Of a stretch of 64,000 nt of DNA, positions 1 through 64,000 are shown in pieces. The DNA comes from an uncultured Bacteroidales bacterium. GTDB lineage: Bacteria; Bacteroidota; Bacteroidia; Bacteroidales; JAGOPY01. The position numbers and the translations under genes were made by a program. How positions within the stretch are numbered: the stretch's first letter is position 1; the number at the start of each line of letters is the position of its first letter. The DNA lies in assembly GCA_963701785.1 (NCBI GenBank), contig CAVPBC010000002.1, positions 2,484,458-2,548,457 of the forward strand, written 5' to 3'. Below the pieces are notes generated by a model, which searched no databases, was not told the DNA's origin, and worked only from the letters and a program-made list of their open reading frames with translations.

Positions 1-448
1 TAATCGAGGACTGTATCATGATCATTCTTTATTAAACATTCCTCCAGAGAGATGCCGCCCCTTGACATGATCCGCTTCAGATCATCAAAAAAGCAAACCT
101 GTTCAGGTGTTTGAAAAAATATCCTGCACTGTTGAAATCATCCTCGTCTGCAAGATTTTTATCCGCAGTTAGTTCCCTGAATTCAAATAAATGCTTGAAC
201 ATTCTTGTTGCAGCTCCTGAAGCAGGCACAAACTTGACCAGTTTCATATCTTTAGCTGTACGATCAAAATTAGTGATCAGTTCGTGAATTTCTTTTTCAT
301 TAAAAGTCCGGATGCCATTTTCCCTGGTTGCCGGAGCCTGAAGCCGTGTAAAAGGATAGCCATTTTTGAAATCAAGGATTTGCTGCTCAATGGTTTCCAT
401 GGTAATACCCCGGGCTGCGATCTGGTTCAAATCTTTAGTGCTGAACAT
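1..448 (-). CDS. DUF4301-like protein, N-terminal part (gene runs off the left edge; frame break near 77-95)
   Basis: ORF 77..556; probable start Met at 448 (MFSTKDLNQIAARGITMETIEQQILDFKNGYPF...KFVPASGAATRMFKHLFEF). Coding continues in another frame to base 1 (DDLKRIMSRGGISLEECLIKNDHDTVLD). Family name is from memory of similar N-termini, not searched. Confidence 0.5.
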
Positions 449-562
449 AATAAACATGGTTTGATCAATATAAGCTTTCGGTTTGAAAGCTTTTAAAAAC
501 TTGGTAAAATTAATGATCCTCATAAAAATGTCAAAAAAAATAATCACCGATCTCATTTTAAA

Positions 563-596
563 TAATTCAAAAATTAAAATTCAAAATTCAAAATTA
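563..596. repeat. AT-rich heptamer tandem array (ATTCAAA/ATTAAAA units, about 4-5 copies)
   Basis: Read directly: aattcaaaaattaaaattcaaaattcaaaatta, between the divergent DUF4301-like gene and tRNA-Leu. Confidence 0.8.
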
Positions 597-600
597 TTTG

Positions 601-608
601 TACTTTTG
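601..608 (+). promoter_or_regulatory. Bacteroidetes-type -7 promoter box (TACTTTTG) for tRNA-Leu
   Basis: Matches TAnnTTTG consensus; 12 nt upstream of the tRNA 5' end at 621. Confidence 0.5.
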
Positions 609-620
609 CAGCCGTTTTAA

Positions 621-704
621 GCCCAGATGGCGGAAGTGGTAGACGCGCATGGTTGAGGGCCATGTAACCGCTCGGTTGTGCAAGTTCGAGTCTTGTTCTG
701 GGCA
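621..704 (+). tRNA. tRNA-Leu (anticodon GAG), type II with long variable arm
   Basis: Manual fold: acceptor GCCCAGA/TCTGGGC, D arm GCGG..CGC, anticodon stem CATGG/CCATG with loop TTGAGGG, long variable arm, T arm GCAAG-TTCGAGT-CTTGT, discriminator A; CCA not encoded. Confidence 0.9.
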
Positions 705-713
705 CTGTTCTTT

Positions 714-840
714 GAATGTTTAATGCTTAATGTTTAATGTTTAATGCTTAATGAGAAATGAGGAATTTAAATTAAATCTTTAAATTTTGAATCCATTAAT
801 AATTAAGCATTAAACATTCAACATTAAACATTAGACATTA
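714..840. repeat. Two opposed heptamer arrays (AATGYTT units and their complement) forming a long hairpin between the two tRNA-Leu genes
   Basis: 714-756 gaatgtttaatgcttaatgtttaatgtttaatgcttaatgaga; 795-840 is the complementary array; 714-731 is the exact reverse complement of 802-819 (18 bp). Confidence 0.85.
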
Positions 841-848
841 TCTAAGAT

Positions 849-932
849 GCCCAAATGGCGGAATTGGTAGACGCGCTACATTCAGGGTGTAGTGGGCGCA
901 CGCCCGTGCAAGTTCGAGTCTTGTTTTGGGCA
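849..932 (+). tRNA. tRNA-Leu (anticodon CAG), type II
   Basis: Manual fold: acceptor GCCCAAA/TTTGGGC, anticodon stem CTACA/TGTAG with loop TTCAGGG, long variable arm, T arm identical to the first tRNA-Leu. Confidence 0.9.
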
Positions 933-939
933 CTCGGAG

Positions 940-965
940 AGATGCCGGTTGAAAAGCCGGCATCT
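940..965 (+). terminator. Stem-loop directly after tRNA-Leu(CAG)
   Basis: agatgccgg-ttgaaaag-ccggcatct, perfect 9-bp stem, followed by ttaattt. Confidence 0.55.
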
Positions 966-1020
966 TAATTTAACACCAGAAACATTGGTACATATAATTG
1001 ACAAAAGAGTACAAAGAATA

Positions 1021-3696
1021 ATGGCTGCGGTCATTATTCTTTTTTTAATGCTGCCCATAGCTGTCTATTCTCAATGTAAAAGGCAATTTGTCCTGGATCA
1101 ATCTGTTGCAATTGAAGGTATTACGAATGGCATTGATACTTATTATCAAAACCTGATCATCCAGGATATAGCACTGGCTGAACAGAAAACCTTCCGTGAG
1201 ATCTCCCTTCAGTTTGACTTCAAAGTTCAATATCTTACGGACCAATGCAGACCAGGGAAACTTGAGATCAGGGTTTTACCGGTGGTCATTAATAGCTTGC
1301 CCTTATTATACCAGGGTTTTGATATTTCATCTTCCATCAGACCTGAGCGGGCAGACATGGTGTTCCACTTGGTTCAGCATAGCGGATTTGTTACGGATAG
1401 CCTTGTTTTTTTCGATATTCCCCTGGAAACAGATTCCAGCCTGTACACTTCCCTGACTTCAATTATAAAAGACACCTCATCGGTTGGGTCTGTTATCTTT
1501 TTCCAGGGCTGTATTCCATTTTTCCAAATCATCCTATGAGAAATTTCGCGACCGTATCCTGCAAATCGACCAGTATTATGCTGCTTCCCTCTTAGCTGAC
1601 AGCACCCTCATATGGGCTGGCCATGGATTCCTGTCGGAGACTGGTAATCGGGCAGAAATGATATTACGGCAGCTTGAGCTGGAAAGGATCATCAAATATA
1701 TCCGGCCACAACGATTTAATCCTGATTTCGGATCCGGCTTGAATGATATTAATGAGCTGACTTCCAAATACCAGCAACTTATAAGGGTCAACAACCGGAT
1801 GAAAGCCATTATTGAATATAACAGCTTTCTGCCTGAAAGTCAGGACAGGACCATTTCGGAAATTGAACTCTTGAAAAACTACTTGGACAGGTTGGATTAT
1901 TACCATTTCCTTGCTTTTGGGACAGATTTCAGATTTGTGAATTATATAGATTCATTAGCCACACCGGAATTCAACAATGCAGGTATAATTAAATTCAGCA
2001 GGAATTTATCCATTATGTTGGGGTCAATCGTTATAACTGGCGTACTTGGTGCCGGATCCTTGCAATGGCTTGATGGAGAGAGGAGATAAATTCGAAATGG
2101 AAGGTAATCAATCTCAGGGCAATTATTTATTATAAATCAGCCTATTACCTTTCTCAGCTCATGAATCTTCATGATATGCGATCAACTGCATTCCAGCAGC
2201 TTGGCCGGATGATGAACAGTATTTCTTCCTCTTATCTCGAAATTTCCAGGAAGTCGGCCAATGCGGAAAATCCTGCCCTGGCCGCTCAATATTTCCAGGA
2301 AGCATTCAGATTTTAACGGATAAGCAGTTTGCATCTTTTAGACCTGGCGGGATCTCATGAGTACGAAGAATGGCTATTATCAGAATTTTGAAAACCAGGC
2401 TATTAAATATATCGACCTGAAGAATTACAATAAGGCACTCATATCTTGTTGAGATTCAGAATCATTGCCAGACTGATGCTTCATATACTTGCCCTGAAGA
2501 TTTTCATCAATGGATGCGCACGGTAAGGGATGGAATTTATCATGATCTCCTGAAAAAATCACAGAACTTATTGCTCAGGGATGAATGGCAGGAAGCCGGA
2601 AAAGCTTTCGGCAGGCGATAGCCACCAGGATGAAAGCTGGATACAGGATTGAAAAAGATCGGACTGGAATCGGACCTTGAAGTTAAATTCCAGCAGATCC
2701 AATATGAAGAACTTATCGAAGAGGGCATCAGGTATCAGGAATAAACAGGAATTCAGTTCAGCATTATTTTATTTCAATAAAGCGGAGTTCCTGAAGAAGT
2801 CGGGCCTGACCGTCATTCATCCCGGGCTTGTACATTCCGCCAGGAGACTGCCCGCCAGGAAATACTTCAAATGCTTTCAGATGGACGTGTTAAAGGCGTG
2901 GGGTAAAAACTATGAAGGTGCCCGGATCAGCCTGGAACAGGTGGAAGGGATGCTTGCTGATTACCGGATACCCGGAAAGTGACAGCCTGACGGGGCAGTA
3001 TTTTGCATTGAAGGAAAGATCAGCAATAAAGAATGTGAAATGGTTACCGCAGAATTTAACGATTTGCTTGAACAGGTAAAATCTGCCAAAGCCGACAGCG
3101 ATTTCATCCTTGCCCGCAAAATCGCTTATGATGCGGTAATATTGTCCCTTGATCATCTTAATTGTCGGAATTAGAGATAGTGAAGCCTGGTATCAGAAAG
3201 TGATCTTGAAACACCGGCTGATTTCCAGAAAATGGAAAAACAACTTAATGACTTGATAGACGCATCCTGCACCGATTATCTGAAATCGTTCCAGGACCTG
3301 AAAAATTATTATTACCGGCATAAACTCCTGGAGCAGGGGGTCGTCTTCATACCTCTTTTTGACGGGTGGTCCGTGCAGATAATCCGGAATTCCTTGAAGG
3401 AATGTTGAATCACTATATCAACATTGAATGATTTTGATCATGCTTTCAGACTATTGGAGAGGCTGCATGAACTTGGAGTGCCTTCAAAACCACTGTCAGC
3501 TCAGCAAAAATCGGTGGCGGAATTTTATGCCAGGCGGGATGCAAAGAATCCTGCTATCACCGAACCCTGGGAAACCCTTGGATCATATACGGGCCGGGAC
3601 AAATGGTACCGGCCTTTTAACTGGAGATATAAATTCACATGGTTATCGGCTACCGGTTGGAAATTTAAGTATTGGCCTTTTATATGGAAGAATTAA
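1021..3696 (+). pseudogene. Large hypothetical secreted protein, heavily fragmented (many frame hops and in-frame stops)
   Basis: Starts with a signal-peptide-like MAAVIILFLMLPIAVYSQC at 1021. ORFs 892..1539, 1484..2089, 2677..2982 and 3424..3696, plus short unlisted pieces, read as one coding track that changes frame many times. No recognisable domain. Confidence 0.4.
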
Positions 3697-3733
3697 TTCT
3701 TTACTTTGTAAAAAACAGTTTAAATTAAAAACC

Positions 3734-4464
3734 ATGAAACGACTTCTGCTCATCAGCAATTCAACAAACGTAGGCGAGCCCTATTTAGGATGGCCAAGGT
3801 CTTATATATCTGCTTTTCTTGAAGGTACAGGTGTTAAAAATATTCTTATTTGTCCCTTATGCCGGGGTGAACCTGGCTTCAGAAAGTGTCGAAAAATCTT
3901 ATGATCTTTATGAGCAGCGGGTGCAATCCGTTTTTAAGGAACTTGGCTATGGGATTTATTCCATCCACCGGGAAAAAGACCCGGTCAGGGCGGTGGAGAG
4001 GCTAAAGCTATCGCAGTAGGAGGGGGCAATACCTTCCACCTGGTTTACATGCTGCATAAGCTGAACCTGGTTCCGGTCATCCGCGAGACGCGCCCTTGAA
4101 GGGATGCATTTCTTGGGCTGGAGCGCCGGTGCGAATGTGGCCTGCCCCACGCTTGCGCACCACTAACGACATGCCCATCATACAGCCGGCCAGTTTTGAT
4201 ACATTTAACCTGGTACCTTTCCAGATCAACCCGCACTACCTGGATGCCAACCCGGAAGGCCATGGTGGCGAGACACGACAACAAAGGATTGAAGAATTCC
4301 TGGCTGTAAACAGGGATGTGACCGTTGCAGGTTTGAGAGAGGCTTCGCTGATACAGGTGGAAGGTGATAAGTATGAACTCAAAGGCAGCAGGCCGATGCG
4401 GATATTCAGATATGGCCGCGAACCTGAGGAAGTTGCTCCCGGAACAGGGGCTATAGCTTTATAA
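3734..4464 (+). CDS. pepE: Dipeptidase E (peptidase S51), three frame breaks in this assembly
   Basis: Pieces MKRLLLISNSTNVGEPYLGW / FVPYAGV...YSIHREKDPVRAVE / GGGNTFHLVYMLHKLNLVPVIRE / [61 protein letters not shown] are colinear with E. coli PepE as I recall it. Breaks near 3845, 4010 and 4090. Confidence 0.8.
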
Positions 4465-5137
4465 CAAGTCCTGCTGAAAGGTTTACAAACGACACCACCT
4501 TCTCATCTGTCCGGACACTGCCGTCCGACTGGATAAAATTGAAATCCATCACATTGTAAGTGAAATCGCCCTGCAGTGAAAATCCCAGGCAATCGTTCAG
4601 GTCGTACCTCAGACCGGCCCCGGCCAGGAAACTGCCTTCATAATCACCGGCAGAAGTTATCTCATACCAGTTTTCGCCAATCAGATAATATTCTGCTTTA
4701 TATAGCTGGTAAGGAGTCTGGGTGTAAATGATCCCGCCCAGCGCTTTTGCGGTAACGGAAAGCTTTTGAACCAGAGGGAACTGGAAAAAAAGCCCGGTAT
4801 ACAGCGACAGGGCAAGGTAAGGATCCGACCTGATGATCAAATCAGTGATAAATGGATTTTCCTGTACGGTTTCGTAACCAAGGTCGCCAACGTCAACAGG
4901 ATGCATGTTCACTCCTGCCGATGCGCCGACGCCCAGCCAGGACTTGAAAAACCACGCTCCTTCAATTGACGTGCAAAGGCCGGCCAGGGCAAAACCTCCA
5001 TCCGGAAATTCTTTGCCATGAAATTTTGCGACCGGGAAAGATGTCCCAACCTGTAAGCTGACAAAAGATGGTTTTTGCTGTGCTGTTGTAATTATCGCCA
5101 CAAAAAGGAAAACTATCGAAATAAAGATTTTTTTCAT
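4451..5137 (-). CDS. Outer-membrane beta-barrel protein (porin/OmpW-like guess)
   Basis: Signal peptide MKKIFISIVFLFVAIITTAQQ; alternating hydrophobic, G/Y-rich strand pattern over 228 aa. Confidence 0.55.
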   Translation of the reverse strand: MKKIFISIVFLFVAIITTAQQKPSFVSLQVGTSFPVAKFHGKEFPDGGFALAGLCTSIEGAWFFKSWLGVGASAGVNMHPVDVGDLGYETVQENPFITDLIIRSDPYLALSLYTGLFFQFPLVQKLSVTAKALGGIIYTQTPYQLYKAEYYLIGENWYEITSAGDYEGSFLAGAGLRYDLNDCLGFSLQGDFTYNVMDFNFIQSDGSVRTDEKVVSFVNLSAGLVIKL

Positions 5138-5139
5138 GT

Positions 5140-5307
5140 TCAGAATGGCCAGATATGAGGATAAAGGGCGATAGCAACAGCACCGACAACGGATAACATT
5201 ACTGCCATCAGGATAAACATACCCCCCAGTAGTTTTTTCTTTTTAAACATGAAAAAAATCCCGAGTGCGATAAATATCAGCGCGTAAATAAACATACCGA
5301 TGATCAT
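5140..5307 (-). CDS. Small two-TM membrane protein (55 aa, below ORF-track cutoff)
   Basis: Hand translation: MIIGMFIYALIFIALGIFFMFKKKKLLGGMFILMAVMLSVVGAVAIALYPHIWPF. Its stop lies 2 nt before the ATG of the downstream barrel gene. Confidence 0.35.
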   Translation of the reverse strand: MIIGMFIYALIFIALGIFFMFKKKKLLGGMFILMAVMLSVVGAVAIALYPHIWPF

Positions 5308-5378
5308 TTGCCAGTTCTGATAAAGATGAAATTCGTGTGGCGAAAATAACTATATTTGAAAGATTGACAACGATAGCT

Positions 5379-6173
5379 ATGAAAATCAAAAAACTGGCCC
5401 TGGTTACGGGAGCCACAGGCGCCATCGGGAAGGCAATTGCCCGGCAGCTTGTCACAACAGGTGACTACAGGGTATTGATGGTGGTAAAGAATGAAGATAA
5501 AGCACTTAAGGTCATGGAAGACATCAGGCGGCTTACCCGTTCTGTTGATATACGCTACGTGGTTGTCGACCTGTCCCGGAAATCCCAGGTCTTTGATCTG
5601 GCCTCTTCTATCAAGGAACCCGTTCATATCCTGGTCAATAATGCTGCCATAACCCCGCATAATAGAACTGAAACACCTGAAGGCATCGAAATGCAATTCG
5701 CTGCAAATGTGCTGGGCTATTACTGGATGATGGAGGCATTGACGCCCCATTTAAAAGCAGGTGGCCCATCGAGGGTGGTCAATGTGGCCAGTTACTGGGC
5801 CGGAGGACTTGACATGGCTGACCTGGAATTCCGGCGCCGGCAATATGACAACGATTCATCCTACCGCCAGTCAAAACAGGCCGACCGGATGCTGACGGCC
5901 GCTTTTGCCAGGCGGTTTGAACCTTTAAATATAACGGTCAATGCCTGCCACCCGGGCGATGTGAACTCGGCACTGAGCAATTCTATGGGTTTTGGCGGTC
6001 ATGAAACACCGGACGAAGGAGCAGATACGCCTGTCTGGCTGGCAACAAGCCCTGAAGTTGAAGGAATTACCGGGAAGTATTTCGAGCACAGGAAACAGCA
6101 AGTCTGCAGCTTCAGCCGTAACCTGAAGGAGGTTGAGAAGTTGTTTGAGGTCTGCGGGGTATTGGTCTATTAA
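5379..6173 (+). CDS. Short-chain dehydrogenase/reductase (SDR) family oxidoreductase
   Basis: TGATGAIG Rossmann motif, NNAA, catalytic YRQSK (YxxxK). Start chosen at MKIKKLALVTG. Confidence 0.85.
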   Translation: MKIKKLALVTGATGAIGKAIARQLVTTGDYRVLMVVKNEDKALKVMEDIRRLTRSVDIRYVVVDLSRKSQVFDLASSIKEPVHILVNNAAITPHNRTETPEGIEMQFAANVLGYYWMMEALTPHLKAGGPSRVVNVASYWAGGLDMADLEFRRRQYDNDSSYRQSKQADRMLTAAFARRFEPLNITVNACHPGDVNSALSNSMGFGGHETPDEGADTPVWLATSPEVEGITGKYFEHRKQQVCSFSRNLKEVEKLFEVCGVLVY

Positions 6174-6176
6174 CTC

Positions 6177-6256
6177 TTTAGAGGGTCTCAAAACGCAGTC
6201 AGAGTTTTAAATCGGATTTGACCTGTCAGCGTTTGAAAGACTTGACAGCCTCTAAA
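6177..6256. terminator. Inverted-repeat structure between convergent SDR and PhzF-like genes
   Basis: Outer 8-bp inverted repeat tttagagg (6177-6184) / cctctaaa (6249-6256); inner hairpin ctgtca-N14-tgacag (6223-6248). Confidence 0.35.
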
Positions 6257-7041
6257 TTATAAATGTATTTCACCCTTAAGATATGTCACTGCTTTACCAC
6301 CGATATCCACCCTGTCGCCATTCAGTCGGCAAAAGATTAAGCCTCCGCGGCGTGAGAGCTGTCGGGCGTTCATCTCGGTTTTTCCCAGTTTTTCCGCCCA
6401 GAATGGAATGAGGACAGTATGGGCCGAACCGGTCACCGGGTCTTCGTCAACTCCCACACGAGGCGCAAAAAAGCGGGAGACAAAGTCAACTTTGTCACCA
6501 GGCGCAGTTACAATCACGGCACGGGCATCGGTCTTTTCCAGTCTGCGGAAATCCGGGATCAATGCCTCTATTTCCTTTTGCGATTTATAGAGAAGAAGAT
6601 AGTCCTCCTTTCCCCTGTAGCATTGCAGCGGGGTAATATTTAAAGATTGCACGAAATCATCGGGCAATGCGGTTCGTCTGGGGTTTATTGCCGGGGAAAT
6701 CCAGGATGAGAAGGTCGCCTTCCCTGGTCACATTAAGCAGCCCGCTCCTGGATTCAAATGAGATTATTCTCACCGCTAAATCCAAGATCGTGAAATATGA
6801 CATGCGCTGATGCCAGGGTGGCATGACCGCAAAGATTTACTTCGACTTTCGGCGTGAACCAACGGATATGAAATCCTTCATCTTTTTTAACGAAAAATGC
6901 TGTTTCCGAGAGGTTATTTTCCATGGCTATTTTTTGCATGGTCTCATCCGGGAGCCATTGCTCCAACGGACAAACCCCGGCCGGATTGCCGCCAAAAAGC
7001 CGGTCAGTAAACGCATCAACCTGGTAGAATGGAACTAGCAT
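6257..7041 (-). CDS. PhzF-family isomerase (YddE-like), two frame breaks
   Basis: N-terminus MLVPFYQVDAFTDRLFGGNPAGVCPL...SETAFF...RWFTPKVEVNLCGHATLA and C-terminus DPVTGSAHTVLIPFWAEKLGK are typical PhzF motifs. The middle (6668-6753) reads in another frame. Confidence 0.8.
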
Positions 7042-7078
7042 TTTAATTAAAAATTAAAAATTAAAAATTATAAATTCA
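7042..7078. repeat. Heptamer array (AATTAAA x about 5) filling the whole gap between the cyclase stop and the PhzF-like start
   Basis: tttaattaaaaattaaaaattaaaaattataaattca; the cyclase stop codon (7076-7078) sits in the last degenerate unit. Confidence 0.85.
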
Positions 7079-9019
7079 GCACTCAGATTCAACAATATAC
7101 ATATCTATTTCACCCTTGTTCTTTGCCTGTATCTTGCCCCGGTGGGTGCAGTTAAACCGTTCTTTAATAAACTCATAAGTGGTGCCGGAGATATTTACCT
7201 GGCCCGGGATGCCGCTTGATTCCATGCGGCTGGCCGTATTTACGGCATCGCCCCAGATGTCGTATGCAAATTTGTTTTTGCCGACAACACCGGCAACCAC
7301 CTGTCCCGTATGGATTCCGATCCTTAACTCCCAGTAATCCTTACCCTGATTTTCACGGTCAATTTTCAGTTGCTCCATGAATGCTTTGATTTCCAGTCCG
7401 GCCCTGACAATATCAACAGGATTGGAATCATTGGCAACAGGGATGCCACCGGCACACATATAAGCATCACCAATGGTTTTGATCTTTTCCAGGTTATGTT
7501 TGTCGATGATCTTATCGAATTCGAAAAAGCAATAATTCAATTCTTCGATCAATTGCTTGCGCGGTAAGTTTTTCGGCAATTTTCGTAAATCCTTTGAAAT
7601 CGGTGAACAGGACCGAAACTTTATCGTAATGCTTCGGGTGTTGCAGATGCCTTTTTCCTTAAGTTCATTGGCAGTTTCGTGAGGTAAGATATTTAAAAGA
7701 AGTTTTTCAGAGCGATCTTTTTCATCTTCAATGATTTTCTTGGTCTTCCTGACATATTTATAGCGGTTAAAAAGTCCAATGGCCATGACGAGCAGCAGAA
7801 ACCCTGTGCTGCCTGCGGCGTAAGTGGCAATTCGCTGCCGTTGAAGGCTTAATTCCTGAAGGGCATTATCCTTGGTAAGAAGATCGATATCACCCTGTTT
7901 CTTCTCTATATCATAACTCAACGTCATGAATTGAAGCTTTTTATCCATTTCTTCATTATAAAGAGAATCCTTCATAACAATGTATAATGCCTGGTATTTA
8001 TAGGCATTGGTATAATCCTTCGTTTTTGAATAAACATTTGCCAGGCCTTCGTATATTTCTTTCAGTTCATTTTTGGTCCTGATTTCTTCACCTGTTTTTT
8101 GCGCCTCCCGGTATGCAGCTATTGCCAGTGGAAGATTTCCCTGTGCATTAAATGTTTTAGCAAGCCCTAAAAAAGATTGTGTCATTTCAAGCTTGGCATC
8201 CAGGCTTTTAGCTCTTTCGATGGCTTCTTTCTGGAATTTGACTGCCTGCTCGTATTCACCCTGCCGGGCATATACTTTGCCTATATTATTCAATGTGTAT
8301 GCGACTTTAACGCTTTCGACTTTTTCATATGCTTCCAGGGAAGTGTTGAAATAGAACAAGGCTGAATCATACTGGTTCCTTTTTAGGAAGATTTCCCCCA
8401 TATTGACAGCTACTGTCCCGATGGCTTGATAATCCCCGAGTTCATTGCTGAGCGGAAGTGCTCTGTTATAAAATTGCAGGGCCATGTCATTTGTGGCTTC
8501 CTTATTGGAATAAACTGCCCCTATATTGACCAGTGCCGTGGCAATCCTTAATTTATCGTCAATTTCTTCAGCAACCTTTAAGGACTGAAATAGGTATTCG
8601 ATCGCTTTCGTGTCATCACCCTGGTTGAAATGGACCATACCGAGATTGTTTGACATATTGGCCACACCCACTTTTTCGCCGATAGAATCAAAAGTGCTTA
8701 ATGATTGTTGCCAGTAGATCAGCACATCGAAGTATTCCGCCTTGAAATAATGGCCCATGCCGATGCTTTTCAGGGCGTATCCCAATCCTCTTTTATAGTT
8801 CAGTTTTTCTGCAAGTTCTCTTGCCTGTGTGCCATAAAAGATGGTTGCTTCAGGATCAGAATTGACTAACCTGTTAGCGAGAGTGATAAGTGTATTAACT
8901 TTTGTGGTATCATCTTCGGCGCCAGCCACAACAGCTTTCAGACTGTCGATCTGGCTGTTTTGAGCAGAACACAGGGCAGAAATTAAAATAAAGGAAATGC
9001 ACAAAAGGAATTTTTGCAT
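7076..9019 (-). CDS. TPR-repeat / transmembrane / class III adenylate-guanylate cyclase, with an internal out-of-frame stretch
   Basis: Signal sequence, about 9 TPR-like repeats, one TM helix, then LLNILPHETANELKEKG and GDAYMCAGG...YDIWGDAVNTASRMES cyclase motifs. The expected FTDFKGFT metal-binding strand is readable only in another frame (about 7557-7632). Confidence 0.85.
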   Translation of the reverse strand: MQKFLLCISFILISALCSAQNSQIDSLKAVVAGAEDDTTKVNTLITLANRLVNSDPEATIFYGTQARELAEKLNYKRGLGYALKSIGMGHYFKAEYFDVLIYWQQSLSTFDSIGEKVGVANMSNNLGMVHFNQGDDTKAIEYLFQSLKVAEEIDDKLRIATALVNIGAVYSNKEATNDMALQFYNRALPLSNELGDYQAIGTVAVNMGEIFLKRNQYDSALFYFNTSLEAYEKVESVKVAYTLNNIGKVYARQGEYEQAVKFQKEAIERAKSLDAKLEMTQSFLGLAKTFNAQGNLPLAIAAYREAQKTGEEIRTKNELKEIYEGLANVYSKTKDYTNAYKYQALYIVMKDSLYNEEMDKKLQFMTLSYDIEKKQGDIDLLTKDNALQELSLQRQRIATYAAGSTGFLLLVMAIGLFNRYKYVRKTKKIIEDEKDRSEKLLLNILPHETANELKEKGICNTRSITIKFRSCSPISKDLRKLPKNLPRKQLIEELNYCFFEFDKIIDKHNLEKIKTIGDAYMCAGGIPVANDSNPVDIVRAGLEIKAFMEQLKIDRENQGKDYWELRIGIHTGQVVAGVVGKNKFAYDIWGDAVNTASRMESSGIPGQVNISGTTYEFIKERFNCTHRGKIQAKNKGEIDMYIVESEC

Positions 9020-9221
9020 GCCCAAAGATAATTAATTTCTGGAATGCAAGGCTACCCGGTTAACTGCTACAATGTGCTCTGTTTTGCCTGGATAGGACCT
9101 TAAGCAACTTTAAAAAAGATAAACAATTAAAAGATCGATTAAAAATCTGATCGGAAATTAAATTAAGCATCGAAATTCAGTAAATTTATTGCAGATTATT
9201 AACCACTTATACCTGACAAAT

Positions 9222-10703
9222 ATGAAAACCCTGAGATTTATAGTTATTCTAGCCGTCCTGATCTCCTGTAATCAAAAAATGGCCGGACAGCAATGCGAGT
9301 TTTGGACAGCGCCGGTTTCCCTGTCCGATTCCATGGAGGATAATCGAAATCCTTTCCTGGTCAGGATACCTGACGGTGACAACACATTTTATGTTTTCTG
9401 GGACAGAACGTTGGATGTCTTTGGCTCGGAAATCGTTTATATGGATTATTACAATATGGGTGTGCCGGAGACGGTGGTACTTGCGGAAGGTTATGACGTA
9501 AGCGGCACGCAGGTTATCTCAATGTGGAACTGGTACCCGTGGACAGATACCTTGGCATTTATATTTTATCAGACCAACCAGGCCGGGAACGAGGATATTT
9601 ATTATACCGTCATGACCTCGGGCGGATTTACAGAGCCCGCCCCTTTTGTAAATTCTGCTTTCGATGAGTCGCATCTGCGTGTTAGCAGGTCGGGAGGCAT
9701 AGTCTGGCAGGAAGGAGACATCATCAGGTACACTAAATTGAATCGGAATAGTTCCGGGTATTTTTTCGAACCGGCAACTGTAGTTGATGAGGTCAACTGC
9801 ATGAGACCCGTCATACATATTGCATCTGGTTATGAGCATGAGAGATTTATTTCATGGGAAAAAGGGAATCAGGACAGCAGCCAGGTGTGGTACACCTTAT
9901 GGAATTATCAGACTGAGAGTTGGGATGACCCGGTTTTATTATTTGAGGATGGGGCACATTCCAACCTGCGGTCACCGTCTGGCTATGAATACTCAGGGTG
10001 GGCTGCCGGCATAGTCTCGGACTGGCGCGACAGTATTGGAAATTATCATATCAGCGCCTATGATCTTGATGAGCAATATGAATTATTGTCAGATTTCTCA
10101 CAATCCATTCCTTTTCAGCCCGACCTTTTCACAGTTGATTTTATCACGCAGGATTTTATGGGATTCGGCTATTTTTCATTCAGGCATGATGAAGGAATGG
10201 GAAATTACGACATCTATTCCACCGACTGGGCAGATATCAGCCCATGGTTCAGTGCATACTGCCGGCTCGACAGTACGACAACATCCGAAGGCCATCCATT
10301 GCTATTTCAAGCTGCTGACTACGGCTGGTATTTCGACCTGGTCTGCATCTGGGAATCCTTCCGGAACGGCCACCGTCAGTTATTTACCAGTAAAACTGAG
10401 GTAGTTATTGGAAGTGTTTCGGAATCAAAAAACAAGAGTGACATCGATATCAGGGCATATCCGAATCCCTGTTCAGATCAAACCACTTTTGAATACGAAA
10501 TGAAGTCATCAGCAGACTGTAGGATCAGTATTTTCAACCACCTCGGCCATGAAATAGAAGTGCTGCCTCTTGGCAGGCAGGATGAAGGCAAACATCAAAT
10601 TAACTGGGACGCCTGGAAATATCCTGCCGGCTTGTATCACTTTCATTTATCGGCTGACGGACAGCGGGGAATCGGCATTGGAAAAATTTTAGTAGTTCGT
10701 TGA
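9222..10703 (+). CDS. Secreted hypothetical protein with T9SS C-terminal sorting domain
   Basis: Signal MKTLRFIVILAVLISC; C-terminus YPNPCSDQTTFEYEMKSSADCRISIFNHLGHEIEVL...LYHFHLSADGQRGIGIGKILVVR fits the type A CTD pattern. Confidence 0.7.
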   Translation: MKTLRFIVILAVLISCNQKMAGQQCEFWTAPVSLSDSMEDNRNPFLVRIPDGDNTFYVFWDRTLDVFGSEIVYMDYYNMGVPETVVLAEGYDVSGTQVISMWNWYPWTDTLAFIFYQTNQAGNEDIYYTVMTSGGFTEPAPFVNSAFDESHLRVSRSGGIVWQEGDIIRYTKLNRNSSGYFFEPATVVDEVNCMRPVIHIASGYEHERFISWEKGNQDSSQVWYTLWNYQTESWDDPVLLFEDGAHSNLRSPSGYEYSGWAAGIVSDWRDSIGNYHISAYDLDEQYELLSDFSQSIPFQPDLFTVDFITQDFMGFGYFSFRHDEGMGNYDIYSTDWADISPWFSAYCRLDSTTTSEGHPLLFQAADYGWYFDLVCIWESFRNGHRQLFTSKTEVVIGSVSESKNKSDIDIRAYPNPCSDQTTFEYEMKSSADCRISIFNHLGHEIEVLPLGRQDEGKHQINWDAWKYPAGLYHFHLSADGQRGIGIGKILVVR

Positions 10704-10704
10704 G

Positions 10705-10800
10705 CTGTTCAACCCCTTCAGGGTTGGTATAGCGGAGGGGTGCTTCATGCCATCGGTTTTACCGGTGGGTTATTCATGTTTAAGCCTTTCGGGATTAGGG
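10705..10800. repeat. REP-like element with two related small hairpin motifs
   Basis: ttcaaccccttcagggttgg (stem caaccc/gggttg, 10710-10726) and tttaagcctttcgggatt (10780-10797), 70 nt apart, directly after the stop at 10703. Confidence 0.4.
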
Positions 10801-10828
10801 ATGTAGAAAATAGGACTGAGGATATGGG

Positions 10829-10871
10829 AAATAAAATGCAAAATGAAATGAAAAATGAAAAATGAAAAATG
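10829..10871. repeat. Heptamer array (AAAATGA units, about 6 copies)
   Basis: aaataaaatgcaaaatgaaatgaaaaatgaaaaatgaaaaatg; 20 nt from the tRNA-Arg 3' end. Confidence 0.85.
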
Positions 10872-10890
10872 CGTCCATGTATAATGAAGG

Positions 10891-10966
10891 TGGTGATCTC
10901 GCCGCGATTCGAACGCGGGACCCACAGCTTAGAAGGCTGTTGCTCTATCCACTGAGCTACGAGACC
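10891..10966 (-). tRNA. tRNA-Arg (anticodon TCT), CCA encoded
   Basis: Reverse complement GGTCTCGTAGCTCAGTGGATAGAGCAACAGCCTTCTAAGCTGTGGGTCCCGCGTTCGAATCGCGGCGAGATCACCA folds as a cloverleaf with anticodon loop CTTCTAA. Confidence 0.9.
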
Positions 10967-10993
10967 GTTTCGGGGGCAAAGGTAAAGATTTTT

Positions 10994-12414
10994 TTAATAA
11001 TCGTATTCCAGTTTCATGGCAAGTCTCTGGTATTCCGTCAGGGTGGTCAGGTTGACCAGCGTGCTGTCGCCCTCGATGAGGCTTCTGTCGGAAAGCCCCC
11101 TGTTGATAGCATCTTCGAGTGATTTGAGCGCTTTGTCATACCTGCCTTGCCGCGTGTAATATTTAGCGAGAAAATAATACGGGCTGATTGCATCCGGTTG
11201 GGCCATCACCCAGATATCCAGGAAATATCTCGAAGTCGGTTGATATTCTGTACCCTGGACACTTTCATATTGCATGTGAGCAGTCCGCCATATGTAATCG
11301 ATCATTCTGCGTCCAAGTAGAGTATCCATCGGGCTATCAACCTGTTGCATCTTATCGTGGCAATTTTTAACTGTTCTTTCCACCAGGAATTTGGCTTGAC
11401 CGGGGTCATGCTGTCTTCGAAATTTATCCGGTAGCAGACAAAAGCATCTGCGTATTGAAGGTAATGACCGCGTTCTTCTTCAAGGATCATCCTCTGCTTT
11501 TTTATCTCTTTCTGAACCGCTTCGTTCTTATATAAATCATCCCGTAAAGTTTCAATTTCACTGGTATTCCTGACACCATGCAGGAAAGAAATGAGCTTTT
11601 CGCTTAGCTTATAGGCTTCATATGGTCTTTCCTCCCGGATCAGATCTGAAATAGCCTGGTGGTTTTCTTCATAATAATCCTCCCTCAATCCATAGTCAGT
11701 CCATTTTAATTCATTTTCCATGGCCCTGAATTCCATCCAGGTGACGGCTTCAGTAATATACCCTGCCGGAGGCCATTCATGTACTCCCGGGAATTCATAA
11801 ATATAATGGTTGATATTAAATTTGCCCAGCCAGTCGTCCAGGTTGTACATTTCCTGGTAATTGAAATCACGGTTACCAATGAGCCCGAAGTAATTGAATT
11901 CCAGGTCGAAATGGGGAGGGTAATTATTGGAGAAACCTGCCCCGCAGCCTATCACTCCTTCAAAAGTCCCGTAAAGTACGGCCAGTGAGGTGGCTACCCT
12001 GGCGCCACCGGAAAATCCCGCAGTATATCTTCGTTTCTGATCGATTTTAAAACGCGCCTCGGTATCTTTGAACATATTCTCTGCAGCTTTCAGGATGGGT
12101 GCCCACGGGCCGTTTTCGGATATATTACTACCTGCAATGATATAACCGTATTTTTCAGCCGCTTCCCGGAAAAGATCAACCGGTACCACACCCCTTGCTG
12201 CTGCATCGAAGGCATAGATCACGGGCCATTCTTCCACGTCGGATTCGTAATAATAACTTGGGAGATAGAGGGCGTAGGAATGACTGGAATCATTCATGCA
12301 AACCATATCCGGAATGACTTTTCCAGCTTCGATCTGCTGTCCGGCTGCAGGAACGGCCACTAAACCGGATAAAACAAGAAGTGTTAAAAATATGTGAGTG
12401 CGCCGGAAAATCAT
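10994..12414 (-). CDS. Secreted alpha/beta-hydrolase (esterase-type) with C-terminal TPR-like tail; one frame break near 11370
   Basis: Signal MIFRRTHIFLTLLVLSGLVAVPAAGQQ, nucleophile elbow GFSGG. ORFs 11302..12414 and 10994..11383 join as ...SWWKEQ/KNCHDKMQQVD. Confidence 0.65.
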
Positions 12415-12508
12415 ACCCTCTCGTGAGATTATTTGCAGTGCTGCATATAGTTTTCAAATATAGAGAAATCCGTGTAAATTCAAGATAATTTTATCCTGGC
12501 TGGACAGT

Positions 12509-12552
12509 GAAATTGAAATTTGGGATTTTGATTTTGGGATTTGGAATTTTAT
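12509..12552. repeat. Heptamer array (GGGATTT / TGATTTT / GGAATTT units) abutting the OLD-nuclease stop
   Basis: gaaattgaaatttgggattttgattttgggatttggaatttta, ending at the stop codon 12553-12555. Confidence 0.8.
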
Positions 12553-14254
12553 TTATTTGCCCGGTGCTTCCTTCGCCAGCCTGACACAAGCCTCAATCAA
12601 TTTCCTGAGTTGAGGCGGCACACCCGGGGAATCTTTGCGTGCGATAGCTTCCACGATAGCCACTGCCATATAAGGCTTTGAATTGCGATGGATAGCCCTG
12701 CCGATCACCCGGCGGGGATGCATGTTTTTACTGGCCTGAGCGGGGATTCCGGAGTACTCCTGGTAGATAGCTTCATACCCGTTGAAATAAAGGTGATTTT
12801 CAATGTCCTTCTCCCTGAACCGCATGCAATGGTCATCAGGATTGACACCGTAATGCAAGGCAAAATGCCTGGCCGTTTCAATATAGGCTTTGCCGGCTGC
12901 ATCCCCGTCAGCTAACAGGAACCAATCGATGCCAAGGAGGCGTGCCGATTTAATCAGGGGAGGAAGGCCACATTGCGCAAATTCAATGCATACGACGCCT
13001 TCTAATGACAGGTCGTAACCACAAAGCCTGGCCAGGTGGGGGAGAAGCCAGACTTCCGATTCCCCCTCGACCAGGAGCCAGCAACGTGCAAAAGTGGCTG
13101 TAGCTCATGCGCATGCGTACATGATAACTCAAACGGCGCAGTTCTTCGTGGGTCAGATTACCCGGTTGAACCCAATGTTGCTTGATATGGCCCTCATGTC
13201 TCGAGATCCTGCGGATATCCTCGAGTGGAAATCCTGACAGGAGGCTGCCTGACTGGGTGGTGATGATCTTCTGCCATTTCAGGCGTTCAATGAGCAATTT
13301 AACCGACTCGAGGGTCATGGGGTGCAGGTGTGCTTCCGGGTCTTCAATGATGAGGATCGGTTCAGCCGAGGGATCTGCCATCAGGCTGCCCGACTGGAGG
13401 AAAGCAGCCGTAAAAAGTAACATGCCTATTTTTTCGGCAGCAGAACCATGCCGGAATCCAAACTTTTTACCGGGATTCACTTGATTTGTTTTCTTTCGGC
13501 CAAGGATTTCATAAATGATCTGCTCCAGCTGTGGCCCTTCATGAAGCAAAAGGTTCGAAACCTGCCCGAGATATTGTAAAGCCGCACGATACCCTTCTTG
13601 CAACTCAGCACTTCCCCCTGGTGAAATTCCTGAAATCAGGCTCTGATAATAAAGACTGATTGTCTCTTCGAGTTTCCTGGCTTCTTCGGATGGGATATTT
13701 GATCCGGTCTCTTTTTCCTGGATGGCTTCACTTTCCTCCGGAATGTTGGCTAAAATGCCGCTCCTGATCCGGAAAACAGGATTCAGTCGCCTGATCCAGG
13801 CCAGAATCGCAGGATCATCCGAGTACCCATGCTGACTTTTTCCTTCTACTTTGATTAGCCATCGGGCTTCAGCCGATTCTCCGGATTCAACGGGGTTGGC
13901 TTTAACTTCCAGCGTTAATTCCTGTAATACGCCCCTGTCATCCTTAAGAACCAGGCCGAGTTCATTTTGTTGCATGAACGACCATTCATCAGGTTTTCTT
14001 TCACGGAATGCCAGGCGTATAAACAAAGGGCCGACGGGCTGGTATCCCGCTGGTCCGGTTACCATGAAAAAATCCTGGGGCTTGAAAACGATGGATTTGT
14101 TTTCAGGCCGTGGAGAAAGGATAAGGCAGATGGCTTCGAGCAGCGTGGTTTTACCTGAATCGTTTTCACCGATCAGAACCGTGGTTTCACCAATGTCGAG
14201 CCTGGCGGAACGGATGCCCCGGAAGTTTTCAATTTCAATGCGGCATAGATACAT
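12553..14254 (-). CDS. OLD-family ATP-dependent nuclease (YbjD/DUF2813-like: ABC-type ATPase + Toprim), one frame break near 13095
   Basis: N-terminus MYLCRIEIENFRGIRSARLDIGETTVLIGENDSGKTTLLEAI (P-loop), LIIEDPEAHLHP (Walker B/D-loop region). C-terminal frame reads ARCWLLVEGESEVWLLPHLARL...GIDWFLLADGDAAGK (Toprim E and DxD). Confidence 0.75.
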
Positions 14255-14258
14255 GATT

Positions 14259-14266
14259 CAAAGTTA
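14259..14266 (-). promoter_or_regulatory. -7 box TAACTTTG only 4 nt upstream of the OLD-nuclease ATG (leaderless-type spacing)
   Basis: Reverse complement of caaagtta; ATG at 14254. Confidence 0.4.
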
Positions 14267-14324
14267 ATAATTTCCGGCAGATCCTTCGCTTAGCTAAAGC
14301 TTGATTTTGCAATTGATTTTATCC

Positions 14325-14332
14325 TATCTTTG
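14325..14332 (+). promoter_or_regulatory. -7 box TATCTTTG upstream of 14376 gene
   Basis: Matches TAnnTTTG; 43 nt upstream of the ATG. Confidence 0.4.
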
Positions 14333-14375
14333 GAACCGTTTTAAATAATGGTTAAACCGATAAGAATAATAGATT

Positions 14376-14978
14376 ATGAAACGCTTGATTATTAATGCTA
14401 TTTCAGTTAGTTTACTGGCAATGATATCTTTTGGATCTTATGCCCAATCAAATGTTGAGATGAAATCGCTCGTGGCACAAATGAACCAGGAGATGATGGA
14501 GCTTGTCAAAGCAGGCAGATATGAAGCAATGGGAAAATTTTATGATAAAGATGCCGTGTCTTTACCTAATTACCGGGCTATGGAAAAAGGTTATAAATTG
14601 ATCCTCAATAATAACCTTGGCAGGCAAAAAGGAGGCTATAAAATCCTTGACGGTTCAAAAACGACTGTTGAATTATTCGTTGGGGAAGATATGATGGCCG
14701 ATTTGGGGACTTATACACTGACCATGACTTTCCCTGGGCTTGCCGAGCCAAAAGTTGATAATGGCAAGTATCTCAATGTATGGAGAAAAGATAATGAAGG
14801 AGCCTGGAGGATTGTGGCCGAAACCTGGAATGCCGATAAAAATCCGAATGCCCCTGCGCAGACCAGAGGACAGGCTGGTACATCAACCGGCTCCACTATC
14901 AAGGCAAATCCCGGAACAGCCCCCCAGACCGGTACCGAACAAAAACCGGCGATGGAAACCAAGGATGGGAAAAAATAA
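14376..14978 (+). CDS. Secreted SnoaL-like/DUF4440-type protein with low-complexity C-terminal tail
   Basis: Signal MKRLIINAISVSLLAMISFGSYAQ; GKYLNVWRKDNEGAWRIVAETWN is the typical NTF2-like C-terminal strand pair; P/T/G/Q-rich tail. Confidence 0.55.
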   Translation: MKRLIINAISVSLLAMISFGSYAQSNVEMKSLVAQMNQEMMELVKAGRYEAMGKFYDKDAVSLPNYRAMEKGYKLILNNNLGRQKGGYKILDGSKTTVELFVGEDMMADLGTYTLTMTFPGLAEPKVDNGKYLNVWRKDNEGAWRIVAETWNADKNPNAPAQTRGQAGTSTGSTIKANPGTAPQTGTEQKPAMETKDGKK

Positions 14979-14986
14979 TGATTAAG

Positions 14987-15028
14987 CGATAGGACGATAG
15001 GACGATTGGACGATTTGAAGATTTGATG
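14987..15028. repeat. Octamer array with stepwise drift (CGATAGGA, CGATAGGA, CGATTGGA, CGATTTGA, AGATTTGA)
   Basis: Read directly; starts 9 nt after the stop at 14978 and ends 16 nt before the gmhA ATG. Confidence 0.85.
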
Positions 15029-15044
15029 TTATAAAGAGTTGAGG

Positions 15045-15620
15045 ATGAAACGGATTTCAGAAGCAATTCAGCAGTCTGTATCGGTTAAGCAAAAGATGCT
15101 CTCCGATAACGGCATTCTTGATACTATCGGGGAAATTGCCGAAACTTGTTCCCAGTCGCTGTGTGACGGACATAAGATCATGTTTTGCGGGAATGGCGGC
15201 AGTGCTGCAGATGCCCAGCACCTTGCGGCAGAATTGTCAGGCAGGTTTTATTTCGACCGGAAACCGCTGGCTGCAGAAGCCCTGACTGTAAATACTTCAT
15301 TTCTCACTGCCGTTTCAAATGATTACTCATTTGAAGAGGTCTTTGCACGCCTGGTAGAAGGTTCGGGTCAGGCAGGCGATGTTCTGGTAGGGCTTTCCAC
15401 TTCGGGGAATTCGGAAAATGTCATCCGTGCTTTCCAGGCCGCCCATCGCAAAGGGATCATAACAGTCGGACTGACAGGGGAATCGGGTGGCAATCTGGCA
15501 GATCTTTCAGACTTCATTATCAGGGTCCCTTCTTCAGATACACCCCGTATCCAGGAATCTCATATCCTCATAGGTCATATCATCTGTGAACTGGTAGAAA
15601 GAAATTTATTCCCTGAATGA
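15045..15620 (+). CDS. gmhA: D-sedoheptulose-7-phosphate isomerase (SIS domain)
   Basis: KIMFCGNGGSAADAQHLAAEL, GLSTSGNSENV and ESHILIGHIICE match GmhA motifs. Confidence 0.85.
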   Translation: MKRISEAIQQSVSVKQKMLSDNGILDTIGEIAETCSQSLCDGHKIMFCGNGGSAADAQHLAAELSGRFYFDRKPLAAEALTVNTSFLTAVSNDYSFEEVFARLVEGSGQAGDVLVGLSTSGNSENVIRAFQAAHRKGIITVGLTGESGGNLADLSDFIIRVPSSDTPRIQESHILIGHIICELVERNLFPE

Positions 15621-16328
15621 CCGGTGAAGCGATAATACTTGCAGGCGGCCTGGGAACCCGGCTGAAGGAAGTTGTGCCTGATACCCCCAAATCAATGGCC
15701 CTCATAAACGGGAGGCCATTTTTAGAATATCAGCTTGACTATCTCGATCGATGGGGGTTGAGAAGAGTGATCCTGTCGGTAGGCTATGGCAAAGAAAAGA
15801 TACAGGATCATTTCGGCGGGCAGTACAAATCATTGCAGATTGCATATTCAGTTGAGGAAGAGCCGCTTGGTACAGGCGGGGCCATAATCAGATGCTTTAC
15901 AGCATGTCGAAGGTTTCTCGGTATTCATTTTTAACGGGGATACCTATTTCGATGTGAACCTGCAGCGTTTGGACGACTTCCGCAGGATCAAAGAAGCCGA
16001 TATTTGCCTGGCCATGCGGTTTGAAATTGATCCGGCCCGATTTGGCATGCTCGAATTTGATAACAATAACAGGATAATCCAGTTCTATGAAAAGCCTGAC
16101 GGGATAGAGGAAGGTTATATCAATGGCGGCGTTTACATTGTCCGAAAAGATTTCCTGCTTCGTTTCGGTTTGCCGGAAAAATTTTCATTTGAAAAAGATT
16201 TCCTGCAGAAATATTATCAAACCGAAGAGATCTATGGCATGAGATGTTTCTCTTATTTCAGGGATATCGGGGTCCCCGAAGATTACCAAAAAGCGATCGA
16301 TGAATTTAAAAGACTTATCTTTTACTAA
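15617..16328 (+). CDS. hddC: D-glycero-D-manno-heptose 1-phosphate guanylyltransferase-like nucleotidyltransferase, one frame break near 15925
   Basis: ILAGGLGTRLKEVVPDTPKSM sugar-nucleotidyltransferase signature and EEEPLGTGGAI. Start overlaps the gmhA stop (ATGA). ORFs 15617..15934 and 15954..16328 are colinear. Confidence 0.7.
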
Positions 16329-16896
16329 GGAATGGACACTGTTCCTCGATCGTGATGGGGTGATCAGCCGAGCGTATCCATGATGATTATATCATATCAT
16401 GGGAAGGATTCCGGTTCCTTGATGGGGTGCTGGAAGCCATGAGCATTATTCAGCAGGGTCTTTGGCCGTATCATTGTTGTCAGCAACCAGCAGGGTGTCG
16501 GCAAAAGGCCGGATGAGCGCGGAAAGCCTGAAATTGATCGATTTTAAGATGAAAAAAGCTGTCCGTGATGCCGGCGGCCGCATCGATGCTTCTTATTACA
16601 GCCCCCATCTTGCAACAGAAAACCATCCCGACCGAAAACCCGGGACCGGCATGGGACTGAAAGCAAAGGCTGATTTCCCGGAAATTGATTTTTCAAAATC
16701 AGTTATGGTCGGAGATACTGCCTCAGATATGGAATTTGGTAAGAGGTTAGGAATGATTACAGTTTTGATCTGTGATAACGACAACGAACCAGGATCAGAA
16801 TTAGCAGATTTGTTTTTTCAATCTTTGCGTGACTTTGCGATTTCTTTGCGAAACTTTGCAGTAACTAGTATTAACTTAATAACCAAACTCTCGTGA
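16300..16896 (+). CDS. gmhB: D,D-heptose 1,7-bisphosphate phosphatase (HAD-IIIA), two or more frame breaks; tail encoded by a tandem repeat
   Basis: [22 protein letters not shown] (HAD motif I), [13 protein letters not shown] (readable after a frame hop), [20 protein letters not shown]. Stop overlaps the next gene start (GTGA). Confidence 0.7.
16819..16862. repeat. Four tandem copies of a CTTTGCG/CTTTGCA unit (period 10-11), each resembling a -7 promoter core
   Basis: caatctttgcgtgactttgcgatttctttgcgaaactttgcag; lies in the gmhB tail, 31-74 nt upstream of the symporter GTG start. Confidence 0.75.
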
Positions 16897-18346
16897 AACC
16901 ATCTCTGATCCTCATAATCTTCCTGCTTTATACAGCCCTGTTGTTTTTCATCACCTGGCTGACAGCCAGGAAAGCTACAAACCGGGCTTTTTTCATCGGG
17001 AATAAAGAATCCCCCTGGCTGGTTGTGGCTTATGGTATGATCGGCGCTTCCCTCTCCGGCGTCACTTTTATGTCAGTCCCGGGTTGGGTAGGCGATACAC
17101 AGTTCTCCTATATGATGGTGGTGCTGGGCTACCTGTTCGGTTATTTTGTGATCGCTACCGTCCTGATGCCGCTCTATTACCGGCTTAACCTCACCTCTAT
17201 CTATTCCTATCTTGAAGGCCGCTTTGGATTCTGGTCATATAAGACAGGCGCTTTCTTTTTCCTGGTTTCACGCACAATCGGCGCATCCTTCCGGATGTTC
17301 CTGGTGGTAAATGTCCTGCAGGTCTTTGTGTTCGATGCCTGGGGTGTCCCTTTTACCGTAACCACGCTGATCTTCATCATACTTATCCTCCTGTATACCT
17401 TTAAAGGAGGTATCAAAACGATTATCTGGACCGATACGGTGCAGACCACATTCATGCTGGCGGCTTGGTTCTTACCATATACCTGATCACCAAAAACCTT
17501 GGGATGGATTTCAGCCAGATGTTCAATACTGTCTGGGATAGTGAATATTCTAAAATGGTATTCGGGGATTGGCACGATAAGCGGTTCTACCTTAAACAAT
17601 TGCTCAGCGGCGCATTCATTGCCATCGTTATGACCGGCCTTGACCAGGAAATGATGCAAAAGAACCTGAGCTGCCGCACCCTGAAAGATGCCCAGAAAAA
17701 CATGTTTTCCTTCAGCCTTGTCCTTGTCCTGGTGAATTTCCTATTCCTGTTCCTGGGCGCAGCGCTATATATTTTTACTACATCAAAAGGTATTAGCCTG
17801 CCCGAACGAACCGATGACCTGTTCCCGATGGTGGCCATCAACCATCTGGGCCCGTTAGCAGGAATTGTATTTATCATCGGGTTGATCTCAGCGGCTTATC
17901 CCAGCGCCGACGGGGCCCTGACCTCCCTGACCACTTCCTTCAGTATCGATTTCCTCGGATTGAATAAGAATGATAAACTCACGGAAAAGCAAAAAGAAAG
18001 GACGAGGTACCTGGTCCATGCCGGTTTTGCCCTGCTGTTATTATCCGTAATTGTGGTTTTCCGTGCCATCAATGACAGGGCAGTGATCGATAAGCTATTT
18101 ACGATAGCGGGGTATACTTATGGCCCATTGCTCGGGTTATATGCTTTCGGATTGTTTACCCGCTGGAAAGTGAAAGATAAATGGGTGCCGCTTATTGCCC
18201 TGATTTCCCCCGTATTGTGCTATTTCTTAAGTATATATGATCAAATGTTATTAAATAATTATAACTTTGGATTTGAGCTTTTGATCATTAACGGTATTTT
18301 TATGTTTCTTGGCTTAGTCTTAATTCGAATTAAAAAAATTAACTAA
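16893..18346 (+). CDS. Sodium:solute symporter family (SSF) transporter, one frame break near 17465
   Basis: Multi-TM protein; ORFs 16893..17486 and 17465..18346 are colinear. [13 protein letters not shown] is typical of SSF. Confidence 0.75.
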
Positions 18347-18365
18347 CTAATTCATATTTAATTGT

Positions 18366-20559
18366 ATGAGCAATTTTAGATTCAAAGCGATTGAAATTTC
18401 TTTATCCCGGTCCTTTGATAAAAAACCGCTTTCATCCGGGAAAAAAATATCTGAATATTTTGGTGAAATGACATTTGGGATCAGCGTCATGCGCGAATAC
18501 CTTTCCAAGGAAGCGTTTAAAGGGGTTATGAATGCCATGGAAAGCGGTGAAAAGATCGACCGCAGGGTAGCTGACCAGGTGGCGGCTTCGATGAAAACCT
18601 GGGCTATCAGCAAAGGCGCCACGCATTATACGCACTGGTTCCATCCGCTGACCGGCGCAACTGCAGAAAAACACGATGCATTCATTGTTCCGGTCGATGA
18701 CGGAAAAGCTATTGAGAATTTTAACGGTGACCAGCTTGTGCAGGCTGAACCCGATGCTTCGAGCTTCCCGAGCGGCGGGATCCGTAATACTTTTGAAGCC
18801 CGCGGATATACGGCCTGGGATCCTACTTCGCCCGCTTTCATCCTGGATGGGACCCTTTGTATTCCAACGATATTTGTGTCTTATACCGGCGAAGCGCTTG
18901 ATTACAAGACACCTTTGCTCAAAGCGTTGCATGCCCTTGATAAAGCTGCCGTGGATGTCTGCCAGTATTTCGACAAGGATGTGACAAAAGTCATCGCAAC
19001 ATTGGGATGGGAACAGGAGTATTTCCTGATTGATTCAGCTCTTTTTGCTGCCAGGCCTGACCTTGTGCTCACCGGCCGCACCCTGTTCGGGCATCCTTCT
19101 GCAAAAGACCAGCAGCTTTCTGACCATTATTTCGGCAGCATCCATGAAAGGGTTGCCAATTATATGCGTGATGTGGAATATGAATCGCACCGCCTGGGAA
19201 TACCTCTGAAGACCCGTCACAATGAAGTGGCACCCAACCAGTATGAGTGCGCTCCCATTTTCGAAGAAGCCAATCTTGCGGTTGATCATAACCAGCTTTT
19301 GATGCACCTGCTGAAAAAAGTGGCCAACCACCATAATTTTACGGTGCTGTTTGCATGAAAAACCTTTCGCAAGCGTAAATGGTTCCGGAAAGCACAACAA
19401 CTGGTCGATGAGCACCAACACCGGCGTTAACCTTTTATCTCCCGGTAAAACAGCCAGAACTAACCTGCAGTTCATTGTTTTCATCGTCAATGTCCTGAAA
19501 GCTGTTTATGAACATGCCGATCTGCTGCGTGCCGGCATTTCATCTGCAGAAAATGACAACCGCCTGGGCGGTCATGAAGCTCCGCCATCGATTATTTCGG
19601 CCTTTATCGGTTCTCACCTTACCAAAATTTTAGATGAAATAGAAATTAAGGTAAAGAAAGGTCAGCTGACCAACTCATTGCAGGAAGAACTGAATGTCAA
19701 TATCTCCAAAATACCTGAAATCCTTCGTGATAATACCGACAGGAACAGGACATCACCATTTGCTTTTACCGGCAATAAGTTCGAATTCCGTGCCGTCGGT
19801 TCCTCCGATACCTGTGCCAGGGCGATGATCATCCTCAATACGATCATGGCTGACCAGCTGAAGAAATTCAAAAAGGATGTCGACAGCCTGATCGCCGGTA
19901 AAGTCAAGAAAGATGAAGCCATCTTCCAGGTTTTAAAGCGGTATATTACAGAATCGAAAAATATCCGTTTCGAAGGAAACAGCTATAGTGAAGAATGGAT
20001 TAAGGAGGCTGAAAGGAGAGGGCTGACAACTGCAAAATCAACCCCGAGAGCTATCAAAAACTACATTTCCGGCAAAACGATCAAGCTATTCCTGAATCAT
20101 AGCGTATTTACAGAGAGGGAACTGCAGGCCAGGTATGAAATCAAACTTGAAGCTTTTGCCCGCAAGCTGCAGATAGAATCCCGTATGTTAGGTGACCTGG
20201 CTAAAAATCACCTGATACCAACCGCCATCCGCTATCAGAATACCCTGATTGAAAATGCCATGGGGCTAAAGGAGGTGCTTGATGCCAAAACATATGTTAA
20301 ACTATCTAAAAACCAGGTTGATACGATAAAGGAAATTTCGGAACATATCAGCCAGGTGAAAATAAATGTCGATTTGATGCTACAGGAGAGGAAAAAGGCC
20401 AACAGGCTGGAATCCATCGAAGAAATGGCGATTGCTTACGATGAACAGGTTAAGCCATATTTTGATGTGATCAGATATCACATAGATAAGCTGGAATTGC
20501 TCGTGGATGATGACCTGTGGCCCCTGCCAAAATACCGCGAGATCATGTTCCTGAAATAA
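18366..20559 (+). CDS. glnN: Glutamine synthetase type III, one frame break near 19348
   Basis: About 730 aa total; [30 protein letters not shown] and [17 protein letters not shown] are GSIII signatures. An extra base at ctgtttGcatgaaaaa splits the ORF. Confidence 0.9.
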
Positions 20560-20577
20560 AAATTCTGATTCGGACGT

Positions 20578-21742
20578 ATGAAAACCAGACTGATTAATCG
20601 CCCGGGCATTGCTGCCATCACCATCATCCTGTCATTGCTGATAAATTCTGAACTGTTTGCCCAGCTTAGGGTGACAAGGGTGTCGGCGCCAGAGATGCTG
20701 ACGGGTAAAAACGGTATCGTTTATTCTTTGCCCCGCACGCTGGTGCATGTTGACCTGTGGATCGGTAAAACCCAGCAATTTGCCGGGCCACTGGCAGAAT
20801 TTGCCGATGAGTTTATGGGCCTGGATGATGTGATTACTAAAAACTCTGTGAATTATTCCATCAATAACGCTTGCATCCGGACATCCGTGGAAACGGACCC
20901 CGGGCAGGTTTACCTGATCGAAAAAGAGGAGAAATCGCAGGGAGAGATCTGGATTTCCTTCGGGAAAACTGCACCTGTCCTTAGCATTGAAAAATTCGAT
21001 AATACAGTCAGCCCTAAAGGTTTTGCAGACTGGGATGAAGATCTGTACATGGTTCAGGAACCAGGGCATTTGTTCAGGAAATACTCTGAATCGGCGGCCA
21101 GGGATGTCATCGATACGATCATCAGAAAAGTCAGTATCGATACGTTGGTGATTGAAGAAAAGATATTAAAACACACCCTGGTGGAATATACCGACCGGGA
21201 GAAAGCCCGCGAAGCTGCCGCGCGGATCAGGCAAATAGAACAGGATAAATATAATCTGATGATAGGATACCAGGAAACCGCCTATTCGCTTGAAGCCCTC
21301 GATTTTATGTATAACAGGCTGGAAGAGCAAAGGCTTGAATACCTGAAATTATTCACAGGCGTGAGTGTTACGGAGACATTAAAATTTGATTATCATTTTT
21401 ATCCTGAAATCAGGAAAGAAGAATCAGGAATATACCCTGGCCGGATTTTCAAAGAATGCAGGGATGACCGAACCCGGGGATGAAAATGCTGTTATGGTTA
21501 AAATCCTGGCAGAAATCCCGGATACAATTCCTGGCCCGCCTGCTGATGTCCAGGCCGCAACCGGGCTTGTATACCGCCTCCCGGTATCAGCGCTGGCTGT
21601 GTTATCTTACCAGGAAACGGAAATCGTTTCAAAACCTGTTGAAGTTTTGCAGTTTGGCATGTTGCTGACATTACCGGCTGAATTCAAGCGTGTGGAATTC
21701 GACCTGGAAACAGGCACTTTGAAAACTGTTATCTTAGAATAG
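20578..21742 (+). CDS. Secreted hypothetical protein (possibly DUF4831-like), one frame break near 21433
   Basis: Signal MKTRLINRPGIAAITIILSLLINSELFAQ; ORFs 20578..21483 and 21386..21742 are colinear. Family name is only a weak recollection. Confidence 0.4.
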
Positions 21743-21748
21743 CCAGAT

Positions 21749-22912
21749 TTATTTGACCAGCGGCTGGGCAAACCTGGTTACGTCTGTCGCCGTTATTTGC
21801 CCGTCACAGAGTATGGTGAGCCGTTCCACTACGTTTCGGAGCTCGCGGATGTTTCCGGTCCATTTCATGCTTTTAAGTTCCTCAAAGGCACTATCGTCGA
21901 AGAACATCAATGGCTTTCCCTGTTCGGCGCAGATTTCCTCCATAAAATAATTGGCCAGCAGCGGGATATCTTCCTTTCTTTCGTGGAGGGGCGGAACATG
22001 GATAATAATGACGCTCAGGCGGTGGTAGAGGTCTTCCCTGAACCGGCCGGCAGCGATTTCTTCCGTAAGGTTTTTATTGGTGGCGGCGATCACACGGACA
22101 TCCACCGGGATATCTTTTTCGCCCCCAACACGCATGATCTTGTTTTCCTGCAGTGCCCTGAGTACCTTGGCCTGGGCTGAAAGGCTCATATCGCCGATCT
22201 CGTCGAGGAACAGGGTGCCCCCGGTTGCCAGTTCAAAGTCACCTTTTCTTTGTTTTATCGCCGATGTGAATGATCCTTTCTCATGCCCGAAAAGGTTGCT
22301 TTCGATCAGTTCTGAAGGGATGGCAGCGCAATTAACCTCAATGAACGGCCCTTTGGAACGCTGGCTTTTTTCGTGCAATTGATGGGCAACCAGCTCTTTG
22401 CCGGTTCCGTTGTCCCCGGTGATCAGAACCCGGGCGTTGGTTGGCGCAACCCGGTCGATGATATCCAGGATGCCTTTCATGGCTTCGGTTTCGCCAATGA
22501 TCTCATATCTTTTACTGACCCTTTTCTTAAGGAATTTGGTTTCGGTAAGCAGCCGTGATTTATCAAGCGCATTGCGGATCGTAACGAGCAGCCGGTTAAG
22601 GTCGAGCGGTTTGGCTATATAGTCGAAAGCGCCTTTTTTAATGGCTTCTACGGCGGTTTCGATGGTGCCGTGACCGGAGATCATGATCACCGGGGTATCG
22701 TATTCTGCAAGGATATGGTCCAGCACTTCAAGCCCGTCCATCTGCGGCATTTTTATATCGAGCAGGATAACGTCGAATTCGGCCAGTTTCAACATTTCAA
22801 GCGCCGTCATACCCGAATCCGCATCGCTGACCTCATATTTCTCATAGCCCAGGATATCCCTCAGGGTGTTCCGAATGCTTTTTTCGTCATCGACTACAAG
22901 GATTTTTGACAT
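21749..22912 (-). CDS. Sigma-54-dependent response regulator (REC + AAA+), no C-terminal HTH
   Basis: REC: ILVVDDEKSIRN...DVILLDIKMPQMDG. AAA+: VLITGDNGTGKE, GHEKGSFTSA (variant GAFTGA loop), LFLDEIGDM, WTGNIRELRNVVER. The protein ends 25 aa later. Confidence 0.85.
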   Translation of the reverse strand: MSKILVVDDEKSIRNTLRDILGYEKYEVSDADSGMTALEMLKLAEFDVILLDIKMPQMDGLEVLDHILAEYDTPVIMISGHGTIETAVEAIKKGAFDYIAKPLDLNRLLVTIRNALDKSRLLTETKFLKKRVSKRYEIIGETEAMKGILDIIDRVAPTNARVLITGDNGTGKELVAHQLHEKSQRSKGPFIEVNCAAIPSELIESNLFGHEKGSFTSAIKQRKGDFELATGGTLFLDEIGDMSLSAQAKVLRALQENKIMRVGGEKDIPVDVRVIAATNKNLTEEIAAGRFREDLYHRLSVIIIHVPPLHERKEDIPLLANYFMEEICAEQGKPLMFFDDSAFEELKSMKWTGNIRELRNVVERLTILCDGQITATDVTRFAQPLVK

Positions 22913-23132
22913 GGGAGACAGATTAGATATATTGGCAAAGTTAAGGATTTACAATTTAAGGATTACGGCTTGGATCAGGGAATTAGTTTTGGGATTGTCA
23001 TGACTATAAACAGGTAGAATGGATATAAATTGCTTGATTGCATGGTAAATTTGAAAATATGCATTACAGGATTAGTTTAAAAGCTATAAATTTAACATGC
23101 TCAATACAAACGATCTGTAAAAATCACCTACC

Positions 23133-23576
23133 ATGAAATGTTATAAAATTGCATCAATTTTGTGTGTTGTTATTTTAATATTTTCATGTAAGAACAACGC
23201 AGATAATGAGAATGGAGTAAATAATTTAAAAGGCAGTAAATGGATTTTGATAGGCTTTCAGCCACATGATACCCAAGTAGAAGAATTCAAACCTGAAAGC
23301 TTAAGGGAAATGAATATCGAGTTTACTAATGAAAATACAGTTCATGCGATAAGTTCGTGTAATACATTTGATGGTTATTATTCAATTTTGGACCCGGATA
23401 CATTACAGATTTATAGTCTGTACACAACTTTAATAAATTGTGAAAATGACACAATTAGAAATTGGGAAAATAAATATTATAATGAATTAAAAAATGCCGA
23501 GAATTACCAAATTGTTTCAAGTAGTTTAATTATTGAAACGAAATCGAATATTGCTATCATTTTTAAAGCAAATTAA
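23133..23576 (+). CDS. META-domain (HslJ-like) lipoprotein
   Basis: Lipobox VILIFSC; LKGSKWILIGFQ and AISSCNTFDGYY resemble META-domain motifs; visibly AT-rich gene. Confidence 0.55.
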   Translation: MKCYKIASILCVVILIFSCKNNADNENGVNNLKGSKWILIGFQPHDTQVEEFKPESLREMNIEFTNENTVHAISSCNTFDGYYSILDPDTLQIYSLYTTLINCENDTIRNWENKYYNELKNAENYQIVSSSLIIETKSNIAIIFKAN

Positions 23577-23580
23577 ATGA

Positions 23581-23927
23581 TCAACTAAACCTAACGAACA
23601 CGCAGCGCCCAGCCCGGACATTAAATTTAGCTTTCCACGCGGTCGGAAAGACATAATGCCAGGACGCTCTCCGGAGGAGAGCCATATTTATAGCAAGGAC
23701 GGGATAAAAGATAAAAAGCCCCTCCCTTTGATGAGATATCTCGTTGAATATCAGATTCACAGGGAGGGGTTTGGGGAGGGTTAAGCAGTCTCCCTCCCCT
23801 TGATCCCCTCCCATGCCAATTTCAACAGAATAATATATATTATCGTGGGAGGGGAAAATATTTTCTTTATGCCGCCTTTCTACAAATATTTCACTCCTCC
23901 GGAGTTCCGCGAACTGCTGACTACTTA
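23581..23927. repeat. Structured noncoding element: about 30-bp imperfect inverted ends flanking nested GGGAGGGG/CCCCTCCC blocks (MITE-like or structured RNA)
   Basis: 23667-23698 ctctccggaggagagccatatttatagcaagg versus the reverse complement of 23876-23908 (25/30 match by eye). C/G blocks at 23719-27, 23761-80, 23792-812 and 23846-54. Confidence 0.6.
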
Positions 23928-24014
23928 ATGCCACTAACATTCTTCATATTTCATTATACCGCATTCTGCTATTCCTATCATCTTATACCTCGCCCAATCT
24001 TCATACCTTTGTGT

Positions 24015-26305
24015 ATGCTCAGCAGGTTATATATTCTGGCCCTTACTTTTTACGCTTTCATCAGCTATGGACAGGATCATTCCATCAAAGTCTATTCGGA
24101 TAATCGCCTCGAATACGATTTCCCCTGGGCAGGAGGCATGAATTCGTGCCAGTTCGGCAAGGTGGATATGAATTTAGACGGACTGAAAGACCTGGTCGTG
24201 TTTGACAGGGCCGGTGACCGGATCATGCCTTTCCTGGTCGTCCAATCAGGTAGTAATTTCGAATATAAATATGCCCCTGAATTTGCAGAGAATTTCCCTG
24301 TCCTTTCGCACTGGGCGATTTTTGCAGATTACGACCTCGACGGAAAAGAGGATATCTTCACTTATTCACCCGGGTACGCGGGCTGAAAGTATACCGCAAC
24401 ACCTCGGGAAGTACGCTGGAATTCACCCTGGAAGTTTTTCCATTCCTGACTTCTTTCCAGGGTGGGGGATATGTCAATATTCTCGTAACCTATGCCGATT
24501 ACCCCGCCATTACTGACCTCGACGGGGACGGCGATCTTGATATCCTAACTTTCTGGGGACTGGGCTCATTTGTCGAAAAGCACCGGAATATGTCGATGGA
24601 AAAATACGGGCATGCCGATTCACTGGATTTTGAAAAGACGGAATTTTGCTGGGGATATTTTGCTGAGAGCGAAGAATCGAACGATTTGACGCTGGATACC
24701 TGCCTGAGATGTGGGGATGCGGGGAGGCGGGGAAGCGGGGAGGCGTGGATGCGGGGAGACGGGGAGCGCCATACCGGCTCAACTTTTCTGGTACTTGACT
24801 TAAACGATGATAATCTGTCGGACCTTTTGCTTGGAGATGTGGATTATCCCAACCTGGTTGCGCTGTATAACGGGGGAAGTCCGGATACCGCCCGGATGGT
24901 TTCTTATGACTGGCAATATCCGCCTTACGACAAATCCGTTAACCTGTTTTCAATGCCTGCAGCATTCAATGATGATTTTGACTTCGATGGAATTAAAGAC
25001 CTAATGGTCTCACCTTTTGACCCTAATCCTTTCCTGACGGAAAATTTCAGGAGTGTTTGGCTTTACCATAACGACGGGACCAATAGCGCCCCTCTTTTTC
25101 ATACAAAGTCCCTGTCATTTATACAGGACCGGATGATAGACCTGGGAGCCGGTGCATACCCGGTGTTCTATGATATCGACCAGGATGGCCTGGTGGATTT
25201 GTTTGCCGGCAATTATGGCTATTATGACACCTCTTATTTAGATGAGTTTCTTATCCTTCATACCGAGCAAACCGGTAAGCTGGCTTTTTTTAAGAATACC
25301 GGAACACAGGAAACACCTGCCTTTACATTTGCCGAAAGGGATTTCGCCACAGTATCCGCCCTTGATCTCAGGGGAATTGTGCCTGCTTTCGGTGATTTAG
25401 ATGGAGATGGCGATACGGATATGCTTCTTGGATGTGAAACCGGGCAGATAATTTTATACCTGAATTCCGCAGGAACCGGAGAACCTGTAAACCTGGAATT
25501 TAACCAGTCAGATTACCAGGGGATCGATGTTGGAGCATACAGCACTCCGCAGCTTTTTGATCTTGACAGGGACAACCTGGATGACCTGATCATCGGTGAA
25601 AAGGGAGGTAATCTCAATTATTTCCGAAATACCGGGACATTCCAAAAACCTGCATTTACCCTGGTGACAGACAGCCTGGGGAAAGTGAATGTGACCGATC
25701 CTGCCGTTTCGCTTGACGGGTACAGTGTGCCATTCTTTTTCAGGGATGCGGCCGAACATACTCATTTGCTGGTTGGTTCGGAACAGGGAGTTATTTATTA
25801 TTTTACCGGGATTGACGGTAACCTGGCTGGAAAATTCACTGAATCCGACACCCTCGCCGGTCTCATCGGTTTGGAGGAATTCAATGCAGACCGCGGATAC
25901 CGGACGGCCCCGGCTTTATTTGACCTTGATCAGAACGGCCACCCGGATTTAATTGCAGGAAATTTCTCAGGCGGAATGGAATACTTTGCCAGTTCTGAAA
26001 ATCCTCCTGTCGCCGGCCTGGATGACATGGATTTATTAATTCCTGATGTTGTAATTTACCCGGTACCGGCGCCAGGTCAATTTAATATAAGTATGACCGA
26101 TCCGGGTAACTGGCGTATTGCAGGTGTGAAGATCCTGACAATGGATGGCCGGGTAATTCATTCTTATGTTTATGATAAAATGCTTCAATTAGCAATAAAC
26201 ATCAACCTCGTTTCCAAAGGTTTATATGTTTGCCAGGTTCTTTTAAAAGAGATGAATACAATGCAAACCCATTCCTGTCAAAGTAAGTTAGTCCTGGTTT
26301 TTTAA
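24015..26305 (+). CDS. FG-GAP/VCBS-repeat protein with T9SS C-terminal sorting domain, one frame break near 24380
   Basis: Signal MLSRLYILALTFYAFISYGQ; repeated Ca-binding DxDxDG loops (DLDGDGDLD, DIDQDGLVD, DLDGDGDTD, DLDRDNLDD, DLDQNGHPD); C-terminus VIYPVPAPGQFNISM...LYVCQVLLKE is CTD-like. Confidence 0.75.
24708..24770. repeat. G-rich octamer array (GAKGCGGG x about 7) inside the FG-GAP CDS; six GGGG tracts
   Basis: gatgtggg gatgcggg gaggcggg gaagcggg gaggcgtg gatgcggg gagacggg gagcgcc; encodes CGDAGRRGSGEAWMRGDGER. Confidence 0.85.
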
Positions 26306-26339
26306 CATTTTTTTGGCAGTTTTATCGATCAATTTGGTG

Positions 26340-26347
26340 TACTTTTG
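26340..26347 (+). promoter_or_regulatory. -7 box TACTTTTG upstream of the beta-helix gene
   Basis: Matches TAnnTTTG; 59 nt upstream of the GTG at 26407. Confidence 0.4.
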
Positions 26348-26406
26348 CCATCCATTATCGATTGTTTTACCGTTTTTACCTTTTTAACCTTAATAAACCC
26401 AGCGCT

Positions 26407-28704
26407 GTGAAAAAATCACATAACATAATTATAACTATTACTTTAATTTTTTTCTCCTTTTGGTCATTTGCTCAAACTGTATCTCTTCCTGACAGGACTG
26501 CTTTCAAGTGTGAATCGATGAACTTCCCTGTTGTTGCGGCAGGATTTCCTACTAATATGGCCGCCGTTACCATTTTCATCAGTATTGATCCATCTTTACT
26601 TACTTATACAGGGTATACACCCGGACTCATTCCCGCAGCTGTTAATTACGACCCTGTAAGTCAAATGGTAGGTATTGTTTGGACGAGCACAAATCCAACA
26701 AATATAAACGGGACCCTGGTTACTCTTAATTTTACCTACAAGGGTGGGAATTCAGATCTTGTTTTTGAACCCGGATGTGATTTTCAAACTATTTTGTTTC
26801 AGCAGGTCATCCCGGCTTATGATGATGGGAGTGCCGGGCCCCTGGCCAGCATCGCATACCATGTGGATGGTGCCGTTGTATCATCGGGGAATGGGCTCTC
26901 ATGGGCCACTCCGTTTAAAACCATCGGAGAAGCTACCTCGATGACCCTGAAAGCCGGCGATTCAGTGCTTGTCAAGCCCGGAACCTACGCTGAGACTGTA
27001 AATATCAGGAGCAATGGGAAAGAAATCGTCCCGGTTAAGTATAACGTTTCAGTTTCAGATACCAATAAAATTACTTTTCCAACCGGAACCGACCTGGGTT
27101 GTATTGACCTGAACGACCATGCAGGGCAATTTTATGCTTATGTTTACCGGAGCTGGAATTGCAATAATGGTGTTTATAAAATATTGCTGGTTAATACCGA
27201 ACAACGGTTTGTGATTGTTGAAAATGCAGCATTTAAGCCGGAATCGGGAGCAGCAAGCGACACTTCGCTTTTGCAGGCCTCCATTGGTCAACCGGTGTTT
27301 TATCTGAAATACACCACAGCTCCTGAAACACAACGGGTTATAGTCAAAGCAGCCAGCGTTCCAACCGTTAACAAATCCGTATGTTACATTGGAACCCCTT
27401 CAGTCAGCGGGGATGATGTTACTATTCCAGCCAATTATAATATTGTGGATGGATGGGATTTGACTGCCAACACTGGCTTAACCGGATTATCGGGATTGAG
27501 ATTAGTGGGCTCAAAATTTAACGTCTATCGCAATTCAAGGATTTATGAGCTTGATAGTATGGCAGTGTTCCTCATGGGAAATTCAACCACTTCGCATCCA
27601 TGTAATTACAATATGATCCTTGACAATAAAGTTTATAATACAAAAGCAAGGGGATTGAAAATAGGAATTCATAATGGAACCGGAACTACCAACGCGGTGC
27701 AGTTCACACTTTTTAAGGGAAATGAAATGTATTCTTCAGGAACCGGAGCTAATATCAATTTTCAGAATGCGGTGGATATCCATAAGAATACTTCTTTCAC
27801 TGTTATAGAAAAGAATACGATAAGAAATTTCAATCTGAAAACAGCGGGGAAAGGAGCTGTTGAAATCTGGGATTATGCAAGAAAGAGCCTGGTTTACGGT
27901 AATTTTTTAAAGAATATCGGCAAACTCACAAGCGGCACCAATTCCTTGATTTATGTCAGGAATAATAATAATAATATCAATGTTTACAATAATGTGTTAA
28001 GGGATTCACTGGTGCAAAATACCGACATTTTTGCATTCCGGTTGAATGGAAATTACTCTGTTTCAAACAGGGTTGTTTTTAATACAATTTACAACATTGA
28101 TAACGGGATCCTTTTTGAAGACACGGGACTACCGGCAACAGTAGATTTCAAACTCCAGGATAACATCATTTACATTAATTCCGGAATCGGCGGTGTTTAT
28201 TTTACGCATGCCGGGGGGACAACAGGCCGCTTTACGGTTTCATACAACTGCTATCCGACAACACCTACATTAATCGGTCAGCCTTACCATCTTGAACCGG
28301 GCAGGCAGGTTGGTGACCCGTTATTTTTAAATCCTTCTTTTTCCCTCAGTGCTGCAGGACTGAGTCTCCTGCCCGGATCGATCTGTATAAACAATGGCAC
28401 AACTGTGTCAGGCATTGCGAATGATTACCTCAACCGGGCCAGAAGTACAACAACTCCTGCAATTGGGGCTTTTGAAGGACAGATTGTGGCTTGTGCCTGG
28501 ACAGGGGCTGCTGGCCAGGGCTGGCACAATTATAAAAACTGGGATATTTTATATGTGCCCACTGAAGCTATGTCTGCATTGGTCCCTGACAGAGCTAATG
28601 ATCCCCTGGTTTCGACCGGCAATGCAGTATGTAAATCATTGCAGCTTCAACCGGGCGCCCAGCTCAGGATGCGATCTCCGAGGACTCTTACTGTATCTGA
28701 ATAA
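26407..28704 (+). CDS. Secreted protein: N-terminal cohesin/Ig-like region + right-handed parallel beta-helix region
   Basis: Signal (V)KKSHNIIITITLIFFSFWSFAQ (GTG start assumed). The central and C-terminal region is paralogous to residues about 570-1175 of the next gene (WATPFKTIGEATS...VKPGTYAETVNIRSNGKEIVPVK versus WHSAYRTISEVTE...IKPGTYQEDLIITSNGQEIVPLK). Confidence 0.6.
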   Translation: MKKSHNIIITITLIFFSFWSFAQTVSLPDRTAFKCESMNFPVVAAGFPTNMAAVTIFISIDPSLLTYTGYTPGLIPAAVNYDPVSQMVGIVWTSTNPTNINGTLVTLNFTYKGGNSDLVFEPGCDFQTILFQQVIPAYDDGSAGPLASIAYHVDGAVVSSGNGLSWATPFKTIGEATSMTLKAGDSVLVKPGTYAETVNIRSNGKEIVPVKYNVSVSDTNKITFPTGTDLGCIDLNDHAGQFYAYVYRSWNCNNGVYKILLVNTEQRFVIVENAAFKPESGAASDTSLLQASIGQPVFYLKYTTAPETQRVIVKAASVPTVNKSVCYIGTPSVSGDDVTIPANYNIVDGWDLTANTGLTGLSGLRLVGSKFNVYRNSRIYELDSMAVFLMGNSTTSHPCNYNMILDNKVYNTKARGLKIGIHNGTGTTNAVQFTLFKGNEMYSSGTGANINFQNAVDIHKNTSFTVIEKNTIRNFNLKTAGKGAVEIWDYARKSLVYGNFLKNIGKLTSGTNSLIYVRNNNNNINVYNNVLRDSLVQNTDIFAFRLNGNYSVSNRVVFNTIYNIDNGILFEDTGLPATVDFKLQDNIIYINSGIGGVYFTHAGGTTGRFTVSYNCYPTTPTLIGQPYHLEPGRQVGDPLFLNPSFSLSAAGLSLLPGSICINNGTTVSGIANDYLNRARSTTTPAIGAFEGQIVACAWTGAAGQGWHNYKNWDILYVPTEAMSALVPDRANDPLVSTGNAVCKSLQLQPGAQLRMRSPRTLTVSE

Positions 28705-28831
28705 AATATCAAGCGGGACAGGTTCATTCTTTTCTATAAAACCTCTTTTTACGGACATTAGGTTGTAATTTTTAAGATTTATATTACTATCTATATCTTT
28801 ATATGATTAAAGGCATCATATATTTAATTAC

Positions 28832-31800
28832 ATGAAATATTATTTTGCGACTTCTGTTTTGCTATTGTTTCTATTTGGCAATATCATCCCGGCCAGGGCC
28901 CAGTATGGTTATAGCGAATTTGTGGAAACACTTATCACAGGGATTACTGATAGCTCATTAGCCCTGGTTGACCGTCAACTCAGCGGTGATACTTCTGTTT
29001 ATATCGGTGGCGTGCTTGATTCCATTAAATCAAGGCATTCAGACTATCCCGGTAATGCAAAAGCAGCGCAACTGATCCTTGAAAAATTTGAATCTTTCGG
29101 ACTTGAGGCTGATTACCAGCAATATGACGGAAACGGATTTAATGTGATTGGAACAAAAACAGGTACGGTGTTTCCAAATGAACATTACATTGTATGTGCC
29201 CATTATGATGCCCAGCCTGGCGGCCCGATTGCACCCGGGGCGGATGATAATGCTTCAGGTACCTCCGCCGTTATTGAAGCAGCGAGATTGTTAAGTCCCT
29301 ATGATTTTGATTATACTGTTAAATTCATCGCTTTCGATGAAGAAGAGCAGGGGCTTATCGGAAGCCGGGCTTATGCCGATACGGCCTATAAATACGGTGT
29401 TATAATCAAAGGTGTAGTAAATCTGGATATGATCGGATGGGATTCAAATAATGATTTTGAATTATCGGTAAGTTCTAATGTTCAATCGATGCCACTCTTA
29501 GCTGATTTTACAGATATCCTGCGCATTTTTCAACCTCAATTATCACCACATCTTATTACTGCCCCAAACAGCGACCATTCCAGTTTCTGGAATAAAGGTT
29601 ATCCTGCTTTACTGGCAATTGAAGAATATCCTGGTGATTTTCTCCCCTATTACCACACGGTGAATGACCTTTTTCAATACCTGAACCCGGCATTCTTCGT
29701 GGCCATGACACGTGGTGCAGTTGCATCTGTGGCAACGATGGCGCGTAATTACAAGATGAATATGAGCCATCAGCCATTCGCCAATAGCCGCAACAACAAT
29801 GACCGAATCGCAAACCTGGTGCTTTCCGGACCTCATATGATCGACACCGGAATCTACAGCCCAAGGCTCTATTACAAAATTGATGATGTGGGCCTCAACT
29901 TTTTGAACGCTTATCAAATTTCAGGCGATACTTTTAAATTCTCTATTCCCGGGCAACAAGCCGGCAGTAAGGTTTCGTACTATTTTGCCGCCCAGGATGC
30001 TGATGGTGAATACGTGGTAACCCTTCCTGAGGGCGGGAAAGGTATAAATCCTCCGGGTAGTGTCTCACCACCTGTTTTTTACAGCTATTATATTATGAAT
30101 GATACCGTGGCTACAGTCTGTGCATCCGGCCTACCAATGAGTATCCCCGGATATCAGACCGTCAATAAGGTTGTAAATATTCCATATTCAGGGCAGTTAC
30201 TGGATGTAAATGTTTCGATTAGCCTTAACCATTATTTGGATAAGGACATTAACCTTTACCTGGTTAGTCCTTCGGGACGTGAAGTTATGCTGAGCACCAA
30301 AAACGGTACGGGCATGGATCATTACACCAACACTGTTTTTGACGATGAGGCAGTGACATTTATTAACCAGGGCATGCCGCCGTTTACCGGAACATTCAGG
30401 CCCGAACAACCCCTGTCCGCGTTTGATGATACAGCCGCATCCGGGAACTGGTCCTTAAAGATCAGGAATGCAGGGTCAATTCCGGGTACCTTGACGAATT
30501 TTTGCCTGACGTTGACATTATCCAGCAGCAGCAATCTTTATGTTGATGCGTCCCGCCCATTTTCAGGAGATGGCCGAAGCTGGCATAGCGCTTACCGGAC
30601 TATTTCTGAAGTAACAGAGCTGGAACCACCTGCAGGATCTCTTATACTGATAAAGCCCGGAACTTACCAGGAAGATCTCATCATCACCAGCAATGGACAG
30701 GAAATTGTACCGCTGAAAACCGGGATATCCCTGTCAAACGGACATAAGATCCAGTTCCCTGCCGGGACCGATCTGTCAGGTATTGATCTTGCCGGTAACC
30801 CGGGAGAGTATTATGCCTGTGTTTTCAGAAGTAAATATTTTAACAGCGGCTATTACCAGGTAAACCAGGTTGATGAATCAAACGATTATATCATGGTCAA
30901 CGGGCATAGATTTAATGATGAAGAAGGTGTGGTCGGTGATTCTGCTTTATTATCAGCAGTCGTCTGCAGGCCTGTCATCTATTCGAAATATTCTGCAGAT
31001 CCTGAAACGGAAAGGGTTGTCGTTGATGCGGCCGGCGATGAAAGTATCAGTACGGTTTTGTACCTGGGGGATGCCATTGGCGATGGTGCTTATGATGCTT
31101 TGCCGGCAAATTATAACATCATTGACGGAATTGATCTGACCGGCTCCGACAATGGGGGAGGGATTCATATTCAAAGCTCTTCGTTCAATATAATTACCAA
31201 CAGCCGGATTTATGAATTAAACGGTGCAGGGATCCTGGTTAATGGAAATGCTGACCATCCGGCCTATTTCAATCTCATCATCAATAACGAAATCTTTAAT
31301 ACCCCAACCGAAGGCATTTACATAGGCGCCGCTGAAATGACTGCCTATAATAATCATACCCATTTTACACACCTTATCGGGAATGATATTCATACTTCCG
31401 GTTCCGGACCTTATGCGATGCTTGAAAATGCCATTGATATCACGGATGCAAACAGGTCTTCCTTAATTGAAAGCAATGTTATTCATGATTTCAACCTGGT
31501 GAGTTCCGGTAACGGGGCGCTGAATATAGGTTCCGGAACAAATCGCACGCTGATAAACGGGAACATCTTTCACCAGATTGATAAAACCGGCGATGGGCCA
31601 CGTGCGATTATCATGGTGCATGATCAGTCTATTAACCTGGATATTCTTAATAACATCCTTTATGATACGCTGGCCTCCGATAATGACATTTATGCATTCC
31701 GGGTTGATGGCACAGGCCACACTTCTTCAAGGGCGGTTCACAATACCATTAACAATATTGACGGTGGATTTCTTCTTGAAGATTATGGCAGTGCACCTGG

Positions 31801-32359
31801 TTTCGTCATAAGTAATAATATCATCCGGATCAATGACCAGTATTATACTCATTTGGGCGCTGAGGGCCGTTTTCAGGTCTCCAATAATCTTTATCCTACC
31901 GATCCAACTCCTGACCCATCGATGCCCTATTTTGAGGAGATTGGCCGGATTGTCGGAAACGTTGATTTCATGGATCCTCCCGGTGGCGATTTTAATTTAT
32001 TGATCAAATCAGACAATGCAATCTGCACAGGTATGGGTTTATCTTCCCCCGTTTTGTATGACGCCAGTCGCAATTCGCGTGACCCTGAAATGCCCGATAT
32101 CGGGGCAATGGAACTGGAGAATAAAATCGTATGGACCGGGCTGATTGATCAAAACTGGACCAATCCCGGCAACTGGAGTACAAATGATATCCCTGACAGC
32201 TTTTCAAATGTTGTGATAAAGGATGCCTTACACAATCCTGTTATCAATATTGATAATTATGTTATTAATGGTATGTTGTTAAAATCGGGTTCCTTCCTCT
32301 CAATCATTCAAAATTCAATACTGGAACAAAGGTCGGAACGTCGTCCGATATTAGAATAA
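28832..32359 (+). CDS. M28 aminopeptidase + proprotein-convertase P-domain + parallel beta-helix module (1175 aa)
   Basis: M28: HYDAQPGGPIAPGADDNASGTSAVIEAARLL, FIAFDEEEQGLIGS, NLDMIG. P-domain-like: LDVNVSISLNHYLDKDINLYLVSPSGREVML...FDDEA...GTFRPEQPLSAF...GNWSLKIRNAGSIPGTLTNFCLTL. The rest is paralogous to the upstream gene. Confidence 0.75.
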   Translation: MKYYFATSVLLLFLFGNIIPARAQYGYSEFVETLITGITDSSLALVDRQLSGDTSVYIGGVLDSIKSRHSDYPGNAKAAQLILEKFESFGLEADYQQYDGNGFNVIGTKTGTVFPNEHYIVCAHYDAQPGGPIAPGADDNASGTSAVIEAARLLSPYDFDYTVKFIAFDEEEQGLIGSRAYADTAYKYGVIIKGVVNLDMIGWDSNNDFELSVSSNVQSMPLLADFTDILRIFQPQLSPHLITAPNSDHSSFWNKGYPALLAIEEYPGDFLPYYHTVNDLFQYLNPAFFVAMTRGAVASVATMARNYKMNMSHQPFANSRNNNDRIANLVLSGPHMIDTGIYSPRLYYKIDDVGLNFLNAYQISGDTFKFSIPGQQAGSKVSYYFAAQDADGEYVVTLPEGGKGINPPGSVSPPVFYSYYIMNDTVATVCASGLPMSIPGYQTVNKVVNIPYSGQLLDVNVSISLNHYLDKDINLYLVSPSGREVMLSTKNGTGMDHYTNTVFDDEAVTFINQGMPPFTGTFRPEQPLSAFDDTAASGNWSLKIRNAGSIPGTLTNFCLTLTLSSSSNLYVDASRPFSGDGRSWHSAYRTISEVTELEPPAGSLILIKPGTYQEDLIITSNGQEIVPLKTGISLSNGHKIQFPAGTDLSGIDLAGNPGEYYACVFRSKYFNSGYYQVNQVDESNDYIMVNGHRFNDEEGVVGDSALLSAVVCRPVIYSKYSADPETERVVVDAAGDESISTVLYLGDAIGDGAYDALPANYNIIDGIDLTGSDNGGGIHIQSSSFNIITNSRIYELNGAGILVNGNADHPAYFNLIINNEIFNTPTEGIYIGAAEMTAYNNHTHFTHLIGNDIHTSGSGPYAMLENAIDITDANRSSLIESNVIHDFNLVSSGNGALNIGSGTNRTLINGNIFHQIDKTGDGPRAIIMVHDQSINLDILNNILYDTLASDNDIYAFRVDGTGHTSSRAVHNTINNIDGGFLLEDYGSAPGFVISNNIIRINDQYYTHLGAEGRFQVSNNLYPTDPTPDPSMPYFEEIGRIVGNVDFMDPPGGDFNLLIKSDNAICTGMGLSSPVLYDASRNSRDPEMPDIGAMELENKIVWTGLIDQNWTNPGNWSTNDIPDSFSNVVIKDALHNPVINIDNYVINGMLLKSGSFLSIIQNSILEQRSERRPILE

Positions 32360-32392
32360 AAAAGGGCTGTCCCGACATTTGAGACAACCCCG
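32358..32392 (-). terminator. Rho-independent terminator for the BNR-repeat gene
   Basis: On the minus strand gggttgtc-tcaaatgtcggg-gacagccc followed by tttttt; 30 nt after the stop at 32422. Confidence 0.55.
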
Positions 32393-32421
32393 TATTGAGA
32401 AGGACCTGGTGTTTGTATGGA

Positions 32422-34380
32422 TTACTGGACGATCATTTTCTTCGTCACTTTTCCTGCGCCGGTGTTGACCGAATAGAAATAAATGCCCCTGCTCAAGCCG
32501 TTGGCATCGATTTCAAGATCATGCATTCCTTTCGCCAGGTTGCCTATGTCAGTCGTTCTCACCAGGCTTCCTGTCAGGTTGTAAATTTCCACTGTGATAT
32601 GGGCATCCTGCAATAGATGAATCTTTATGAAGGTATTGGAAGAGAATGGATTAGGGAAATTCTGTGAAACGATTGCGGGTAGTTCGTGGTTATCTTTGAT
32701 CCCGGTAATCGTATATGACTTAACAAAATCGGGGATATAATAAAATTGTACAGGCAAAAGCGGGTCATTGTTGGTCATTTCCTCATAAACAAAAGGTATA
32801 GTGCAGGTATAGCTTGACTCAGTAACTTCCGAGAACACATAGTGGCTCATACACCCAAAAAAGGCATTCCACATGGCAGCTGACAGGAAGGTCACATTTT
32901 CAGCCGCATCCCCATGCTGGTCAAGTGTGGGCAAATATTCCCGGAAAAAAATGTCAGGCTGGCTGTTGTCTTCAATATCAGGATTTTCCGTATCGATCCA
33001 GGAGAAGAAAACGATGGCCCCGTCCATGGTTGTGGCCACCTGTGGACGGTTATACTGGGTAATCGGGGCGTCGCTGGCCCCAAATTCAGCCTGGAACCGT
33101 TTTATATTGCTCAGGTTAAAAGATCTCCAGGTTTGCCCCTGGTCGTCCGACCAGATATGGAACATGGCTATAAGGCCTTCCGATGTATATATTACGCCCT
33201 CTTCATTGTCGGCAATACATACTAAACCTACGATATGAGGGTTTCCCCATGCATCCACCGAAAGGTCACATTCATAACCCATGTAATAATCAATTTCATC
33301 CCTTGGCGGCACCGGCTCAGGATCAAAGAAGGCAATAAGCACTTCGTCAGTGATGAACTGCTGAACCTCTTCCAGCCCATCCTCGCCACCCAGCTGAACT
33401 TCAATCGGATCACTCCAGGTATCGCCACCATCGGTTGTTTTCAGCAATACGGGATGATAACTGGTATAAGGAAGTACATCAGGCAGGTTGGTCATTACGC
33501 AAATATAACCTGTCAACCCATCCGGTGAAAACGCAATCTTAATGTCATTGATCCCATCATCTGGATTAGCAATCAGCTCGAGGAGATCAAAATTGTAATT
33601 AAAATCAGAAAGGTCCGGCTCCCATATCCCGCGTCCAACAATGAGGGTGCCCTGGTAATTATACGTAGATGGGTCACCAATTGAATTCTGGTCGACCATC
33701 CAGGCTTCCCCCGCCTGGGTAATTGTAAATGCTGATGGCAGGTACTGGTAATAGGGTGGGGTGGAAGTCTTGTTATGCTGTGTAGGAGTCGAGCCATCAG
33801 CCAGTTGTTTGACGCCATATGCATACCCTCCCCAGTTAGTCCCGGACCCGGTATTACTGCCGTCAAGGGTTGGCGCAAAATAGTGGAAATAGGCATTGTC
33901 AGGATCCGTATTCCCGGCAGGATTATATAGCGCACCCTGGGGGTAACGGCCATCATAACCGTCGGGAAGCGTTGGGTCATAAGCCTGGACATTATTTTCC
34001 CAGTTCAGGCCGCCGTCCTTTGAAATATCATAAGCCAGGTAACCGGTCCCGGGAGGAATGATCATACGATGTATAAAGGATACCGAATTAATATTATTAT
34101 CGGCCCATAAATAAGTGGTCCTGAAAAAAGCGAATCCGAAGGCATTGCCCGACTGCCCTATTGCTATAGGATTTACCATGTTGAAGTCACTCATTCCTTT
34201 TAATGGACTGGCTATTTTATTTGCATTCCAGTAGGGTTTAGTAATGAAGTCTCCCGGTGCATGCCCGATATAACTGGCAGCAGGCACCTTCGGACTCAAT
34301 GGCTTAAAGATTTCTTTGCTGATCTGTGCATAGGCAGTTGTAAAACATACCATTAATGCAAATAGTAGTAGTTTTTTCAT
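32422..34380 (-). CDS. BNR/Asp-box repeat (sialidase-fold-like) protein with T9SS C-terminal sorting domain
   Basis: Signal MKKLLLFALMVCFTTAYAQ; Asp-boxes SKDGGLNWE, TTDGGDTWS, SDDQGQTWR; CTD FPNPFSSNTFIKIHLLQDAHITVEIYNLTGSLV...GIYFYSVNTGAGKVTKKMIVQ. Confidence 0.75.
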   Translation of the reverse strand: MKKLLLFALMVCFTTAYAQISKEIFKPLSPKVPAASYIGHAPGDFITKPYWNANKIASPLKGMSDFNMVNPIAIGQSGNAFGFAFFRTTYLWADNNINSVSFIHRMIIPPGTGYLAYDISKDGGLNWENNVQAYDPTLPDGYDGRYPQGALYNPAGNTDPDNAYFHYFAPTLDGSNTGSGTNWGGYAYGVKQLADGSTPTQHNKTSTPPYYQYLPSAFTITQAGEAWMVDQNSIGDPSTYNYQGTLIVGRGIWEPDLSDFNYNFDLLELIANPDDGINDIKIAFSPDGLTGYICVMTNLPDVLPYTSYHPVLLKTTDGGDTWSDPIEVQLGGEDGLEEVQQFITDEVLIAFFDPEPVPPRDEIDYYMGYECDLSVDAWGNPHIVGLVCIADNEEGVIYTSEGLIAMFHIWSDDQGQTWRSFNLSNIKRFQAEFGASDAPITQYNRPQVATTMDGAIVFFSWIDTENPDIEDNSQPDIFFREYLPTLDQHGDAAENVTFLSAAMWNAFFGCMSHYVFSEVTESSYTCTIPFVYEEMTNNDPLLPVQFYYIPDFVKSYTITGIKDNHELPAIVSQNFPNPFSSNTFIKIHLLQDAHITVEIYNLTGSLVRTTDIGNLAKGMHDLEIDANGLSRGIYFYSVNTGAGKVTKKMIVQ

Positions 34381-34525
34381 AATTGTGAGATTTAATTAGT
34401 TATCCGAAATTAACTCATAATCAAAGCAAAATATATAGGACAATCTACCAATCGCATGTTTGGATTGATTGTTCCATTGTTTCAACGTTCCAATGTCCCG
34501 GTTTCCAGATTGCATAAGCTGAATG

Positions 34526-34594
34526 CCGACCGCCGACCGCTGACCGCCGACCGCTGACCGCCGACCTCCGACCTCTGACCTCCGACCCCCGACC
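34526..34594. repeat. GC-rich heptamer array (CCGACCG drifting to CCGACCT/CCGACCC, about 10 copies)
   Basis: ccgaccgccgaccgctgaccgccgaccgctgaccgccgacctccgacctctgacctccgacccccgacc, in the divergent intergenic region between 34380 and 34689. Confidence 0.9.
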
Positions 34595-34688
34595 TTCTCT
34601 TTATATCCTTTCTAAATTTAATCCTTTCATTTTTCATCTGTAAAAAAATGAGAAATTTGCTCTTCTAAACTTATAAAAATAATGAATT

Positions 34689-36507
34689 ATGGCCGGAAAA
34701 ACCTTTGCTGAAAAGATTTTCGATGCACCTGCAGGGAGCATCGTATTTAAAAAACCTGATATTGTTCTATCGCATGATAATACTTCAAGCATCAGCAGCA
34801 CATTTAACAAGATGGACGGGCAAAAAGTTGCTGATCCTGACCAGTTGCTTGTGATCCTGGATCATAATGCACCTCCGACTGACGCAAAACTGGCCAACCA
34901 GTACCAGAAGATCAGGGACATTGTCAGGCAGCAGGGGGTCACAAAATTTCATGATGTTGGTGACGGGATCTGCCACCAGATCATGGCTACATTATGCCAG
35001 GCCGGGGATGCTGATAGTCGGTAGTGACAGCCATACCGGCACGGCGGGGGCTTTCAATGCATTTGCCGCCGGGATTGACCGGACCGAAACAGCAGGCCTA
35101 TGGAAATTGGGCGAAACCTGGTTCAGGGTCCCTGAGACCTTGAAGGTCACTCTGACCGGCCAATTGAGAAAAGGCGTATTTGCCAAGGATATTTCACTCT
35201 GGATCATTGGCATGATTGGTTCCAGCGGGGCAGATTATATGTCCGTTGAATTTCATGGCGAAGGGATTAAAACATTGTCTATCTCCGAAAGAATGACCCT
35301 GGCTAACCTGGCATCTGAGATGGGTGCGAAGAATGCGGTCTTTCCCCCGGATAATATCCTGGAGGAATATTTTGGAGGACCTGTGAAAGGTATTTGGGCT
35401 GATAAAGATGCCAGTTATATCAAAGAGATTGAGATCAACCTCAGCGAAGTTTTTCCGGTTGTTGCTGCACCACATCATGTCGACAATGTCAAAGCTATTT
35501 CTGAAGTCGAGGGGACGCCGATACACCAGGCAATGATTGGAACCTGCACAAACGGCCGGTTCGATGATCTGTATGAGGCCGCTATGGTGATCAAAGGCAA
35601 AAAACTTCCCGCAGGCATGCAAATGCTGGTAATTCCTGCTTCCAAAGATATTTACCTCCAGGCTCTCCGGGAAGGCTTGATAGAAATTTTTATGGATGCC
35701 GGGGCCAATGTACTGGCATCTTCCTGCGGACCTTGCCTTGGAACAGGGCAGGGGATACCGGCTGACGGTTATAACGTCATCTCCACGGCAAACCGTAATT
35801 TTAAAGGACGAATGGGTAACAAGGAAGCAAATATTTACCTTGCTTCTCCCGTTGCCGTGGCTATGGCTGCCCTGGCCGGTAAGATCGTCGATCCGAGAGG
35901 AATCAGTGCCAATGATAAATTCCCTTACCAGAGAGAGCAATCAAAGACCGTGATGATCGGTGCTGATGATGACCGTTTGATCGATGGTGTATGGAATTAT
36001 TCTGATGTGGATAACCTAAACACTGACCAGATGTTTGCCGGAAACCTGACATATAATGTTTTGAGTTCCGAACCTGAAAAGATCATGCCTTATCTGTTCA
36101 AAGGATTCGATGACAGTTTCGCGGAAAGGGTTAAAGAAGGACATATCATCATCGCCGGGGCTAATTTTGGCTGCGGGAGCTCGAGGGAGCATCCTTCTGT
36201 CGGATTGGCTTATGCCAGTATCCAGGCGGTGATCTGCAAATCCGTGAACCGGATATTTTATCGTTCATCGGTAAACCAGGGACTGCCGATCATTCTAGTT
36301 CCTGAAGCTGTTGATTATTACCAGGCCGGGGATCCGGTGAGTATCGATTTTGCGAAGGGTACCATCATGGTCAGGGACAGGGTTTTCCATTTTGAACCGC
36401 TTCCCGGGAAATTGATGAAGATTTTTGAAGCTAAAGGACTGGTAAATTATATCAAACAGGGTATAGAGCCAATTACAGCCCAATCACTAAATATTGTTGA
36501 AAAGTAA
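34689..36507 (+). CDS. Aconitase-family hydratase with fused large and small (swivel) domains (3-isopropylmalate dehydratase/homoaconitase-like), one frame break near 34990
   Basis: LSHDNTS, GSDSHTGTAGAF, Cys ligands in GTCTNGR and SSCGPCLG, swivel-domain GANFGCGSSREHP. ORFs 34689..35024 and 34867..36507 are colinear. Confidence 0.8.
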
Positions 36508-36541
36508 GTAAACATTCTGAAGGTTATATATGTTCTTTATG

Positions 36542-36549
36542 TAATTTTG
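36542..36549 (+). promoter_or_regulatory. -7 box TAATTTTG upstream of the metallophosphoesterase gene
   Basis: Matches TAnnTTTG; 40 nt upstream of the ATG at 36590. Confidence 0.4.
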
Positions 36550-36589
36550 CGGCCTTAATTCAAAATTTACGGGGCCGCATCTCCGATAC

Positions 36590-37930
36590 ATGAGAAAATA
36601 TTACCTCCCGATACTTATTATCATCCTGCTTGTCCCGGCCTATTTTCTTTTTGCAGAGGCCCATCCGAAAACCGTCGGTCGTTTTCCTTTTATGGTTTTC
36701 CTGCTCGCCATCGATATTTATCTTTGGTATTCATTGTACAAAAAGATCGGGTCGTTACCGGCCCCGGGCAAAGTTACGATTGGTATCCTTTATTGGATGC
36801 CCCTGGCAGCATTCGTCTTTCTTACATCAATTTCTTCCATTCAAAATGTCAACCTGGCCCATCCTCCTTTAATATCCTATATTCTGGGATTTACTGTAGT
36901 GGCCTATTTTTCAAAACTGATCACGGTTATCTTCTTTCTTTTCGCTGATTTCTACAGGATCATTATATTTATTTTCAGGCATGCAAGGGCCAAGAAAACC
37001 GGGAAACCGATCAGTCATGATACGACAGCTATTTCCCGCGGAAGGTTTTTAAGGACATTGGGTTTGGCAACCGGCGGCCTGTTTTTCAGCGGGATGGTCA
37101 TCGGGATGGTTAAATGGGCTCATGATTTTCGTGTCCGGGGGGTGAATTTAAACCTTCCGGATCTGCCATGGCCTTTTGAAGGATTGAGGATTGTCCAGAT
37201 ATCTGATCTTCACCTCGGAAGCTGGGCTTCTGTCGATCCTATTGAGGAAGCGGCAGGTATCATCAATGACCTGGACCCTGACCTGGTTTTATTCACGGGG
37301 GATATTGTCAATTACAGTACCAATGAAGCTTTGCGATTCAAGGAGGTTCTTGAGGGCATCCATGCAAAGTATGGCGTTTATGCCATCCTGGGCAACCATG
37401 ATTATGGCGATTACGTCAACTGGCCTTCTGAAGCTGAAAAGGAACAAAATATGGCTTCCCTGTACAGCTTTTTCGAAGAAATCGGCTGGAAACTGCTTCG
37501 TAATGAAAACGATGTCATTGAGATTGATGGTGAAAAGCTGGCATTGATAGGGGTCGAGAACTGGAGTGCCAATCCAAGGTTTCCCAAACTTGGAAATCTC
37601 CCCAAAGCTATGGAAGGAATTGCTGACGTCCCTGTGAAGATCCTGATGTCGCACGATCCTACGCACTGGGAGAAAGAGGTCAGCCTGAAATATCCCGATA
37701 TTGACCTTACTCTTTCAGGGCATACCCATGGTTTTCAGTTTGGCGTGGAACTGAAACATTTCAGGTGGAGTTTTGCTCAATATGTTTACAAATACTGGGC
37801 AGGATTATACCAGGCTGAAAATACGGCAAAACCTCAATATCTTTATGTTAACCGTGGTTTGGGTATGATCGGGTACCCCGGACGTGTTGGGATTCTTCCT
37901 GAAATTACCTTAATAACATTGAATTCCTGA
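36590..37930 (+). CDS. Membrane-anchored metallophosphoesterase
   Basis: N-terminal about 190 aa with several TM helices, then calcineurin-like motifs ISDLHLGSW, FTGDIVNY, LGNHDYG, SGHTHGFQ. Confidence 0.8.
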   Translation: MRKYYLPILIIILLVPAYFLFAEAHPKTVGRFPFMVFLLAIDIYLWYSLYKKIGSLPAPGKVTIGILYWMPLAAFVFLTSISSIQNVNLAHPPLISYILGFTVVAYFSKLITVIFFLFADFYRIIIFIFRHARAKKTGKPISHDTTAISRGRFLRTLGLATGGLFFSGMVIGMVKWAHDFRVRGVNLNLPDLPWPFEGLRIVQISDLHLGSWASVDPIEEAAGIINDLDPDLVLFTGDIVNYSTNEALRFKEVLEGIHAKYGVYAILGNHDYGDYVNWPSEAEKEQNMASLYSFFEEIGWKLLRNENDVIEIDGEKLALIGVENWSANPRFPKLGNLPKAMEGIADVPVKILMSHDPTHWEKEVSLKYPDIDLTLSGHTHGFQFGVELKHFRWSFAQYVYKYWAGLYQAENTAKPQYLYVNRGLGMIGYPGRVGILPEITLITLNS

Positions 37931-37932
37931 TT

Positions 37933-38013
37933 AGCCAATTCACTTCAGGGAACTACCTGGTCAGGATCAGGACCAATGAAACGACCCGGGTGGAGAAATT
38001 ACTTGTTAATTAG
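37933..38013 (+). pseudogene. Orphan 26-codon relic of a T9SS C-terminal sorting domain
   Basis: Translates SQFTSGNYLVRIRTNETTRVEKLLVN-stop, i.e. the last strands of a type A CTD, with no upstream ORF in frame. Confidence 0.45.
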
Positions 38014-39473
38014 AGTTCAAACCACTTTTCGACCTGTACCGTTTTGTCTTCCGGCTCATTCAAATGCCTGAACTCATTGGTATGCCGGTTATACACGTAA
38101 TCTTTTTCCCAATTCCTGTGATTTTTTTGCACCTGACTTATGGCATCCATGATATACAGGAGTTCTTCATCAGTCATGGTCGGGTGCAGGGAAAGTCTTA
38201 TCCAGCCTGGTTTTAAGGATAAATCTCCCGAGCTTATCAGGCTGGTGATCAGGTGTGATTTATCATAAGAAACATCAAGCAGGTAATGTCCATAGGTTCC
38301 GGCACAGGCGCAACCTCCGCGGACCTGTATGCCATACCTGTCGTTCAGCAATTTGACCACCAGGTTAAAATGGATATTTTTCAGGTAAAATGAAATGATC
38401 CCGAGTCGGTTTCGGATATTATCCGCCAGCAAATGAAGGTCAGGTATCCTGTCAAATTCACGGAATGCTATGGCTAATAATTCTTCTTCCCGTTTCCGGA
38501 TATTTTCCGTTCCCATTTTATTTTTCAGTTCGATAGATAAAGCCGCCCTGATAGCCTGGAGAAAGCCAGGCGTGCCCCCGTCTTCCCTTGCTTCAATATC
38601 ATCGATGTACTTGTATTCGCCCCATGGGTTCGTCCAGTCGACCGTTCCGCCACCGGGCTGGTCAGGTGGGCGATGGCCTTTATAAATGTGCTTGTCAAAA
38701 ACGAGGACACCAGAACTGCCCGGTCCCCCGAGAAATTTATGCGGAGAGAAAAAGATCGCATCGAGTTTTTCTCTGGGGTCGGAAGGATGCATATTCATAT
38801 CGACATAAGGAGCTGAAGCTGCAAAATCGACAAAGCAATACCCGTCATATTCATGCATGAGCCTGGCCATCTGGTGATACGGGGTCCCGATGCCGGTGAC
38901 ATTGGAACAGGCAGTGAATGTGCCGATCTTGATTTTCCGGTCTTTGTACTTCTCCAGCAATGACCGGAGCTGATCCAGGTCGACCAGCAGATCGGGGGAT
39001 GGCGGGATTTGAACCAGATCAGCCATAGTTTCGAACCAGGATGTGTGGTTGGAATGATGTTCCATATGGGTGATGAAAACCACAGGCCGTTCATCATCTC
39101 CCAGGCAATCGTGCTTGGATCCAAGGCCGCAGCTTTTAAGTCCGAGCATCCGTTGTAATTTATTCACAACGGCTGTCATCCCGAAACCTGCCGTGATGAT
39201 CACATCATCAGGTGAAGCATTTACATGTTCTTTTATTTTTTTGTGGGCAAGGTGATATGCTTTGGTCATAAGTGTGCCGGTCTCACTCGTTTCTGTATGA
39301 GTGTTCCCGATAAAGGGCCCCATCGATTCGACGATCTTTGTTTCAATCGGGCGGTAAAGCCTCCCGCTCGCTATCCAGTCGGCATATACGATAGGAACCT
39401 TGCCATAAGGGGAGGAGAATGTATGATCAATGCCGATTATATTATCCCTGAACGGTTTAAAGTATTTCTCCAT
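38010..39473 (-). CDS. Class V aminotransferase-fold PLP enzyme (cysteine desulfurase/selenocysteine lyase-like)
   Basis: 487 aa; DAIFFSPHKFLGGPGSSGVL contains the PLP-lysine context; HHSNH and RGGCACAGTYGH motifs. Confidence 0.7.
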   Translation of the reverse strand: MEKYFKPFRDNIIGIDHTFSSPYGKVPIVYADWIASGRLYRPIETKIVESMGPFIGNTHTETSETGTLMTKAYHLAHKKIKEHVNASPDDVIITAGFGMTAVVNKLQRMLGLKSCGLGSKHDCLGDDERPVVFITHMEHHSNHTSWFETMADLVQIPPSPDLLVDLDQLRSLLEKYKDRKIKIGTFTACSNVTGIGTPYHQMARLMHEYDGYCFVDFAASAPYVDMNMHPSDPREKLDAIFFSPHKFLGGPGSSGVLVFDKHIYKGHRPPDQPGGGTVDWTNPWGEYKYIDDIEAREDGGTPGFLQAIRAALSIELKNKMGTENIRKREEELLAIAFREFDRIPDLHLLADNIRNRLGIISFYLKNIHFNLVVKLLNDRYGIQVRGGCACAGTYGHYLLDVSYDKSHLITSLISSGDLSLKPGWIRLSLHPTMTDEELLYIMDAISQVQKNHRNWEKDYVYNRHTNEFRHLNEPEDKTVQVEKWFEL

Positions 39474-39538
39474 AACGGGGTTGTTTGGAAAGCAAAGATA
39501 AATAAAATGGTCAGGCTTGCATCCCTGGCTAAAAGTGC

Positions 39539-42500
39539 CTAATCGCTGTAAGAAATCTGCATCAGTGAAACTTCAAAATCCCCGCCTTCAGGATAGAAGG
39601 TGATCCAGTTATTATCATCGCTGAACCATTTGTACTGTGCACTGATCCTCACCACAAACTCAAAAAGGTCTTCCCCGGCAGGGACTTTTATCACCACACC
39701 GCCATTTTTTGTCTGGTCCTTGCCAAAACTGATGATGAGCTTATATTCATCTTTGGAAACATTCCGCGCCCTGAAGAATATGTAATTGCTTTTACGGTCT
39801 TTGACAGGAACGGGGATGAAATCAAATTTATGCTGTGTGTTGTTTGAGATAAGTAATGGTTCTTTATTGATCTGGACAATAGATCGTTCTGTAAGCAGTT
39901 TTAAAATGCGGCGGACCATTTCTTTGGGATATTCCTCTTCGGGCTTTAATAAGATAGAAGCCCTGTATGATTCAATGGCATTGTCATAAATTTTCGAAGC
40001 AAAGAATTTATCGGCATCGGCTATTGACTTATCATATTCTTCCTGGATCAACTGCCTTTTTTTCATAATTTGCTCATTGACCAGTTTCAGCTTATCCAGG
40101 GGATAAAGTTCTTCAGGCTTGAGTTCCAGTGCCCGGTCATATTGCAGTTTGGCCATTTCATAGTCTTGCTGATCAAAGTAATTGTCAGCTTTGGATATGG
40201 TTATCTGGTAGGTCTGATCGCGCTGTGCTTCCAGGGCATCCAGGGTACGGTTAATTTCGATTACCTGTTTATTTGGAAATTCCTCGGCAGGTTTGATGGT
40301 AAGGGCTTCCTGGTATGCTGCCCTGGCTTCTTCATATTTTTCATTTTTCATAAAATCATCCGCACTGGCAATAATTAAATTATATTGCTCATCGATTTCC
40401 TTTTGTTTCCTGATCTCTTCTTGCCGGGTTTCTTCCTGCCTGGCAATTTCTGCGATTGCAACATTTATTTCAGCAATCTTTCCCTGCGGGTAACTTTCCC
40501 CGGCCTTCAGGCCGAGGGCTGCTTGATAACCTGCCATAGCTTTCTGGTAATCCTTTGCCTGGAAAGCTAAATCGGCACCTGAGATGGCATCTCCGTATTG
40601 CTTATCGAGGGCTTCTTTAGCAGCGATCTCGCCGAGGATGCCATTGATCTCGTCGATCTTTCCCTGCGGGTAACTTTCCCCGGCCTTCAGGCCGAGGGCT
40701 GATTGATAACCTGCCATGGCTTTCTGGTAATCCTTTGCCTGGAAAGCTAAGTCGGCAGCTGAGATGGCATCTCCGTATTGCTTATCGAGGGCTTCTTTAG
40801 CAGCAATATCACCCAGGATGCCATTGATCTCGTCGATCTTTCCCTGCGGATAACTTTCCCCGGCCTTCAGGCCGAGGGCAGCTTGATAACCTGCCAAAGC
40901 TTTCTGGTAATCCTTTGCCTGGAAAGCTAAATCAGCAGCTGAGATGGCATCTCCATATTGCTTATCGAGGGCTTCTTTAGCAGCAATCTCGCCGAGGATG
41001 CCATTGATCTCGTCGATCTTTCCCTGCGGGTAACTTTCCCCGGTCTTTAGACCGAGGGCCGCTTGGTAACCTGCCATTGCTTTCTGGTAATCCTTTGCCT
41101 GGAAAGCTAAATCAGCACCTGAGATGGCATCTCCGTATTGCTTATCGAGGGCTTCTTTAGCAGCGATATCGCCGAGGATGCCATTGATCTCGTCGATCTT
41201 TCCCTGCGGGTAACTTTCTCCGGTCTTTAGGCCGAGGGCTGATTGATAACCTGCCAGGGCTTTCTGGTAATCCTTTGCCTGGAAAGCCAAATCGGCAGCT
41301 GAGATGGCATCTCCGTATTGCTTATCGAGGGCTTCTTTAGCAGCGATATCGCCGAGGATGCCATTGATCTCGTCGATCTTTCCCTGCGGGTAACTTTCCC
41401 CGGTCTTTAGGCCGAGGGCCGCTTGGTAACCTGCCATGGCCTTCTGGTAATCCTTTGCCTGGAAAGCTAAGTCGGCACTTGAGATGGCATCTCCGTATTG
41501 CTTATCGAGGGCTTCCTTAGCAGCGATATCACCGAAAATGCCATTGATCTCGTCGATCTTTCCCTGCGGATAACTTTCCCCGGCCTTCAATCCGAGGGCC
41601 GCTTGATAACCTGCCAGGGCCTTCTGGTAATCCTTTGCCTGGAAAGCTAAGTCGGCAATTGAGATGGCATCTCCATATTGCTTATCGAGTGCTTCATTAG
41701 CTGCGATTTCTCCGAGGATACCATTGATCTCGTCGATCTTTCTTTGCGCGTAACTTTCCCCGGCCTTCAGGCCGAGGGCAACTTGATAACCTGCTAAAGC
41801 TTCCTGGTAATTTTTGGATTGCATGGCCAGGTCTGCAACCGAGATGGCATCCAGATATTGGGTATTTTTAACTTCCAGAGCTGCCTGTTCAACGGAATCA
41901 TTATCGATTTCGAAAACCTTTTCCGCCTGGTAAGCGGCTATACCTTCCTGGTATTCCTGCTTGGTGATGGCATTCTCCTCCCCGGCAATCTCATCCCGGT
42001 TTTTACCGCCACTTGCCTGTTTACTGGCATTTGTTGCAAGAATAGTTTCGATCTCCTGGATCTTCTGCTGGGGATATTTCTCTTCAGGATTGATCCCGGC
42101 GGCATTGCGGAATTCAATCAGTGCAGCCTCATAGTCCCTGTCATACATTAGCTGATCGGCATTTGTGACAGCTTTTACATATTTATCCCGGATCCCTAAA
42201 ATTTCGTTGATCATAGTGATCTGGTCAAGCGGATATTGCTCCTTCGGGAATAATGCACTTGCAGACCGGTATTGCTCGCGGGCTTCCACATATTCATCGG
42301 AGAAAAACAGGCGGTCGGCCCCTGTGATAAGGTTATTATATACTTCTCTATTGCCGGCCAGGTTCGATAATATCGTATTGATCTCATCAACCTTAACTTT
42401 CGGATACTGTTCCAGCGATTTGATCCCTATCGACCTGTTGTATTCATCTCGTGCTTCTTCGTAACGTTCTTCCTTAAAAAGGTTATCTGCCCGGGCAATA

Positions 42501-43636
42501 GCCTGTGTATATGCATCTTCCTGTGTCTTTCTCAGGCTGAGCGCTACATTGATATCGTTGATCCGCTGTTTTGCGTAATCTTCTTCAGGTTTAAAATGCA
42601 GGGCATTCTTATATTCGATCATCGCCCGTTCATAGTCCTGCTCGCTGAACAGCTTGTCGGCAAGGGCAATGGTAACTTCATAACTTGACCTGTTGGATTT
42701 GGAAATGTCCATCAGGGCAATGTCTATTTTTTCAAGCATGCTTTTCGGATATTCATCAGCAGGCTTGATAGACTGGGCCTGCAGGTATTTCTCCTGCGCC
42801 AGCTCAAATTCTTTCGATATATAATAATTATCCGCTTCTTCAATGATGGAGGCATAAGAATCCCAGGCAATTTTGAGATCCTGCGCCTCTGCAAGTTTCT
42901 GTTTCGGCAGATTTTCATCAGGCTTGAGCAGAATGGCCGCTTCCAGCAACCTGATGGCATCGTCATATTTATTTCTCGAAATAGCAAAATCGGCATCCTG
43001 AAGTAAGGATTCATAATTACTCGTTGCTGTATTACTTGCCGTTAATAATGTTTGGACCTGAATTGTTTTCTCTTTCGGGTATGCTTCTACAGGTTTAAGT
43101 TTGGCTGCGTTTTGATATTCAGCCAGTGCATTTTCCAGTTGTAAACCTTTCAGGAACAAATCGCCATTAATGATGCTCTTCTGGTATTTTTCCTCCAGGA
43201 GCCTGTTATCTTCCTGGGTCCTGGTTATCTCCTGCACCCGTCCGGTAGCATAGGCATCGTTTGGAATTATCGTCAATGCTTCCTGGTAAACCTTCAAAGC
43301 AGCATCAAGATCTTTCTTATCATACAGGTCATCTGCAAGCTGGACCTTCTGGGTGTAAAGGCTGTTTTGATACATCTGGACCTTGATCATGTCAAGGGAT
43401 TGCTGCAGGCGGTCCTTTGGATATTGATCTTCAGGCGCAAGCCGGACAGCAATCTGGTAAGAAGCTTTGGCGTTGATGTAATCCCCTTTTGTAAAGTAAG
43501 CGTCGGCCATTTCGATGGTCTTCCTGTATTCTTCAGGATTGTCCTGGGACTGTCCTGTAAAGGCAAAAAAAGCCAGCAAGATCAGCGATAAGAGCACCGT
43601 CTTATGTCGATAGGTCATATGTAGTTTTAGTAGCAT
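39539..43636 (-). CDS. Giant TPR-like repeat protein (about 20 units of a roughly 60-aa motif ending E.YP..KI.EIN..L) with a distinct about 130-aa C-terminal domain
   Basis: Signal/TM TVLLSLILLAFFAFTGQSQ (start may be Met at 43618). Repeat motif recurs along the protein; eight central units are near-identical. C-terminal domain of unknown family. Confidence 0.7.
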   Translation of the reverse strand: MLLKLHMTYRHKTVLLSLILLAFFAFTGQSQDNPEEYRKTIEMADAYFTKGDYINAKASYQIAVRLAPEDQYPKDRLQQSLDMIKVQMYQNSLYTQKVQLADDLYDKKDLDAALKVYQEALTIIPNDAYATGRVQEITRTQEDNRLLEEKYQKSIINGDLFLKGLQLENALAEYQNAAKLKPVEAYPKEKTIQVQTLLTASNTATSNYESLLQDADFAISRNKYDDAIRLLEAAILLKPDENLPKQKLAEAQDLKIAWDSYASIIEEADNYYISKEFELAQEKYLQAQSIKPADEYPKSMLEKIDIALMDISKSNRSSYEVTIALADKLFSEQDYERAMIEYKNALHFKPEEDYAKQRINDINVALSLRKTQEDAYTQAIARADNLFKEERYEEARDEYNRSIGIKSLEQYPKVKVDEINTILSNLAGNREVYNNLITGADRLFFSDEYVEAREQYRSASALFPKEQYPLDQITMINEILGIRDKYVKAVTNADQLMYDRDYEAALIEFRNAAGINPEEKYPQQKIQEIETILATNASKQASGGKNRDEIAGEENAITKQEYQEGIAAYQAEKVFEIDNDSVEQAALEVKNTQYLDAISVADLAMQSKNYQEALAGYQVALGLKAGESYAQRKIDEINGILGEIAANEALDKQYGDAISIADLAFQAKDYQKALAGYQAALGLKAGESYPQGKIDEINGIFGDIAAKEALDKQYGDAISSADLAFQAKDYQKAMAGYQAALGLKTGESYPQGKIDEINGILGDIAAKEALDKQYGDAISAADLAFQAKDYQKALAGYQSALGLKTGESYPQGKIDEINGILGDIAAKEALDKQYGDAISGADLAFQAKDYQKAMAGYQAALGLKTGESYPQGKIDEINGILGEIAAKEALDKQYGDAISAADLAFQAKDYQKALAGYQAALGLKAGESYPQGKIDEINGILGDIAAKEALDKQYGDAISAADLAFQAKDYQKAMAGYQSALGLKAGESYPQGKIDEINGILGEIAAKEALDKQYGDAISGADLAFQAKDYQKAMAGYQAALGLKAGESYPQGKIAEINVAIAEIARQEETRQEEIRKQKEIDEQYNLIIASADDFMKNEKYEEARAAYQEALTIKPAEEFPNKQVIEINRTLDALEAQRDQTYQITISKADNYFDQQDYEMAKLQYDRALELKPEELYPLDKLKLVNEQIMKKRQLIQEEYDKSIADADKFFASKIYDNAIESYRASILLKPEEEYPKEMVRRILKLLTERSIVQINKEPLLISNNTQHKFDFIPVPVKDRKSNYIFFRARNVSKDEYKLIISFGKDQTKNGGVVIKVPAGEDLFEFVVRISAQYKWFSDDNNWITFYPEGGDFEVSLMQISYSD
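40470..41870. repeat. Eight in-phase 180-bp tandem repeats (60-aa units) inside the TPR-like gene
   Basis: The motif cggccttcaggccgagggc recurs at 40501, 40681, 40861, 41041, 41221, 41401, 41581 and 41761. One adjacent pair I compared by eye had 12 mismatches in 180. Confidence 0.95.
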
Positions 43637-43729
43637 TAAATCTGTGCCAAAATTAATATCTTAATATCGCCGCTTTTCCTTCAGGACAACTTATTATGAA
43701 CATGGGTATGTGAACAGGCCATATACAGT

Positions 43730-44380
43730 TCATTCTATCCGGCCATCTTTCATGGTGATTGTACGGTCGGCCATCCTGGCCAGTTCCTGGTTGTGGGTAA
43801 CGATGATAAACGTTTGGCCGATGCGGTCCCGTAAGTTGAAGAATAAACGGTGCAACTCTTTTGCCGCCACCGAATCGAGGTTTCCGGAAGGCTCATCCGC
43901 CAGGACTATTCTCGGGTTATTGATCAATGCACGCGCCACGGCTACCCGCTGCTGTTCCCCGCCGGAAAGTGCAGACGGCTTATGTGTCATACGGTCTGAA
44001 AGGTTCATCATATGTAACAATTCTGAAGCCTTCTTTTCAGCTTCCTTCTTTGCAACTCCACCGATGAACGCCGGTATGCAGACATTTTCCAGGGCTGTAA
44101 ATTCAGGGAGAAGATGATGGAACTGGAAAACAAAGCCAATGGTTTTATTCCGGAATGTAGCCAGGCTTTCTTCTTTCAAATTCATGACCGGCTTATTATC
44201 ATAGTAAATATGGCCGGCATCAGCCCGGTCAAGTGTGCCCAGGATATGCAACAAAGTGGATTTCCCGGCGCCGGATGACCCGACTATCGATACGATCTCT
44301 TTCTCTTTAATGGATAAATCAATACCTTTCAGCACTTTAAGGTCACCGAAAGATTTATGTATCCCCTCAGCTATCAGCAT
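43730..44380 (-). CDS. ABC transporter ATP-binding protein, LolD/MacB-type
   Basis: Walker [10 protein letters not shown], signature [15 protein letters not shown], Walker [14 protein letters not shown]-loop VTHN. Confidence 0.85.
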
Positions 44381-44488
44381 TTTTCATGATAAATTAAGCG
44401 ACAAAGATATAACGAATTCAGGTGAATAGTATTGTACCAGGGCAGTGAAGGAAAGGATTGATCCAAATTGACGAATTGTCAAATAGTT

Positions 44489-45822
44489 CTATTCATCCCG
44501 CAGACAGCGAACGATGAAACCGAAAACCTCGTCGTAGTTGCAGTCGTTTCGGTAAACTTCCGGGCCGGAGTAATCGAGGCCACGGTACCACGCTTCATTG
44601 TCGAGCGCCGTCGAAGTCCACCAGAAGCTGGTGAAGCCAACACCGTCGAAGTAACCCCTGTAGTCGCGGTAGCCACCCGGCATACCTGAGAAACCAAACA
44701 GGTCGGTGCCATTGCCGTTCCCGTACCATCCGCTGGTGGTCTTCAGGTTCGTCCCGGCATCATAGCCACGCCAATCCCAACCGTTGCCCCATTCCGGATC
44801 ACCGATTCCGTATTGGCTGTCCACCGCCCCCTCCAGCACTTTCCACTCCTCATCGGTGGGAAGGTGCCAGCCCGGTGGGCAGATGCCCTGGGTGCCTGGT
44901 TGAGTGGTGTATTGCATCATTTCGTTCCACTGGTAAAGGCCGCCGTATTTTTCGCAACTATCAGGCTCGTTGTTGTAACAGTACTTCTCAATGGTTCCAT
45001 TGTTCGATTGTCCCATTGTTCCAGGGATCATTTCGCCCACATTGAGATTTTCCTTTAGCCAGCACTGGCTGAAGATCTGGATGGTGTTGTACACCTGTCC
45101 TTCGTATTCCACCGTAGGTGTTCCCGGGCAGGGGATGTTGGTGGCGAACTGAAAAGTGTAGTTGGTGCTTTCCTCCGGGGAGTCCGGCATGCCGGATTGT
45201 AGGGTGTCTGTATAACCGATATACAGCAGTTCATCCCCCAGGCTGAAGGAGAAATCCTGGATATCCTTCAATGCCTTAAGCTGTGGGAAATAAGCCTCAC
45301 TACCGGTGTATTCAAGCGAGCGGTCCCACCTGAATGAAATCCTGCCTGCAGGATCTTGATACTGCTGCTCTGTCCCTGCCAATGGGCAGTGAAAAAACAC
45401 AGGTTTTCGGCACCTGGAGTGAAGCGGAAGGTGTGCTTTCCTCTATCCAACACTCTTTCAGTCTGAATCATCATTCGTCCCAGGATATCGGTCACGGTGA
45501 TGCTAACTTTTTCCTTCTCAGGAACATACAGCGATACGGTCGTCTGGTCGGCCACCGGATTGGGGTAATTCTGAAATACCTGGAACGCGCTCAGGTTTTC
45601 CGGAATTTCAGGAATCCCCACATAATAGATCGACAGCACCGTATCGGGATAATACAAGATTGTATCTCCTCCCTGGGTGCGGTTCATAATTTTAATGCTG
45701 TCGAGCTTTATGTAAGCAGTGCTGTTAACAGCGGTAAAACTCAGTTCCAGTGTGGTACGCTGTGAAAATAATCCCAACGAAACGAATGCAAAAGATGCCA
45801 TAAGGAATAATTTCTTTGACAT
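44489..45822 (-). CDS. FISUMP-domain protein with an N-proximal T9SS-CTD-like beta-sandwich; one frame break near 45360
   Basis: Signal MSKKLFLMASFAFVSLGLFSQ; NYPNPVADQTTVSLYVPEKEKVSITVTDILGRMM is CTD-like but internal. C-terminal CWLKENLNVG...GGLYQWNEMM...CPPGWHLPTDEEW...GFSGMPGGYR...FWWTST is the Fibrobacter paralogous (FISUMP) pattern. Confidence 0.7.
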
Positions 45823-46063
45823 GGCACGATGGATTTGGCTTGAGCGCACAATATAATAAATATCCGGCCCAATTCCTATGAAAATCGTGCCTGGCAATTA
45901 AAAAACTCCTGATTTCCTGGTCTCTAAACGACTCCCAGCGCTTAATAAGACTATTAAAAAACGGTTTTACCAAATGCGAGGATCATATATAAAGAATTGT
46001 TTATTAGAAAATATGAAACATGAATTTTTATAACTGTTTGCTTTTACCATGACCGAAAAGCAT

Positions 46064-46071
46064 TAATTTTG
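46064..46071 (+). promoter_or_regulatory. -7 box TAATTTTG upstream of sucC
   Basis: Matches TAnnTTTG; 26 nt upstream of the ATG at 46098. Confidence 0.45.
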
Positions 46072-46097
46072 CAGTACAAGTCACTTAAAATCTCCAT

Positions 46098-47287
46098 ATG
46101 AATCTACATGAATACCAGGGTAAATCTATCCTGAAAAAGTATAAGGTCGCCGTACCGGCAGGCATTGTGGCATATACCCCGGATGAAGCCGTCAGGGCAG
46201 CGGAACAGCTTGAGGAAGAAACCGGCACCGACCGTTGGGCAGTAAAAGCCCAGATCCATGCCGGCGGACGTGGCAAGGGCGGTGGCGTCAAGATCGCTAA
46301 AACCCTGGAAGAAGTGGAACAATATGCCCGCCAGATCATCGGCATGCACCTTGTCACCCCGCAGACCGGACCGGAAGGGAAAGAAGTCAGGAAAGTGCTG
46401 GTGGAACAGAATATTTTTTACCCGGGGCCATCGAAAACACAGGAGTTTTACATGAGCGTCCTGCTGAACAGGGCCATTGGTAAAAATATGATCATGTATT
46501 CCCCGCGCGGCGGAATGGACATCGAAGCAGTCGCCGAAGAAACTCCCGATCAGATCTTTACCGAAGAGATTGACCCCCGCACCGGGCTGATGCCTTTCCA
46601 GGCCAGGCGGATTGCGTATAATCTCGGGTTGCATGAAGAGGCATTCAAGAATATGGTCAAGTTCATCCATGCGCTCTATACCGCCTACATGCAGTCGGAT
46701 GCAAAGCTCTTCGAGATAAACCCGGTTATCAAAGCGGCGGATGATAAGATATTTGCCGCCGACGCCAAAGTGGCGATCGATGACAATGCGCTCTATCGCC
46801 ATCCTGATATCAGGAAATGCGCGACTACCATGAAGAAGACCCGATTGAAGTCGAAGCCAGCAGGTTCAGGCTGAGTTATGTAAAGCTGGATGGTAATGTT
46901 GGATGTATGGTCAATGGCGCCGGGCTGGCCATGGCAACCATGGATATCATCAAGCTGTCGGGGGCGTCGCCGTCCAACTTCCTTGATGTCGGCGGCACTG
47001 CCGATGCCAAAAGGGTAGAGGAAGCCTTCAGGATCATTCTCAAAGATCCCAATGTGAAAGCTATCCTGGTCAATATCTTCGGCGGAATTGTAAGATGCGA
47101 CCGCGTGGCGCAGGGCATCGTGGATGCATACAGGAATATCGGCGAGATCAAGGTGCCGATCATTGTCAGGTTGCAGGGAACGAATGCCGAAGAAGGTGCA
47201 AAGATCATCAACGAATCCGGGTTAAAAGTTCAATCAGCCATACAACTTGAAGATGCGGCCGAATTAGTAAGTAAAGTGCTACTCTGA
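46098..47287 (+). CDS. sucC: Succinyl-CoA ligase (ADP-forming) beta subunit, one frame break near 46812
   Basis: [15 protein letters not shown]..., [50 protein letters not shown]. ORFs 46098..46874 and 46817..47287 are colinear. Confidence 0.9.
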
Positions 47288-47361
47288 GAAGAATCAAACA
47301 TATTGATTGTAAATCACTGCTTATCTTTACAGTCATTATTCTGCAGTCAAATCTTACCTGC

Positions 47362-48024
47362 ATGTCCCAGATTTCTAAACCTGTGAATTACCAGGAAAAA
47401 AGGACTGAAATGGTCCGCGACCAGATCCGGTTCCGGGGTGTCAAAGATGAAAAGGTGCTGAATGCCATGCTCAAGGTGGAACGCCACCTCTTCGTCCCGG
47501 AAGTTTACCGGGCAGAAGCATACGAAGATTACCCGCTTCCCGTCGGGGAAGGGCAGACAATATCCCAGCCTTATATCGTGGCCTTTATGACAGAAGCCCT
47601 TGAACTCGAACAAACGGACAAAGTTCTTGAAATCGGCACAGGATCAGGTTACCAGGCTGCTATCCTGGCCGAGATCTGCGATTCTGTTTTTACCATTGAG
47701 ATATTTCGGTCACTGGGCCTGTCAGCCATGAAAATACTTGACGAACTGGGTTACAGGAATGTCTTTGTCAGGATCGGCGACGGTTACATGGGATGGGAGG
47801 AACATGCCCCTTTCGATGCCATCATTGTCACCTGCTCGCCATCACATGTGCCCGAGAAGCTGGAAGCACAACTGGCGGAAGGGGGCAGGATGATCATCCC
47901 TGTCGGCGGGGATTACACGCAGGAGCTCATACTTTTAGTGAAAAAAGGCGGGAAACTGCAGAAAAAAAACGTGCTGCCTGTCAGGTTTGTTCCCATGATC
48001 AATGAAAAGGGGAAGAAATACTAA
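47362..48024 (+). CDS. pcm: Protein-L-isoaspartate O-methyltransferase
   Basis: GEGQTISQPYIVAFMTEAL, VLEIGTGSGYQAAILA, PFDAIIVT, GGRMIIPVG. Confidence 0.9.
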   Translation: MSQISKPVNYQEKRTEMVRDQIRFRGVKDEKVLNAMLKVERHLFVPEVYRAEAYEDYPLPVGEGQTISQPYIVAFMTEALELEQTDKVLEIGTGSGYQAAILAEICDSVFTIEIFRSLGLSAMKILDELGYRNVFVRIGDGYMGWEEHAPFDAIIVTCSPSHVPEKLEAQLAEGGRMIIPVGGDYTQELILLVKKGGKLQKKNVLPVRFVPMINEKGKKY

Positions 48025-48067
48025 CATTTCACATTGAGCATTGAACTCAGAACTCAGAACTCAGAAC
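48024..48067. repeat. Heptamer array with drift (ACATTTC, ACATTGA, GCATTGA, ACTCAGA x3) filling the convergent pcm/dnaB gap
   Basis: acatttcacattgagcattgaactcagaactcagaactcagaac; begins at the last base of the pcm stop and contains the dnaB stop (48061-48063). Confidence 0.85.
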
Positions 48068-49561
48068 GGCATACTATCCTCATCATCCAGATCCTTCATA
48101 TCATTCATCCTGGATGGCACAGTGCGGAGTTTTTCAGGCAGAAGTCCATCGCCAATCCCTGTATCAGTTTCAATGGCATCGTAATCGGAGAATCGGGCAT
48201 AGCGTGCGATAAATTTCAGGTTTCGTTCACCGAGCGGGCCATTCCTGTGCTTGGCAACGCTGATGACGGCAAGGCCATTGGTAGGTGTTCCATCTTCCAT
48301 CTCGTCGATCTGGTAATATTCCGGACGGTAAATAAAGAGCACAAGGTCGGCATCCTGTTCGATGGCGCCTGATTCACGAAGGTCGGAAAGAATAGGCTTT
48401 TTAGAACCGCCGCGGGTTTCAACGGCACGGCTTAACTGCGAAAGTGCCAGTACCGGGATATCCAGTTCCTTGGCGAGGCTTTTCAACGAACGCGAGATGT
48501 TGCTGATCTCCTGCTCACGGTTTCCCTGCCGGTCGTAATTCCCGGTCATCAGCTGCAGGTAGTCGACAAAGACCATTTCGATATTATGCTGGGCTTTGAG
48601 CCGGCGGCATTTTGCCCGGAGTTCGAAGATCGATAGGGCAGGGGTGTCGTCGATGAAGATCGGCGCGTCGATCAGGCGGCTGATCTTTGAATTGAGCTGT
48701 TCCCATTCGTAATCGGCCAGGTCACCCTTCCTCAGTTTTTCAGCGGGCAGTCCCGATTCCGCAGAGATCAGACGGGTAACCAGCTGTACTGATGACATTT
48801 CAAGGGAAAATACAGCTACCGGCTTTGTGAAAATCCACCGCCATATTCCTGGCCATGGTAAGGGCAAAAGCCGTTTTTCCCATACCCGGACGTGAGGCAA
48901 GGATGATCAGGTCGGAGCGCTGCCAGCCTGATGTCATCCGGTCGATTTCCGTAAAGCCGGATGGCACCCCGCGAAGCTCTGTCTGCTGGTTTTTGGCCGC
49001 TTCGATATAATGCAGTGCTTCCTTGACCAGGGTATTCATATCCATCGTGTTACGCCTGAGGTTGCTGTCGCTGACCGTGAACAGCCCCTGCTCGGCTTTG
49101 TCAAGCATATCAAAGACATCCATGGTGTCTTCGAACGAATCTTTGATGATTTCGGAAGAAATCCTGATCAGTTCCCGCTGGATGTATTTCTGGATGATGA
49201 TATGGGCGTGGTATTCGACATTGGCTGATGAAGCCACACGGTTGGTGAGCTGTGTAATATAATAAGCCCCGCCGGCCAGTTCAAGGTCGCCGGTCTTTTT
49301 GAGTTCACTGGTTACAGTAAGGATGTCAACCGGTTCAGAGCGACCGAATAAACTGATGATGGCGCTATAAATAGTCTTATGCTGGTCTTTATAAAAAACA
49401 TCAGGTTTAAGCATATCAATGACGGAAGTCAGGGCATCTTTTTCGAGCATGATTGCACCCAGGACGGCCTCCTCCAGGTCAACTGCCTGAGGCTGCACTT
49501 TCCCGTGCTCAAACGCGTTATCCTGAGAAGTGTCTTCTTCTCTCAAATCCTTTCCTGGCAA
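48061..49561 (-). CDS. dnaB: Replicative DNA helicase DnaB, one frame break near 48823
   Basis: N-terminal PQAVDLEEAVLGAIMLE; Walker A LIILASRPGMGKTAFAL; then after an extra base (aaaGccgg) PVAVFSLEMSSVQLVTRLIS...VDYLQLM...ALSQLSRAVE. Confidence 0.9.
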
Positions 49562-49742
49562 AGCCTTTTGACTTATCTGACGGGTTGTATCGGGTGTTAT
49601 TTTCCATGCCTCAAATATATGAAATACTGACCCGGATTATCTCCCGTAACCCCTTAACTTATCACCAAAATTGATGTTAATAAGTCGTGAAAAAAAAGAA
49701 AAAAACATGTATTACCGGCACATCTGATACTAACTAAGTCAT

Positions 49743-49791
49743 GACTAATGACCAATGACCAATGACTAATGACCAATGACTAATAACCAAT
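49743..49791. repeat. Heptamer array GACTAAT/GACCAAT x7
   Basis: gactaatgaccaatgaccaatgactaatgaccaatgactaataaccaat; encodes the last codons and the stop (49780-49782) of the minus-strand gene. Confidence 0.9.
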
Positions 49792-50868
49792 CACCTCCCC
49801 ATCCAGGGTCACGTATCCCTTCATCAGATTTGCCGTCAGGCAGGAGTGAACAGGCAGGACACCAAGTATGTCCCCGATCTTGATTTCTTCGATGAACTCC
49901 CTTGGGGCGCGCACGATACCATGTTCCTGCGAGAGATTGGCCAGGTAGGCCCCCGCGATCGGGCGTGACCATTCTTTTTCGGAAATGCGCACTATATAGC
50001 CGAACAGGTGCTCCCCGTTACTCTTATATAGGAAATCTTTTGAGAAATGAATAGCCCCCCCGTAAATCGTAAGTTCGTTACGCAGCAGGCTTTTCCCGAC
50101 AACCGGGCAGGCTACCGCAACAGCGATCTGATCCAGTGTGCATGATCCGAGCGAGAATTGCATCAGGTCATAGAAAACAAAATTGCCGGGCCTGATCTCA
50201 TCAACGGCTGAGAAATCTTCAACAAGGCTGCAACCTGGCGTATCCCCGACGGATATGGTCAGTTCAGGCCAGGCCTCCAGGTAACGCTCCTTGAGGTAGG
50301 TCATTTTTTCGACAGTATCTTTATAAATATCGAGGATCTCCTCCTGGCTGTCGGCCGAATAAGTATGCCCGGAATGGGTAAGGAAGCCTTTGAAATTCAA
50401 CCGGTTAGAACTGGCAAGAAATTCAAGCATCCGGTCAATTTCATTCAGGTCTTTCCAGAGTACGCCTGAACGGTGATGGCCGGTGTCAATTTCTATATAA
50501 AAACCGACTTTGAAGGTTAAGCCATTCTCGACCGATTGCAGTATCGTCGAAGTATCTCCAAGAATATTCAGGTTAAGTTCCGCTGCCAGCTCGCTGATCT
50601 GTCCCAACTCGGCAAGGTTAACCGGGAATGCGATCGTGATATCGCGCCAGCCATAAGCGGAAAAAAATTTGGCCATACTGACTGAAGAAACCGTAATACT
50701 GTGAATGCCAAGCTTACGGAACCAGTTACCGACGAATGCAGAATTATGAGTCTTGAAATGCGGCCTGAAATGCGTATCGCTTTTTTTGGCCTTTTCGTAC
50801 ATCCTGGAAATATTCGATAAACACTGCTCTTTATTCAGAAGAAGTGTTGGTTTTGTTATACTGATCAT
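49780..50868 (-). CDS. D-threonine aldolase / D-serine dehydratase-like (alanine racemase N-terminal fold) PLP enzyme
   Basis: Start chosen at MISITKPTLLLNKEQ; RPHFKTHNS contains the PLP-lysine context of the DSD1/D-TA family; about 362 aa. Confidence 0.65.
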   Translation of the reverse strand: MISITKPTLLLNKEQCLSNISRMYEKAKKSDTHFRPHFKTHNSAFVGNWFRKLGIHSITVSSVSMAKFFSAYGWRDITIAFPVNLAELGQISELAAELNLNILGDTSTILQSVENGLTFKVGFYIEIDTGHHRSGVLWKDLNEIDRMLEFLASSNRLNFKGFLTHSGHTYSADSQEEILDIYKDTVEKMTYLKERYLEAWPELTISVGDTPGCSLVEDFSAVDEIRPGNFVFYDLMQFSLGSCTLDQIAVAVACPVVGKSLLRNELTIYGGAIHFSKDFLYKSNGEHLFGYIVRISEKEWSRPIAGAYLANLSQEHGIVRAPREFIEEIKIGDILGVLPVHSCLTANLMKGYVTLDGEVIGY

Positions 50869-50947
50869 GATTATATTAATTATCGCAAAAGATAGATAGG
50901 CAAATGTAATTATTTTAATCCTGAACCCGGGTCCTGGTATCCGGCAT

Positions 50948-51664
50948 TCATTCCACGTAAACCACCAGGTCGTCCTCAATCCCGGGTTGCTGCTGATATT
51001 TCAGGAAAAGCCTGGCAACAGTCAACACATCTTTCTGGCAGTAAACCCTGATCCTTTCAAGGTCCTTTTCTTCCCAGTAAACCCGGTGGATATCGCTCCC
51101 GTTTATATCGTCCTTGGGCGTTGGGATATCAAAAACCGCTGATAGCAGTTCCAGTGATGTATAATGTTTATAATCGCCAAATTTCCAGAGTTCCATGGTG
51201 TCGAGAGACTGCACCTCCCAGGGTTTTTTACCGGCGACATCCAGGATGAAAGGCAATGGCAGTCCATTGATCAGGATCCTCCTGGCCAGGAATGGGAAGT
51301 CGAATTCCTTGCCATTATGGGCGCAGAGCATTTTGTCGGCAAAGTTGAAATGAGCCTCGAGTAATTTGCAGAATTGCCTTAACAGATGGTATTCATCATC
51401 TCCGAAAAAGGATTTTATCCTGAATTCTTTGCCCCTGAAAAAGCCTGCCGAGATACAGATGATCTTGCCGAATTCTGCATAGATACCAGCCCGTGGATAC
51501 AGGCTCATCGGGGTATCCTCAGGGTCTTTTTTCAATGTTTCCGTTTTTCTGTCCCATAACTTCCTGAATTTATCCGGCATCTTATCATACGAGATATAAG
51601 CCGGCGCTGTTTCTATGTCCAGGAACAGGATATTTTCAACAATAATATCTTTCAGCATCATCAA
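50948..51664 (-). CDS. RNase H-fold 3'-5' exonuclease (PolB-exonuclease-like)
   Basis: ILFLDIET (Exo I), CAHNGKEFDFPFL (Exo II), YCQKDVLTVARLF (Exo III). Confidence 0.65.
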   Translation of the reverse strand: MMMLKDIIVENILFLDIETAPAYISYDKMPDKFRKLWDRKTETLKKDPEDTPMSLYPRAGIYAEFGKIICISAGFFRGKEFRIKSFFGDDEYHLLRQFCKLLEAHFNFADKMLCAHNGKEFDFPFLARRILINGLPLPFILDVAGKKPWEVQSLDTMELWKFGDYKHYTSLELLSAVFDIPTPKDDINGSDIHRVYWEEKDLERIRVYCQKDVLTVARLFLKYQQQPGIEDDLVVYVE

Positions 51665-51739
51665 TCAATTTGCGGCTAAAATTATAAAATCAAAAGGAGA
51701 TATGGCATGAAAACCTGCCTGAATTGACAATTACATGAT

Positions 51740-51747
51740 TAACTTTG
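51740..51747 (+). promoter_or_regulatory. -7 box TAACTTTG 4 nt upstream of the ATG (leaderless-type spacing)
   Basis: Matches TAnnTTTG; ATG at 51752. Confidence 0.4.
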
Positions 51748-51751
51748 CCCT

Positions 51752-53032
51752 ATGAAACGGGAAATATCACTTTTATTCTCTATTGGCTTTTTGCTGATCA
51801 TGTTATCATGCGGGAAAAAAGAAGATTCTGGCAACCCGGAAATTACCTTTATTGATCCTGTAGCCGGTCATGTTGTCAATATGCCAGATACGCTGGAAGT
51901 CAGGGTGGAGATCAGCGATGACAGGATCATCAGTTCAGTTGTCCTCAGCCTTGTAGATGAAAATAAGGTCCCAGTAATTCCTGCTGAATATTATTATCCA
52001 AACAGCCCGGAGTTTTATATGCAGGCTTCCCTTCCCATTGTCGATAAAACCCTTGCTAGCGGAAATTATCAGTTGCTGGTAACGGCAACCGATGGGATTA
52101 ATTCAAAGGATAAATATCGTGAAATCAAGATAAACGGGTTACCGGTGGAAATAATGGCTTATATCGTCGTCACGGCCCAGTTTGATTTTAAATCCACCAT
52201 TATTAAGTTAAATCCATCATTTGAAACTGACACCCAGTTCGTTTTTCCGAAAGGCTATTGCCTGTCCGGTGTTCACAGTCTCTGGGAACAGTTTTATTTT
52301 GTCTCTGCGGAACCTTCCGATCTTTTTGCATTTGATCCGGCGAACTTCGAGACGGTATGGGAAATGGAAACCTTCCCCCCAAGGCCATTGTTTACAGGTC
52401 TTTTCCCGGATAAGGAGCTCGTATTTTCAACGGCCAACGGAGATGCGGGCATTTTATCCGGCAGCGGGAACGTCATATTGAGAACCGCACCACTTGACGA
52501 TAAAATGATCAAACACGTTACAGCCGATGATAAATACATCTATGCTTCACATGTTTCACTCAGTGGAGAAATCCACCAGCTTTCAGTTTATTACAGGGTG
52601 AGCGGGAGCATTAGGGATCAGAAAATGCTTTCAGGGGAGATCTCAGGCCTGGCATCAGTTGGTAACGGCGCGCTGGTTTTCTTTTCATCAGTTCCGGGTA
52701 CAGGGATCATGGAATATGACCCGGAGAACTTATCAATGGAACAGGTGAACTTTTTACAGAATGAGAACCTCAGATCAGTTGAGAAAGTATCTGATAGCCA
52801 GTTATTTTTGGTTACCGATAACCGGGTGATCGTTTATGATCCGGGTATTAACCTGTTTACAAACTTCACAGATCAGCCCTATGATTTTTGCAGGTATGAC
52901 CACCTGTATGATATCATTTACCTGGCTAAAGGTAGCCGGGTTTATGGTTTTCACAGAACGACCGGTGATTTAATGGAAGATGTATCTTTCCCGGAAGAAG
53001 TGCTTGATTTTCAAATTCTTTATAACAAATGA
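51752..53032 (+). CDS. Hypothetical lipoprotein (Ig-like N-terminal part, beta-rich remainder)
   Basis: Lipobox LIMLSCGKK; no recognisable catalytic motif. Confidence 0.5.
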   Translation: MKREISLLFSIGFLLIMLSCGKKEDSGNPEITFIDPVAGHVVNMPDTLEVRVEISDDRIISSVVLSLVDENKVPVIPAEYYYPNSPEFYMQASLPIVDKTLASGNYQLLVTATDGINSKDKYREIKINGLPVEIMAYIVVTAQFDFKSTIIKLNPSFETDTQFVFPKGYCLSGVHSLWEQFYFVSAEPSDLFAFDPANFETVWEMETFPPRPLFTGLFPDKELVFSTANGDAGILSGSGNVILRTAPLDDKMIKHVTADDKYIYASHVSLSGEIHQLSVYYRVSGSIRDQKMLSGEISGLASVGNGALVFFSSVPGTGIMEYDPENLSMEQVNFLQNENLRSVEKVSDSQLFLVTDNRVIVYDPGINLFTNFTDQPYDFCRYDHLYDIIYLAKGSRVYGFHRTTGDLMEDVSFPEEVLDFQILYNK

Positions 53033-53736
53033 CAGGGGAAAATAATACCCGTTTACCTGTTGAATTGAAAATCACGGGAGATGGTTCACATACTTTATAT
53101 GTCCCCGGATTAAAGGAACATTATCACTCTGTTTTTGGCGCTATAAATGAATCCCGGCATATCTTTATCGAAGCGGGATTGAATCATCTCTCCCATAAAA
53201 TAAAAAAGATAAATATCCTTGAAATCGGTTTCGGCACCGGCCTGAATGCTCTATTGACTTATATCGAATCAGAAAGGAACAAACTTGTCATCAATTATAC
53301 TTCTATTGAATTATATCCTTTGAATGAAGATGTTTTTTCAAGGTTGAATTATGCGGAACAAATACACTATAAGGATGTTGATGAAATCTTTAATAAACTT
53401 CATTACAGCCCATGGGATCATGAAGTTTTTATTTCTGATTGTTTTATCTTAAAGAAGCTAAAGATTTCCATTCTGAATTATATTCCTGCAAATCAACATT
53501 TTGATTTGGTCTATTTCGATGCCTTCGGGCCAGATGTTCAACCTGAAATGTGGACCCCGGATGTTTTTAAAAAGATGGCATCCTGCCTGAAAAAGCAAGG
53601 CGTCCTGGTGACTTATTCTACGAAAGGTACTGTAAAAAGAAATCTTTCAGCAGCCGGTTTTTCGCTGGAAAAACTACCAGGACCGGCAGGGAAAAGGGAA
53701 ATTCTGCGAGCCGTCAAAAGAGTTTTTGGCGGCTAA
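53029..53736 (+). CDS. mnmD: tRNA (mnm5s2U34) methyltransferase, MnmD/DUF752-type SAM methyltransferase
   Basis: TGDGSHTLYVPGLKEHYHS..GA..ES.HIFIE, ILEIGFGTGLNALLT, FDLVYFDAFGPDVQPEMWT. Start overlaps the upstream stop (ATGA). Confidence 0.75.
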   Translation: MTGENNTRLPVELKITGDGSHTLYVPGLKEHYHSVFGAINESRHIFIEAGLNHLSHKIKKINILEIGFGTGLNALLTYIESERNKLVINYTSIELYPLNEDVFSRLNYAEQIHYKDVDEIFNKLHYSPWDHEVFISDCFILKKLKISILNYIPANQHFDLVYFDAFGPDVQPEMWTPDVFKKMASCLKKQGVLVTYSTKGTVKRNLSAAGFSLEKLPGPAGKREILRAVKRVFGG

Positions 53737-53737
53737 C

Positions 53738-54007
53738 TCACTTTGCCTTGAATCCAACATACCCCATCAGGGGCTGTTCCTGGATGTCAAACCGGTCAAC
53801 CCGCGCCCATTGCGGCCCGCGCCGGCACCAGTTTGTAAATGTCTCCATGGCATCCGCTTCACCTTCTGCCTCAATATAAACGGTTCCATCAGTCTCATTT
53901 TTTACGAAACCGTCAATATTGAATTCCTGCGCAGTTTTGGCAGTATAATACCGGAACCCGACATTCTGTACTTTTCCCGTAACCCTTATCCTGTAACTCG
54001 TCTTCAT
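53738..54007 (-). CDS. acyP: Acylphosphatase
   Basis: RIRVTGKVQNVGFRYYT...GFVKNETDGTVYIEAEG, 89 aa. Confidence 0.85.
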   Translation of the reverse strand: MKTSYRIRVTGKVQNVGFRYYTAKTAQEFNIDGFVKNETDGTVYIEAEGEADAMETFTNWCRRGPQWARVDRFDIQEQPLMGYVGFKAK

Positions 54008-54573
54008 GGATTCAGCCTTTTTATCATTTGAGCTTCTATCACCAGGAAAAGCTGGTTGGGCTCAAAACTTCGCCAGTTGAACCGGTCAAATTTACCACCA
54101 AATGCAATGTAATAATCCAGGTTGGCATGCTTGAATTCCCTGATAATGTGTTCCCTGAAATTCAAAGCCACGATCCATCCATCGTCAATATCATCAAACC
54201 ATTCCTGGTAATAATCATCTTCCGAAGAATGAAAATTAAAAATATTCTCGCCAATGAGGATGAATTTAATTACCCCTTTCATGATCAATGCATCGGCGAT
54301 ATTTCTTTTGAGGAACATGATATCATTGTGGATAGCATCGTTCCATTCCCCGATCATTTCAATGACGGCAAATCCCACTTCATAATTAACAAATAGGATC
54401 TTTAAATACAATGTTGGTGACCCGATCTCATCCCACTGGGGGTGAATGAGATAATTATAAATGGCATGGGTAAACTCAAACTCTGAATATTCCCTGTTAT
54501 AAAAGGGTGAAAATCTATCTTCGGAAGCAATATAAAGATGTCGCCAGGAGTAATATGGCTCAATATCATGCAT
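54004..54573 (-). CDS. Conserved-looking hypothetical protein (189 aa), translationally coupled to acyP
   Basis: Clean ORF; its stop overlaps the acyP start in ATGA. The central part (FAVIEMIGEWNDAIHNDIMFLKRNIADALIMKGVIKFILIGENIFNFHSS) loosely resembles a STAS-like fold pattern. Confidence 0.5.
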   Translation of the reverse strand: MHDIEPYYSWRHLYIASEDRFSPFYNREYSEFEFTHAIYNYLIHPQWDEIGSPTLYLKILFVNYEVGFAVIEMIGEWNDAIHNDIMFLKRNIADALIMKGVIKFILIGENIFNFHSSEDDYYQEWFDDIDDGWIVALNFREHIIREFKHANLDYYIAFGGKFDRFNWRSFEPNQLFLVIEAQMIKRLNP

Positions 54574-54585
54574 GTGACAGACTGG

Positions 54586-55863
54586 CTAATTGAGGTAAAT
54601 AATATTTTTAATCCGGAACCACATATGGTAAAGGCCTCCGTTGAACTCAGGGGTAAGGATAACCTGTTCCGCCTCCAGGCTATACCTTCCAAAGCCTAAA
54701 CCGGCACTGGCCGTCCCTGTTAATACATAATGCCTTACACGGCTCCCTTCCAGTGTATAAACACTTTCCCTGTTGAACATGCCTCCCTGCAGCGTCGCAT
54801 CGTAGAATACCATTTTATTCATCAATTCAAGCGAAATGTAATAACGGATCCTTTTCTTAAAGGATTTCTGATAGACGGTGGTTTGAAAAATGGATGCATA
54901 ACGGCTGTTATAATTCCCTGCCTGGAAAAATAAACCGGCTGAGATGTTATTGTACAGTGTGCCAGCCTGTCCGCCTGCAACTATGGCAAGTTCTGTATGC
55001 CTTCCGCTGAAAATGCCCTGGTCATAACGGATGTGGTAATTGATGATGATGTCGTTCTGCACCTGGTTGACCCATCCGACAGGCTTATCATCGTGGATAA
55101 GATCCTGGGCAGCACCACCAAGTGCTGCCGGGCCTATAATACCCAAAGAAAGCTCACTTTTCAGCCTTCTGCGATGTTCGGGCGAAAGTGATATCCTCTT
55201 GAATCCGAGCATGAGGTAAGCAGCAAAGGGCCGGTCATCGTCCAGAACATAGTCGTAAATAAGGTTACGCGGCGTATATAGGTTTTGCGTCAGGGTAACT
55301 CCATAATAATTCAAACCATATTTCAAACCGGGCAAAACCTGTACAAGCGGAAAAGAACTTATAGCCGGGTGGTAAAATTCAAAACCTATCCCGCTGGTGT
55401 AATAGTAATCAGTGTAATCAAACATATCATTGTCGAAAATGGCGTTGAAAAAAACTTCCGGGGATGTCCTGCCGTTTTTAAAATAGAATTGCTGTTCCGT
55501 GATATTTATTTTTTTATTTAAAGAAGATGTTGTTAATGGTTCCTTGTTTTGTTTCAGGTTTCCGCCGGCCGGAATCATGGATTGGGCGTCTATATGCTCG
55601 TCAGGGCGAAAATATTCAAAATCCTCCTCAGCTTCAGAAGCTGTATTATTAATGATCTCCCGGCTTTCAGCATTACTGGTGGAGAATCGCGATTCAATGG
55701 TCTGGTTTTGCAATGAAGGGTTCCTGCCTTCCTGGTTTTTCTTGGTGTCTTCCGGGTAATTGGCAGTTCGTTCCTCCCTGGTGGAATATGGCTCATGCCT
55801 GGCACATCCTGCCAGCAGCAACATGGAACATAGAAAGATAATATGGATGGTTACGCTTTTCAT
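54586..55863 (-). CDS. LpxR-like (DUF2219) outer-membrane lipid A deacylase family lipoprotein with long low-complexity N-terminal linker
   Basis: Lipobox LLLAGCARH; FDNDMFDYTDYYYTSGIGFEF resembles the LpxR-family N-terminal motif; beta-barrel-like remainder. Confidence 0.5.
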   Translation of the reverse strand: MKSVTIHIIFLCSMLLLAGCARHEPYSTREERTANYPEDTKKNQEGRNPSLQNQTIESRFSTSNAESREIINNTASEAEEDFEYFRPDEHIDAQSMIPAGGNLKQNKEPLTTSSLNKKINITEQQFYFKNGRTSPEVFFNAIFDNDMFDYTDYYYTSGIGFEFYHPAISSFPLVQVLPGLKYGLNYYGVTLTQNLYTPRNLIYDYVLDDDRPFAAYLMLGFKRISLSPEHRRRLKSELSLGIIGPAALGGAAQDLIHDDKPVGWVNQVQNDIIINYHIRYDQGIFSGRHTELAIVAGGQAGTLYNNISAGLFFQAGNYNSRYASIFQTTVYQKSFKKRIRYYISLELMNKMVFYDATLQGGMFNRESVYTLEGSRVRHYVLTGTASAGLGFGRYSLEAEQVILTPEFNGGLYHMWFRIKNIIYLN

Positions 55864-55881
55864 TACTGCTAAAGCAGTGGT

Positions 55882-58322
55882 TTAGAATATTTTCGGATAT
55901 TTTTCCGGGTTGATATCATGCATCAGATTATAAACAGAATCAAAGACATCTTCTGCATTCGGGTTGCTGAAGTAATCGCCGTCGGTGCTGTAAGCCGGAC
56001 GGTGTGCTTTTGCCGTCAGCGTTTTAGGCTGGGCATCAAGGTGATAGTAACCGTGCTGTTCTTCGAGGACCTTCTGCATCATATAGGCAGTTGCCCCCCC
56101 GGGGACGTCTTCATCAAAGAAAAGGACCTTGTTCGTCTTTTTGAGAGATTCTGCGATGAAGTGGTCCAGGTCGAAGGGAAGTAAGTGATTGCACATCGAT
56201 GATCTCGACGTCGATACCAAAATCGAGGAGTTGCGCTGCAGCTTCCTGTGCGATCCTGACACAGGCGCCATAGGTTACGATCGTGATATCGTTACCTTTT
56301 TTGATGATCTCCGGTTTTCCCAGCGGAATGGTGTATTCGCCTATGTTGGTAGGCATGGGTTCCCGCAGCCTGTAAGCGTTTAGCGGTTCGATGATAAGCG
56401 CGGGTTCATCCGAACGGATGATGGTGTTGTAAAACCCTGCTGCCTGTGTCATGTTTCTTGGCACCAAAACGTGGACGCCACGGATGGAGTTGACGACCAT
56501 GCTGAGGGCAGAACCGGAATGCCAGATCCCTTCCAGCCTGTGACCTCGTGTCGAGATGATCATAGGCGCTTTTTGCCCGCCGCGGGTGCGGTATTGCAGC
56601 GTGGCCAGGTCGTCGCTGATCAGCTGGAGACCGTAGAGAAGGTAATCGAAATACTGGATTTCGGCAATGGGCCTCAGGCCACGCATGGCCAAACCGATCC
56701 CCTGCCCGATGATGGTCGCTTCGCGTATACCCGTATCAGCAACCCGCAATTCACCGTATTTTTTCTGCAGGCCTTCCAGCGTCTGGTTTACCCCGCCGAT
56801 CCTGCCGACATCCTCACCGAATACCAGGGTCTCCGGGAAATGCTCCAGGATATAATCGAAATTGTCGCGCAGGATCTCCCTCCCGGGAACCAGGTGCTGC
56901 TCCTTGCCGTAAGCTGCTTTGACCTCCTTCACCTGCAGGGCATTGTGAGCCGATTCGCTGTAAAGATGGGAGCTGTAATTCTCCTCATTCTGCTTCATGG
57001 CGATGTCGCGCCAGGCCATCACATTCTTTTTAAGAGAGTTCTGGGGATTGCTGCAGGAATCACAGATCAGCCGGAGGATCTTCTTGCCTGACGACATGAT
57101 ATCTTTCCAGACCGGTTCCCCGACAACGCGCAGCTCGTCTTTAATGGCATTGATCCTTTCCGTTTTGGCGCAATTGCAGGTACTGATATCCGCCATCCGG
57201 AGAAATTCGTCACGTTGTTTGCGCATCGGTCCCAGGAAATGGTCCCATGCCGTTTTGCGCGCTTCCCTTGCCTTTTCTGCAGCTTCCGATTCAATGGCAT
57301 CAAGTTCTCCTGCAGTGGCGATCTTTTCAGCCATGATCCATTCCCGCATTTTCCGGATACCGTCGAATTCTTCTTCCCAGGCCAGCCTTTCCGGTGATTT
57401 GTACCTTTCGTGCGAACCGGAAGTGCTGTGGCCCTGTGGTTGGGTGCATTCTTCCACATGAAAGATGACAGGGATATGTTCGGCGCGGCAACGGGCGATG
57501 CCTTCTGAATATAGCCTGGCACAGGCCGGCATAATCCCAGCCTTTGACATTGTATATAAGGTAGCCGTTGCCCTTATTATCCAGCTCGAAACCCCGAAGG
57601 ATCTCTGAAATGCTTTCCTTGGTGGTCTGGAATTTCTTGCTGACCGATATGCCCCACCCGTCATCCCATATCGAAATAGCCATGGGGACTTTCAATACCC
57701 CGGCCGCATTGATCGTTTCGAAAAAATGCCCTTCGGATGTGCTGGCATCGCCGATCGTACCAAAAGCCACCTCATTGCCTTTTTGAGAAAGTTTAGAAAG
57801 ATGTTCAAGCCCGGCAACATTTCTGAATATTTTAGAAGCAAGGGCTAAACCCAATAATCTTGGCATTTGTCCGGCTGTAGGGGAGATGTCGGCAGATGAA
57901 TTCTTCTGCTTCATCAGGTCTTTCCATTCACCCTTTTCATCGAGGCTGCGCGTGGCGAAATGATTGTTCATGACACGGCCGGCAGTTTGCGGGTTGAAGG
58001 AAATATCCGTATCGCCGTATAACTGGGCAAAAAACTCTTCCGGCGACATCATCCCGGCGGCAAGCATAAATGTCTGGTCACGGTAATAGCCCGAACGCCA
58101 GTCGCCTTCTCGGAAAACCTTTGCCATGGCCAGCTGTGGGATCTCTTTGCCATCCCCGAAAATGCCAAACTTGGCCTTTCCGCCCAGTACTTCGCGCCGG
58201 CCGATAAGGCTCAATTGGCGGCTTAAATTGGCGGTATGATAATCGCGTAAGACTTCTTCTTTATCAAAAGATAACCTGCTTTCCTGCCCTGAATTTTTCT
58301 TATTAACCGTATCCTGCCTCAT
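55882..58322 (-). CDS. Fused E1 alpha/beta 2-oxoacid (branched-chain type) dehydrogenase component, two frame breaks (about 57515 and 56190)
   Basis: Alpha part: [28 protein letters not shown] (TPP motif). Linker [16 protein letters not shown]. Beta part: [46 protein letters not shown]. Three ORF pieces are colinear. Confidence 0.85.
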
Positions 58323-58515
58323 GGAATAAGACTTGCTTTTTGTTATTGCAAAAGTACTTAAAAAAGGAATAAATCAGTTTGCAGTTCGCAGGATGCATTA
58401 TGCTGAATCGCTACAATCACCCATTAAAATGAAATTGTCTCCCGGTTAATTTGCTTTTTACTCAAATAGCTTTTAACTTTACGCTTGAACCTTACGGTAA
58501 TGCTCATCCTTTAAA

Positions 58516-59294
58516 ATGAAACATTCTCTTAAAATCTTTGCCGTGCTTTTCATGACTTATCAAGTGATAAATGGTTCATGTTCTCTTATCGCACAACAAA
58601 ATACCATACAATTAGATGATTACAGGGAGCCATTCCTTGGGGATTTTAAAGGCACGATAATTTCGCATGAATGGGATGTTTACCATCCGGATGAAAATGA
58701 TACGATAGAAGGTTTAATAAATGTGTCAAAATTCCTGGGTTATACGGTTCAATCCGGGTCTAATTATATTGATATTGAACATAAGACTGGAATTACATAC
58801 GCCCCTTATTCTGCCGATTATGATGATTCCCAATGTGGCTGGACAATTTATTATACGGATGGCTTTTTGCACCCGACCATCAATAGTGCCGGGATATTAA
58901 CCTATCCTGAACTTACCGGTTGTGCAAATGGCAATTTAAACGGATATTGCGATGGCGACAGCATCTCCGTTGTCTACGGCAACTATAACCAGTGGGGAGG
59001 GTTCCGGATCATAATCAGGGGGAAAAGGGCTTCTTCAATCATTCATGATCCGGAATTGACTGAACCAGAACTTAAAGTATTCCCGGATCCCTGCACAGTT
59101 GAATTGTCAATATCTGGAGTAGATGTGCCTGCTGATTTTACTATTTCGGATATTGAGGGCAATATTTATATCTCAAAGAATATACGGGAAATAAAGTAAA
59201 TGTCTCTCCACTGACCCCCGGGCTATATTTCTTAAGGATTAACGATGGTGTCCAATATAAAACAGTTAAATTCATTAAAGGCAGTTCCAACTAA
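58516..59294 (+). CDS. Secreted hypothetical protein with T9SS C-terminal sorting domain, one frame break near 59190
   Basis: Signal MKHSLKIFAVLFMTYQVINGSCS. CTD begins VFPDPCTVELSISGVDVPADFTISDIEGNIY and continues in another frame: NVSPLTPGLYFLRINDGVQYKTVKFIKGSSN-stop. Confidence 0.6.
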
Positions 59295-59423
59295 GTCTGT
59301 CTATCAAATTTCTATGGGACAAATCTAAAGGTCGGATTAACATAAAATAGATGTAGCTAAGACTTTTGATACACCTTCAGCACCAATAAAATGGCTACAG
59401 CCTCCTGGTTCATTTGATTACCA

Positions 59424-59460
59424 TCTATTTCAACATTCAACATTCAACATTCAACATTAT
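59424..59460. repeat. Heptamer array (CAACATT x4 plus degenerate flanks) abutting the PspC-domain gene stop
   Basis: tctatttcaacattcaacattcaacattcaacattat; the stop codon 59457-59459 overlaps the last unit. Confidence 0.9.
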
Positions 59461-61040
59461 TTTCTTACAAGCCCCTCATTCGTCATGATGAACAACGTCC
59501 CGATCTTTTCACGGCGTGAAATATTTTTATGATATCCCATGAAAGGATGAAGATGGTCATCAAGACTTACAGCAATTCCTTCAGGAAGCTGCACCTCAAC
59601 GCGTGCTTCCTGTTTTCTCCATTTATCATCTTCTGGCACGACGAAACTGTCGGACAACAAAAGGGTGTCGTTTTTCATCTGCCAGTCATAGTTTATTCTC
59701 TCAGCTCTCTCCGTAGCCTCGTCTACAAATGCTCCCCTGGCCGCTGTAACAATTATCATCCGTGCCAGGCTGTCTTTACTGGGCTTGAATTTTAGCAGTG
59801 GAATACCGTAAAGCACGTTTTTATCATTGGTAACAGCCGTTCTCATTTCCGGGAAATAGAATACCCCGGACCTCTCCCATTCGAAATCTTCAGGGAGACT
59901 GCGGTCTACTTTGACATGTAATGTATCATGACTGATGACCTGCAAAATTGATTCCCTGCTGAATTCTCCGGGCACCCGAAATGAGTTGGCAACTTTAAAC
60001 CCGAATACCAGCGTGATAACCAGGGCGCAGAGCCAGATTATGCCAGCTATCCCGTTGATGAATTTTGCCCGCGGAAGGTTAAAGATAAGCCGGATACCGG
60101 CCCAAAGCATCATAAGCAAGGGTATCCCCGCAAGAACCATCATGCCTGTGGCAAAGGTGCGTAAATCGGCATCATTGCCAAAAATCCTCTCTGTGACTGA
60201 ATAAAGCGGGAATGCCTGCAGGCCGGCATCTTCCATCATTGCAACTACCGGGAAGCGGAATAATATCGACAGGTAAGCTATTGTTAAGGCAATACCCACC
60301 AGCAGGATCAAAATCCCCACGAAAATAAGCAGGATTCTCAGCAGCACTCTCCCAACTTCACCGAGACTATCGAGGAACTGGTCCCGATGATTGCTTTTAA
60401 ATTCCTCTTTCTGTGTCCGGTAGGTTGCCTTTGCCTTCGATGTGAAGTCGCTGATCTTATTTTTAATCTGATGCACCTCCTCACCTATTGATTTCTCGAT
60501 ATTGGAAATGTTGACCGGTTCTCCTTTCATTTCGAGCCTTTCGGCAGTAGTGCGTGCTTCCGGGACAACCAGCCAGAGGATCAGGTATACCAATACTCCG
60601 AACCCGGATATCAGAATGGAAATAATGAAAATGACCCTTACCCAAACCGGGTCCATGTTGAAGTAGGCACCCAGGCCGCTGCAAACCCCTCCGATCACTT
60701 TCCTTTCGGGATCCCGATAAAGCCTTTTCGGCATGCTGGCATAGGAGGGCTCATTCCCGCTTCCGGCGGATTCATCATCCATGGCAAAATCAGCCGGCTG
60801 ACCCAATATGGCAATCACTTCAGCGATGTCATCAATGGTAATTACTTCTTTACTGCCTGAGATCTTTTTTTGCAGGAGCTCGGCTATCCTGGCTTCAACA
60901 TCCGAGATCACTTCCTCTTTTCCTTCAAAGCCCCTGAAATGAGATTTGATGGCTTCAAGATAACGGTGAAGTTTTTCATAAGCATCCTCTTCAATATGGA
61001 AGACGAACCCGCTGATGCTGATTGTTAAGGTCTTTTTCAT
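59457..61040 (-). CDS. PspC-domain membrane protein (527 aa)
   Basis: RLYRDPERKVIGGVCSGLGAYFNMDPVWVRVIFIISILISGFGVLVYLILWLVVP is the PspC domain; further TM helices and a C-terminal extracytoplasmic region. Confidence 0.85.
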   Translation of the reverse strand: MKKTLTISISGFVFHIEEDAYEKLHRYLEAIKSHFRGFEGKEEVISDVEARIAELLQKKISGSKEVITIDDIAEVIAILGQPADFAMDDESAGSGNEPSYASMPKRLYRDPERKVIGGVCSGLGAYFNMDPVWVRVIFIISILISGFGVLVYLILWLVVPEARTTAERLEMKGEPVNISNIEKSIGEEVHQIKNKISDFTSKAKATYRTQKEEFKSNHRDQFLDSLGEVGRVLLRILLIFVGILILLVGIALTIAYLSILFRFPVVAMMEDAGLQAFPLYSVTERIFGNDADLRTFATGMMVLAGIPLLMMLWAGIRLIFNLPRAKFINGIAGIIWLCALVITLVFGFKVANSFRVPGEFSRESILQVISHDTLHVKVDRSLPEDFEWERSGVFYFPEMRTAVTNDKNVLYGIPLLKFKPSKDSLARMIIVTAARGAFVDEATERAERINYDWQMKNDTLLLSDSFVVPEDDKWRKQEARVEVQLPEGIAVSLDDHLHPFMGYHKNISRREKIGTLFIMTNEGLVRK

Positions 61041-61150
61041 TATATTGATATATTGTTAAATTGTTAGATTGTTATATTGTTCCAGTGTTCGTCTTCCACG
61101 TCCCATCAGTCTCCCAGTCTTCCAGTCTTACAGTCGTTACAGTCGTAGCG
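61041..61150. repeat. About 14-unit octamer array that morphs from TATATTGT to CAGTCTTC/CAGTCGTT, bridging the PadR stop and the PspC start
   Basis: tatattga tatattgt taaattgt tagattgt tatattgt tccagtgt tcgtcttc cacgtccc atcagtct cccagtct tccagtct tacagtcg ttacagtcg tagcggtc. Confidence 0.8.
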
Positions 61151-61480
61151 GTCTATCCCTTCAAGCAATCTCTCCACAGACTCCACCAATTCTGCCCAGT
61201 CCCGGGCCATACCGTCCAGCGCTTTCTGTCCGGATTCGGTTATACGGTAATACTTTCTGGGTGGTCCCTGGGTCGACTCTTCCCAGCGATAACTCAACAG
61301 GCCTTCGTTTTTCAACCTTGTAAGCAATGGATAGAGTGTTCCTTCGACAACGATCAGCTTTGCTTCTTTCAGTTTCTCAATGATGTTGGACGCATAAGCG
61401 TCTTCTTTCGAAACAATGGAAAGAATGCACAATTCGAGTACACCTTTCCGCATCTGGGCATTATTTCTTTCAAGATCCAT
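61106..61480 (-). CDS. PadR-family transcriptional regulator
   Basis: Start chosen at MDLERNNAQMRKG; LELCILSIVSKEDAYASNIIEKL...GTLYPLLTRLKNEGLLSYRWEES is the PadR winged helix. The last about 14 aa (RYDCNDCKTGRLGD) are encoded by the tandem array. Confidence 0.85.
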   Translation of the reverse strand: MDLERNNAQMRKGVLELCILSIVSKEDAYASNIIEKLKEAKLIVVEGTLYPLLTRLKNEGLLSYRWEESTQGPPRKYYRITESGQKALDGMARDWAELVESVERLLEGIDRYDCNDCKTGRLGD

Positions 61481-61576
61481 GATGCAAATATAATACATAT
61501 TTTAGTACTATGCAATACCATAGTACTAAATATTTTTAAATATTTTTAAAAATTTTGCTGTTTCCTTTGTTTTACT

Positions 61577-61584
61577 TACCTTTG
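61577..61584 (+). promoter_or_regulatory. -7 box TACCTTTG upstream of thrS
   Basis: Matches TAnnTTTG; 29 nt upstream of the ATG at 61614. Confidence 0.45.
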
Positions 61585-61613
61585 CACACAATTTTTGAAA
61601 AAATAAGGTTCAT

Positions 61614-63554
61614 ATGATAAACATCACATTTCCCGATCATTCGGTCAGGCAATTCCAGAAAGGGGTCACCGGGCTGGAAATTGCCCAGAGCATTTCAGAA
61701 GGGCTGGCGAGAAATGTGCTGGCGGCCAAAGTAAATGGCGAAGTCTGGGATGCAACGCGTCCCATTCATCAAGATTCGACACTCCAGTTGCTTACCTGGA
61801 ATGATACCGAAGGCAAGGCCACCGTATGGCATTCATCAGCACACCTGATGGCCGAAGCGATCGAACAGCTTTATCCCGGTGTGAAATTTGGCATCGGACC
61901 TGATATTGAAAATGGTTTTTATTACGATATCGATTTCCTGGATTATAAAATTTCAGAAGAAGACCTGAAGAAGATAGAGGAACGGATGCTGGCACTTGCA
62001 CGTGAAAAGCAGGTGTACAGGCGCCGGGAAGTTTCAAAAAACGATGCCCTTGATTATTTCACCAAAAAAGGCGATCCATATAAGATTGAACTTATTTCAG
62101 GCTTAAATGACGGCGAGATCACATTTTACGAATCAGGTACTTTCACCGACCTTTGCCGCGGGCCGCATATTCCCGATACTGGATTCATTAAAGCTGTCAA
62201 ACTGCTGAACATTGCCGGCGCTTACTGGCGTGGCGATGAGAAACGCCAGATGCTGACCCGTATTTATGGCATCACTTTCCCGAAACAAAAAGAACTTGAT
62301 GAATACCTTATTTTCCTGGAAGAAGCCAAAAAGCGCGATCACCGTACTTTAGGCAGGGAACTTGAGCTTTTCACATTTTCCCAGAAAGTAGGAGCAGGGC
62401 TGCCGCTCTGGCTTCCCAAAGGAGCCGAACTGCGGGAAAGGCTGGAGCAGTTCCTGAAGAAGGTCCAGCGCAAGGCCGGTTATGTTCAGGTCATTACCCC
62501 TCACATCGGAAATGTGGAACTATACCGCACTTCCGGCCACCTGGCCAAATACGGGAAAGATTCTTTCCAGCCGATCAATACACCTATTGAAGGGGAGCAG
62601 TTTTTCCTTAAACCGATGAACTGCCCGCATCATTGTGAAATATATAAGAGCAAGCCGAAATCATATAAAGATTTACCTCTGCGCATTGCCGAATTCGGAC
62701 CGTTTACCGTTATGAACAAAGCGGTGAGCTCCACGGACTGACACGGGTGCGTGGGTTTACCCAGGATGATGCCCATATTTTCTGCACCCCGGAACAGGTA
62801 AAAGATGAATTTAAAGGGGTGATCGATATCGTTATGCTGATCTTTAAAGCGCTGGATTTTAAAGATTTTACCACCCAGATTTCCTGCGTGACCCAGATAA
62901 CAAGGAAAAATATATCGGCTCTGATGAAAACTGGGAAAAAGCGCAGCAGGCGATCATTGAAGTCGCGCAGGAAAGCGGGCTTGAACTATGTGATCGTGGA
63001 AGGCGAAGCGGCTTTTTACGGCCCCAAGATGGACTTTATGGTCCGGGATGCCATTGGCCGGAAGTGGCAGCTTGGCACCATCCAGGTTGATTATAACCTG
63101 CCGGAACGGTTTGAAATGGAATATACCGGCAGTGACAATGAAAAACACCGCCCGATCATGATCCATCGGGCGCCGTTTGGTTCGATGGAACGCTTTGTCG
63201 CCGTGTTGCTGGAGCATTGCGCAGGAAATTTCCCGCTGTGGCTGACGCCTGATCAGGCAATAATACTGCCGATCAGCGACAAATTTCTGGATTATGCAAA
63301 AAATGTTATACATTTGCTGAAAAATTCCGAAATTCGCGCCCTCGTTGATGAACGCAGTGAAAAAACCGGCCGGAAGATCAGGGATGCGGAAATCAGGAAA
63401 ATACCCTACATGCTGATTGTAGGTGAAAAAGAAGAGGCAACCGGCTCAGTTTCAGTTAGAAAACATGGAGCAGGGTGATCTTGGGACTTTTTCAATTGAT
63501 GAATTTATCAGCCTGGTAAAAAATGAAGTTGAAGAATCATTGAAGGATCTTTGA
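61614..63554 (+). CDS. thrS: Threonyl-tRNA synthetase, about four frame breaks (62741, a compensated pair at about 62885-62985, and 63470)
   Basis: TGS domain [24 protein letters not shown], editing-domain [17 protein letters not shown], class II core [10 protein letters not shown] / [11 protein letters not shown] / [12 protein letters not shown] / [14 protein letters not shown], anticodon-binding tail ending ...EVEESLKDL. Confidence 0.9.
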
Positions 63555-63602
63555 TGGTTTTTAGATTATATAATGTTTAATTAAAATACAGGAGGAATAC
63601 TT

Positions 63603-64000
63603 ATAGCAACGTCATTTCCATTTAAAAGCAGGCCGCCGCGCCGCGAGATCAAGCCCAAGGAAGAACCATACAAAGTGAATGAGCTGATCAAAGCGCCGGT
63701 AGTCAGGGTGGTCGGGGAAAATGTCCAGATCGGAATTTATAACATAAAGGAAGCGCTACGCCTGGCTGAGGAGCAAGACCTTGACCTGGTGGAGATATCA
63801 CCAAGCGCCAATCCACCGGTTTGTAAAGTGGTTGATTATAAGAAGTTTCTTTACGAAAAGAAGAAGAAACAGAAGGAAATCAAGGCAAATTCAGCCAAGA
63901 TCGTGGTGAAAGAGATCAGGCTCGGCCCGAATATCGATGATCACGATTTTAATTTCAAGATGAAACATGCCATGAAGTTCCTGGAAGAGGGTGCCAAAGT
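63603..64000 (+). CDS. infC: Translation initiation factor IF-3 (5' part; runs off the right edge), probable non-canonical ATA start
   Basis: [70 protein letters not shown]...[28 protein letters not shown]. The frame opens at 63585 with no ATG/GTG/TTG before 63675. AGGAGG at 63590-63595. Confidence 0.85.

Follow-up and report, generated by a model that had tools for sequence, protein, structure and literature searches.

The window analysed here is a 64,000-nt stretch of DNA from an uncultured Bacteroidales bacterium (GCA_963701785.1 CAVPBC010000002.1:2484458-2548457). The presence of T9SS sorting domains (Por_Secre_tail) assigns the genome to the Bacteroidota, as an earlier sequence-only reading of this DNA had proposed, and its closest named relatives are Bacteroidales MAGs. 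A tandem-repeat search of the kind suggested in that reading (TRF; period 6-11, at least three copies, score at least 40) revealed 17 arrays in the window, ten of them with period 7. All 13 loci listed before were recovered with the units as described, together with two arrays outside the list (44994-45023 and 61527-61556).

The first array (AATTCAA, 4.6 copies, 563-596) occupies a divergent spacer and is upstream of both neighbours, at a distance of 7 nt from the start codon of a DUF4301 ORF (77-556, minus strand) and of 25 nt from tRNA-Leu(gag). Two opposed arrays on the plus strand (714-840; six copies of AATGYTT followed by 6.7 copies of the reverse complement AAACATT) fill the whole spacer between two tRNA-Leu genes, and as RNA they are predicted to form a hairpin of about 45 bp (fold dG -44.9 kcal/mol, z = -9.7). 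The AATTAAA array (4.6 copies, 7042-7078, minus strand) includes the TGA stop codon of a cyclase gene and fills the 34-nt spacer between this stop (7076) and the start of a PhzF fragment (7041). AAAATGA repeats (5.9 copies, 10829-10871) occupy a convergent spacer 19-20 nt from the 3' end of tRNA-Arg. The GGGATTT-type array (12509-12552, minus strand) begins 3 nt past the stop of ORF 12553-12858, with the next start 94 nt away. The CGATAGGA array (14987-15028, plus strand), whose units drift stepwise, lies 8 nt past a stop at 14978 and takes up the spacer as far as a SIS-domain gene.

The CTTTGCG repeats, spaced by 10-11 nt (16819-16862, plus strand), encode the 15-residue tail of a HAD/GmhB-like ORF, and the GAKGCGGG array (6.8 copies, 24708-24770, plus strand) does lie inside a coding sequence as claimed, where it inserts 54 nt in frame into an FG-GAP/T9SS ORF. 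Ten copies of CCGACCG (34526-34594) are found midway along a divergent spacer of 486 nt, and 3.8 copies of GTTCCATT (44994-45023, minus strand) within a Fib_succ_major ORF. In the convergent spacer between the PCMT and dnaB genes, all 36 nt are filled by the array at 48024-48067 (minus strand), which reads gttcTGAgttcTGAgttcTGA in the dnaB sense, so the dnaB stop is itself one of the repeat units. The ATTGGTC/ATTAGTC array (7.9 copies, 49743-49791, minus strand) is at the 3' end of a D-TA-like gene and runs straight on from its conserved last codons and stop (ATTGGTTATTAG).

At the pspC locus, the TGTTGAA array (4.3 copies in the PspC sense, 59424-59460, minus strand) starts at the PspC stop codon TAA, and the same unit occurs at the PspC stop of the L005 ortholog (68% PspC identity). 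A second array in an 8-nt register (61041-61150, minus strand) covers the tail and stop codon of PadR together with the whole PadR-PspC spacer, with GACTGTAA-type units on the stop side and AACAATNT units on the start side reaching the pspC ATG. Upstream of padR, three copies of TAAATATTTT (61527-61556) adjoin a palindrome with a 12-bp stem (61501-61530); relatives retain this sequence, which therefore probably functions as a PadR operator or promoter and falls outside the array family.

Stop codons inside arrays were confirmed for the four genes named in the sequence-only reading (cyclase, 7076; dnaB, 48061; D-TA-like, 49780; PadR, 61106), and a fifth was found in PspC (59457). The last residues are indeed array-encoded in the GmhB-like ORF and in PadR, where they number 18 and the ortholog tails (4-21 aa) are unrelated; in the D-TA-like protein the overlap is real, although confined to the last conserved codons. 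The arrays at 563-596 and 34526-34594 sit in divergent (5'-5') spacers rather than at gene 3' ends, and at 7042-7078 and 61041-61150 the array reaches a start codon in addition to the stop codon.

No arrays were found by these criteria in any of 30 dinucleotide-preserving shuffles of the window or in 50 kb of E. coli K-12. The array density of the window (2.66 per 10 kb) compares with a mean of 0.67 in 80 unrelated Bacteroidota loci, this background set consisting of distant PspC loci (≤41% identity) among the matches listed. Thus, the short-period tandem arrays are real and non-random, and their description as STRR-like is supported.

The placement of arrays was analyzed using 120 arrays pooled over 1.4 Mb of Bacteroidota loci, a set centred on one gene neighbourhood (pspC) with gene models from our own ORF caller (starts approximate). 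Although 88% of the sequence is coding, 102 of the arrays were located outside CDS; inside CDS, the density (0.015 per kb) was about 50 times lower than in spacers. Convergent spacers were the richest (1.17 arrays per kb), followed by tandem (0.65) and divergent (0.43) spacers. The median gap was 5 nt to the stop codon versus 44.5 nt to the next start. In tandem spacers, 29 arrays were nearer the stop and nine nearer the start (p = 0.0017), and in convergent spacers the median distance to one of the stops was 2 nt (KS p = 0.0009), whereas divergent spacers showed no hugging of gene ends. Arrays are therefore depleted near starts and in divergent spacers and concentrated within a few nucleotides of stops, and the proposed 3'-end association holds against proper nulls in this distance tabulation. 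Period 7 was the commonest (60 of 120 arrays, with 31 of period 8), and 21 of the 120 arrays had inverted partners versus 4.2 in the control.

The stop codon is usually a repeat unit or a one-base variant of one. Among arrays overlapping a stop or lying within 10 nt of it, 13 carry stops in all three frames on the sense strand alone and three do so on the antisense strand alone; G exceeded C in the sense strand in 27 arrays and C exceeded G in six. Beyond 10 nt, the pooled arrays showed no orientation bias. Rho-utilisation sites were ruled out, because the stop-proximal arrays are C-poor in the sense strand, the opposite of rut. A selected function as an all-frame stop safety net was also rejected: the bias is confined to the 10 nt around stops, many arrays have no stops, and their lengths go far beyond the need. 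Three-frame stops were retained as a tolerance filter rather than as a function. The idea that arrays hug stops by growing until the free space is filled fails on logic, since tandem duplication adds DNA without overwriting the flanks, so the position of an array reflects where it was seeded or tolerated.

An Rfam search identified three tRNAs and no other known RNA family in the window. Canonical terminator signatures were not enriched there, no terminator-like site coincided with an array, and the arrays in the window do not have the GC-rich hairpin followed by a T-run at a gene 3' end that is typical of intrinsic terminators. In other loci (L021, L035 and L070), some inverted array pairs resemble long hairpins followed by a T-run.

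The sequence-only reading assigned each array its own unit, which is correct for most arrays of the window; nevertheless, units recur above chance (11 identical heptamer pairs versus 2.7 ± 1.4 expected), and the array between PadR and PspC is a member of the AAGACTGT family, which is widespread. GACCAAT was found at three non-orthologous sites in three genomes and resembles TTGGTCA, reportedly an STRR unit (Mazel et al. 1990). In L005, CACTGTTT occurs in opposite orientations relative to transcription. Single-base steps along the array are visible in some cases, and the mean number of mismatches per unit rises from 1.13 at lag 1 to 1.46 at lag 4 (flat at 1.34 with the unit order shuffled), but the per-array test was not significant and stepwise drift was not accepted as a general property. 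Slippage-driven variation of C-termini, also suggested earlier, is seen in the PadR tails when lineages are compared. Contigs of the same strain do not show it, their arrays being 100% identical throughout; with contigs 99.9-100% identical overall, this absence of copy-number differences carries little power. Short contigs often end within arrays. Upstream of starts, AACAA and ACAAT are enriched about fourfold, but orthologous loci make the gene set redundant, and AACAAT was not accepted as a general leader motif.

Arrays of the AAGACTGT family were found at the stops of 18 unrelated gene families, on contigs of 32-63% GC. At these stops, 21 arrays are in the sense and three in the antisense orientation, the gaps to the stop are quantised (-2, -10, -18 and -26 nt), and five unrelated proteins end in the array-coded KTVRL*. 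The AAGACTGT-to-AACAATNT architecture of the PadR-PspC junction is kept across lineages down to 63% PspC identity and recurs at the stop of infC, a gene on the opposite DNA strand. The spacers at PadR-PspC, the PspC stop and the infC stop carry arrays in 7-9 lineages, and the composite GGACTGTAGGACGGGAGGA was found at two loci in L008.

Cyanobacteria have been known to carry heptamer-type tandem arrays since 1990, and a catalogue across prokaryotes followed in 2007. The sequence-only reading knew of no such family or placement in Bacteroidota; heptamer repeats in this phylum and stop proximity elsewhere have in fact been published. Bacteroidetes show an excess of heptamers in at least three tandem copies (pattern 7n3; Huang and Mrazek 2014, PMC4060949), and five Bacteroidetes have intergenic heptamer direct repeats (MacGregor 2015, PMC4679880). 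The latter, TAACTGA repeats of Beggiatoaceae, cyanobacteria and these Bacteroidetes, resemble the present arrays in being intergenic and orientation-specific, in breaking contigs and in having stops in the forward orientation of the unit, and their spacers also hold "other heptamer direct repeats" (PMC4679880). Unlike our mostly stop-anchored arrays, of which only those of AACAATNT and AATTAAA abut starts, TAACTGA sets lie in forward orientation mostly 1-43 nt upstream of start codons (PMC4679880). The window contained no match to TAACTGATAACTGA with up to two mismatches.

The closest likeness in placement is to the heptameric repeats of Xanthomonas (GGGAATC) and Nostoc PCC 7120 (GGGGAYT), which are about 90% intergenic, much nearer to the upstream than the downstream ORF with many overlapping the stop, and more frequent in convergent than divergent spacers (Rehm 2015, PMC4692102). 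There, the G-rich strand coincides with the coding strand downstream of stops and with the non-coding strand upstream of starts, inverted pairs occur, and the location is conserved among relatives while length and sequence vary (PMC4692102). The arrays described here show the same non-coding bias, divergent under-representation, stop proximity with a G-rich coding strand, and conserved position with varying length and sequence. In contrast, Xanthomonas and Nostoc each have one dominant G-tract unit, which is G-quadruplex-capable and prefers four copies (PMC4692102), whereas the present arrays, in a different phylum, have many units, mostly AT-rich and unable to form G4, and 8-mers are common. 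The present arrays likewise share tandem heptanucleotides, intergenic or intercistronic location (e.g. hupS-hupL) and hairpin capability with the STRR of heterocystous cyanobacteria (PMC2670836), which belong to another phylum and are described as having a few unit families per genome; most window arrays have distinct units, although units recur above chance and AAGACTGT is widespread. In survey-level description, the LSSR(5-11) class comprises tandem 5-11-nt units longer than expected by chance, with heptamers commonest and a patchy distribution over phyla, for which polymerase slippage was proposed (Mrazek, Guo and Shah 2007); tandem units beyond chance and the dominance of periods 7 and 8 fit our arrays to it. 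Thus, the arrays add to a known, functionally unexplained kind of repeat, and can be described as long simple-sequence repeats with 7-8-nt units, of the class called LSSR(5-11) in general and STRR in cyanobacteria.

On balance, we favour the view that the arrays are products of slippage and template switching filtered by selection and tolerated where translation self-terminates. Replication slippage in a 7-8-nt register would generate them, intrastrand template switching would sometimes copy an array into an inverted partner, and purifying selection would determine where they are tolerated. Since the period is not a multiple of three, a stop appears in every frame within three units, and a protein gains a few residues at most; duplication of a stop-containing 7-8-mer, or insertion of units bearing a stop triplet, would then be harmless. 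Such a filter would produce the stop-hugging, the stop codon among the repeat units, the C-poor and stop-rich sense strand limited to 10 nt from stops, and the lineage-specific PadR tails. Next to ATGs, only G-poor, A-rich unit variants would persist, in agreement with the leader composition in this clade. The D-TA-like array, whose unit extends the gene's own conserved last codons, is an example of local continuation. For the most part, the arrays are probably filler that is tolerated and serves no dedicated function; a smaller number may have been recruited to a role, e.g. as inverted-pair hairpins or A-rich leaders.

Several observations run against this account. Neutral local seeding leaves the recurrence of units unexplained, as it does AAGACTGT at 18 unrelated families and an architecture conserved to 63% PspC identity, and no slippage event was observed, the same-strain contigs being equal in copy number. 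It is doubtful, in our view, that at least the AAGACTGT/AACAATNT families are functional elements, i.e. oriented multivalent binding sites in 3' UTRs or intercistronic regions, where an RNase or a protein with affinity for single strands (S1-, Csp- or KH-like) would recognize e.g. (AAGACUGU)n RNA or DNA and so control how stable the mRNA is, how it is processed or how the next cistron is translated. A role of this kind was proposed by MacGregor for TAACTGA (PMC4679880), and it would suit the 21:3 orientation at 18 gene ends, the unit shared in sense orientation by the PadR and infC stops on opposite strands, the conserved architecture, the above-chance recurrence and the AACAA/ACAAT enrichment. 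However, most window arrays have their own unit and hence no common motif, arrays are also present in divergent spacers, between tRNAs and in CDS, and CACTGTTT occurs in both orientations. The self-termination filter predicts an orientation bias too, and the bias is gone beyond 10 nt; no regulatory role was found by Rehm et al. (PMC4692102).

A related and unlikely reading makes unit families such as AAGACTGT, with its in-register drift into AACAATNT, not passive products of slippage but spreading, orientation-specific, self-terminating 3'-end or intercistronic elements, propagated to the stop codons of unrelated genes by copy-and-paste or retained as multivalent protein-binding sites with an RNA- or ssDNA-binding partner. 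For the arrays at large, insertion of preformed copies at new sites by a (semi-)dedicated mechanism is distinctly improbable; candidates are template switching into abundant donor arrays via TAA/TAAG microhomology and a reverse-transcriptase or telomerase-like activity, in which case the local sequence would not be the source of the arrays. The abutment of identical 8-mer arrays on 18 unrelated genes in contigs of such different GC content, the two GGACTGTAGGACGGGAGGA composites and the scattered GACCAAT sites are suggestive of this, but there was no sign of an accompanying enzyme gene, of terminal repeats or of target-site duplications, and at the D-TA-like gene and dnaB the array is clearly an extension of the local sequence. 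The weight of the AAGACTGT count also depends on how often any given 8-mer forms arrays in metagenomes.

We give very little weight to contingency loci, in which copy-number slippage would switch or tune neighbour expression or C-termini (phase variation). Overlap with coding 3' ends, lineage-variable PadR tails and contigs that stop inside arrays would be expected, but contigs from different samples that are 100% identical have no copy-number differences, the arrays are imperfect and located at 3' ends rather than in promoters or 5' coding regions, the neighbours are housekeeping genes (dnaB, infC, tRNAs), and assemblies are known to break contigs at repeats. That the arrays are assembly or sequencing artefacts of a noisy MAG, as split essential genes in the window (dnaB, thrS and others) might suggest, is hardly credible, because orthologous spacers in relatives carry arrays in independent assemblies from four sources (ENA, JGI, Logan and NCBI), and comparable repeats are known from finished genomes.

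Slippage filtered by selection stays our preferred explanation, with AAGACTGT at the stops of 18 unrelated families as a residue outside it. The window adds an uncultured Bacteroidales-like clade dense in such arrays, and the pooled analysis provides a simple, testable account of placement, in which arrays persist where they are self-terminating for translation. An 8-mer at the stops of 18 families, together with an architecture conserved to 63% protein identity, opens the way to a direct test of whether the arrays are filler or elements. If the spreading-element reading of AAGACTGT and AACAATNT were true, STRR, the Xanthomonas GGGAATC and Beggiatoaceae TAACTGA repeats and these Bacteroidota arrays would form one cross-phylum class. 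Annotators of Bacteroidota MAGs should expect such arrays, because they lengthen or change C-termini, interrupt assemblies and can give rise to spurious ORFs.

Tandem Repeats Finder placed imperfect short-unit arrays at all 13 loci listed by the earlier sequence-only reading, with the units described there, and detected two more at 44994-45023 and 61527-61556. Under fixed criteria (period 6-11, at least three copies, score at least 40) the window contains 17 arrays, ten with a period of 7 nt, five of 8 nt and two of 10 nt. No array passed these criteria in any of 30 dinucleotide-preserving shuffles of the window or in 50 kb of E. coli K-12. The host genome is Bacteroidota: several window ORFs carry a type IX secretion sorting domain, and among named relatives those nearest to the window PspC protein are 'Bacteroidales bacterium' MAGs. 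Array density is uneven across this phylum, with a mean of 0.67 per 10 kb and mostly zero in 80 background loci, and a few very array-rich MAGs (for example L013, with 12 arrays in 18 kb).

Every kind of spacer in the window holds arrays. They lie in divergent (563-596 and 34526-34594), convergent (10829, 48024 and 59424) and co-directional spacers (7042, 12509, 14987, 16819, 49743 and 61041), between two tRNA-Leu genes (714-840), and within ORFs (24708 and 44994). The proposal that arrays are packed against gene 3' ends does not hold for two of the 13 loci, which lie away from such ends, and two others touch both a start and a stop codon. Placement was quantified in a pooled set of 1.4 Mb and 120 arrays, comprising the window, four non-redundant close relatives and 80 distant Bacteroidota PspC loci among the matches listed, with gene models built for all loci. 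Although 88% of this sequence is coding, only 18 of the 120 arrays are located within a CDS (0.015 per kb), and densities per kb reach 1.17 in convergent, 0.65 in co-directional and 0.43 in divergent spacers. In co-directional spacers, the median gap is 5 nt to the upstream stop and 44.5 nt to the next start, with 29 arrays closer to the stop versus 9 closer to the start (p = 0.0017), a conservative comparison since the start calls of the gene models err upstream. Arrays in convergent spacers, where neither side has a promoter, adjoin one stop with a median gap of 2 nt (Kolmogorov-Smirnov test against uniform placement, p = 0.0009), and no hugging of gene ends was found in the divergent spacers of the same loci. 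The 3'-end placement is therefore statistically sound. The arrays are strongly kept out of coding sequence, depleted near starts and concentrated at stops, where they contain the stop itself. About 30 of the 86 background arrays (L011-L090) cluster in the regions immediately before padR or immediately after pspC (about 8900-9600 and 11550-12300), somewhat above the approximately 18 expected from length alone, an expectation that does not take intergenic space into account.

Alignment of 36 stop-proximal arrays on the stop codon revealed that in most of them the stop either is a repeat unit or differs from one by a single base. Examples of arrays running across the stop are gttcTGAgttcTGAgttcTGA in dnaB, ATTGGTTATTAGtcattggtcatTAGtcat in the D-TA-like gene, TAGacttctTAGacttctTAG in the background locus L070 and TGAtcaggTGGtcaggTGA in the relative L008. 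At least some arrays continue the local sequence: in the D-TA-like gene the unit carries on from the conserved last codons (VIGY*). The conserved core of PadR ends near residue 112, and the tails beyond it comprise 18, 21, 4 and 9 mutually unrelated residues in four lineages, the window tail being encoded by the array. Read in the sense of the adjoining gene, arrays overlapping a stop or within 10 nt of it are C-poor (G>C in 27, C>G in 6), and stops in all three frames occur on the sense strand only in 13 and on the antisense strand only in 3. Pooled arrays more than 10 nt from a stop showed neither the G>C bias nor the stop-frame bias. Start-proximal arrays exhibit a lean opposite to that near stops (C>G in 13, G>C in 4). 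The orientation of the arrays self-terminates translation, and does so only within the reach of translation.

As an independent test, metagenomes were scanned for a single 8-mer, AAGACTGT, the unit of the PadR-PspC array family, in three perfect copies; this matched 54 loci on contigs of 32-63% GC, and each locus was oriented on the unit. Where the array adjoins a stop, AAGACTGT is in the gene sense at 21 loci versus its reverse complement at 3 (p = 0.0003), and the genes upstream of the 21 sense loci represent 18 unrelated families. The gaps between array and stop are quantised (-2, -10, -18 and -26 nt), matching the place where the array first offers an in-frame TAA, and the array-encoded sequence KTVRL* ends five unrelated proteins. 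AAGACTGT provides a TAA in every frame within three units, and its complement ACAGTCTT has zero stops in any frame. Very long arrays of this family (19-31 units) are present in the metagenome contigs L105, L133, L144, L146, L098 and L103, the long arrays showing a higher-order alternation of the variants AAGACCGT, AAGATAGT and AGGACTGT, and in contigs L110 and L148 the array directly follows an (AGT)n trinucleotide tract.

Across nine lineages, arrays occupy the PspC stop, the infC stop and the PadR-PspC spacer in nearly all cases, sometimes with wholly different units at the shared site (for example at the infC stop in L002, L005 and L008). The PadR stop lies inside a AAGACTGT/AGGACGGG array in the window and in L001, L092, L093 and L008, the last with 63% PspC identity. 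This array drifts toward the pspC ATG into AACAATNT units with the 8-nt register kept; the 'TATATTGT drifting to CAGTCKTA' of the sequence-only reading is thus one array with a positional gradient. A AAGACTGT-type unit is also found at the infC stop in L092 and L008, on the opposite DNA strand and in the same sense orientation. Units recur above chance, with 11 identical heptamer pairs versus 2.7 +/- 1.4 expected, and GACCAAT turns up at three sites, not orthologous to one another, in three genomes.

For 21 of the 120 arrays, the same unit recurs in inverted form within 400 nt, compared to 4.2 for permuted units. The spacer between the tRNA-Leu genes (window 621-933; gag and cag anticodons) consists of nearly nothing but two opposed heptamer arrays, and this inverted pair folds into a predicted hairpin of about 45 bp (dG -44.9 kcal/mol, z = -9.7), which could be a processing site for the tRNA precursor. 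In the background loci L021, L035 and L070, the stop is followed first by an array, then by the inverted copy of that array and a T-run. The window shows no enrichment of canonical terminator-like sites and has no array that falls on one, and an Rfam search of the window returned only tRNAs.

Several other features were noted. Upstream of padR, three copies of the 10-mer TAAATATTTT come immediately after a palindrome whose stem measures 12 bp (TTTAGTACTATGcaataCCATAGTACTAAA; 61501-61556); the triplet is conserved in sequence in L005, L007 and L008, with similar triplets in L068 and L088, and together the two elements are probably a PadR operator or promoter distinct from the arrays. The motif TAACAATCAA(T/C)AT is conserved in six lineages (L002, L008, L091, L092, L093 and L094) 10-15 nt upstream of the rpmI (L35) start, downstream of variable arrays, and possibly serves the infC-rpmI-rplT operon as a conserved leader or regulatory element. 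The ORF at 12983-14254 (DUF2813, AAA_15 and AAA_21; an OLD- or AbiEii-like ATPase), next to an array-flanked small ORF (12553-12858), is a possible defence gene. Within a 1365-aa TPR-repeat ORF (39539-43636, minus strand), a 180-bp unit is repeated 7.4 times with 92% identity (40476-41811), the near-identical 60-aa repeats suggesting recent expansion.

The arrays probably arise from slippage with a register of 7-8 nt, a polymerase-footprint idea for which later papers cite Mrazek 2007; inverted partners would come from intrastrand template switching, with selection then setting where arrays survive. Growth of arrays toward the gene is rejected as the cause of their position: a tandem duplication inserts extra DNA and leaves the flanks intact, so that position shows the site at which an array was seeded or tolerated. 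The handful of nucleotides around a stop would be the sole place where a 7-8-nt duplication costs nothing, given a sense-strand stop in the unit. Such a self-termination filter would account for the stop-hugging, the stop codon being a repeat unit, the C-poor sense strand (C is absent from stop codons) and the variable C-terminal tails. Slippage combined with this filter is, on balance, the most likely mechanism. It does not explain one 8-mer at 18 unrelated gene ends, the conservation of this unit at PadR-PspC and infC-rpmI, or the excess of shared units. These three observations point either to a function of the arrays, for example as oriented binding arrays in intercistronic RNA, which we regard as possible but doubtful, or to copy-and-paste spread, which appears rather improbable. 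Between samples, contigs of the same strain match at 99.9-100% identity across the arrays and showed no copy-number variation, a comparison of little power. Phase variation is rated very unlikely. Several short contigs break off within arrays, an assembly effect likewise reported by MacGregor 2015 (PMC4679880). The window assembly is itself imperfect: dnaB (48061-48900 and 48800-49561), thrS (61614-62741 and 62747-63478), a PhzF-like gene (95-aa fragment, 6754-7041) and an FG-GAP/T9SS gene (23928-26305) are each split into two ORFs, reflecting either frame-breaking assembly errors or many pseudogenes in the organism. Nevertheless, the arrays are not artefacts, an artefact being of almost negligible probability, because independent ENA, JGI, Logan and NCBI assemblies of relatives with PspC orthologs of 53-93% identity carry 1.4-5 arrays per 10 kb in the same spacers.

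Heptamer repeats have been described in Bacteroidota, contrary to the initial claim of novelty. At least three tandem heptamers are over-represented in Bacteroidetes (Huang and Mrazek 2014, PMC4060949), and intergenic TAACTGA and 'other heptamer direct repeats' were reported in the Bacteroidetes hosts Flexibacter litoralis, Paludibacter, Gramella forsetii, Aequorivita and Elizabethkingia (MacGregor 2015, PMC4679880); the TAACTGA family is absent from the window. The stop-hugging, also presented as new, had already been reported for Xanthomonas and Nostoc (Rehm 2015, PMC4692102), where heptameric repeats are about 90% intergenic and lie on average 28 nt from the ORF before them and 160 nt from the one after them, and the G-rich strand is coding after stops and non-coding before starts. 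In the same study, convergent spacers were richer than divergent ones, inverted pairs were present, position was kept between relatives with varying sequence, and no function was identified. The present arrays share all tested defining features of this LSSR/heptameric-SSR class. From the STRR of cyanobacteria, 7-bp repeats able to form hairpins, for example between hupS and hupL (PMC2670836), they differ in host taxon, possibly in the 'few families' criterion, and in nothing else. The arrays belong to a known, still unexplained kind of repeat, to which the present analysis adds the diversity of units in one genome and the prominence of 8-mers, an explicit proposed self-termination filter with a 10-nt range, and a AAGACTGT-to-AACAATNT family found where many unrelated genes end.

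Follow-up and report, generated by a model that had tools for sequence, protein, structure and literature searches.

What is a long hairpin made of two facing microsatellites doing between two tRNA genes? In the 64,000 nucleotides of Bacteroidales DNA analysed here (the window), an initial annotation had picked out the interval between tRNA-Leu(GAG) and tRNA-Leu(CAG) as almost wholly two opposed heptamer arrays, and had implied that the structure they form is needed to process a two-tRNA precursor.

The two genes lie on the forward strand at 621-705 (GAG) and 849-933 (CAG), both called by ARAGORN and both matched by the Rfam tRNA model (48.4 and 51.2 bits, respectively); neither encodes its CCA. 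Twelve nucleotides 5' of tRNA-Leu(GAG) is a putative promoter box, TACTTTTG (601-608, forward strand), a call based on TAnnTTTG, which we take from the Bacteroides promoter literature to be the Bacteroidetes -7 consensus. The box and its spacing are identical at the syntenic locus L121, and TAnnTTTG boxes stand ahead of the tRNA operons of other loci. A direct array of 4.6 copies of AATTCAA (564-595, forward strand; TRF) abuts this promoter from upstream; it is context and lies outside the hairpin, and a similar A-rich array precedes the promoter in L122, L125 and L127. Downstream of the second tRNA gene, the hairpin AGATGCCGG-TTGAAAAG-CCGGCATCT followed by TAATTTA (940-972, forward strand; stem-loop 940-965) is the likely terminator of the two-tRNA unit, and is kept 3' of tRNA-Leu(CAG) in L121, L125, L126 and L127. 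With the promoter box upstream and the terminator hairpin downstream, we infer one transcription unit running from the 601-608 box to the 940-965 terminator, whose dicistronic precursor would carry the spacer hairpin along with both tRNAs. The terminator hairpin was missed by a generic terminator scanner owing to its short T run.

The spacer itself spans 706-848; its position between the two tRNA-Leu genes was as annotated, and its length is 143 nt, not the 144 bp first given. TRF and an inverted-repeat search agree that nearly all of it is two opposed heptamer arrays. The left arm (715-760, forward strand) reads AATGTTT AATGCTT AATGTTT AATGTTT AATGCTT AATGAGA AATG, and TRF resolves it into 5.6 copies of AATGTTT at 715-753 (period 7, 90% matches), with a period of 21 reaching 760. 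The right arm (794-840, forward strand) reads CATTAAT AATTAAG CATTAAA CATTCAA CATTAAA CATTAGA CATTA, which TRF reports as 6.7 copies of CATTAAA (period 7, 82% matches), and its unit is the reverse complement of the left-arm unit. The inverted-repeat search sets 715-760 against 794-839, arms of 46 nt that are 87% complementary and 33 nt apart; 714-731 (GAATGTTTAATGCTTAAT) and 802-819 (ATTAAGCATTAAACATTC) are perfect reverse complements of each other, the 18-bp match to which the annotation had pointed. Among inverted repeats of the window with arms at most 150 nt apart, the 46-nt pair is the longest, the runner-up having 32 nt and 78%. Between the arms lies an AT-rich centre (761-793, forward strand) with a small apical stem of its own, a weak 7-nt periodicity at 772-793 and a near-promoter string, TAAATTTTG (781-789, forward strand); an exact TAnnTTTG box is absent from 706-848, where this near-match is the only candidate. 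The linkers are short, with 9 nt (TGTTCTTTG) before the left array and 8 nt after the right one, such that the arrays start 9-10 nt past tRNA-Leu(GAG) and stop 8 nt short of tRNA-Leu(CAG).

Folded as RNA, the forward strand of the spacer reached -44.9 kcal/mol against -17.55 ± 2.83 kcal/mol for 200 dinucleotide shuffles (z = -9.66; 0 of 200 as good), the reverse strand reached -44.3 kcal/mol (z = -10.1) and the DNA fold -30.1 kcal/mol (z = -7.8); the comparison with shuffled sequence that had been proposed as a check thus came out in favour of a structure. Both arms are paired in the MFE structure, which has 54 pairs in unbroken runs of up to 17 bp and makes up 1% of the ensemble. The suspicion that repetitive arms permit more than one alignment was borne out: the inverted-repeat search returned four more arm pairings in other registers, and folds forced into registers of -21, -14, -7 and +7 nt gave -16.6 to -24.7 kcal/mol versus -38.1 kcal/mol for the main one. 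In these models several pairing registers would be possible, with the main one clearly preferred, by more than 13 kcal/mol. The duplex also has the size expected of an RNase III stem (at least about 20 bp in a precursor), provided that it lies in the presumed precursor. We considered the spacer as an intrinsic terminator and rejected this identity; its arms are AT-rich, 46 nt long and followed by ATCTAAGAT, and the scanner finds no terminator in 706-848.

Using two flanking proteins, DUF4301 and the one encoded downstream, we fetched syntenic loci, which share the order DUF4301 gene, promoter, tRNA-Leu(GAG), spacer, tRNA-Leu(CAG), terminator and the same downstream gene. In L121, whose DUF4301 is 71% identical to that of the window and whose two tRNAs are the same as the window's, the spacer is 9 nt (AAAGCTGAA); it is 7 nt in L126 and 2 nt in L127 (downstream proteins 63% and 58% identical to the window's), and in L125 (downstream protein 71% identical) it is 35 nt, with one AATGTT directly before one AAGCATT. 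In L122, whose DUF4301 is 82% identical to the window's over the aligned N-terminal part and 89% identical to that of L125, the spacer begins CATGTTTAAT AATGTTT AATGCTT AATGTTT AATGCTG, and the short-read contig stops inside this AATGTTT/AATGCTT array, directly after the tRNA. The AATGYTT spacer array is common to at least two genomes and is missing or vestigial in equally close ones. Because a relative with identical tRNAs manages with 9 nt and others with between 2 and 35 nt, the hairpin is not needed to make both tRNAs; it is a fast-evolving, dispensable part of the tRNA transcript and not the required processing signal that had been implied. A spacer absent from close relatives, which the annotation itself had named as evidence against its proposal, is found in part, L121, L126 and L127 having no hairpin and L122 having the array. 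As for a MITE, that candidate was dropped: no direct repeat is formed by the hairpin's flanks, TGTTCTTTG and ATCTAAGAT, and there is no target-site duplication. Set against the empty sites of L121, L126 and L127, the window showed no recognisable common flank, in spacers too diverged for a strict comparison.

The annotation had also suggested looking at tRNA-Leu pairs elsewhere for conservation of structure versus sequence, and it is structure, not sequence, that recurs in other genomes. A tRNA-Leu(GAG) pattern scan of species-representative genomes gave at least 120 Bacteroidales loci, a sample biased to tRNA-Leu loci. Among the matches listed, tRNA-Leu(CAG) is the neighbouring gene at 36 loci, in most of them as CAG>GAG, with spacers of 7-34 nt in 11 pairs and 69-171 nt in 25; about 24 of these 25 long spacers are two facing 7- or 8-nt arrays with unrelated units, and when leaders are included, the two arms agree in period (7 or 8 nt) in 33 of the 37 modules listed. 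The unit families are AAGACAA/CTTTTAT, GCGCAGA/CCCTGAG, AAAAGGT/ACTTTTT, a GATTTG type and the octamer AACGGCNN/GCCNTTNN. At many of the listed loci the stretch from the -7 box to the first tRNA contains such a hairpin too, and in one case a hairpin separates the second tRNA from the terminator. Among syntenic relatives, cassette types replace one another at a given position. Leader and spacer types are freely combined: an AAGACAA leader goes with a GCGCAGA spacer in L081, and a GCGCAGA leader with an octamer spacer in L032 and L097. The leader and spacer of L100 have about 97% identity, and its arms are unequal (9 versus 5 units); in L114, an exact TATCTTTG box stands at the right-arm end. 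Within the CAG>GAG clade, whose tRNAs are near-identical, about 24 of 30 species among the matches listed carry a hairpin, and L057 of this clade has a collapsed remnant of one.

Opposed arrays accounted for 24 of 53 cases within 250 nt of a tRNA and 5 of 47 elsewhere (Fisher p = 1.4e-4), in loci preselected for tRNA-Leu. Solitary tRNA-Leu(GAG) genes and Gly/Lys-Leu spacers had ordinary promoters, terminators or other hairpins, and no opposed arrays. Metagenomes were also scanned for GAG>CAG pairs separated by 101-161 nt, with 0 matches. A further metagenome scan, for three octamer units, returned 121, mostly unrelated arrays; 15 of the 121 have a facing array, and these include GC-rich non-Bacteroidales contigs, non-tRNA sites and a three-layer nested arrangement (L216). 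This octamer scan shows that opposed arrays are a general phenomenon, and little is learned from it on tRNA linkage. Plain AATGYTT arrays occurred in 53 viral contigs, none with an opposed partner, and the AAGACAA cassette pattern had 0 matches in viral contigs.

Signs of selection on pairing as such did not appear in the comparisons that we made. A sense-strand G·U bias is absent, the antisense strand folding better in 16 of 26 spacers, if anything the reverse; a hairpin's own arms had no pairing advantage over foreign ones of their type (mean normalised rank 0.54, p = 0.5), giving no co-adaptation; and RNAalifold on seven AAGACAA modules from six genomes found compensatory change in 0 of 24 pairs, and no covariation. 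In this same AAGACAA set, both arms are invariant, down to a C·A mismatch kept every 7 nt, while loops and flanks vary, which argues for some constraint or for recent spread of a cassette; we could not account for it by neutral slippage alone. Many stems are mismatched every 3-7 bp, GAC facing ATC, for example, giving a C·A mismatch in the sense RNA, because the consensus units of the two arms differ slightly. With Rfam 15, the tRNAs alone pass the gathering threshold in the window and 19 hairpin-bearing loci, and at E ≤ 10 the spacer matches only far sub-threshold plant miRNA precursors, as a generic long hairpin would. A conserved RNase III processing stem was discarded as an identity, the hairpin being missing from the syntenic L121, L126 and L127.

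The linker GTTCTTTGAAT (707-717, forward strand) matches the boxA consensus GYTCTTTAANA (PMC5725501) at 9 of 11 positions. This resemblance may be due to chance, as it is not shared by the closest array-bearing relative, L122, which carries CATGTTTAATAATG at the same position. Elsewhere, the boxA-like motif AAGTTCTTT(A/T)A, that is, GTTCTTT(A/T)A, accompanies many Bacteroidales hairpins: the GTTCTTT core occurs 19 times in leaders and spacers of the CAG>GAG clade against 0.6 expected (32-fold, P = 2.6e-22), and L067, L075 and L081 have perfect boxA 11-mers.

The window belongs to a lineage rich in short-period arrays. TRF found at least 15 arrays of period 6-9 in its 64 kb, nearly all between ORFs and of many different units, several of the AT-rich ones differing by at most one mismatch. 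The annotation had listed arrays near 59424 and 61041 as relatives of the hairpin. Both are real (4.3 copies of TTCAACA at 59429-59458 with 100% matches, and an 8-nt TTATATTG array at 61040-61081); as plain direct arrays with no opposed partner, they are instances of a genome-wide array excess and not parts of the hairpin element. The window holds no second opposed-array hairpin. Arrays of period 6-9 occur at 0.23 per kb in the window and 0.25 per kb in hairpin-bearing loci versus 0.035 per kb in other Bacteroidales loci, such that loci with hairpin spacers have 7 times the array density of the remaining loci. The window has both marks of long simple sequence repeats, at least three copies of a 5-11-nt unit and a genome excess that is mostly intergenic. 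In L248, whose ThrRS is 94% identical, the counterparts of the arrays that the window has 5' of pspC are more homogeneous, and an entire composite array module has a duplicate 3 kb away and recurs upstream of rpmI. Copy number and homogeneity thus vary between relatives with 94% ThrRS identity, and arrays in this lineage change fast and can be copied between sites. The window's ThrRS is 91-95% identical to those of Bacteroidales MAGs and 80% to that of Lentimicrobium, and T9SS domains are present, both of which put the organism in Bacteroidales; exact look-ups of window proteins gave no match. Several window genes are apparently frameshifted, with ThrRS split at 62741/62747 and DUF4301 cut at 159 aa.

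The reading that we favour, and to which we give about an even chance, is that a palindromic microsatellite has grown inside a two-tRNA transcript, where it forms an inert hairpin removed as the tRNAs mature. The 7-bp unit AATGYTT would have been amplified head-to-tail to the left of the AT-rich centre and its reverse complement AARCATT to the right, probably by slippage and fold-back template switching in a Lentimicrobium-related Bacteroidales lineage littered with 7-8-bp arrays. Once transcribed, the spacer should fold into an AU-rich hairpin of about 54 bp, its base a few nucleotides away from where tRNA-Leu(GAG) ends and where tRNA-Leu(CAG) begins. Cuts at the tRNA ends by RNase Z, proposed because no CCA is encoded, and by RNase P would release the hairpin as a by-product, and RNase III would probably also cleave within the long duplex. 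Arrays in a heavily transcribed, untranslated operon might persist mainly when self-paired, a structural filter in which self-pairing would spare tRNA folding from the extra RNA and leave none of it naked for Rho or RNases. The parts played here by RNase Z, RNase P, RNase III and Rho follow general knowledge of these factors.

Several observations agree with a microsatellite origin. Unequal copy numbers and periodic arm mismatches are as expected if each arm is homogenised separately, and the collapsed remnants in L057 and L125 fit palindrome instability. Opposed arrays in unrelated GC-rich contigs and at non-tRNA sites mean that a general mutational route exists. Against this reading, the presence of hairpins in about 24 of the 30 listed species of the CAG>GAG clade, despite palindrome instability, looks more like maintenance than accident; AAGACAA arm invariance is not predicted by free microsatellite drift, and types swap like cassettes.

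These objections lead to the idea that the hairpins are selected as structural modules of the tRNA precursor, for which any long leader or spacer hairpin would be useful, with the sequence free and array expansion the cheapest stem. Such a module could offer RNase III an entry for separating the tRNAs, shield the transcript from Rho, sometimes with a boxA-like motif, or insulate against mispairing of the two 78%-identical tRNAs, or of leader with trailer. At least five unrelated unit families occupy the same positions in dozens of species, with about 80% occupancy in the CAG>GAG clade among the matches listed; the hairpins lie strictly inside transcribed parts, AAGACAA arms are invariant where loops vary, and the GTTCTTT core is 32-fold enriched in leaders and spacers. 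Moreover, rRNA leader-trailer helices matter for maturation without dependence on RNase III (PMC10250234). Yet spacers of 2-9 nt suffice in close relatives whose tRNAs are identical, the many stems with a mismatch every 3-7 bp would be poor RNase III substrates, and the antisense result (16 of 26), the own-versus-foreign rank (0.54) and the count of compensatory changes (0 of 24) all go against selected pairing, so that we hold a structural module to be possible but improbable. We are similarly tentative about a bolder version, in which the hairpins are a functional class of leader and spacer modules of environmental Bacteroidales. A specific factor, be it a ribonuclease, the Nus/boxA machinery or a protein binding periodically mismatched stems, would read a small set of conserved cassettes (AAGACAA, GCGCAGA, AACGGCNN and AATGYTT among them), which would be exchanged between tRNA operons and would control the processing of the two tRNA-Leu isoacceptors, their yield or their stoichiometry.

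Swapping of types could also mean mobility: a REP/BIME- or MITE-like palindromic cassette, its arms recognised by a transposase or recombinase, that lands in tRNA operons. Clean presence and absence among relatives, few types that are each conserved across species with their arm mismatches, their occurrence in leader, spacer, trailer and one non-tRNA site, and the composite module of L248 duplicated 3 kb apart would all suit such an element. We nevertheless think it unlikely, given that the window compared with L121, L126 and L127 shows no target-site duplication or common flank, that the 64-kb window lacks a second opposed copy, that no transposase-like gene was noticed adjoining the element, that the AAGACAA pattern has 0 matches in viral contigs, and that orthologous copies differ in arm copy number, as for slippage. 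A role at the DNA level, as a cruciform or a symmetric array of protein sites modulating tRNA-Leu(CAG) transcription, supercoiling or replication, would account for both strands folding equally (DNA z = -7.8) and for the absent RNA-strand signature; the AT-rich centre would favour extrusion, TAAATTTTG there is close to a promoter, and L114 has its exact TATCTTTG at the right-arm end. Arrays of 7- or 8-bp sites to which ribbon-helix-helix proteins bind cooperatively are known, but the units are wholly different between genomes, so no single binding protein fits, the arms of most other examples are too mismatched for stable cruciforms, and the elements lie downstream, not upstream, of promoters; we rate this role very unlikely. 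Finally, an assembly artefact, a fold-back or chimeric long-read error, might be suspected from the several frameshifted window genes (ThrRS, DUF4301), which suggest an indel-prone assembly. Such an error is hardly credible for a 130-nt hairpin that lies well inside a 2.89-Mb contig and is flanked by two distinct tRNA genes, when the independent short-read assembly of L122 shows this array at the corresponding place and breaks within it, and long-read and short-read MAGs alike contain analogous hairpins.

Among known repeats, the nearest relatives of a palindromic microsatellite are long simple sequence repeats of 5-11 nt, in which heptamers dominate, such as the cyanobacterial STRR and the TAACTGA of Beggiatoaceae, Cyanobacteria and Bacteroidetes (PMC4679880, in which 169 sets are direct and one is indirect). 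Like them, the arrays here have head-to-tail units of 7-8 nt, are intergenic, occupy many loci per genome in sporadic lineages and shift in copy number between relatives, and some abut start codons; unlike them, facing arrays form a hairpin in a tRNA operon, and units vary by locus with no dominant heptamer. Imperfect palindromes in transcribed intergenic DNA, alternating-orientation mosaics and presence or absence between relatives also recall REP/BIME elements. REPs, however, are units of 20-40 nt in hundreds of near-identical copies tied to RAYT transposases, whereas the arms here are tandem arrays, with one copy in 64 kb and no transposase link seen. A REP/BIME-like family of many near-identical copies was rejected for the window, which has a single opposed-array hairpin.

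As a long duplex in a stable-RNA precursor, in places with a boxA-like motif, the hairpin resembles rRNA leader-trailer and RNase III stems and the boxA/boxB nut-like sites (PMC10250234, PMC5725501). Leader-trailer helices differ in that they flank the mature RNA and are essential, whereas the spacer hairpin is self-paired and dispensable, and, in contrast to boxA/nut sites, the window's boxA-like string is not conserved in its nearest relative. Like 3'ETS-leuZ of E. coli, a fragment discarded from a tRNA-Leu precursor might survive as a stable RNA; that sRNA sponge acts via a specific single-stranded sequence, and no such target or conservation was seen for the spacer hairpin. Quasipalindrome correction and fold-back template switching, together with SbcCD-dependent palindrome instability, offer a route for copying one arm onto the other and would explain the remnants in L057 and L125; these mechanisms are known from point changes and large inverted duplications, and are not known to have been described for paired microsatellites. 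In Entamoeba, tandem repeats of 7-12 bp fill the spacers between tRNA genes; those are eukaryotic, direct and not opposed, and set in long tRNA gene arrays.

Spacers between bacterial tRNA genes tend to be regarded as short linkers without features of their own. In a group of Bacteroidales, the leaders and spacers of tRNA-Leu(CAG)/(GAG) units repeatedly hold facing-microsatellite hairpins that are rapidly gained, swapped and collapsed. Opposed arrays in tRNA operons were not found described in the literature on heptamer repeats and boxA, and the class appears undescribed. If the hairpins are passengers, they provide a natural system for the building and loss of long palindromes by slippage and template switching, and show what a highly expressed untranslated transcript tolerates; if they are selected, they would be a new structure-only RNA module, perhaps with a boxA-like motif, that extends Nus-type control beyond rRNA. 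The hairpins also break short-read assemblies, as at the contig end in L122, and could serve as strain markers.

The motif AAGTTCTTT(A/T)A was enriched 32-fold in tRNA-Leu leaders (between the -7 box and the first tRNA) and spacers, with 19 observed occurrences versus 0.6 expected. It was found in leaders or spacers of the Bacteroidales tRNA-Leu(GAG) loci L020, L031, L067, L074, L075, L081, L097, L100, L105, L113, L115 and L118; at 707-717 of the window a string agreeing with boxA at 9 of 11 positions may be a chance resemblance. At L067, L075 and L081 the motif fits the boxA consensus GYTCTTTAANA (PMC5725501) perfectly. In hairpins built from octamer units the motif is located in the apical loop. 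It may indicate Nus/boxA-type control of a tRNA operon. Separately, the tRNA-Gly(GCC)/tRNA-Leu(GAG) spacers of two Carboxylicivirga genomes (L061 and L088) carry a stretch beginning GCCCAAGTGCTGAAATTGGTAGACAGGCA... that looks like a truncated 5' half of tRNA-Leu.

In the window, an A-rich AATTCAA array (564-595) abuts the upstream side of the tRNA promoter and may be UP-element-like; the syntenic relatives L122, L125 and L127 have A-rich arrays at the equivalent pre-promoter position, and nothing similar was seen there in a further relative, L121. On the minus strand, a (CATTTTT)n array (10833-10871) comes after tRNA-Arg(TCT) (10891-10966), after which we saw no recognisable hairpin terminator.

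Opposed arrays, in which a tandem array faces its reverse complement, were not confined to Bacteroidales tRNA operons, as three metagenome contigs carry them elsewhere. The one in L216 (~8146-8380) is nested, with three distinct unit types in mirrored order on its two arms; those in L198 (1981-2100) and L211 (1420-1500) are GC-rich, near-perfect opposed octamer arrays. L100, 2 kb from its tRNA operon, has an intergenic AAGACAA-type opposed-array hairpin directly past a stop codon (6650-6742, original coordinates), where, as oriented there, G·U pairs replace C·A mismatches.

Two neighbouring 8-nt arrays, of TTATATTG and CAGTCTTA type, reach the pspC start codon in the window (61040-61144). The corresponding arrays are more homogeneous in L248, a locus whose ThrRS is 94% identical to the window's, and there a second, sense-oriented copy of the whole composite precedes rpmI, 3 kb off (copies at 2944-3043 and 6049-6317), including the linker and the final bases ahead of the ATG. 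The composite resembles a portable module of 5'-UTR arrays.

Several window genes look frameshifted: ThrRS (61614-63478) is split into ORFs of 375 and 243 aa, where relatives have one intact 646-aa protein; a DUF4301 gene (77-556) ends after 159 aa, its L125 counterpart having 466 aa; and the gene 3' of the tRNAs (892-2089) is spread over two overlapping frames. These breaks point to an indel-prone (long-read) assembly, or else to pseudogenes.

Long G+C-containing arrays were also found at gene boundaries in the window: GCCGACC x10 (34525-34594), ATGACCA x8 (49741-49795) and GGGGAGGC x7 (24713-24766), the last of which may fall within a coding region. At 40476-41811, 7.4 tandem copies of a 180-bp unit (92% identity) lie within a minus-strand ORF of 1365 aa (39539-43636) and make its product highly repetitive.

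Follow-up and report, generated by a model that had tools for sequence, protein, structure and literature searches.

Microsatellites with units of 7-8 nt are known in some bacteria and are regarded as essentially intergenic, and non-triplet repeats inside genes are usually taken for phase-variation switches of pathogens. In a 64,000-nucleotide stretch of DNA from an uncultured Bacteroidales bacterium (the window) an array of G-rich octamers lies inside a gene for a T9SS-secreted FG-GAP protein. This raises the question of whether the array is a switch, a functional G-quadruplex (G4), the source of a selected peptide, an artefact of the assembly, or a repeat that is merely tolerated where it lies.

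Results

An octamer array within a T9SS cargo gene

The array is located about 30% into its host gene, which is split in the record:

24015..24383, plus strand: 5' part of the FG-GAP/T9SS gene in frame 0, with a signal-peptide-like start (MLSRLYILALTF...) and an FG-GAP_3 match
24380..26305, plus strand: 3' part of the gene in frame 2, 641 codons, with β-propeller blades and the T9SS C-terminal sorting domain
24708..24770, plus strand: degenerate octamer array, seven GAnGCGGG-type units and a partial eighth, sense strand G-rich, peptide CGDAGRRGSGEAWMRGDGE
26054..26257, plus strand: T9SS C-terminal sorting domain (Por_Secre_tail), residues 559-626 of the 641-aa translation

The letters of 24708-24770 are GATGTGGG GATGCGGG GAGGCGGG GAAGCGGG GAGGCGTG GATGCGGG GAGACGGG GAGCGCC, i.e. 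the seven 8-bp units listed in the initial annotation, and TRF agrees, calling period 8 with 6.8 copies and 82% matches at 24713-24766 (score 73) and, as an alternative, period 16 (x3.3, 86%); scores for the array range from 73 to 85. At an offset of 8, 38 of 46 positions match within the array, as compared to a maximum of 26 across 20 shuffles. By TRF and shuffles it is a long SSR, i.e. a 5-11 nt unit repeated head-to-tail beyond chance. It is degenerate: neighbouring units always differ, and perfect register extends over no more than 7 nt (offset 8), 11 nt (offset 16) or 12 nt (offset 32); its perfect-unit counterpart is (GGGGAGGC)7. The octamer unit was found nowhere else in the 64-kb window of this 2.89-Mb genome. 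The array encodes CGDAGRRGSGEAWMRGDGER in the frame of the FG-GAP_3 and T9SS-tail gene (ORF 24590-26305, local translation ...LRCGDAGRRGSGEAWMRGDGERHTGS...), and the segment that had been noted as odd and Gly/Arg-rich is indeed a Gly/Arg/Trp peptide, which results because the 8-nt unit is read through three frames.

The host protein was likewise assigned correctly: FG-GAP_3 (E-value 2e-21) and Por_Secre_tail (7e-7) are both present, with Pfam bit scores of 76.6 for PF13517 (cut-off 26.9), 37.2 for PF01839 (22.1) and 29.8 for PF18962 (27). The gene combines FG-GAP-type repeats with a C-terminal Por_Secre_tail and thus qualifies as an FG-GAP/VCBS T9SS cargo gene. The AlphaFold2 model and PDB matches agree on a propeller fold; a Foldseek search of the PDB with the model gave only generic propellers at low TM scores and was uninformative for the loop that carries the array.

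The frame-0 part of the gene stops at a TGA that results from a 1-nt deficit beside a GGG run at ~24380-24384, where orthologues read YAG-L/M-KVYRN with one extra base. The protein on deposit (P0001, 569 aa) has its start at 24590. Indel errors are also found elsewhere in the source assembly, e.g. DnaB is split at 48800-48900 and an E1/transketolase-like gene lies in three pieces. As DnaB and other housekeeping genes of the window are split alike, the frameshift at ~24380 is unlikely to be a biological OFF state. Individual G-run lengths are not guaranteed in such a record; the net reading frame runs unbroken through the array.

The array lies in a permissive linker

Two conserved anchors, which share one frame, delimit the region that contains the array:

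24692..24703, plus strand: upstream anchor LDTC, D and C invariant among homologues, left edge of the hypervariable linker
24767..24787, plus strand: downstream anchor RHTGSTF, invariant, right edge of the hypervariable linker

In an alignment of ~130 homologues the insert lies between the invariant residues D228/C230 and R252-H-T-G-S, and both its length and its sequence are hypervariable, i.e. the site is permissive. In the AlphaFold2 model the insert corresponds to residues 109-130 of the 641-aa ORF, within a coil (94-133) that has a pLDDT of ~25-31 and β-strands on both sides. The model suggests that the linker is a disordered, insertion-tolerant surface loop, its neutrality being read only from this low-confidence region and the sequence variability. 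In three protein pairs at ~88-93% identity the insert substitution rate is 2-3 times that of the rest of the protein; in one of these pairs, P0053/P0136, the linker is non-repetitive.

Orthologous arrays occupy the same codon in related species

The relatives come from MAGs that bear the label Bacteroidales or Lentimicrobiaceae. In most of those with at least 57% identity the same codon is occupied by an orthologous array of G-rich 8-mers (GGRRGCRK); a 7-mer array specific to the lineage generally comes next, and the two together are always in frame, whereas more distant relatives (<57%) have a plain, non-repetitive linker of 9-22 aa in which periodicity is essentially absent. Alignment of homologues, the check proposed in the initial annotation, identifies the segment as an expansion relative to this non-repetitive linker, and instead of homologues encoding the same peptide without periodic DNA, which the annotation had named as counter-evidence, the opposite was observed.

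Among ten close orthologues for which DNA was compared, nine are periodic at the linker site and all are in frame. Eight of the ten combine a proximal G-rich 8-mer array with a distal 7-mer array, and heptamer units in close orthologues include GAACTGC, CAACTGC, GACCGCC, ACCTGGA and CAACGGC; L003 has a 7-mer array alone and L090 a different insert. The inserts of L001 and L086 contain 24-nt higher-order duplications, and perfect heptamer tracts of four to six copies are found in the linker of relatives, L088 having (GAACTGC)5. In several orthologues long 8-mer arrays also lie just upstream of the start codon, e.g. AATCCCCC x9.5 just upstream of the ORF in L088, with the G-rich strand being antisense. 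A metagenome scan with the single repaired protein, back-translated patterns being too specific, yielded only three distant loci.

At the protein level, periodicity at lag 7 or lag 8 appears in 27 of the 42 cluster representatives whose identity is at least 57%, and most of the non-periodic ones keep EAW.HGG/EAG.QGG remnants. The peptides EAWGHGG, EAWRHGG, EAGRRGS and EAGKQGG recur across many species, and the peptides of the distal arrays are unrelated between lineages (TANCELR, PTADRRP, TWNLEPG). Linker length ranges from 10 to 55 aa across the clade, with P0033, P0035 and P0038 being almost insert-free (10-12 aa). As judged from these sequences, the array is old and vertically inherited, because dozens of species-level relatives have orthologous arrays at that codon.

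The initial annotation had regarded the array as an intergenic array family that had invaded a coding sequence. The window does contain ~16 other 7/8-nt arrays (~0.25 per kb), nearly all intergenic, so that the array belongs to a size class common in this genome. Each of the others has a different, mostly AT-rich unit, a type that would create stop codons inside genes, and the likeness is one of unit size, not of sequence. A recent invasion is contradicted both by the uniqueness of the unit in the window and by the age of the orthologous arrays. One intergenic array (34525-34594, GCCGACC x10) shares its unit with the in-gene distal array of L001. An Rfam scan of the whole window gave three tRNAs only and nothing at the array or the upstream spacer.

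G4 potential is strong in this genome and variable among orthologues

The array contains the following G4 elements:

24713..24740, plus strand: core canonical G4 motif GGGG-N4-GGGG-N4-GGGG-N4-GGGG (regex scan), with further GGGG at 24753 and 24761
Predicted G4-forming stretch of the array, as DNA or RNA: GGGGAUGCGGGGAGGCGGGGAAGCGGGG

The GGGG tracts start at 24713, 24721, 24729, 24737, 24753 and 24761 and are separated by loops of 4, 4, 4, 12 and 4 nt, i.e. the count of six tracts with mostly 4-nt loops in the initial annotation holds. Given the 130 GGGG runs in the 64 kb, a cluster of six in 52 nt is expected ~1.3e-5 times per window, and no second cluster was found in the window. Both strands of the window contain only four canonical G4 motifs (G3+, loops of up to 7 nt), among which that of the array is the sole one with four GGGG tracts and 4-nt loops. 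When ViennaRNA is run with its G-quadruplex option, a 4-layer G4 is predicted at the array and the MFE is -37.3 kcal/mol, as compared to -14.8 kcal/mol without the option. The array has the make-up of a G4-forming SSR, i.e. at least four G-tracts of at least 3 G, short loops and a 6-9 nt unit, but in the 64-kb window its unit is not dispersed across many, mainly intergenic sites as in such repeats.

The sense strand is G-rich in the proximal array of all close orthologues. Nevertheless, a strong G4 is predicted in only 3 of 11 orthologous inserts (window, L086 and L003), the predicted gain being at most 4 kcal/mol in L001, L002, L084, L085 and L089 and absent in L087, L088 and L090. Thus, the description as a textbook G4 applies to the motif and to the RNA fold favoured in silico, but the capacity is not conserved, since the strong prediction is limited to these three inserts while the array persists. 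Programmed frameshifting at the G4 was discarded as an explanation, as both flanks of the array share one frame.

Array length changes in frame

Simulation of the reading frame shows that gain or loss of one or two units leads to a stop 10-13 codons past the array, whereas a change by three units keeps the frame, as had been anticipated. This very change is found in a relative: P0131 and P0133, from two strains that are 99.7% identical over 3.8 kb, differ as proteins only by 8 aa. Their DNA, compared over 3780 bp, shows 11 mismatches and one gap, which is 24 nt (three octamers) long and lies inside the array. P0026 and P0127 differ by a concerted unit replacement in the array. Of seven protein pairs with at least 99% identity, six agree in array length and the seventh differs by the in-frame 24 nt; the exact P0002 protein is present on nine contigs. 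No close relative of the strain of the window is present in the databases, the next protein being 71% identical.

The frame is intact in all 11 inserts with DNA (window and ten orthologues) and in 4 of 4 loci found by tblastn independently of gene calls (window, L001, L002 and L003). Fragments from the N- and C-terminal sides, the former sought with the N-terminal 233 aa as query, included no clean unit-sized frameshift that would mark an OFF allele; the many truncated ORFs from the N-terminal search are mostly contig-end fragments or carry 1-nt frameshifts far from the array. A frame change within the distal heptamer array of L094/P0156 was rejected as an OFF allele, as nearly every neighbouring gene is split and the 1-nt irregularities of that array (CCAACTGG; CTC-GTCAT vs CTCCGTCAT) indicate sequencing error.

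Discussion

We consider it probable that the array is a slippage-driven repeat which a permissive loop tolerates and whose frame is maintained by selection, with its G4 potential being incidental. It would then be a degenerate, vertically inherited long-unit microsatellite (8 nt, GGRRGCRK) within a conserved gene for a T9SS-secreted FG-GAP protein, placed in a putatively disordered, insertion-tolerant surface linker that is bounded by the invariant LDTC and RHTGSTF. Replication slippage may have created and renewed it, in a Bacteroidales lineage unusually prone to 7-8 nt tandem arrays. Since 8 nt is not divisible by three, translation runs through each frame in turn and gives an 8-aa periodic Gly/Glu/Ala/Arg/Trp peptide, and only stop-free, G/C-rich units would survive inside the gene. 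Selection would let through net frame-preserving changes only, e.g. three units (24 nt), and near-neutrality would hold for the remaining variation of the loop. The G4 potential in this genome would be a by-product of the G-rich unit and not a conserved functional element. Persistence of the array at one codon over 57-71% protein identity exceeds that of a decaying neutral repeat, and it could reflect selection for the repeat, for its mutability or for the peptide.

The initial annotation had interpreted the array as a phase-variation switch, i.e. a slipped-strand contingency locus in which adding or losing one or two octamers (heptamers in relatives) reversibly turns the secreted propeller OFF, the array being kept for its mutability. 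The non-triplet unit in a coding sequence and the early stop after one- or two-unit changes fit this idea, and so do a product that, as T9SS cargo, is surface-exposed or secreted, the demonstrated length change in P0131/P0133, the perfect heptamer tracts in relatives, the arrays ahead of the start codon and the persistence across many species. Moreover, as a 24-nt change has arisen where the sequences diverge by 0.3%, slips by a single unit, which shift the frame, should take place as well, and OFF variants must arise. Yet we regard a switch as unlikely: the window has no long, near-perfect tract but degenerate units whose perfect register at offset 8 does not exceed 7 nt, near-identical strains mostly agree in array length, no OFF alleles were found beside the ON alleles in the 11 inserts with DNA or in the fragment search, the frame change in L094/P0156 is explained by an error-ridden assembly, and the array lies ~30% into the gene, whereas phase-variable SSRs are enriched near the N-terminus (PMC3315296). 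A related and rather improbable scheme is that the linker is a maintained dual-array mutability module of an environmental Bacteroidales clade. Each 8-mer unit would shift the frame by +2 and each 7-mer unit by +1 (modulo 3), with both arrays open in three frames, so that a one-unit slip that turns the protein OFF might be offset by a second slip in the nearby partner array, within a few codons (7+8=15 nt), slippage possibly being helped by a G4 on the G-rich strand; the copy in the window might then represent a degenerate state that has lost its 7-mer partner. If this scheme were true, it would amount to SSR-based phase variation in free-living, non-pathogenic bacteria.

Selection could instead act on the peptide, if the loop needs a flexible Gly/Arg/Glu/Trp-rich spacer of the EAW-HGG type, e.g. 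for ligand or metal contact or for blade spacing, so that the DNA periodicity would reflect nothing but how the spacer was built. The recurrent motifs and a linker kept at 10-55 aa throughout the clade would agree with this, but each of these motifs is the exact three-frame product of the shared 8-nt unit, and the unrelated distal peptides, the almost insert-free proteins, the faster substitution in the insert and the predicted disorder all weigh against it, making a selected peptide doubtful. Even less probable in our view is a functional G4 that acts on the sense strand, i.e. in non-template DNA and mRNA, and pauses transcription or translation, e.g. for domain folding, secretion coupling or expression tuning. 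The canonical motif has two spare G-runs, the 4-layer RNA G4 adds ~20 kcal/mol of predicted stability, G-richness of the sense strand is shared by all close orthologues, and G4s in ORFs are able to stall ribosomes according to literature cited in PMC4692102. On the other hand, the strong G4 is confined to 3 of 11 inserts although the array is conserved, the downstream sequence stays in frame 0 and leaves no frameshift signal to serve, and G-run lengths are uncertain in this error-prone record. The same errors, i.e. the frameshifts in essential genes (DnaB, E1/transketolase-like) and in the FG-GAP gene itself at ~24380, might suggest that the array or its copy number was made by noisy long-read assembly. 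This is hardly credible: arrays of this type occupy that codon in many assemblies made independently from other samples and on other sequencing platforms, the frame is unbroken across the array, and the errors typical of this record are 1-nt indels rather than sequence with an 8-nt period.

The array is translated, non-triplet and, as predicted, G4-capable, its position is conserved across dozens of uncultured Bacteroidales species, and in one strain pair an orthologous array has changed by a frame-preserving step of three units. The locus may serve as a natural system for studying how selection filters the products of slippage, whether bacterial ORFs tolerate G4s on their sense strand and whether SSR switching is used by environmental bacteria. 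Annotators should note that peptide segments of this kind derive from repeats and that indel errors are present in this genome record.

SSRs with 5-11 nt units, above all heptamers, are abundant in some free-living bacteria, some of them being G4-capable and most being non-coding (PMC4692102; PMC4679880). The array belongs to the same 7-8 nt class as the long SSRs of Mrazek et al. 2007 and the heptamers of cyanobacteria, Beggiatoaceae and Bacteroidetes (STRR, TAACTGA), which, as summarised in PMC4679880, share with it modest copy numbers of 3-10, abundance in particular free-living lineages and polymerase slippage as proposed origin. The same summary leads one to expect units that are multiples of three inside genes, whereas here non-triplet units are kept within a gene, in frame and long-term, as an 8-mer/7-mer pair.

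The G4-forming SSRs of Rehm et al. 2015 (GGGNATC in Xanthomonas, GGGGA(C/T)T in Nostoc; PMC4692102) resemble the array in having a G-rich 7-8 nt unit with ~4-nt loops, four consecutive G-tracts being enough for a G4 (PMC4692102), and in a host genome that is rich in arrays of 7-8 nt units. An arrangement described for them, in which the G-rich strand is antisense and directly precedes an ORF, is also seen at the orthologous locus L088. However, those repeats constitute one family genome-wide, strongly non-coding and under-represented on the coding strand of ORFs (PMC4692102), and they form G4s in vitro, whereas the unit studied here has no second site in the window, is found mid-gene on the sense strand, is translated and orthologous across species, and its G4 is an in-silico prediction.

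With the SSR contingency loci of host-adapted pathogens (e.g. tetra-, penta- and heptanucleotide tracts in surface genes of Haemophilus and Neisseria; PMC2651432, PMC11868660) the array shares a non-triplet repeat in the gene of a surface or secreted protein, the truncation that gain or loss of a unit would cause and, in a relative, copy number variation between strains. Contingency tracts, however, are long and perfect, differ among almost all isolates, are often OFF in genomes and cluster near the 5' end, whereas this array has degenerate units, seldom differs between near-identical strains, has only been found ON and is located 30% into the gene. The modelled host protein resembles propellers of the integrin-alpha/CRTAC1/BBS type and the T9SS component PorZ, and it matches the FG-GAP/VCBS T9SS cargo families (PF13517, PF01839, PF18962) above or near their thresholds. 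Nucleotide-periodic inserts are not a known trait of these families, but the host gene described here contains one.

Results

The array is a real, statistically secure and G4-capable octamer microsatellite, which is translated as part of a conserved T9SS cargo protein, in a loop predicted to be disordered. Re-reading the sequence recovered the units exactly as in the initial annotation, and its six GGGG tracts with mostly 4-nt loops were counted again, giving loops of 4, 4, 4, 12, and 4 nt.

Octamer array and GGGG runs
24708-24770: GATGTGGG, GATGCGGG, GAGGCGGG, GAAGCGGG, GAGGCGTG, GATGCGGG, GAGACGGG; then GAGCGCC
24713, 24721, 24729, 24737, 24753, 24761: starts of the six GGGG runs

TRF reports period 8 at 24713-24766 (6.8 copies, 82% matches) and, in a second call, period 16 (3.3 copies, 86%). 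Period-8 self-matches (38/46) exceed those of all shuffles (maximum 26), and the chance expectation for such a cluster, given 130 GGGG runs in the window (45% G+C), is ~1e-5. The array is the window's sole G4 motif of four GGGG runs with 4-nt loops, and for its mRNA the ViennaRNA G-quadruplex energy model predicts a four-layer G4 (-37.3 kcal/mol vs -14.8 kcal/mol without G4).

The array lies in frame within a gene carrying FG-GAP_3, FG-GAP, and Por_Secre_tail (T9SS) domains. The gene is split in the record, where the deposited protein, P0001 (569 aa), is encoded on a 2.89-Mb contig. At the split, orthologues read YAG(L/M)KVYRN, with one extra base beside a GGG run as compared to the window. 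As two further genes of the window are also broken, namely an E1/transketolase-like gene and DnaB, whose Pfam DnaB_C positions 1-49 and 49-255 fall on separate ORFs that overlap, the split is most likely an assembly error.

Frameshift-split genes
24380-24384, +: FG-GAP gene, two ORFs
24015-24383, +: its 5' part, frame 0, ends ...SPGYAG*
from 24380, +: its 3' part, frame 2, begins LKVYRN...
48061-49561, -: DnaB, two ORFs
55882-58322, -: E1/transketolase-like gene, three pieces

The split housekeeping genes point to erroneous indels in the source assembly, apparently built from long reads, and exact homopolymer lengths in the window thus call for caution.

An AlphaFold2 model of the 641-aa ORF (42-sequence alignment, mean pLDDT 73) has the insert in coil (residues 94-133, pLDDT ~25-31) between propeller β-strands, the blades 3' of it exceeding pLDDT 90; PDB matches are generic FG-GAP-type propellers (integrin alpha, CRTAC1, BBS2/7, PorZ). 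According to this model the array sits in a disordered, permissive loop.

The repaired 763-aa protein, used as query, has thousands of homologues (top identity 71%). In a 34-sequence alignment the array residues (~231-251) lie between the invariant D228/C230 (LDTC) and R252-H-T-G-S and form the internal stretch of greatest length variability. Among 133 proteins, 42 cluster representatives reach ≥57% identity; 7- or 8-aa periodicity is seen in 27 of these and most of the other 15 retain array remnants, whereas homologues below 57% have a plain linker of 9-22 aa. Hence, the segment is an expansion relative to distant linkers, but close relatives carry arrays too.

Orthologue DNA was obtained for ten loci (L001-L003 by genome scan, L084-L090 by exact protein look-up). 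A proximal 8-mer array with G-rich sense strand (GGAGGCAT, GGGGAGGC, GGGGAAGC, GGGGGCAT) is present at the linker site in eight. The distal 7-mer array 3' of it, absent from the window's linker, has a lineage-specific, often perfect unit (x4-6; GAACTGC, CAACTGC, CAACGGC, GACCGCC, ACCTGGA). L003 carries a GGGCATA heptamer (x11), and L001 and L086 contain 24-nt (three-unit) higher-order duplications. Insert length is divisible by 3 nt in every orthologue with DNA. The same peptide encoded by non-periodic DNA, envisaged initially as a counter-argument, was not what we found: the recurrent motifs EAWGHGG, EAGRRGS, TANCELR, PTADRRP, and TWNLEPG are array units read in three successive frames. One insert differs:

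L090 5592-5729 (P0014): unlike the array; VILSEAKDL/AEAKDLP, VILSEAKDL encoded twice, DNA GTCATCCTGAGCGAAGCGAAGGATCTGCC...

P0003 has an insert of this type at the linker position. It resembles the widespread hairpin-type repeat giving 'ILSEAKD/SLRSG' pseudo-peptides; if so, the loop tolerates other small repeats, too.

The window's array is thus orthologous to those of many species. This distribution argues for an old, vertically inherited array, and the homogenisation of units within lineages for its repeated renewal.

Within 90% clusters, P0131 and P0133 match throughout their 768 residues save for an 8-aa indel within the array; their DNA (L092/L093 vs L091) shows 11 mismatches in 3780 bp and one 24-nt gap in the array, i.e. 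three octamers. Array units changed in concert between P0026 and P0127 (91.6% identical), and in three pairs (~88-93% identity) the insert substitution rate is 2-3x that found elsewhere in the protein; the linker of one such pair (P0053/P0136) is non-repetitive. Thus, the array slips and frame-preserving products survive. P0019 and P0122 (orthologue of L001; 784 aa) differ solely by M228R, C234W, and E245A, in or beside the array, which suggests raised local point mutation, unit-to-unit conversion, or sequencing error in G-rich tracts. Searching N-terminal fragments for OFF alleles yielded a within-array frame change in P0156/L094 only, rejected as nearly all genes on that contig are split and the array shows single-base irregularities.

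The window is unusually dense in 7/8-nt arrays, with ~16 more (0.25 per kb), nearly all intergenic, mostly AT-rich and each with its own unit.

Examples of 7/8-nt arrays
564-840; 7045-7076; 10829-10871; 14987-15026; 34525-34594; 48043-48067; 49741-49795; 59429-59458; 61040-61144

Several adjoin gene ends or tRNA genes (621-932), and the unit at 34525-34594 (GCCGACC x10) is that of the in-gene distal array of L001. Orthologue loci also contain 7/8-nt arrays, several directly 5' of the FG-GAP start codon.

8-mer arrays 5' of the FG-GAP start, short spacer
L086 5049-5126: AAATCGCC x9.8
L088 4910-4985: AATCCCCC x9.5
L090 4803-4858: GTCACCCA x7
L002 5941-5975: ACCATACC x4.4

Their sense strand is C-rich, placing the G-rich strand antisense, 5' of the ORF.

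Two further elements of the window were noted.

23660-23910, +: spacer element, 251 nt, between META-domain gene (23133-23576) and FG-GAP start (24015)
40476-41811, -: 180-bp tandem repeat, 7.4 copies, 92% identity, in ORF 39539-43636 (1365 aa), coding a 60-aa repeat protein

A 30-nt inverted repeat (23669-23698/23875-23904) closes the spacer element, which contains three hairpins based on CCCCTCCC/GGGAGGGG (RNA MFE -111.8 kcal/mol vs -69.7±5.2 for shuffles, z = -8.1) and holds two of the window's three other canonical G4 motifs (23762-23780, +; 23792-23812, -). Rfam gave no match to the element, and a second copy was found neither in the window nor in the 90 loci compared. Orthologues lack both the element and the META gene; in them, a sigma-54 response-regulator gene directly abuts the FG-GAP gene. 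Possible identities of the element are a structured ncRNA and a MITE-like insertion.

Discussion

We consider it reasonably probable that the array is best explained as a slippage-driven, long-lived repeat, which the permissive linker would tolerate and which purifying selection would keep in frame. The proposed invasion of the gene by an intergenic array family holds as to unit-size class, but the in-gene and intergenic arrays differ in sequence, and an old, orthologous array speaks against recent invasion. Genes can keep only G/C-rich units stop-free in all three frames.

The slipped-strand switch suggested initially is permitted by the architecture: in simulation, gaining or losing one or two units cuts the protein short within 13 codons. 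Array length did change between the near-identical P0131 and P0133; nothing observed, however, points to use of such a switch. At ≥99% identity, array length is equal in all six remaining sets of two or three proteins, the P0002 protein is found unchanged on nine contigs, and the window and L001-L003 (tblastn, independent of gene calls) are all in frame. Moreover, the window has no adjacent identical units (longest perfect register 7 nt, offset 8), and we regard phase variation as unlikely. Selection for the peptide itself is distinctly improbable, EAWGHGG, TANCELR and the like being repeat units in three frames. The G4 of the window's array may well form, but a strong G4 (gain ≥10 kcal/mol) is predicted for only three of 11 inserts (window, L086, L003), the other eight gaining ≤4 kcal/mol or nothing; G-richness of the proximal array is conserved, G4 competence is not. 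We regard the window's G4 as incidental to this allele, and a functional G4 as very unlikely. Although three frameshift-split genes might point to an assembly artefact, both array flanks stay in one frame despite the record's indels, so that this is hardly credible.

SSRs of 5-11 nt, most commonly heptamers, are known from some free-living bacteria, and G4-capable heptamer arrays of Xanthomonas and Nostoc are under-represented on the ORF coding strand (PMC4692102, PMC4679880, PMC3315296). The arrays upstream of the FG-GAP gene in L086, L088, L090, and L002 have the placement reported for those G4-type SSRs (PMC4692102). Taken together, long-unit, G4-type bacterial SSRs are known already; what is unusual here is an array that is coding, non-triplet, and conserved in position across species.

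Follow-up and report, generated by a model that had tools for sequence, protein, structure and literature searches.

How does a bacterium of the order Bacteroidales come to carry, between two of its genes, a tandem repeat whose unit is also that of a cyanobacterial repeat family? Cyanobacterial heptamers of this kind, called STRRs (short tandemly repeated repetitive sequences), were reportedly described by Mazel et al. in 1990, with three units in Calothrix, and one heptamer, TTGGTCA, we take to be the unit of 'STRR2'. The locus lies within a stretch of 64,000 nucleotides that was analysed as a whole (the window, 64 kb), and its parts are the following, where L numbers denote the loci with which it was compared:

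49780..50868, minus strand: gene for a D-serine dehydratase / D-threonine aldolase-like (D-TA-like) PLP enzyme of 362 amino acids (Pfam PF01168 and PF14031)
49741..49795, minus strand: heptamer tandem array (Tandem Repeats Finder: period 7, 7.9 copies, 85% matches, score 75)
49718..49778, minus strand: 61-nt segment missing from L150, made up of the non-coding part of the array and a degenerate tail, GACTTAGTTAGTATCAGATG (BLAST and alignment)
49661..49717, minus strand: non-repetitive block, TGCCGGTAATAC...TTTTTTTCACGACTTATTAACATCAATTTTGGTGAT, that separates the array from dnaB and is conserved in L001, L125, L126, L127, and L150
48061..49607, minus strand: dnaB replicative helicase gene, 3' of the array (Pfam DnaB and DnaB_C on two ORFs; tblastn with the DnaB of L001)

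The D-TA-like protein carries the Pfam domains Ala_racemase_N and D-ser_dehydrat, is 100% identical to a protein found by database match (P0001), and has its closest named homologs, at 77% identity, in MAGs of Bacteroidales. It ends in ...GEVIGY, followed by a TAG stop at 49780-49782, and the codons concerned, ATT GGT TAT TAG (I-G-Y-stop, 49780-49791), are at the same time the first 12 nt of the array on the minus strand. Array and gene overlap in these last four codons only, stop included. To the 3' side of the array come a 20-nt degenerate tail and then the non-repetitive block, which follows differing arrays in relatives, is 94.7% identical to its counterpart in L150, and is presumed to be the promoter or regulatory region of dnaB. 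The ATG of dnaB is at 49607, 133 nt beyond the end of the array, and both genes are read from the minus strand.

On the plus strand, positions 49743-49791 read GACTAAT GACCAAT GACCAAT GACTAAT GACCAAT GACTAAT AACCAAT, letter for letter the seven units that a preliminary description of the locus had given: three of the seven are GACCAAT, three are GACTAAT (a one-transition variant), and one is AACCAAT. The minus strand of the array is ATTGGTT ATTAGTC ATTGGTC ATTAGTC ATTGGTC ATTGGTC ATTAGTC AT. By inspection, ATTGGTC rotates into TTGGTCA, so GACCAAT is equivalent to TTGGTCA in phase and strand, as had been claimed. By chance no such array would be expected. The 14-mer GACYAATGACYAAT, with up to one mismatch allowed, has six matches in the 64-kb window, all of them within the array, against 0.13 expected from dinucleotide-preserving shuffles (none of 100 shuffles reached six), and when the window was simulated by a first-order Markov model, periods 4 to 12 yielded no array this strong, save 0.03 at period 6. 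The flanking DNA, for which a check for foreign composition had been proposed, is ordinary, with a GC fraction of 0.42-0.52 in 400-nt windows around the array, against a mean of 0.45 for the window. No Rfam family was found between 49400 and 50000 at E up to 1, no intrinsic terminator was found near the array, its RNA has no stable fold (minimum free energy -15.8 kcal/mol, z = +0.59), and the single weak sigma-70-like match near it is at chance level.

The array has company. A period scan of the 64-kb window found nine arrays of period 7 and four of period 8, 13 in all, where first-order Markov expectation is about zero, and none at periods 4, 5, 6, 9, or 11. All but two of the 13 lie between long ORFs. 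Their units are mutually unrelated (AAAATTC, AATGTTT, AATTAAA, AAAATGA, GCCGACC, TGAGTTC, TTCAACA, CGATAGGA, GGGGAGGC, and others), and GACYAAT is the unit of a single array in the window, the remaining arrays belonging to ten other unit classes. Loci with D-TA proteins 76-93% identical to that of the window (50 kb) hold 13 heptamer arrays and none at other periods from 4 to 10, and the loci of more distant homologs (76 kb) hold 12 heptamer and four octamer arrays. Since the loci of the relatives are also rich in heptamer arrays, period-7 arrays are evidently a trait of the lineage.

Several of these repeats have features of their own. The arrays (AATGTTT/AATGCTT)n at 715-753 and (CATTAAA...)n at 794-840 are reverse complements about 40 nt apart; they lie between divergent genes, where together they form an extended but imperfect inverted repeat. 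Two octamer arrays, (GGGGAGGC)n at 24708-24766 and (GTTCCATT)n at 44994-45023, lie inside ORFs (24590-26305 on the plus strand and 44489-45190 on the minus strand); these ORFs were called mechanically, and the alternatives are true starts downstream of the arrays or translation of the arrays. A 1365-aa ORF on the minus strand (39539-43636) contains 7.4 copies of a 180-bp unit, 92% identical (40476-41811), and so encodes a repetitive protein with 60-residue repeats. In L126, a relative from activated sludge, the D-TA gene is flanked by (CAACGGA)n upstream and by the reverse complement (GTTGTCC/ATTGTCC)n downstream (2924-2989 and 4093-4134); with an inverted pair of one unit class on its two sides, the gene could undergo inversion. 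Three loci of Bacteroidota have composite arrays: L118 (4710-4756) passes from ATTGCTT to AATGCCT to AATGACC to AATGACT, L107 (3164-3221) from AATGACT to ATTCCCT, and L041 (866-968) from AACGACT to AATGACC. They look like snapshots of unit turnover within an array.

How strong, then, is the tie to cyanobacteria? A scan for GACYAATGACYAATGACYAAT, i.e. (GACYAAT)3, over 185,579 species genomes found at least 120 loci. Of the 120 listed, 96 are from photosynthetic cyanobacteria, mostly Nostoc, Anabaena, Calothrix, Desmonostoc, Microcoleus, Tychonema, Moorena, Leptolyngbyaceae, and Chroococcidiopsis. Because cyanobacteria make up a few percent of bacterial species, the bias among the matches listed is strong, and the view that TTGGTCA-type tandems are markedly cyanobacterial is borne out. 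The other matches listed are from Bacteroidota (seven), Planctomycetota (six, with a GC fraction of up to 0.68), Victivallales/Lentisphaeraceae (two), Acidobacteriota (two), one MAG labelled Hyphomicrobiales (two loci), an unclassified MAG (two), and Polyangiaceae, Desulfobacterales, and Sericytochromatia (one each). The GACYAAT unit is spread over at least eight phyla, including Planctomycetota at 60-68% GC. One of the planctomycete loci, L101, from a Pirellulales MAG, has GGCGTTG/A arrays in addition to TTGGTCA arrays, and about 19 copies of GTTAGGG (7496-7627) up to the end of its 47.6-kb contig, a repeat of telomere-like appearance.

The likeness of the remaining arrays to repeats of the Nostocales, also suggested in the preliminary description, has fared less well. 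In Nostoc PCC 7120, GAC(C/T)AAT is repeated eight times upstream of recO, and (TTCAAAA)3 is found upstream of recF (preprint, 10.1101/2022.06.06.494920). The window's array at 564-595 is of the same class as the latter, so the AAAATTC/TTCAAAA class is indeed shared, while 735 kb of cyanobacterial loci contained no array of the AATTAAA class; the suggestion is weakly supported. A common spectrum of units was considered and set aside: three of the window's ten other classes are among the 119 seen in those 735 kb, about one being expected under uniformity, and this is too weak to build on. Around the arrays for which the cyanobacterial loci were chosen, in flanks free of that selection, CAACAGT is one of the most frequent unit classes, and units of the CCCCAAT type are present too. 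This fits the three STRR units of Calothrix.

One way to account for the likeness is to suppose that the array, or a small mobile element with it, came from a filamentous cyanobacterium rich in TTGGTCA/TTAGTCA arrays. The identity of the units extends to the C/T mixture of Nostoc PCC 7120, most of the listed loci are cyanobacterial, as noted, and MacGregor (2015) argued that a different heptamer, TAACTGA, had spread horizontally among Beggiatoaceae, Cyanobacteria, and Bacteroidetes (PMC4679880). What speaks against such an import is, first, that a BLAST comparison of the window with the 120 listed (GACYAAT)n loci matches the array alone, with no homology in the flanks, and that composition around the array is normal. 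Furthermore, we know of no mechanism that would transfer a repeat of 40-60 nt. The close relatives of the window provide the rest of the evidence.

The end of the D-TA gene is conserved. Homologs that are likewise 362 aa long have I-[GSNADT]-Y as their last residues, even at 57% identity, and the DNA of nine relatives has AT[TAC] xxx TA[TC] followed by a stop. The I-x-Y-stop end is thus ancestral, and the array appears to have been built from it. It had been proposed that the array provides the IGY-stop codons of the gene; the direction is the reverse. An array that was the source of the protein's C-terminus is ruled out, as I-x-Y-stop is kept in homologs without a GACYAAT array. Moreover, the native end, ATTxxTT-ATTAGT, is already an imperfect direct repeat of period 7, because the Ile codon ATT recurs 7 nt further on in T-ATT-AG. 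The 12 coding bases ATTGGTTATTAG match the array 14-mer ATTGGTCATTAGTC at 11 of 12 positions, in phase, and the two array units, ATTGGTC and ATTAGTC, differ at the very base that separates the first native heptamer (ATTGGTT, with the Gly codon GGT) from the second (ATTAGT, with the TAG stop). This last agreement is not decisive. The same G/A (C/T on the other strand) mixture of units is found in Nostoc and in L035 (Bacteroidia), without the I-G-Y-stop context, so the mixture alone is no proof that the 14-mer was the seed.

A near-identical strain is represented by L150, a metagenome contig from the Ga0209262 sample. In the final 165 nt of the gene it is 99.4% identical to the window, yet it lacks the 61-nt insert at 49718-49778: by BLAST, L150 1-165 corresponds to 49943-49779 and L150 170-226 to 49717-49661, and its sequence passes directly from TAG to TGCCACGGTAATAC. 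Just past the conserved GGTGAT block, L150 (227-1680) diverges totally from the window, and no dnaB is found there; this reflects either a rearrangement or insertion in the strain or a chimeric metagenome contig. In six of the ten relatives compared, heptamer arrays with other units occupy the same spot, in five of them in register after TTATTAGT, and a seventh has a weak array:

L001 (93% amino-acid identity), after TTATTAGT: TAGTTCT GAGTTCT GAGTTCT, unit GAGTTCT
L122, after TTATTAGT: (AAGTTCA)5
L125, after TTATTAGT: GAGTTTT/GAGTTCT
L128, after TTATTAGT: GAGTGTT/AAGTGTT
L129, after TTATTAGT: TAGTCTT/AAGTCTT
L126, at the D-TA stop: (ATTGTCC/GTTGTCC)6, beginning 3 nt past the TGA stop
L127, at the D-TA stop: a weak array

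No array was found at the D-TA stop of L123, L124, or L130. Counting the window, 7 of the 11 loci compared have an array there, with a weak one in an eighth. The units in register after TTATTAGT share the pattern N-R-G-T-N-N-T (with a final A in L122), which would be expected from common descent or from repeated seeding by the conserved TAGT at the stop. In gene content the neighbourhood varies as well: in the 93% identical relative the exonuclease and D-TA genes are separated by one for dihydroorotate dehydrogenase (L001 2309-3307), while in the window, which has no such gene there, the exonuclease ORF (50948-51664) directly abuts the D-TA gene, a gene-content difference among close relatives.

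Of the two origins that the preliminary description thought conceivable, convergence through slippage is therefore supported and lateral origin is not: only the array matches the cyanobacterial loci, GC is normal, L150 is without the array, and relatives have other units. An import would also have to be an insert of just 61 nt relative to L150 that starts within the native stop-codon context, in phase with an ancestral coding end, at a place where relatives have homologous-looking arrays in the same register. Lateral origin is largely refuted, and we give it very little credence. The array is very probably local in origin, a hypervariable long-unit simple repeat that evolves in place, its match to TTGGTCA being convergent.

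The identity with the cyanobacterial unit is accordingly one of convergence at the level of a 7-mer and not of common descent or transfer. Such convergence is not much to ask. With rotations and reverse complements merged there are 1170 classes of heptamers, and the window uses 12. By our own arithmetic, the chance that a given window matches one of about four STRR classes is roughly 4%, and a match is likely somewhere in the 2.9-Mb genome (about 45 times the size of the window). In the viral contigs of IMG/VR, the target pattern was found in 62 stretches, and three scrambles matched to it in composition were found in 3, 26, and 19. Since the scrambles are also found, arrays of arbitrary heptamers are widespread, with a moderate preference for the TTGGTCA class, whose count is about four times the mean of the IMG/VR controls. 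This residual preference, with the occurrence of the unit in GC-rich Planctomycetota, is the one thing that local seeding leaves unexplained.

The D-TA stop is not the only one in the window with an array. Another lies at the far end of the neighbouring gene:

48043..48067, minus strand: stop-anchored heptamer array at the end of dnaB, ccGTTC-TGA GTTC TGA GTTC TGA GTTC (Tandem Repeats Finder)

Its unit, GTTCTGA, consists of the last 4 nt of dnaB and the stop codon. At the same place L001 has (TGAGTGC TGAGTTC)x5, and L123, L126, and L127 have no array at the dnaB stop, the native end in L127 being ccgttcTGAcag; among the loci compared, only the window and L001 have one. The array at the end of dnaB is a second case of the process seen at the D-TA stop.

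The dnaB gene itself (48061-49607) is spread over three frames relative to the intact DnaB of L001 (aa 1-24, 14-262, and 259-514), so an essential gene has two apparent frameshifts. With a single 2.89-Mb contig as the source, they are most likely indel errors of a long-read assembly, less likely the mark of a pseudogene. One might then ask whether the array at the D-TA stop, or its copy number, is also a long-read assembly error, given that the adjacent frameshifts betray indel errors in this assembly. This is scarcely credible. Such errors could account for a wrong base or copy number, not for the existence of the array. Its two unit variants stand in an ordered mix, and arrays at the D-TA stop are found in the independent assemblies of relatives, as thirteen such arrays are found across the window.

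Anchoring at stop codons may be more general. Five of the 13 arrays of the window overlap a stop or lie within 8 nt of one, where random non-coding placement predicts 1.74 (P about 0.02), and over all Bacteroidales loci the figures are 15 of 42 against 5.2 expected, many of the 15 representing one orthologous site. Besides the array at the D-TA stop, arrays with units of 7 or 8 nt that overlap a stop or lie that close to one are at 7045-7076, 12509-12549, 14987-15026, 48043-48067, and 59429-59458. In the three of these that overlap the stop (7045-7076, 48043-48067, and 59429-59458), the unit includes that stop (TAA in TTTAATT, TGA in TGAGTTC, and TGA in TGTTGAA, respectively). That such arrays tend to be anchored at stop codons is, in a mild way, new. 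It can be explained by a neutral filter: when 7 nt are duplicated within a gene, the frame is shifted and selection removes the change, and a duplication that includes the stop or comes after it is harmless.

A course of events can be proposed for the array at the D-TA stop. The native end ATTxxTT ATTAGT (I-x-Y-stop and one more base) would have served as the starting repeat, and slipped-strand mispairing during replication would have duplicated it on the 3' side of the stop codon, where copies that contain the stop leave the protein unchanged and so are tolerated. Further slippage may then have gained and lost units of 7 nt and spread point mutations through the array, with the present units ATTGGTC and ATTAGTC as the outcome. 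Growth upstream would be prevented because an insertion of 7 nt shifts the reading frame, and downstream the array would be bounded by the conserved block ahead of dnaB. As a consequence, the D-TA stop and the upstream region of dnaB would move apart or together in steps of 7 nt. Most likely, then, the array is a neutral spacer driven by slippage.

Perhaps the spacer does something nonetheless. The array might be a functional cis element, acting as DNA or as intercistronic RNA, whose role does not depend on its sequence: it could bind an OB-fold protein specific for single strands, cold-shock proteins being an example (with roughly one bound every 7 nt), insulate the translation or transcription of D-TA from the dnaB promoter, or supply stop triplets that close all three reading frames. 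Its retention in 7 of 11 loci, despite complete turnover of the unit, could reflect selection for a function of that sort. A stop triplet in most units and the enrichment of arrays at stop codons are in keeping with it, as are the regulatory roles and cold-shock-protein binding proposed for heptamer repeats (PMC4679880) and the effect of heptamer repeats on the activity of the recO promoter in Nostoc (preprint, 10.1101/2022.06.06.494920). However, L150, nearly identical otherwise, has no array, nor do three relatives; the unit is not conserved and has no RNA structure; TTCAAAG, the unit of L122, is free of stop triplets; and neutral filtering also predicts anchoring at stops. On balance a functional element seems unlikely, and the neutral spacer is to be preferred.

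If the array is local, to what class of repeats does it belong? It belongs to the long simple sequence repeats (LSSRs) of Mrazek, Guo and Shah (2007), having a unit within the range of about 5-11 bp, several copies, and an occurrence far above chance, and it is polymorphic, being absent from L150 and replaced by arrays of other units in L001, L122, L125, L126, L128, and L129. It resembles LSSRs, as PMC4692102 and PMC4679880 summarise them, in unit length, in the excess of period 7, in its intergenic position, in its fast change of length and sequence among relatives, and in its attribution to polymerase slippage. Nothing essential sets it apart; its anchoring at a stop codon is a detail not emphasised in those two papers. 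Heptamers are described in the former (citing Mrazek 2007) as over-represented among bacterial simple repeats, which is ascribed to polymerase slippage, and arrays kept between given genes vary in length and sequence among related species, with occasional inverted pairs (PMC4692102). Heptamer arrays are also known from Bacteroidetes, where the orthologous sites of close relatives are free of them; horizontal transfer was suggested (PMC4679880). We regard the array as a hypervariable long-unit simple repeat generated by slippage, ordinary in kind.

The comparison with cyanobacterial STRRs, which are usually of 7 bp and whose function is unknown (PMC2670836), shows where the likeness ends. Like those of the TTGGTCA family, the array consists of units of 7 nt head to tail in non-coding DNA, its unit is identical by rotation and strand, and the admixture of GACTAAT is found both at recO of Nostoc PCC 7120 and in most of the 96 listed cyanobacterial loci. 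Array density is of a similar order, at roughly 1 per 5-6 kb in the window; for the cyanobacterial loci, all chosen because they have an array, it is 1 per 2.4 kb. Unlike STRRs, however, the array has a host from the Bacteroidales; it is the one array of its kind in 64 kb, among 12 unit classes, where STRRs are few units, each used many times; it shares no flanks with the 120 listed loci; and its unit can be traced to the last codons of a neighbouring gene. It therefore matches the cyanobacterial family in unit and form and falls outside it by host and descent.

Other heptamers invite the same comparison. The TAACTGA repeats of Beggiatoaceae, Cyanobacteria, and five Bacteroidetes (MacGregor 2015, PMC4679880) have the same unlikely set of phyla in common with the present case, have other heptamers in their intergenic regions, and are missing from relatives at orthologous sites. 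The window's unit differs from TAACTGA in every rotation on both strands, and the repeats of Beggiatoaceae lie a few nucleotides upstream of start codons, whereas the array abuts a stop and is 133 nt from the dnaB ATG. The GGGAATC and GGGGA(C/T)T repeats of Xanthomonas and Nostoc (Rehm et al. 2015, PMC4692102) are likewise intergenic heptamers with occasional inverted pairs, which have counterparts here in the window (715-753/794-840) and in L126, but they are G-rich and capable of forming quadruplexes, while GACYAAT has no run of G and no predicted structure. Nor does the array look like a phase-variable contingency locus. The units past the first stop are untranslated, and the array is upstream of the conserved block of dnaB and not within it, the block being the presumed site of the promoter.

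A bolder reading is that arrays anchored at stop codons, conserved in position while their units are replaced, arise from a process specific to period 7 and constitute a distinct feature of the Bacteroidales lineage, perhaps found elsewhere too, with the recurrence of TTGGTCA as a preference of that process. We think this improbable. Were it true, the process would be a peculiarity of replication or repair, or a protein that binds in 7-nt registers; arrays anchored at stops might also occur in filamentous cyanobacteria, Planctomycetota, some Bacteroidota, and others; and the recurrence of TTGGTCA (in at least eight phyla and at about four times the IMG/VR controls) would be a real sequence preference and not chance.

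As a local, hypervariable repeat, the array by itself matters little, being one more of a kind known from cyanobacteria, Xanthomonas, Beggiatoaceae, and Bacteroidetes. Its value is rather as a worked example of how an array may be born, with a proto-repeat of period 7, made of the last codons and the stop, copied in the 3' direction, where copies are harmless. Units evidently turn over so fast that close relatives have the site in common and not the sequence. This argues that identical heptamers in distant phyla, sometimes taken as a sign of horizontal transfer, can come from convergence. In practice, such arrays should make good strain markers, and they call for caution in the annotation of the 3' ends of genes.
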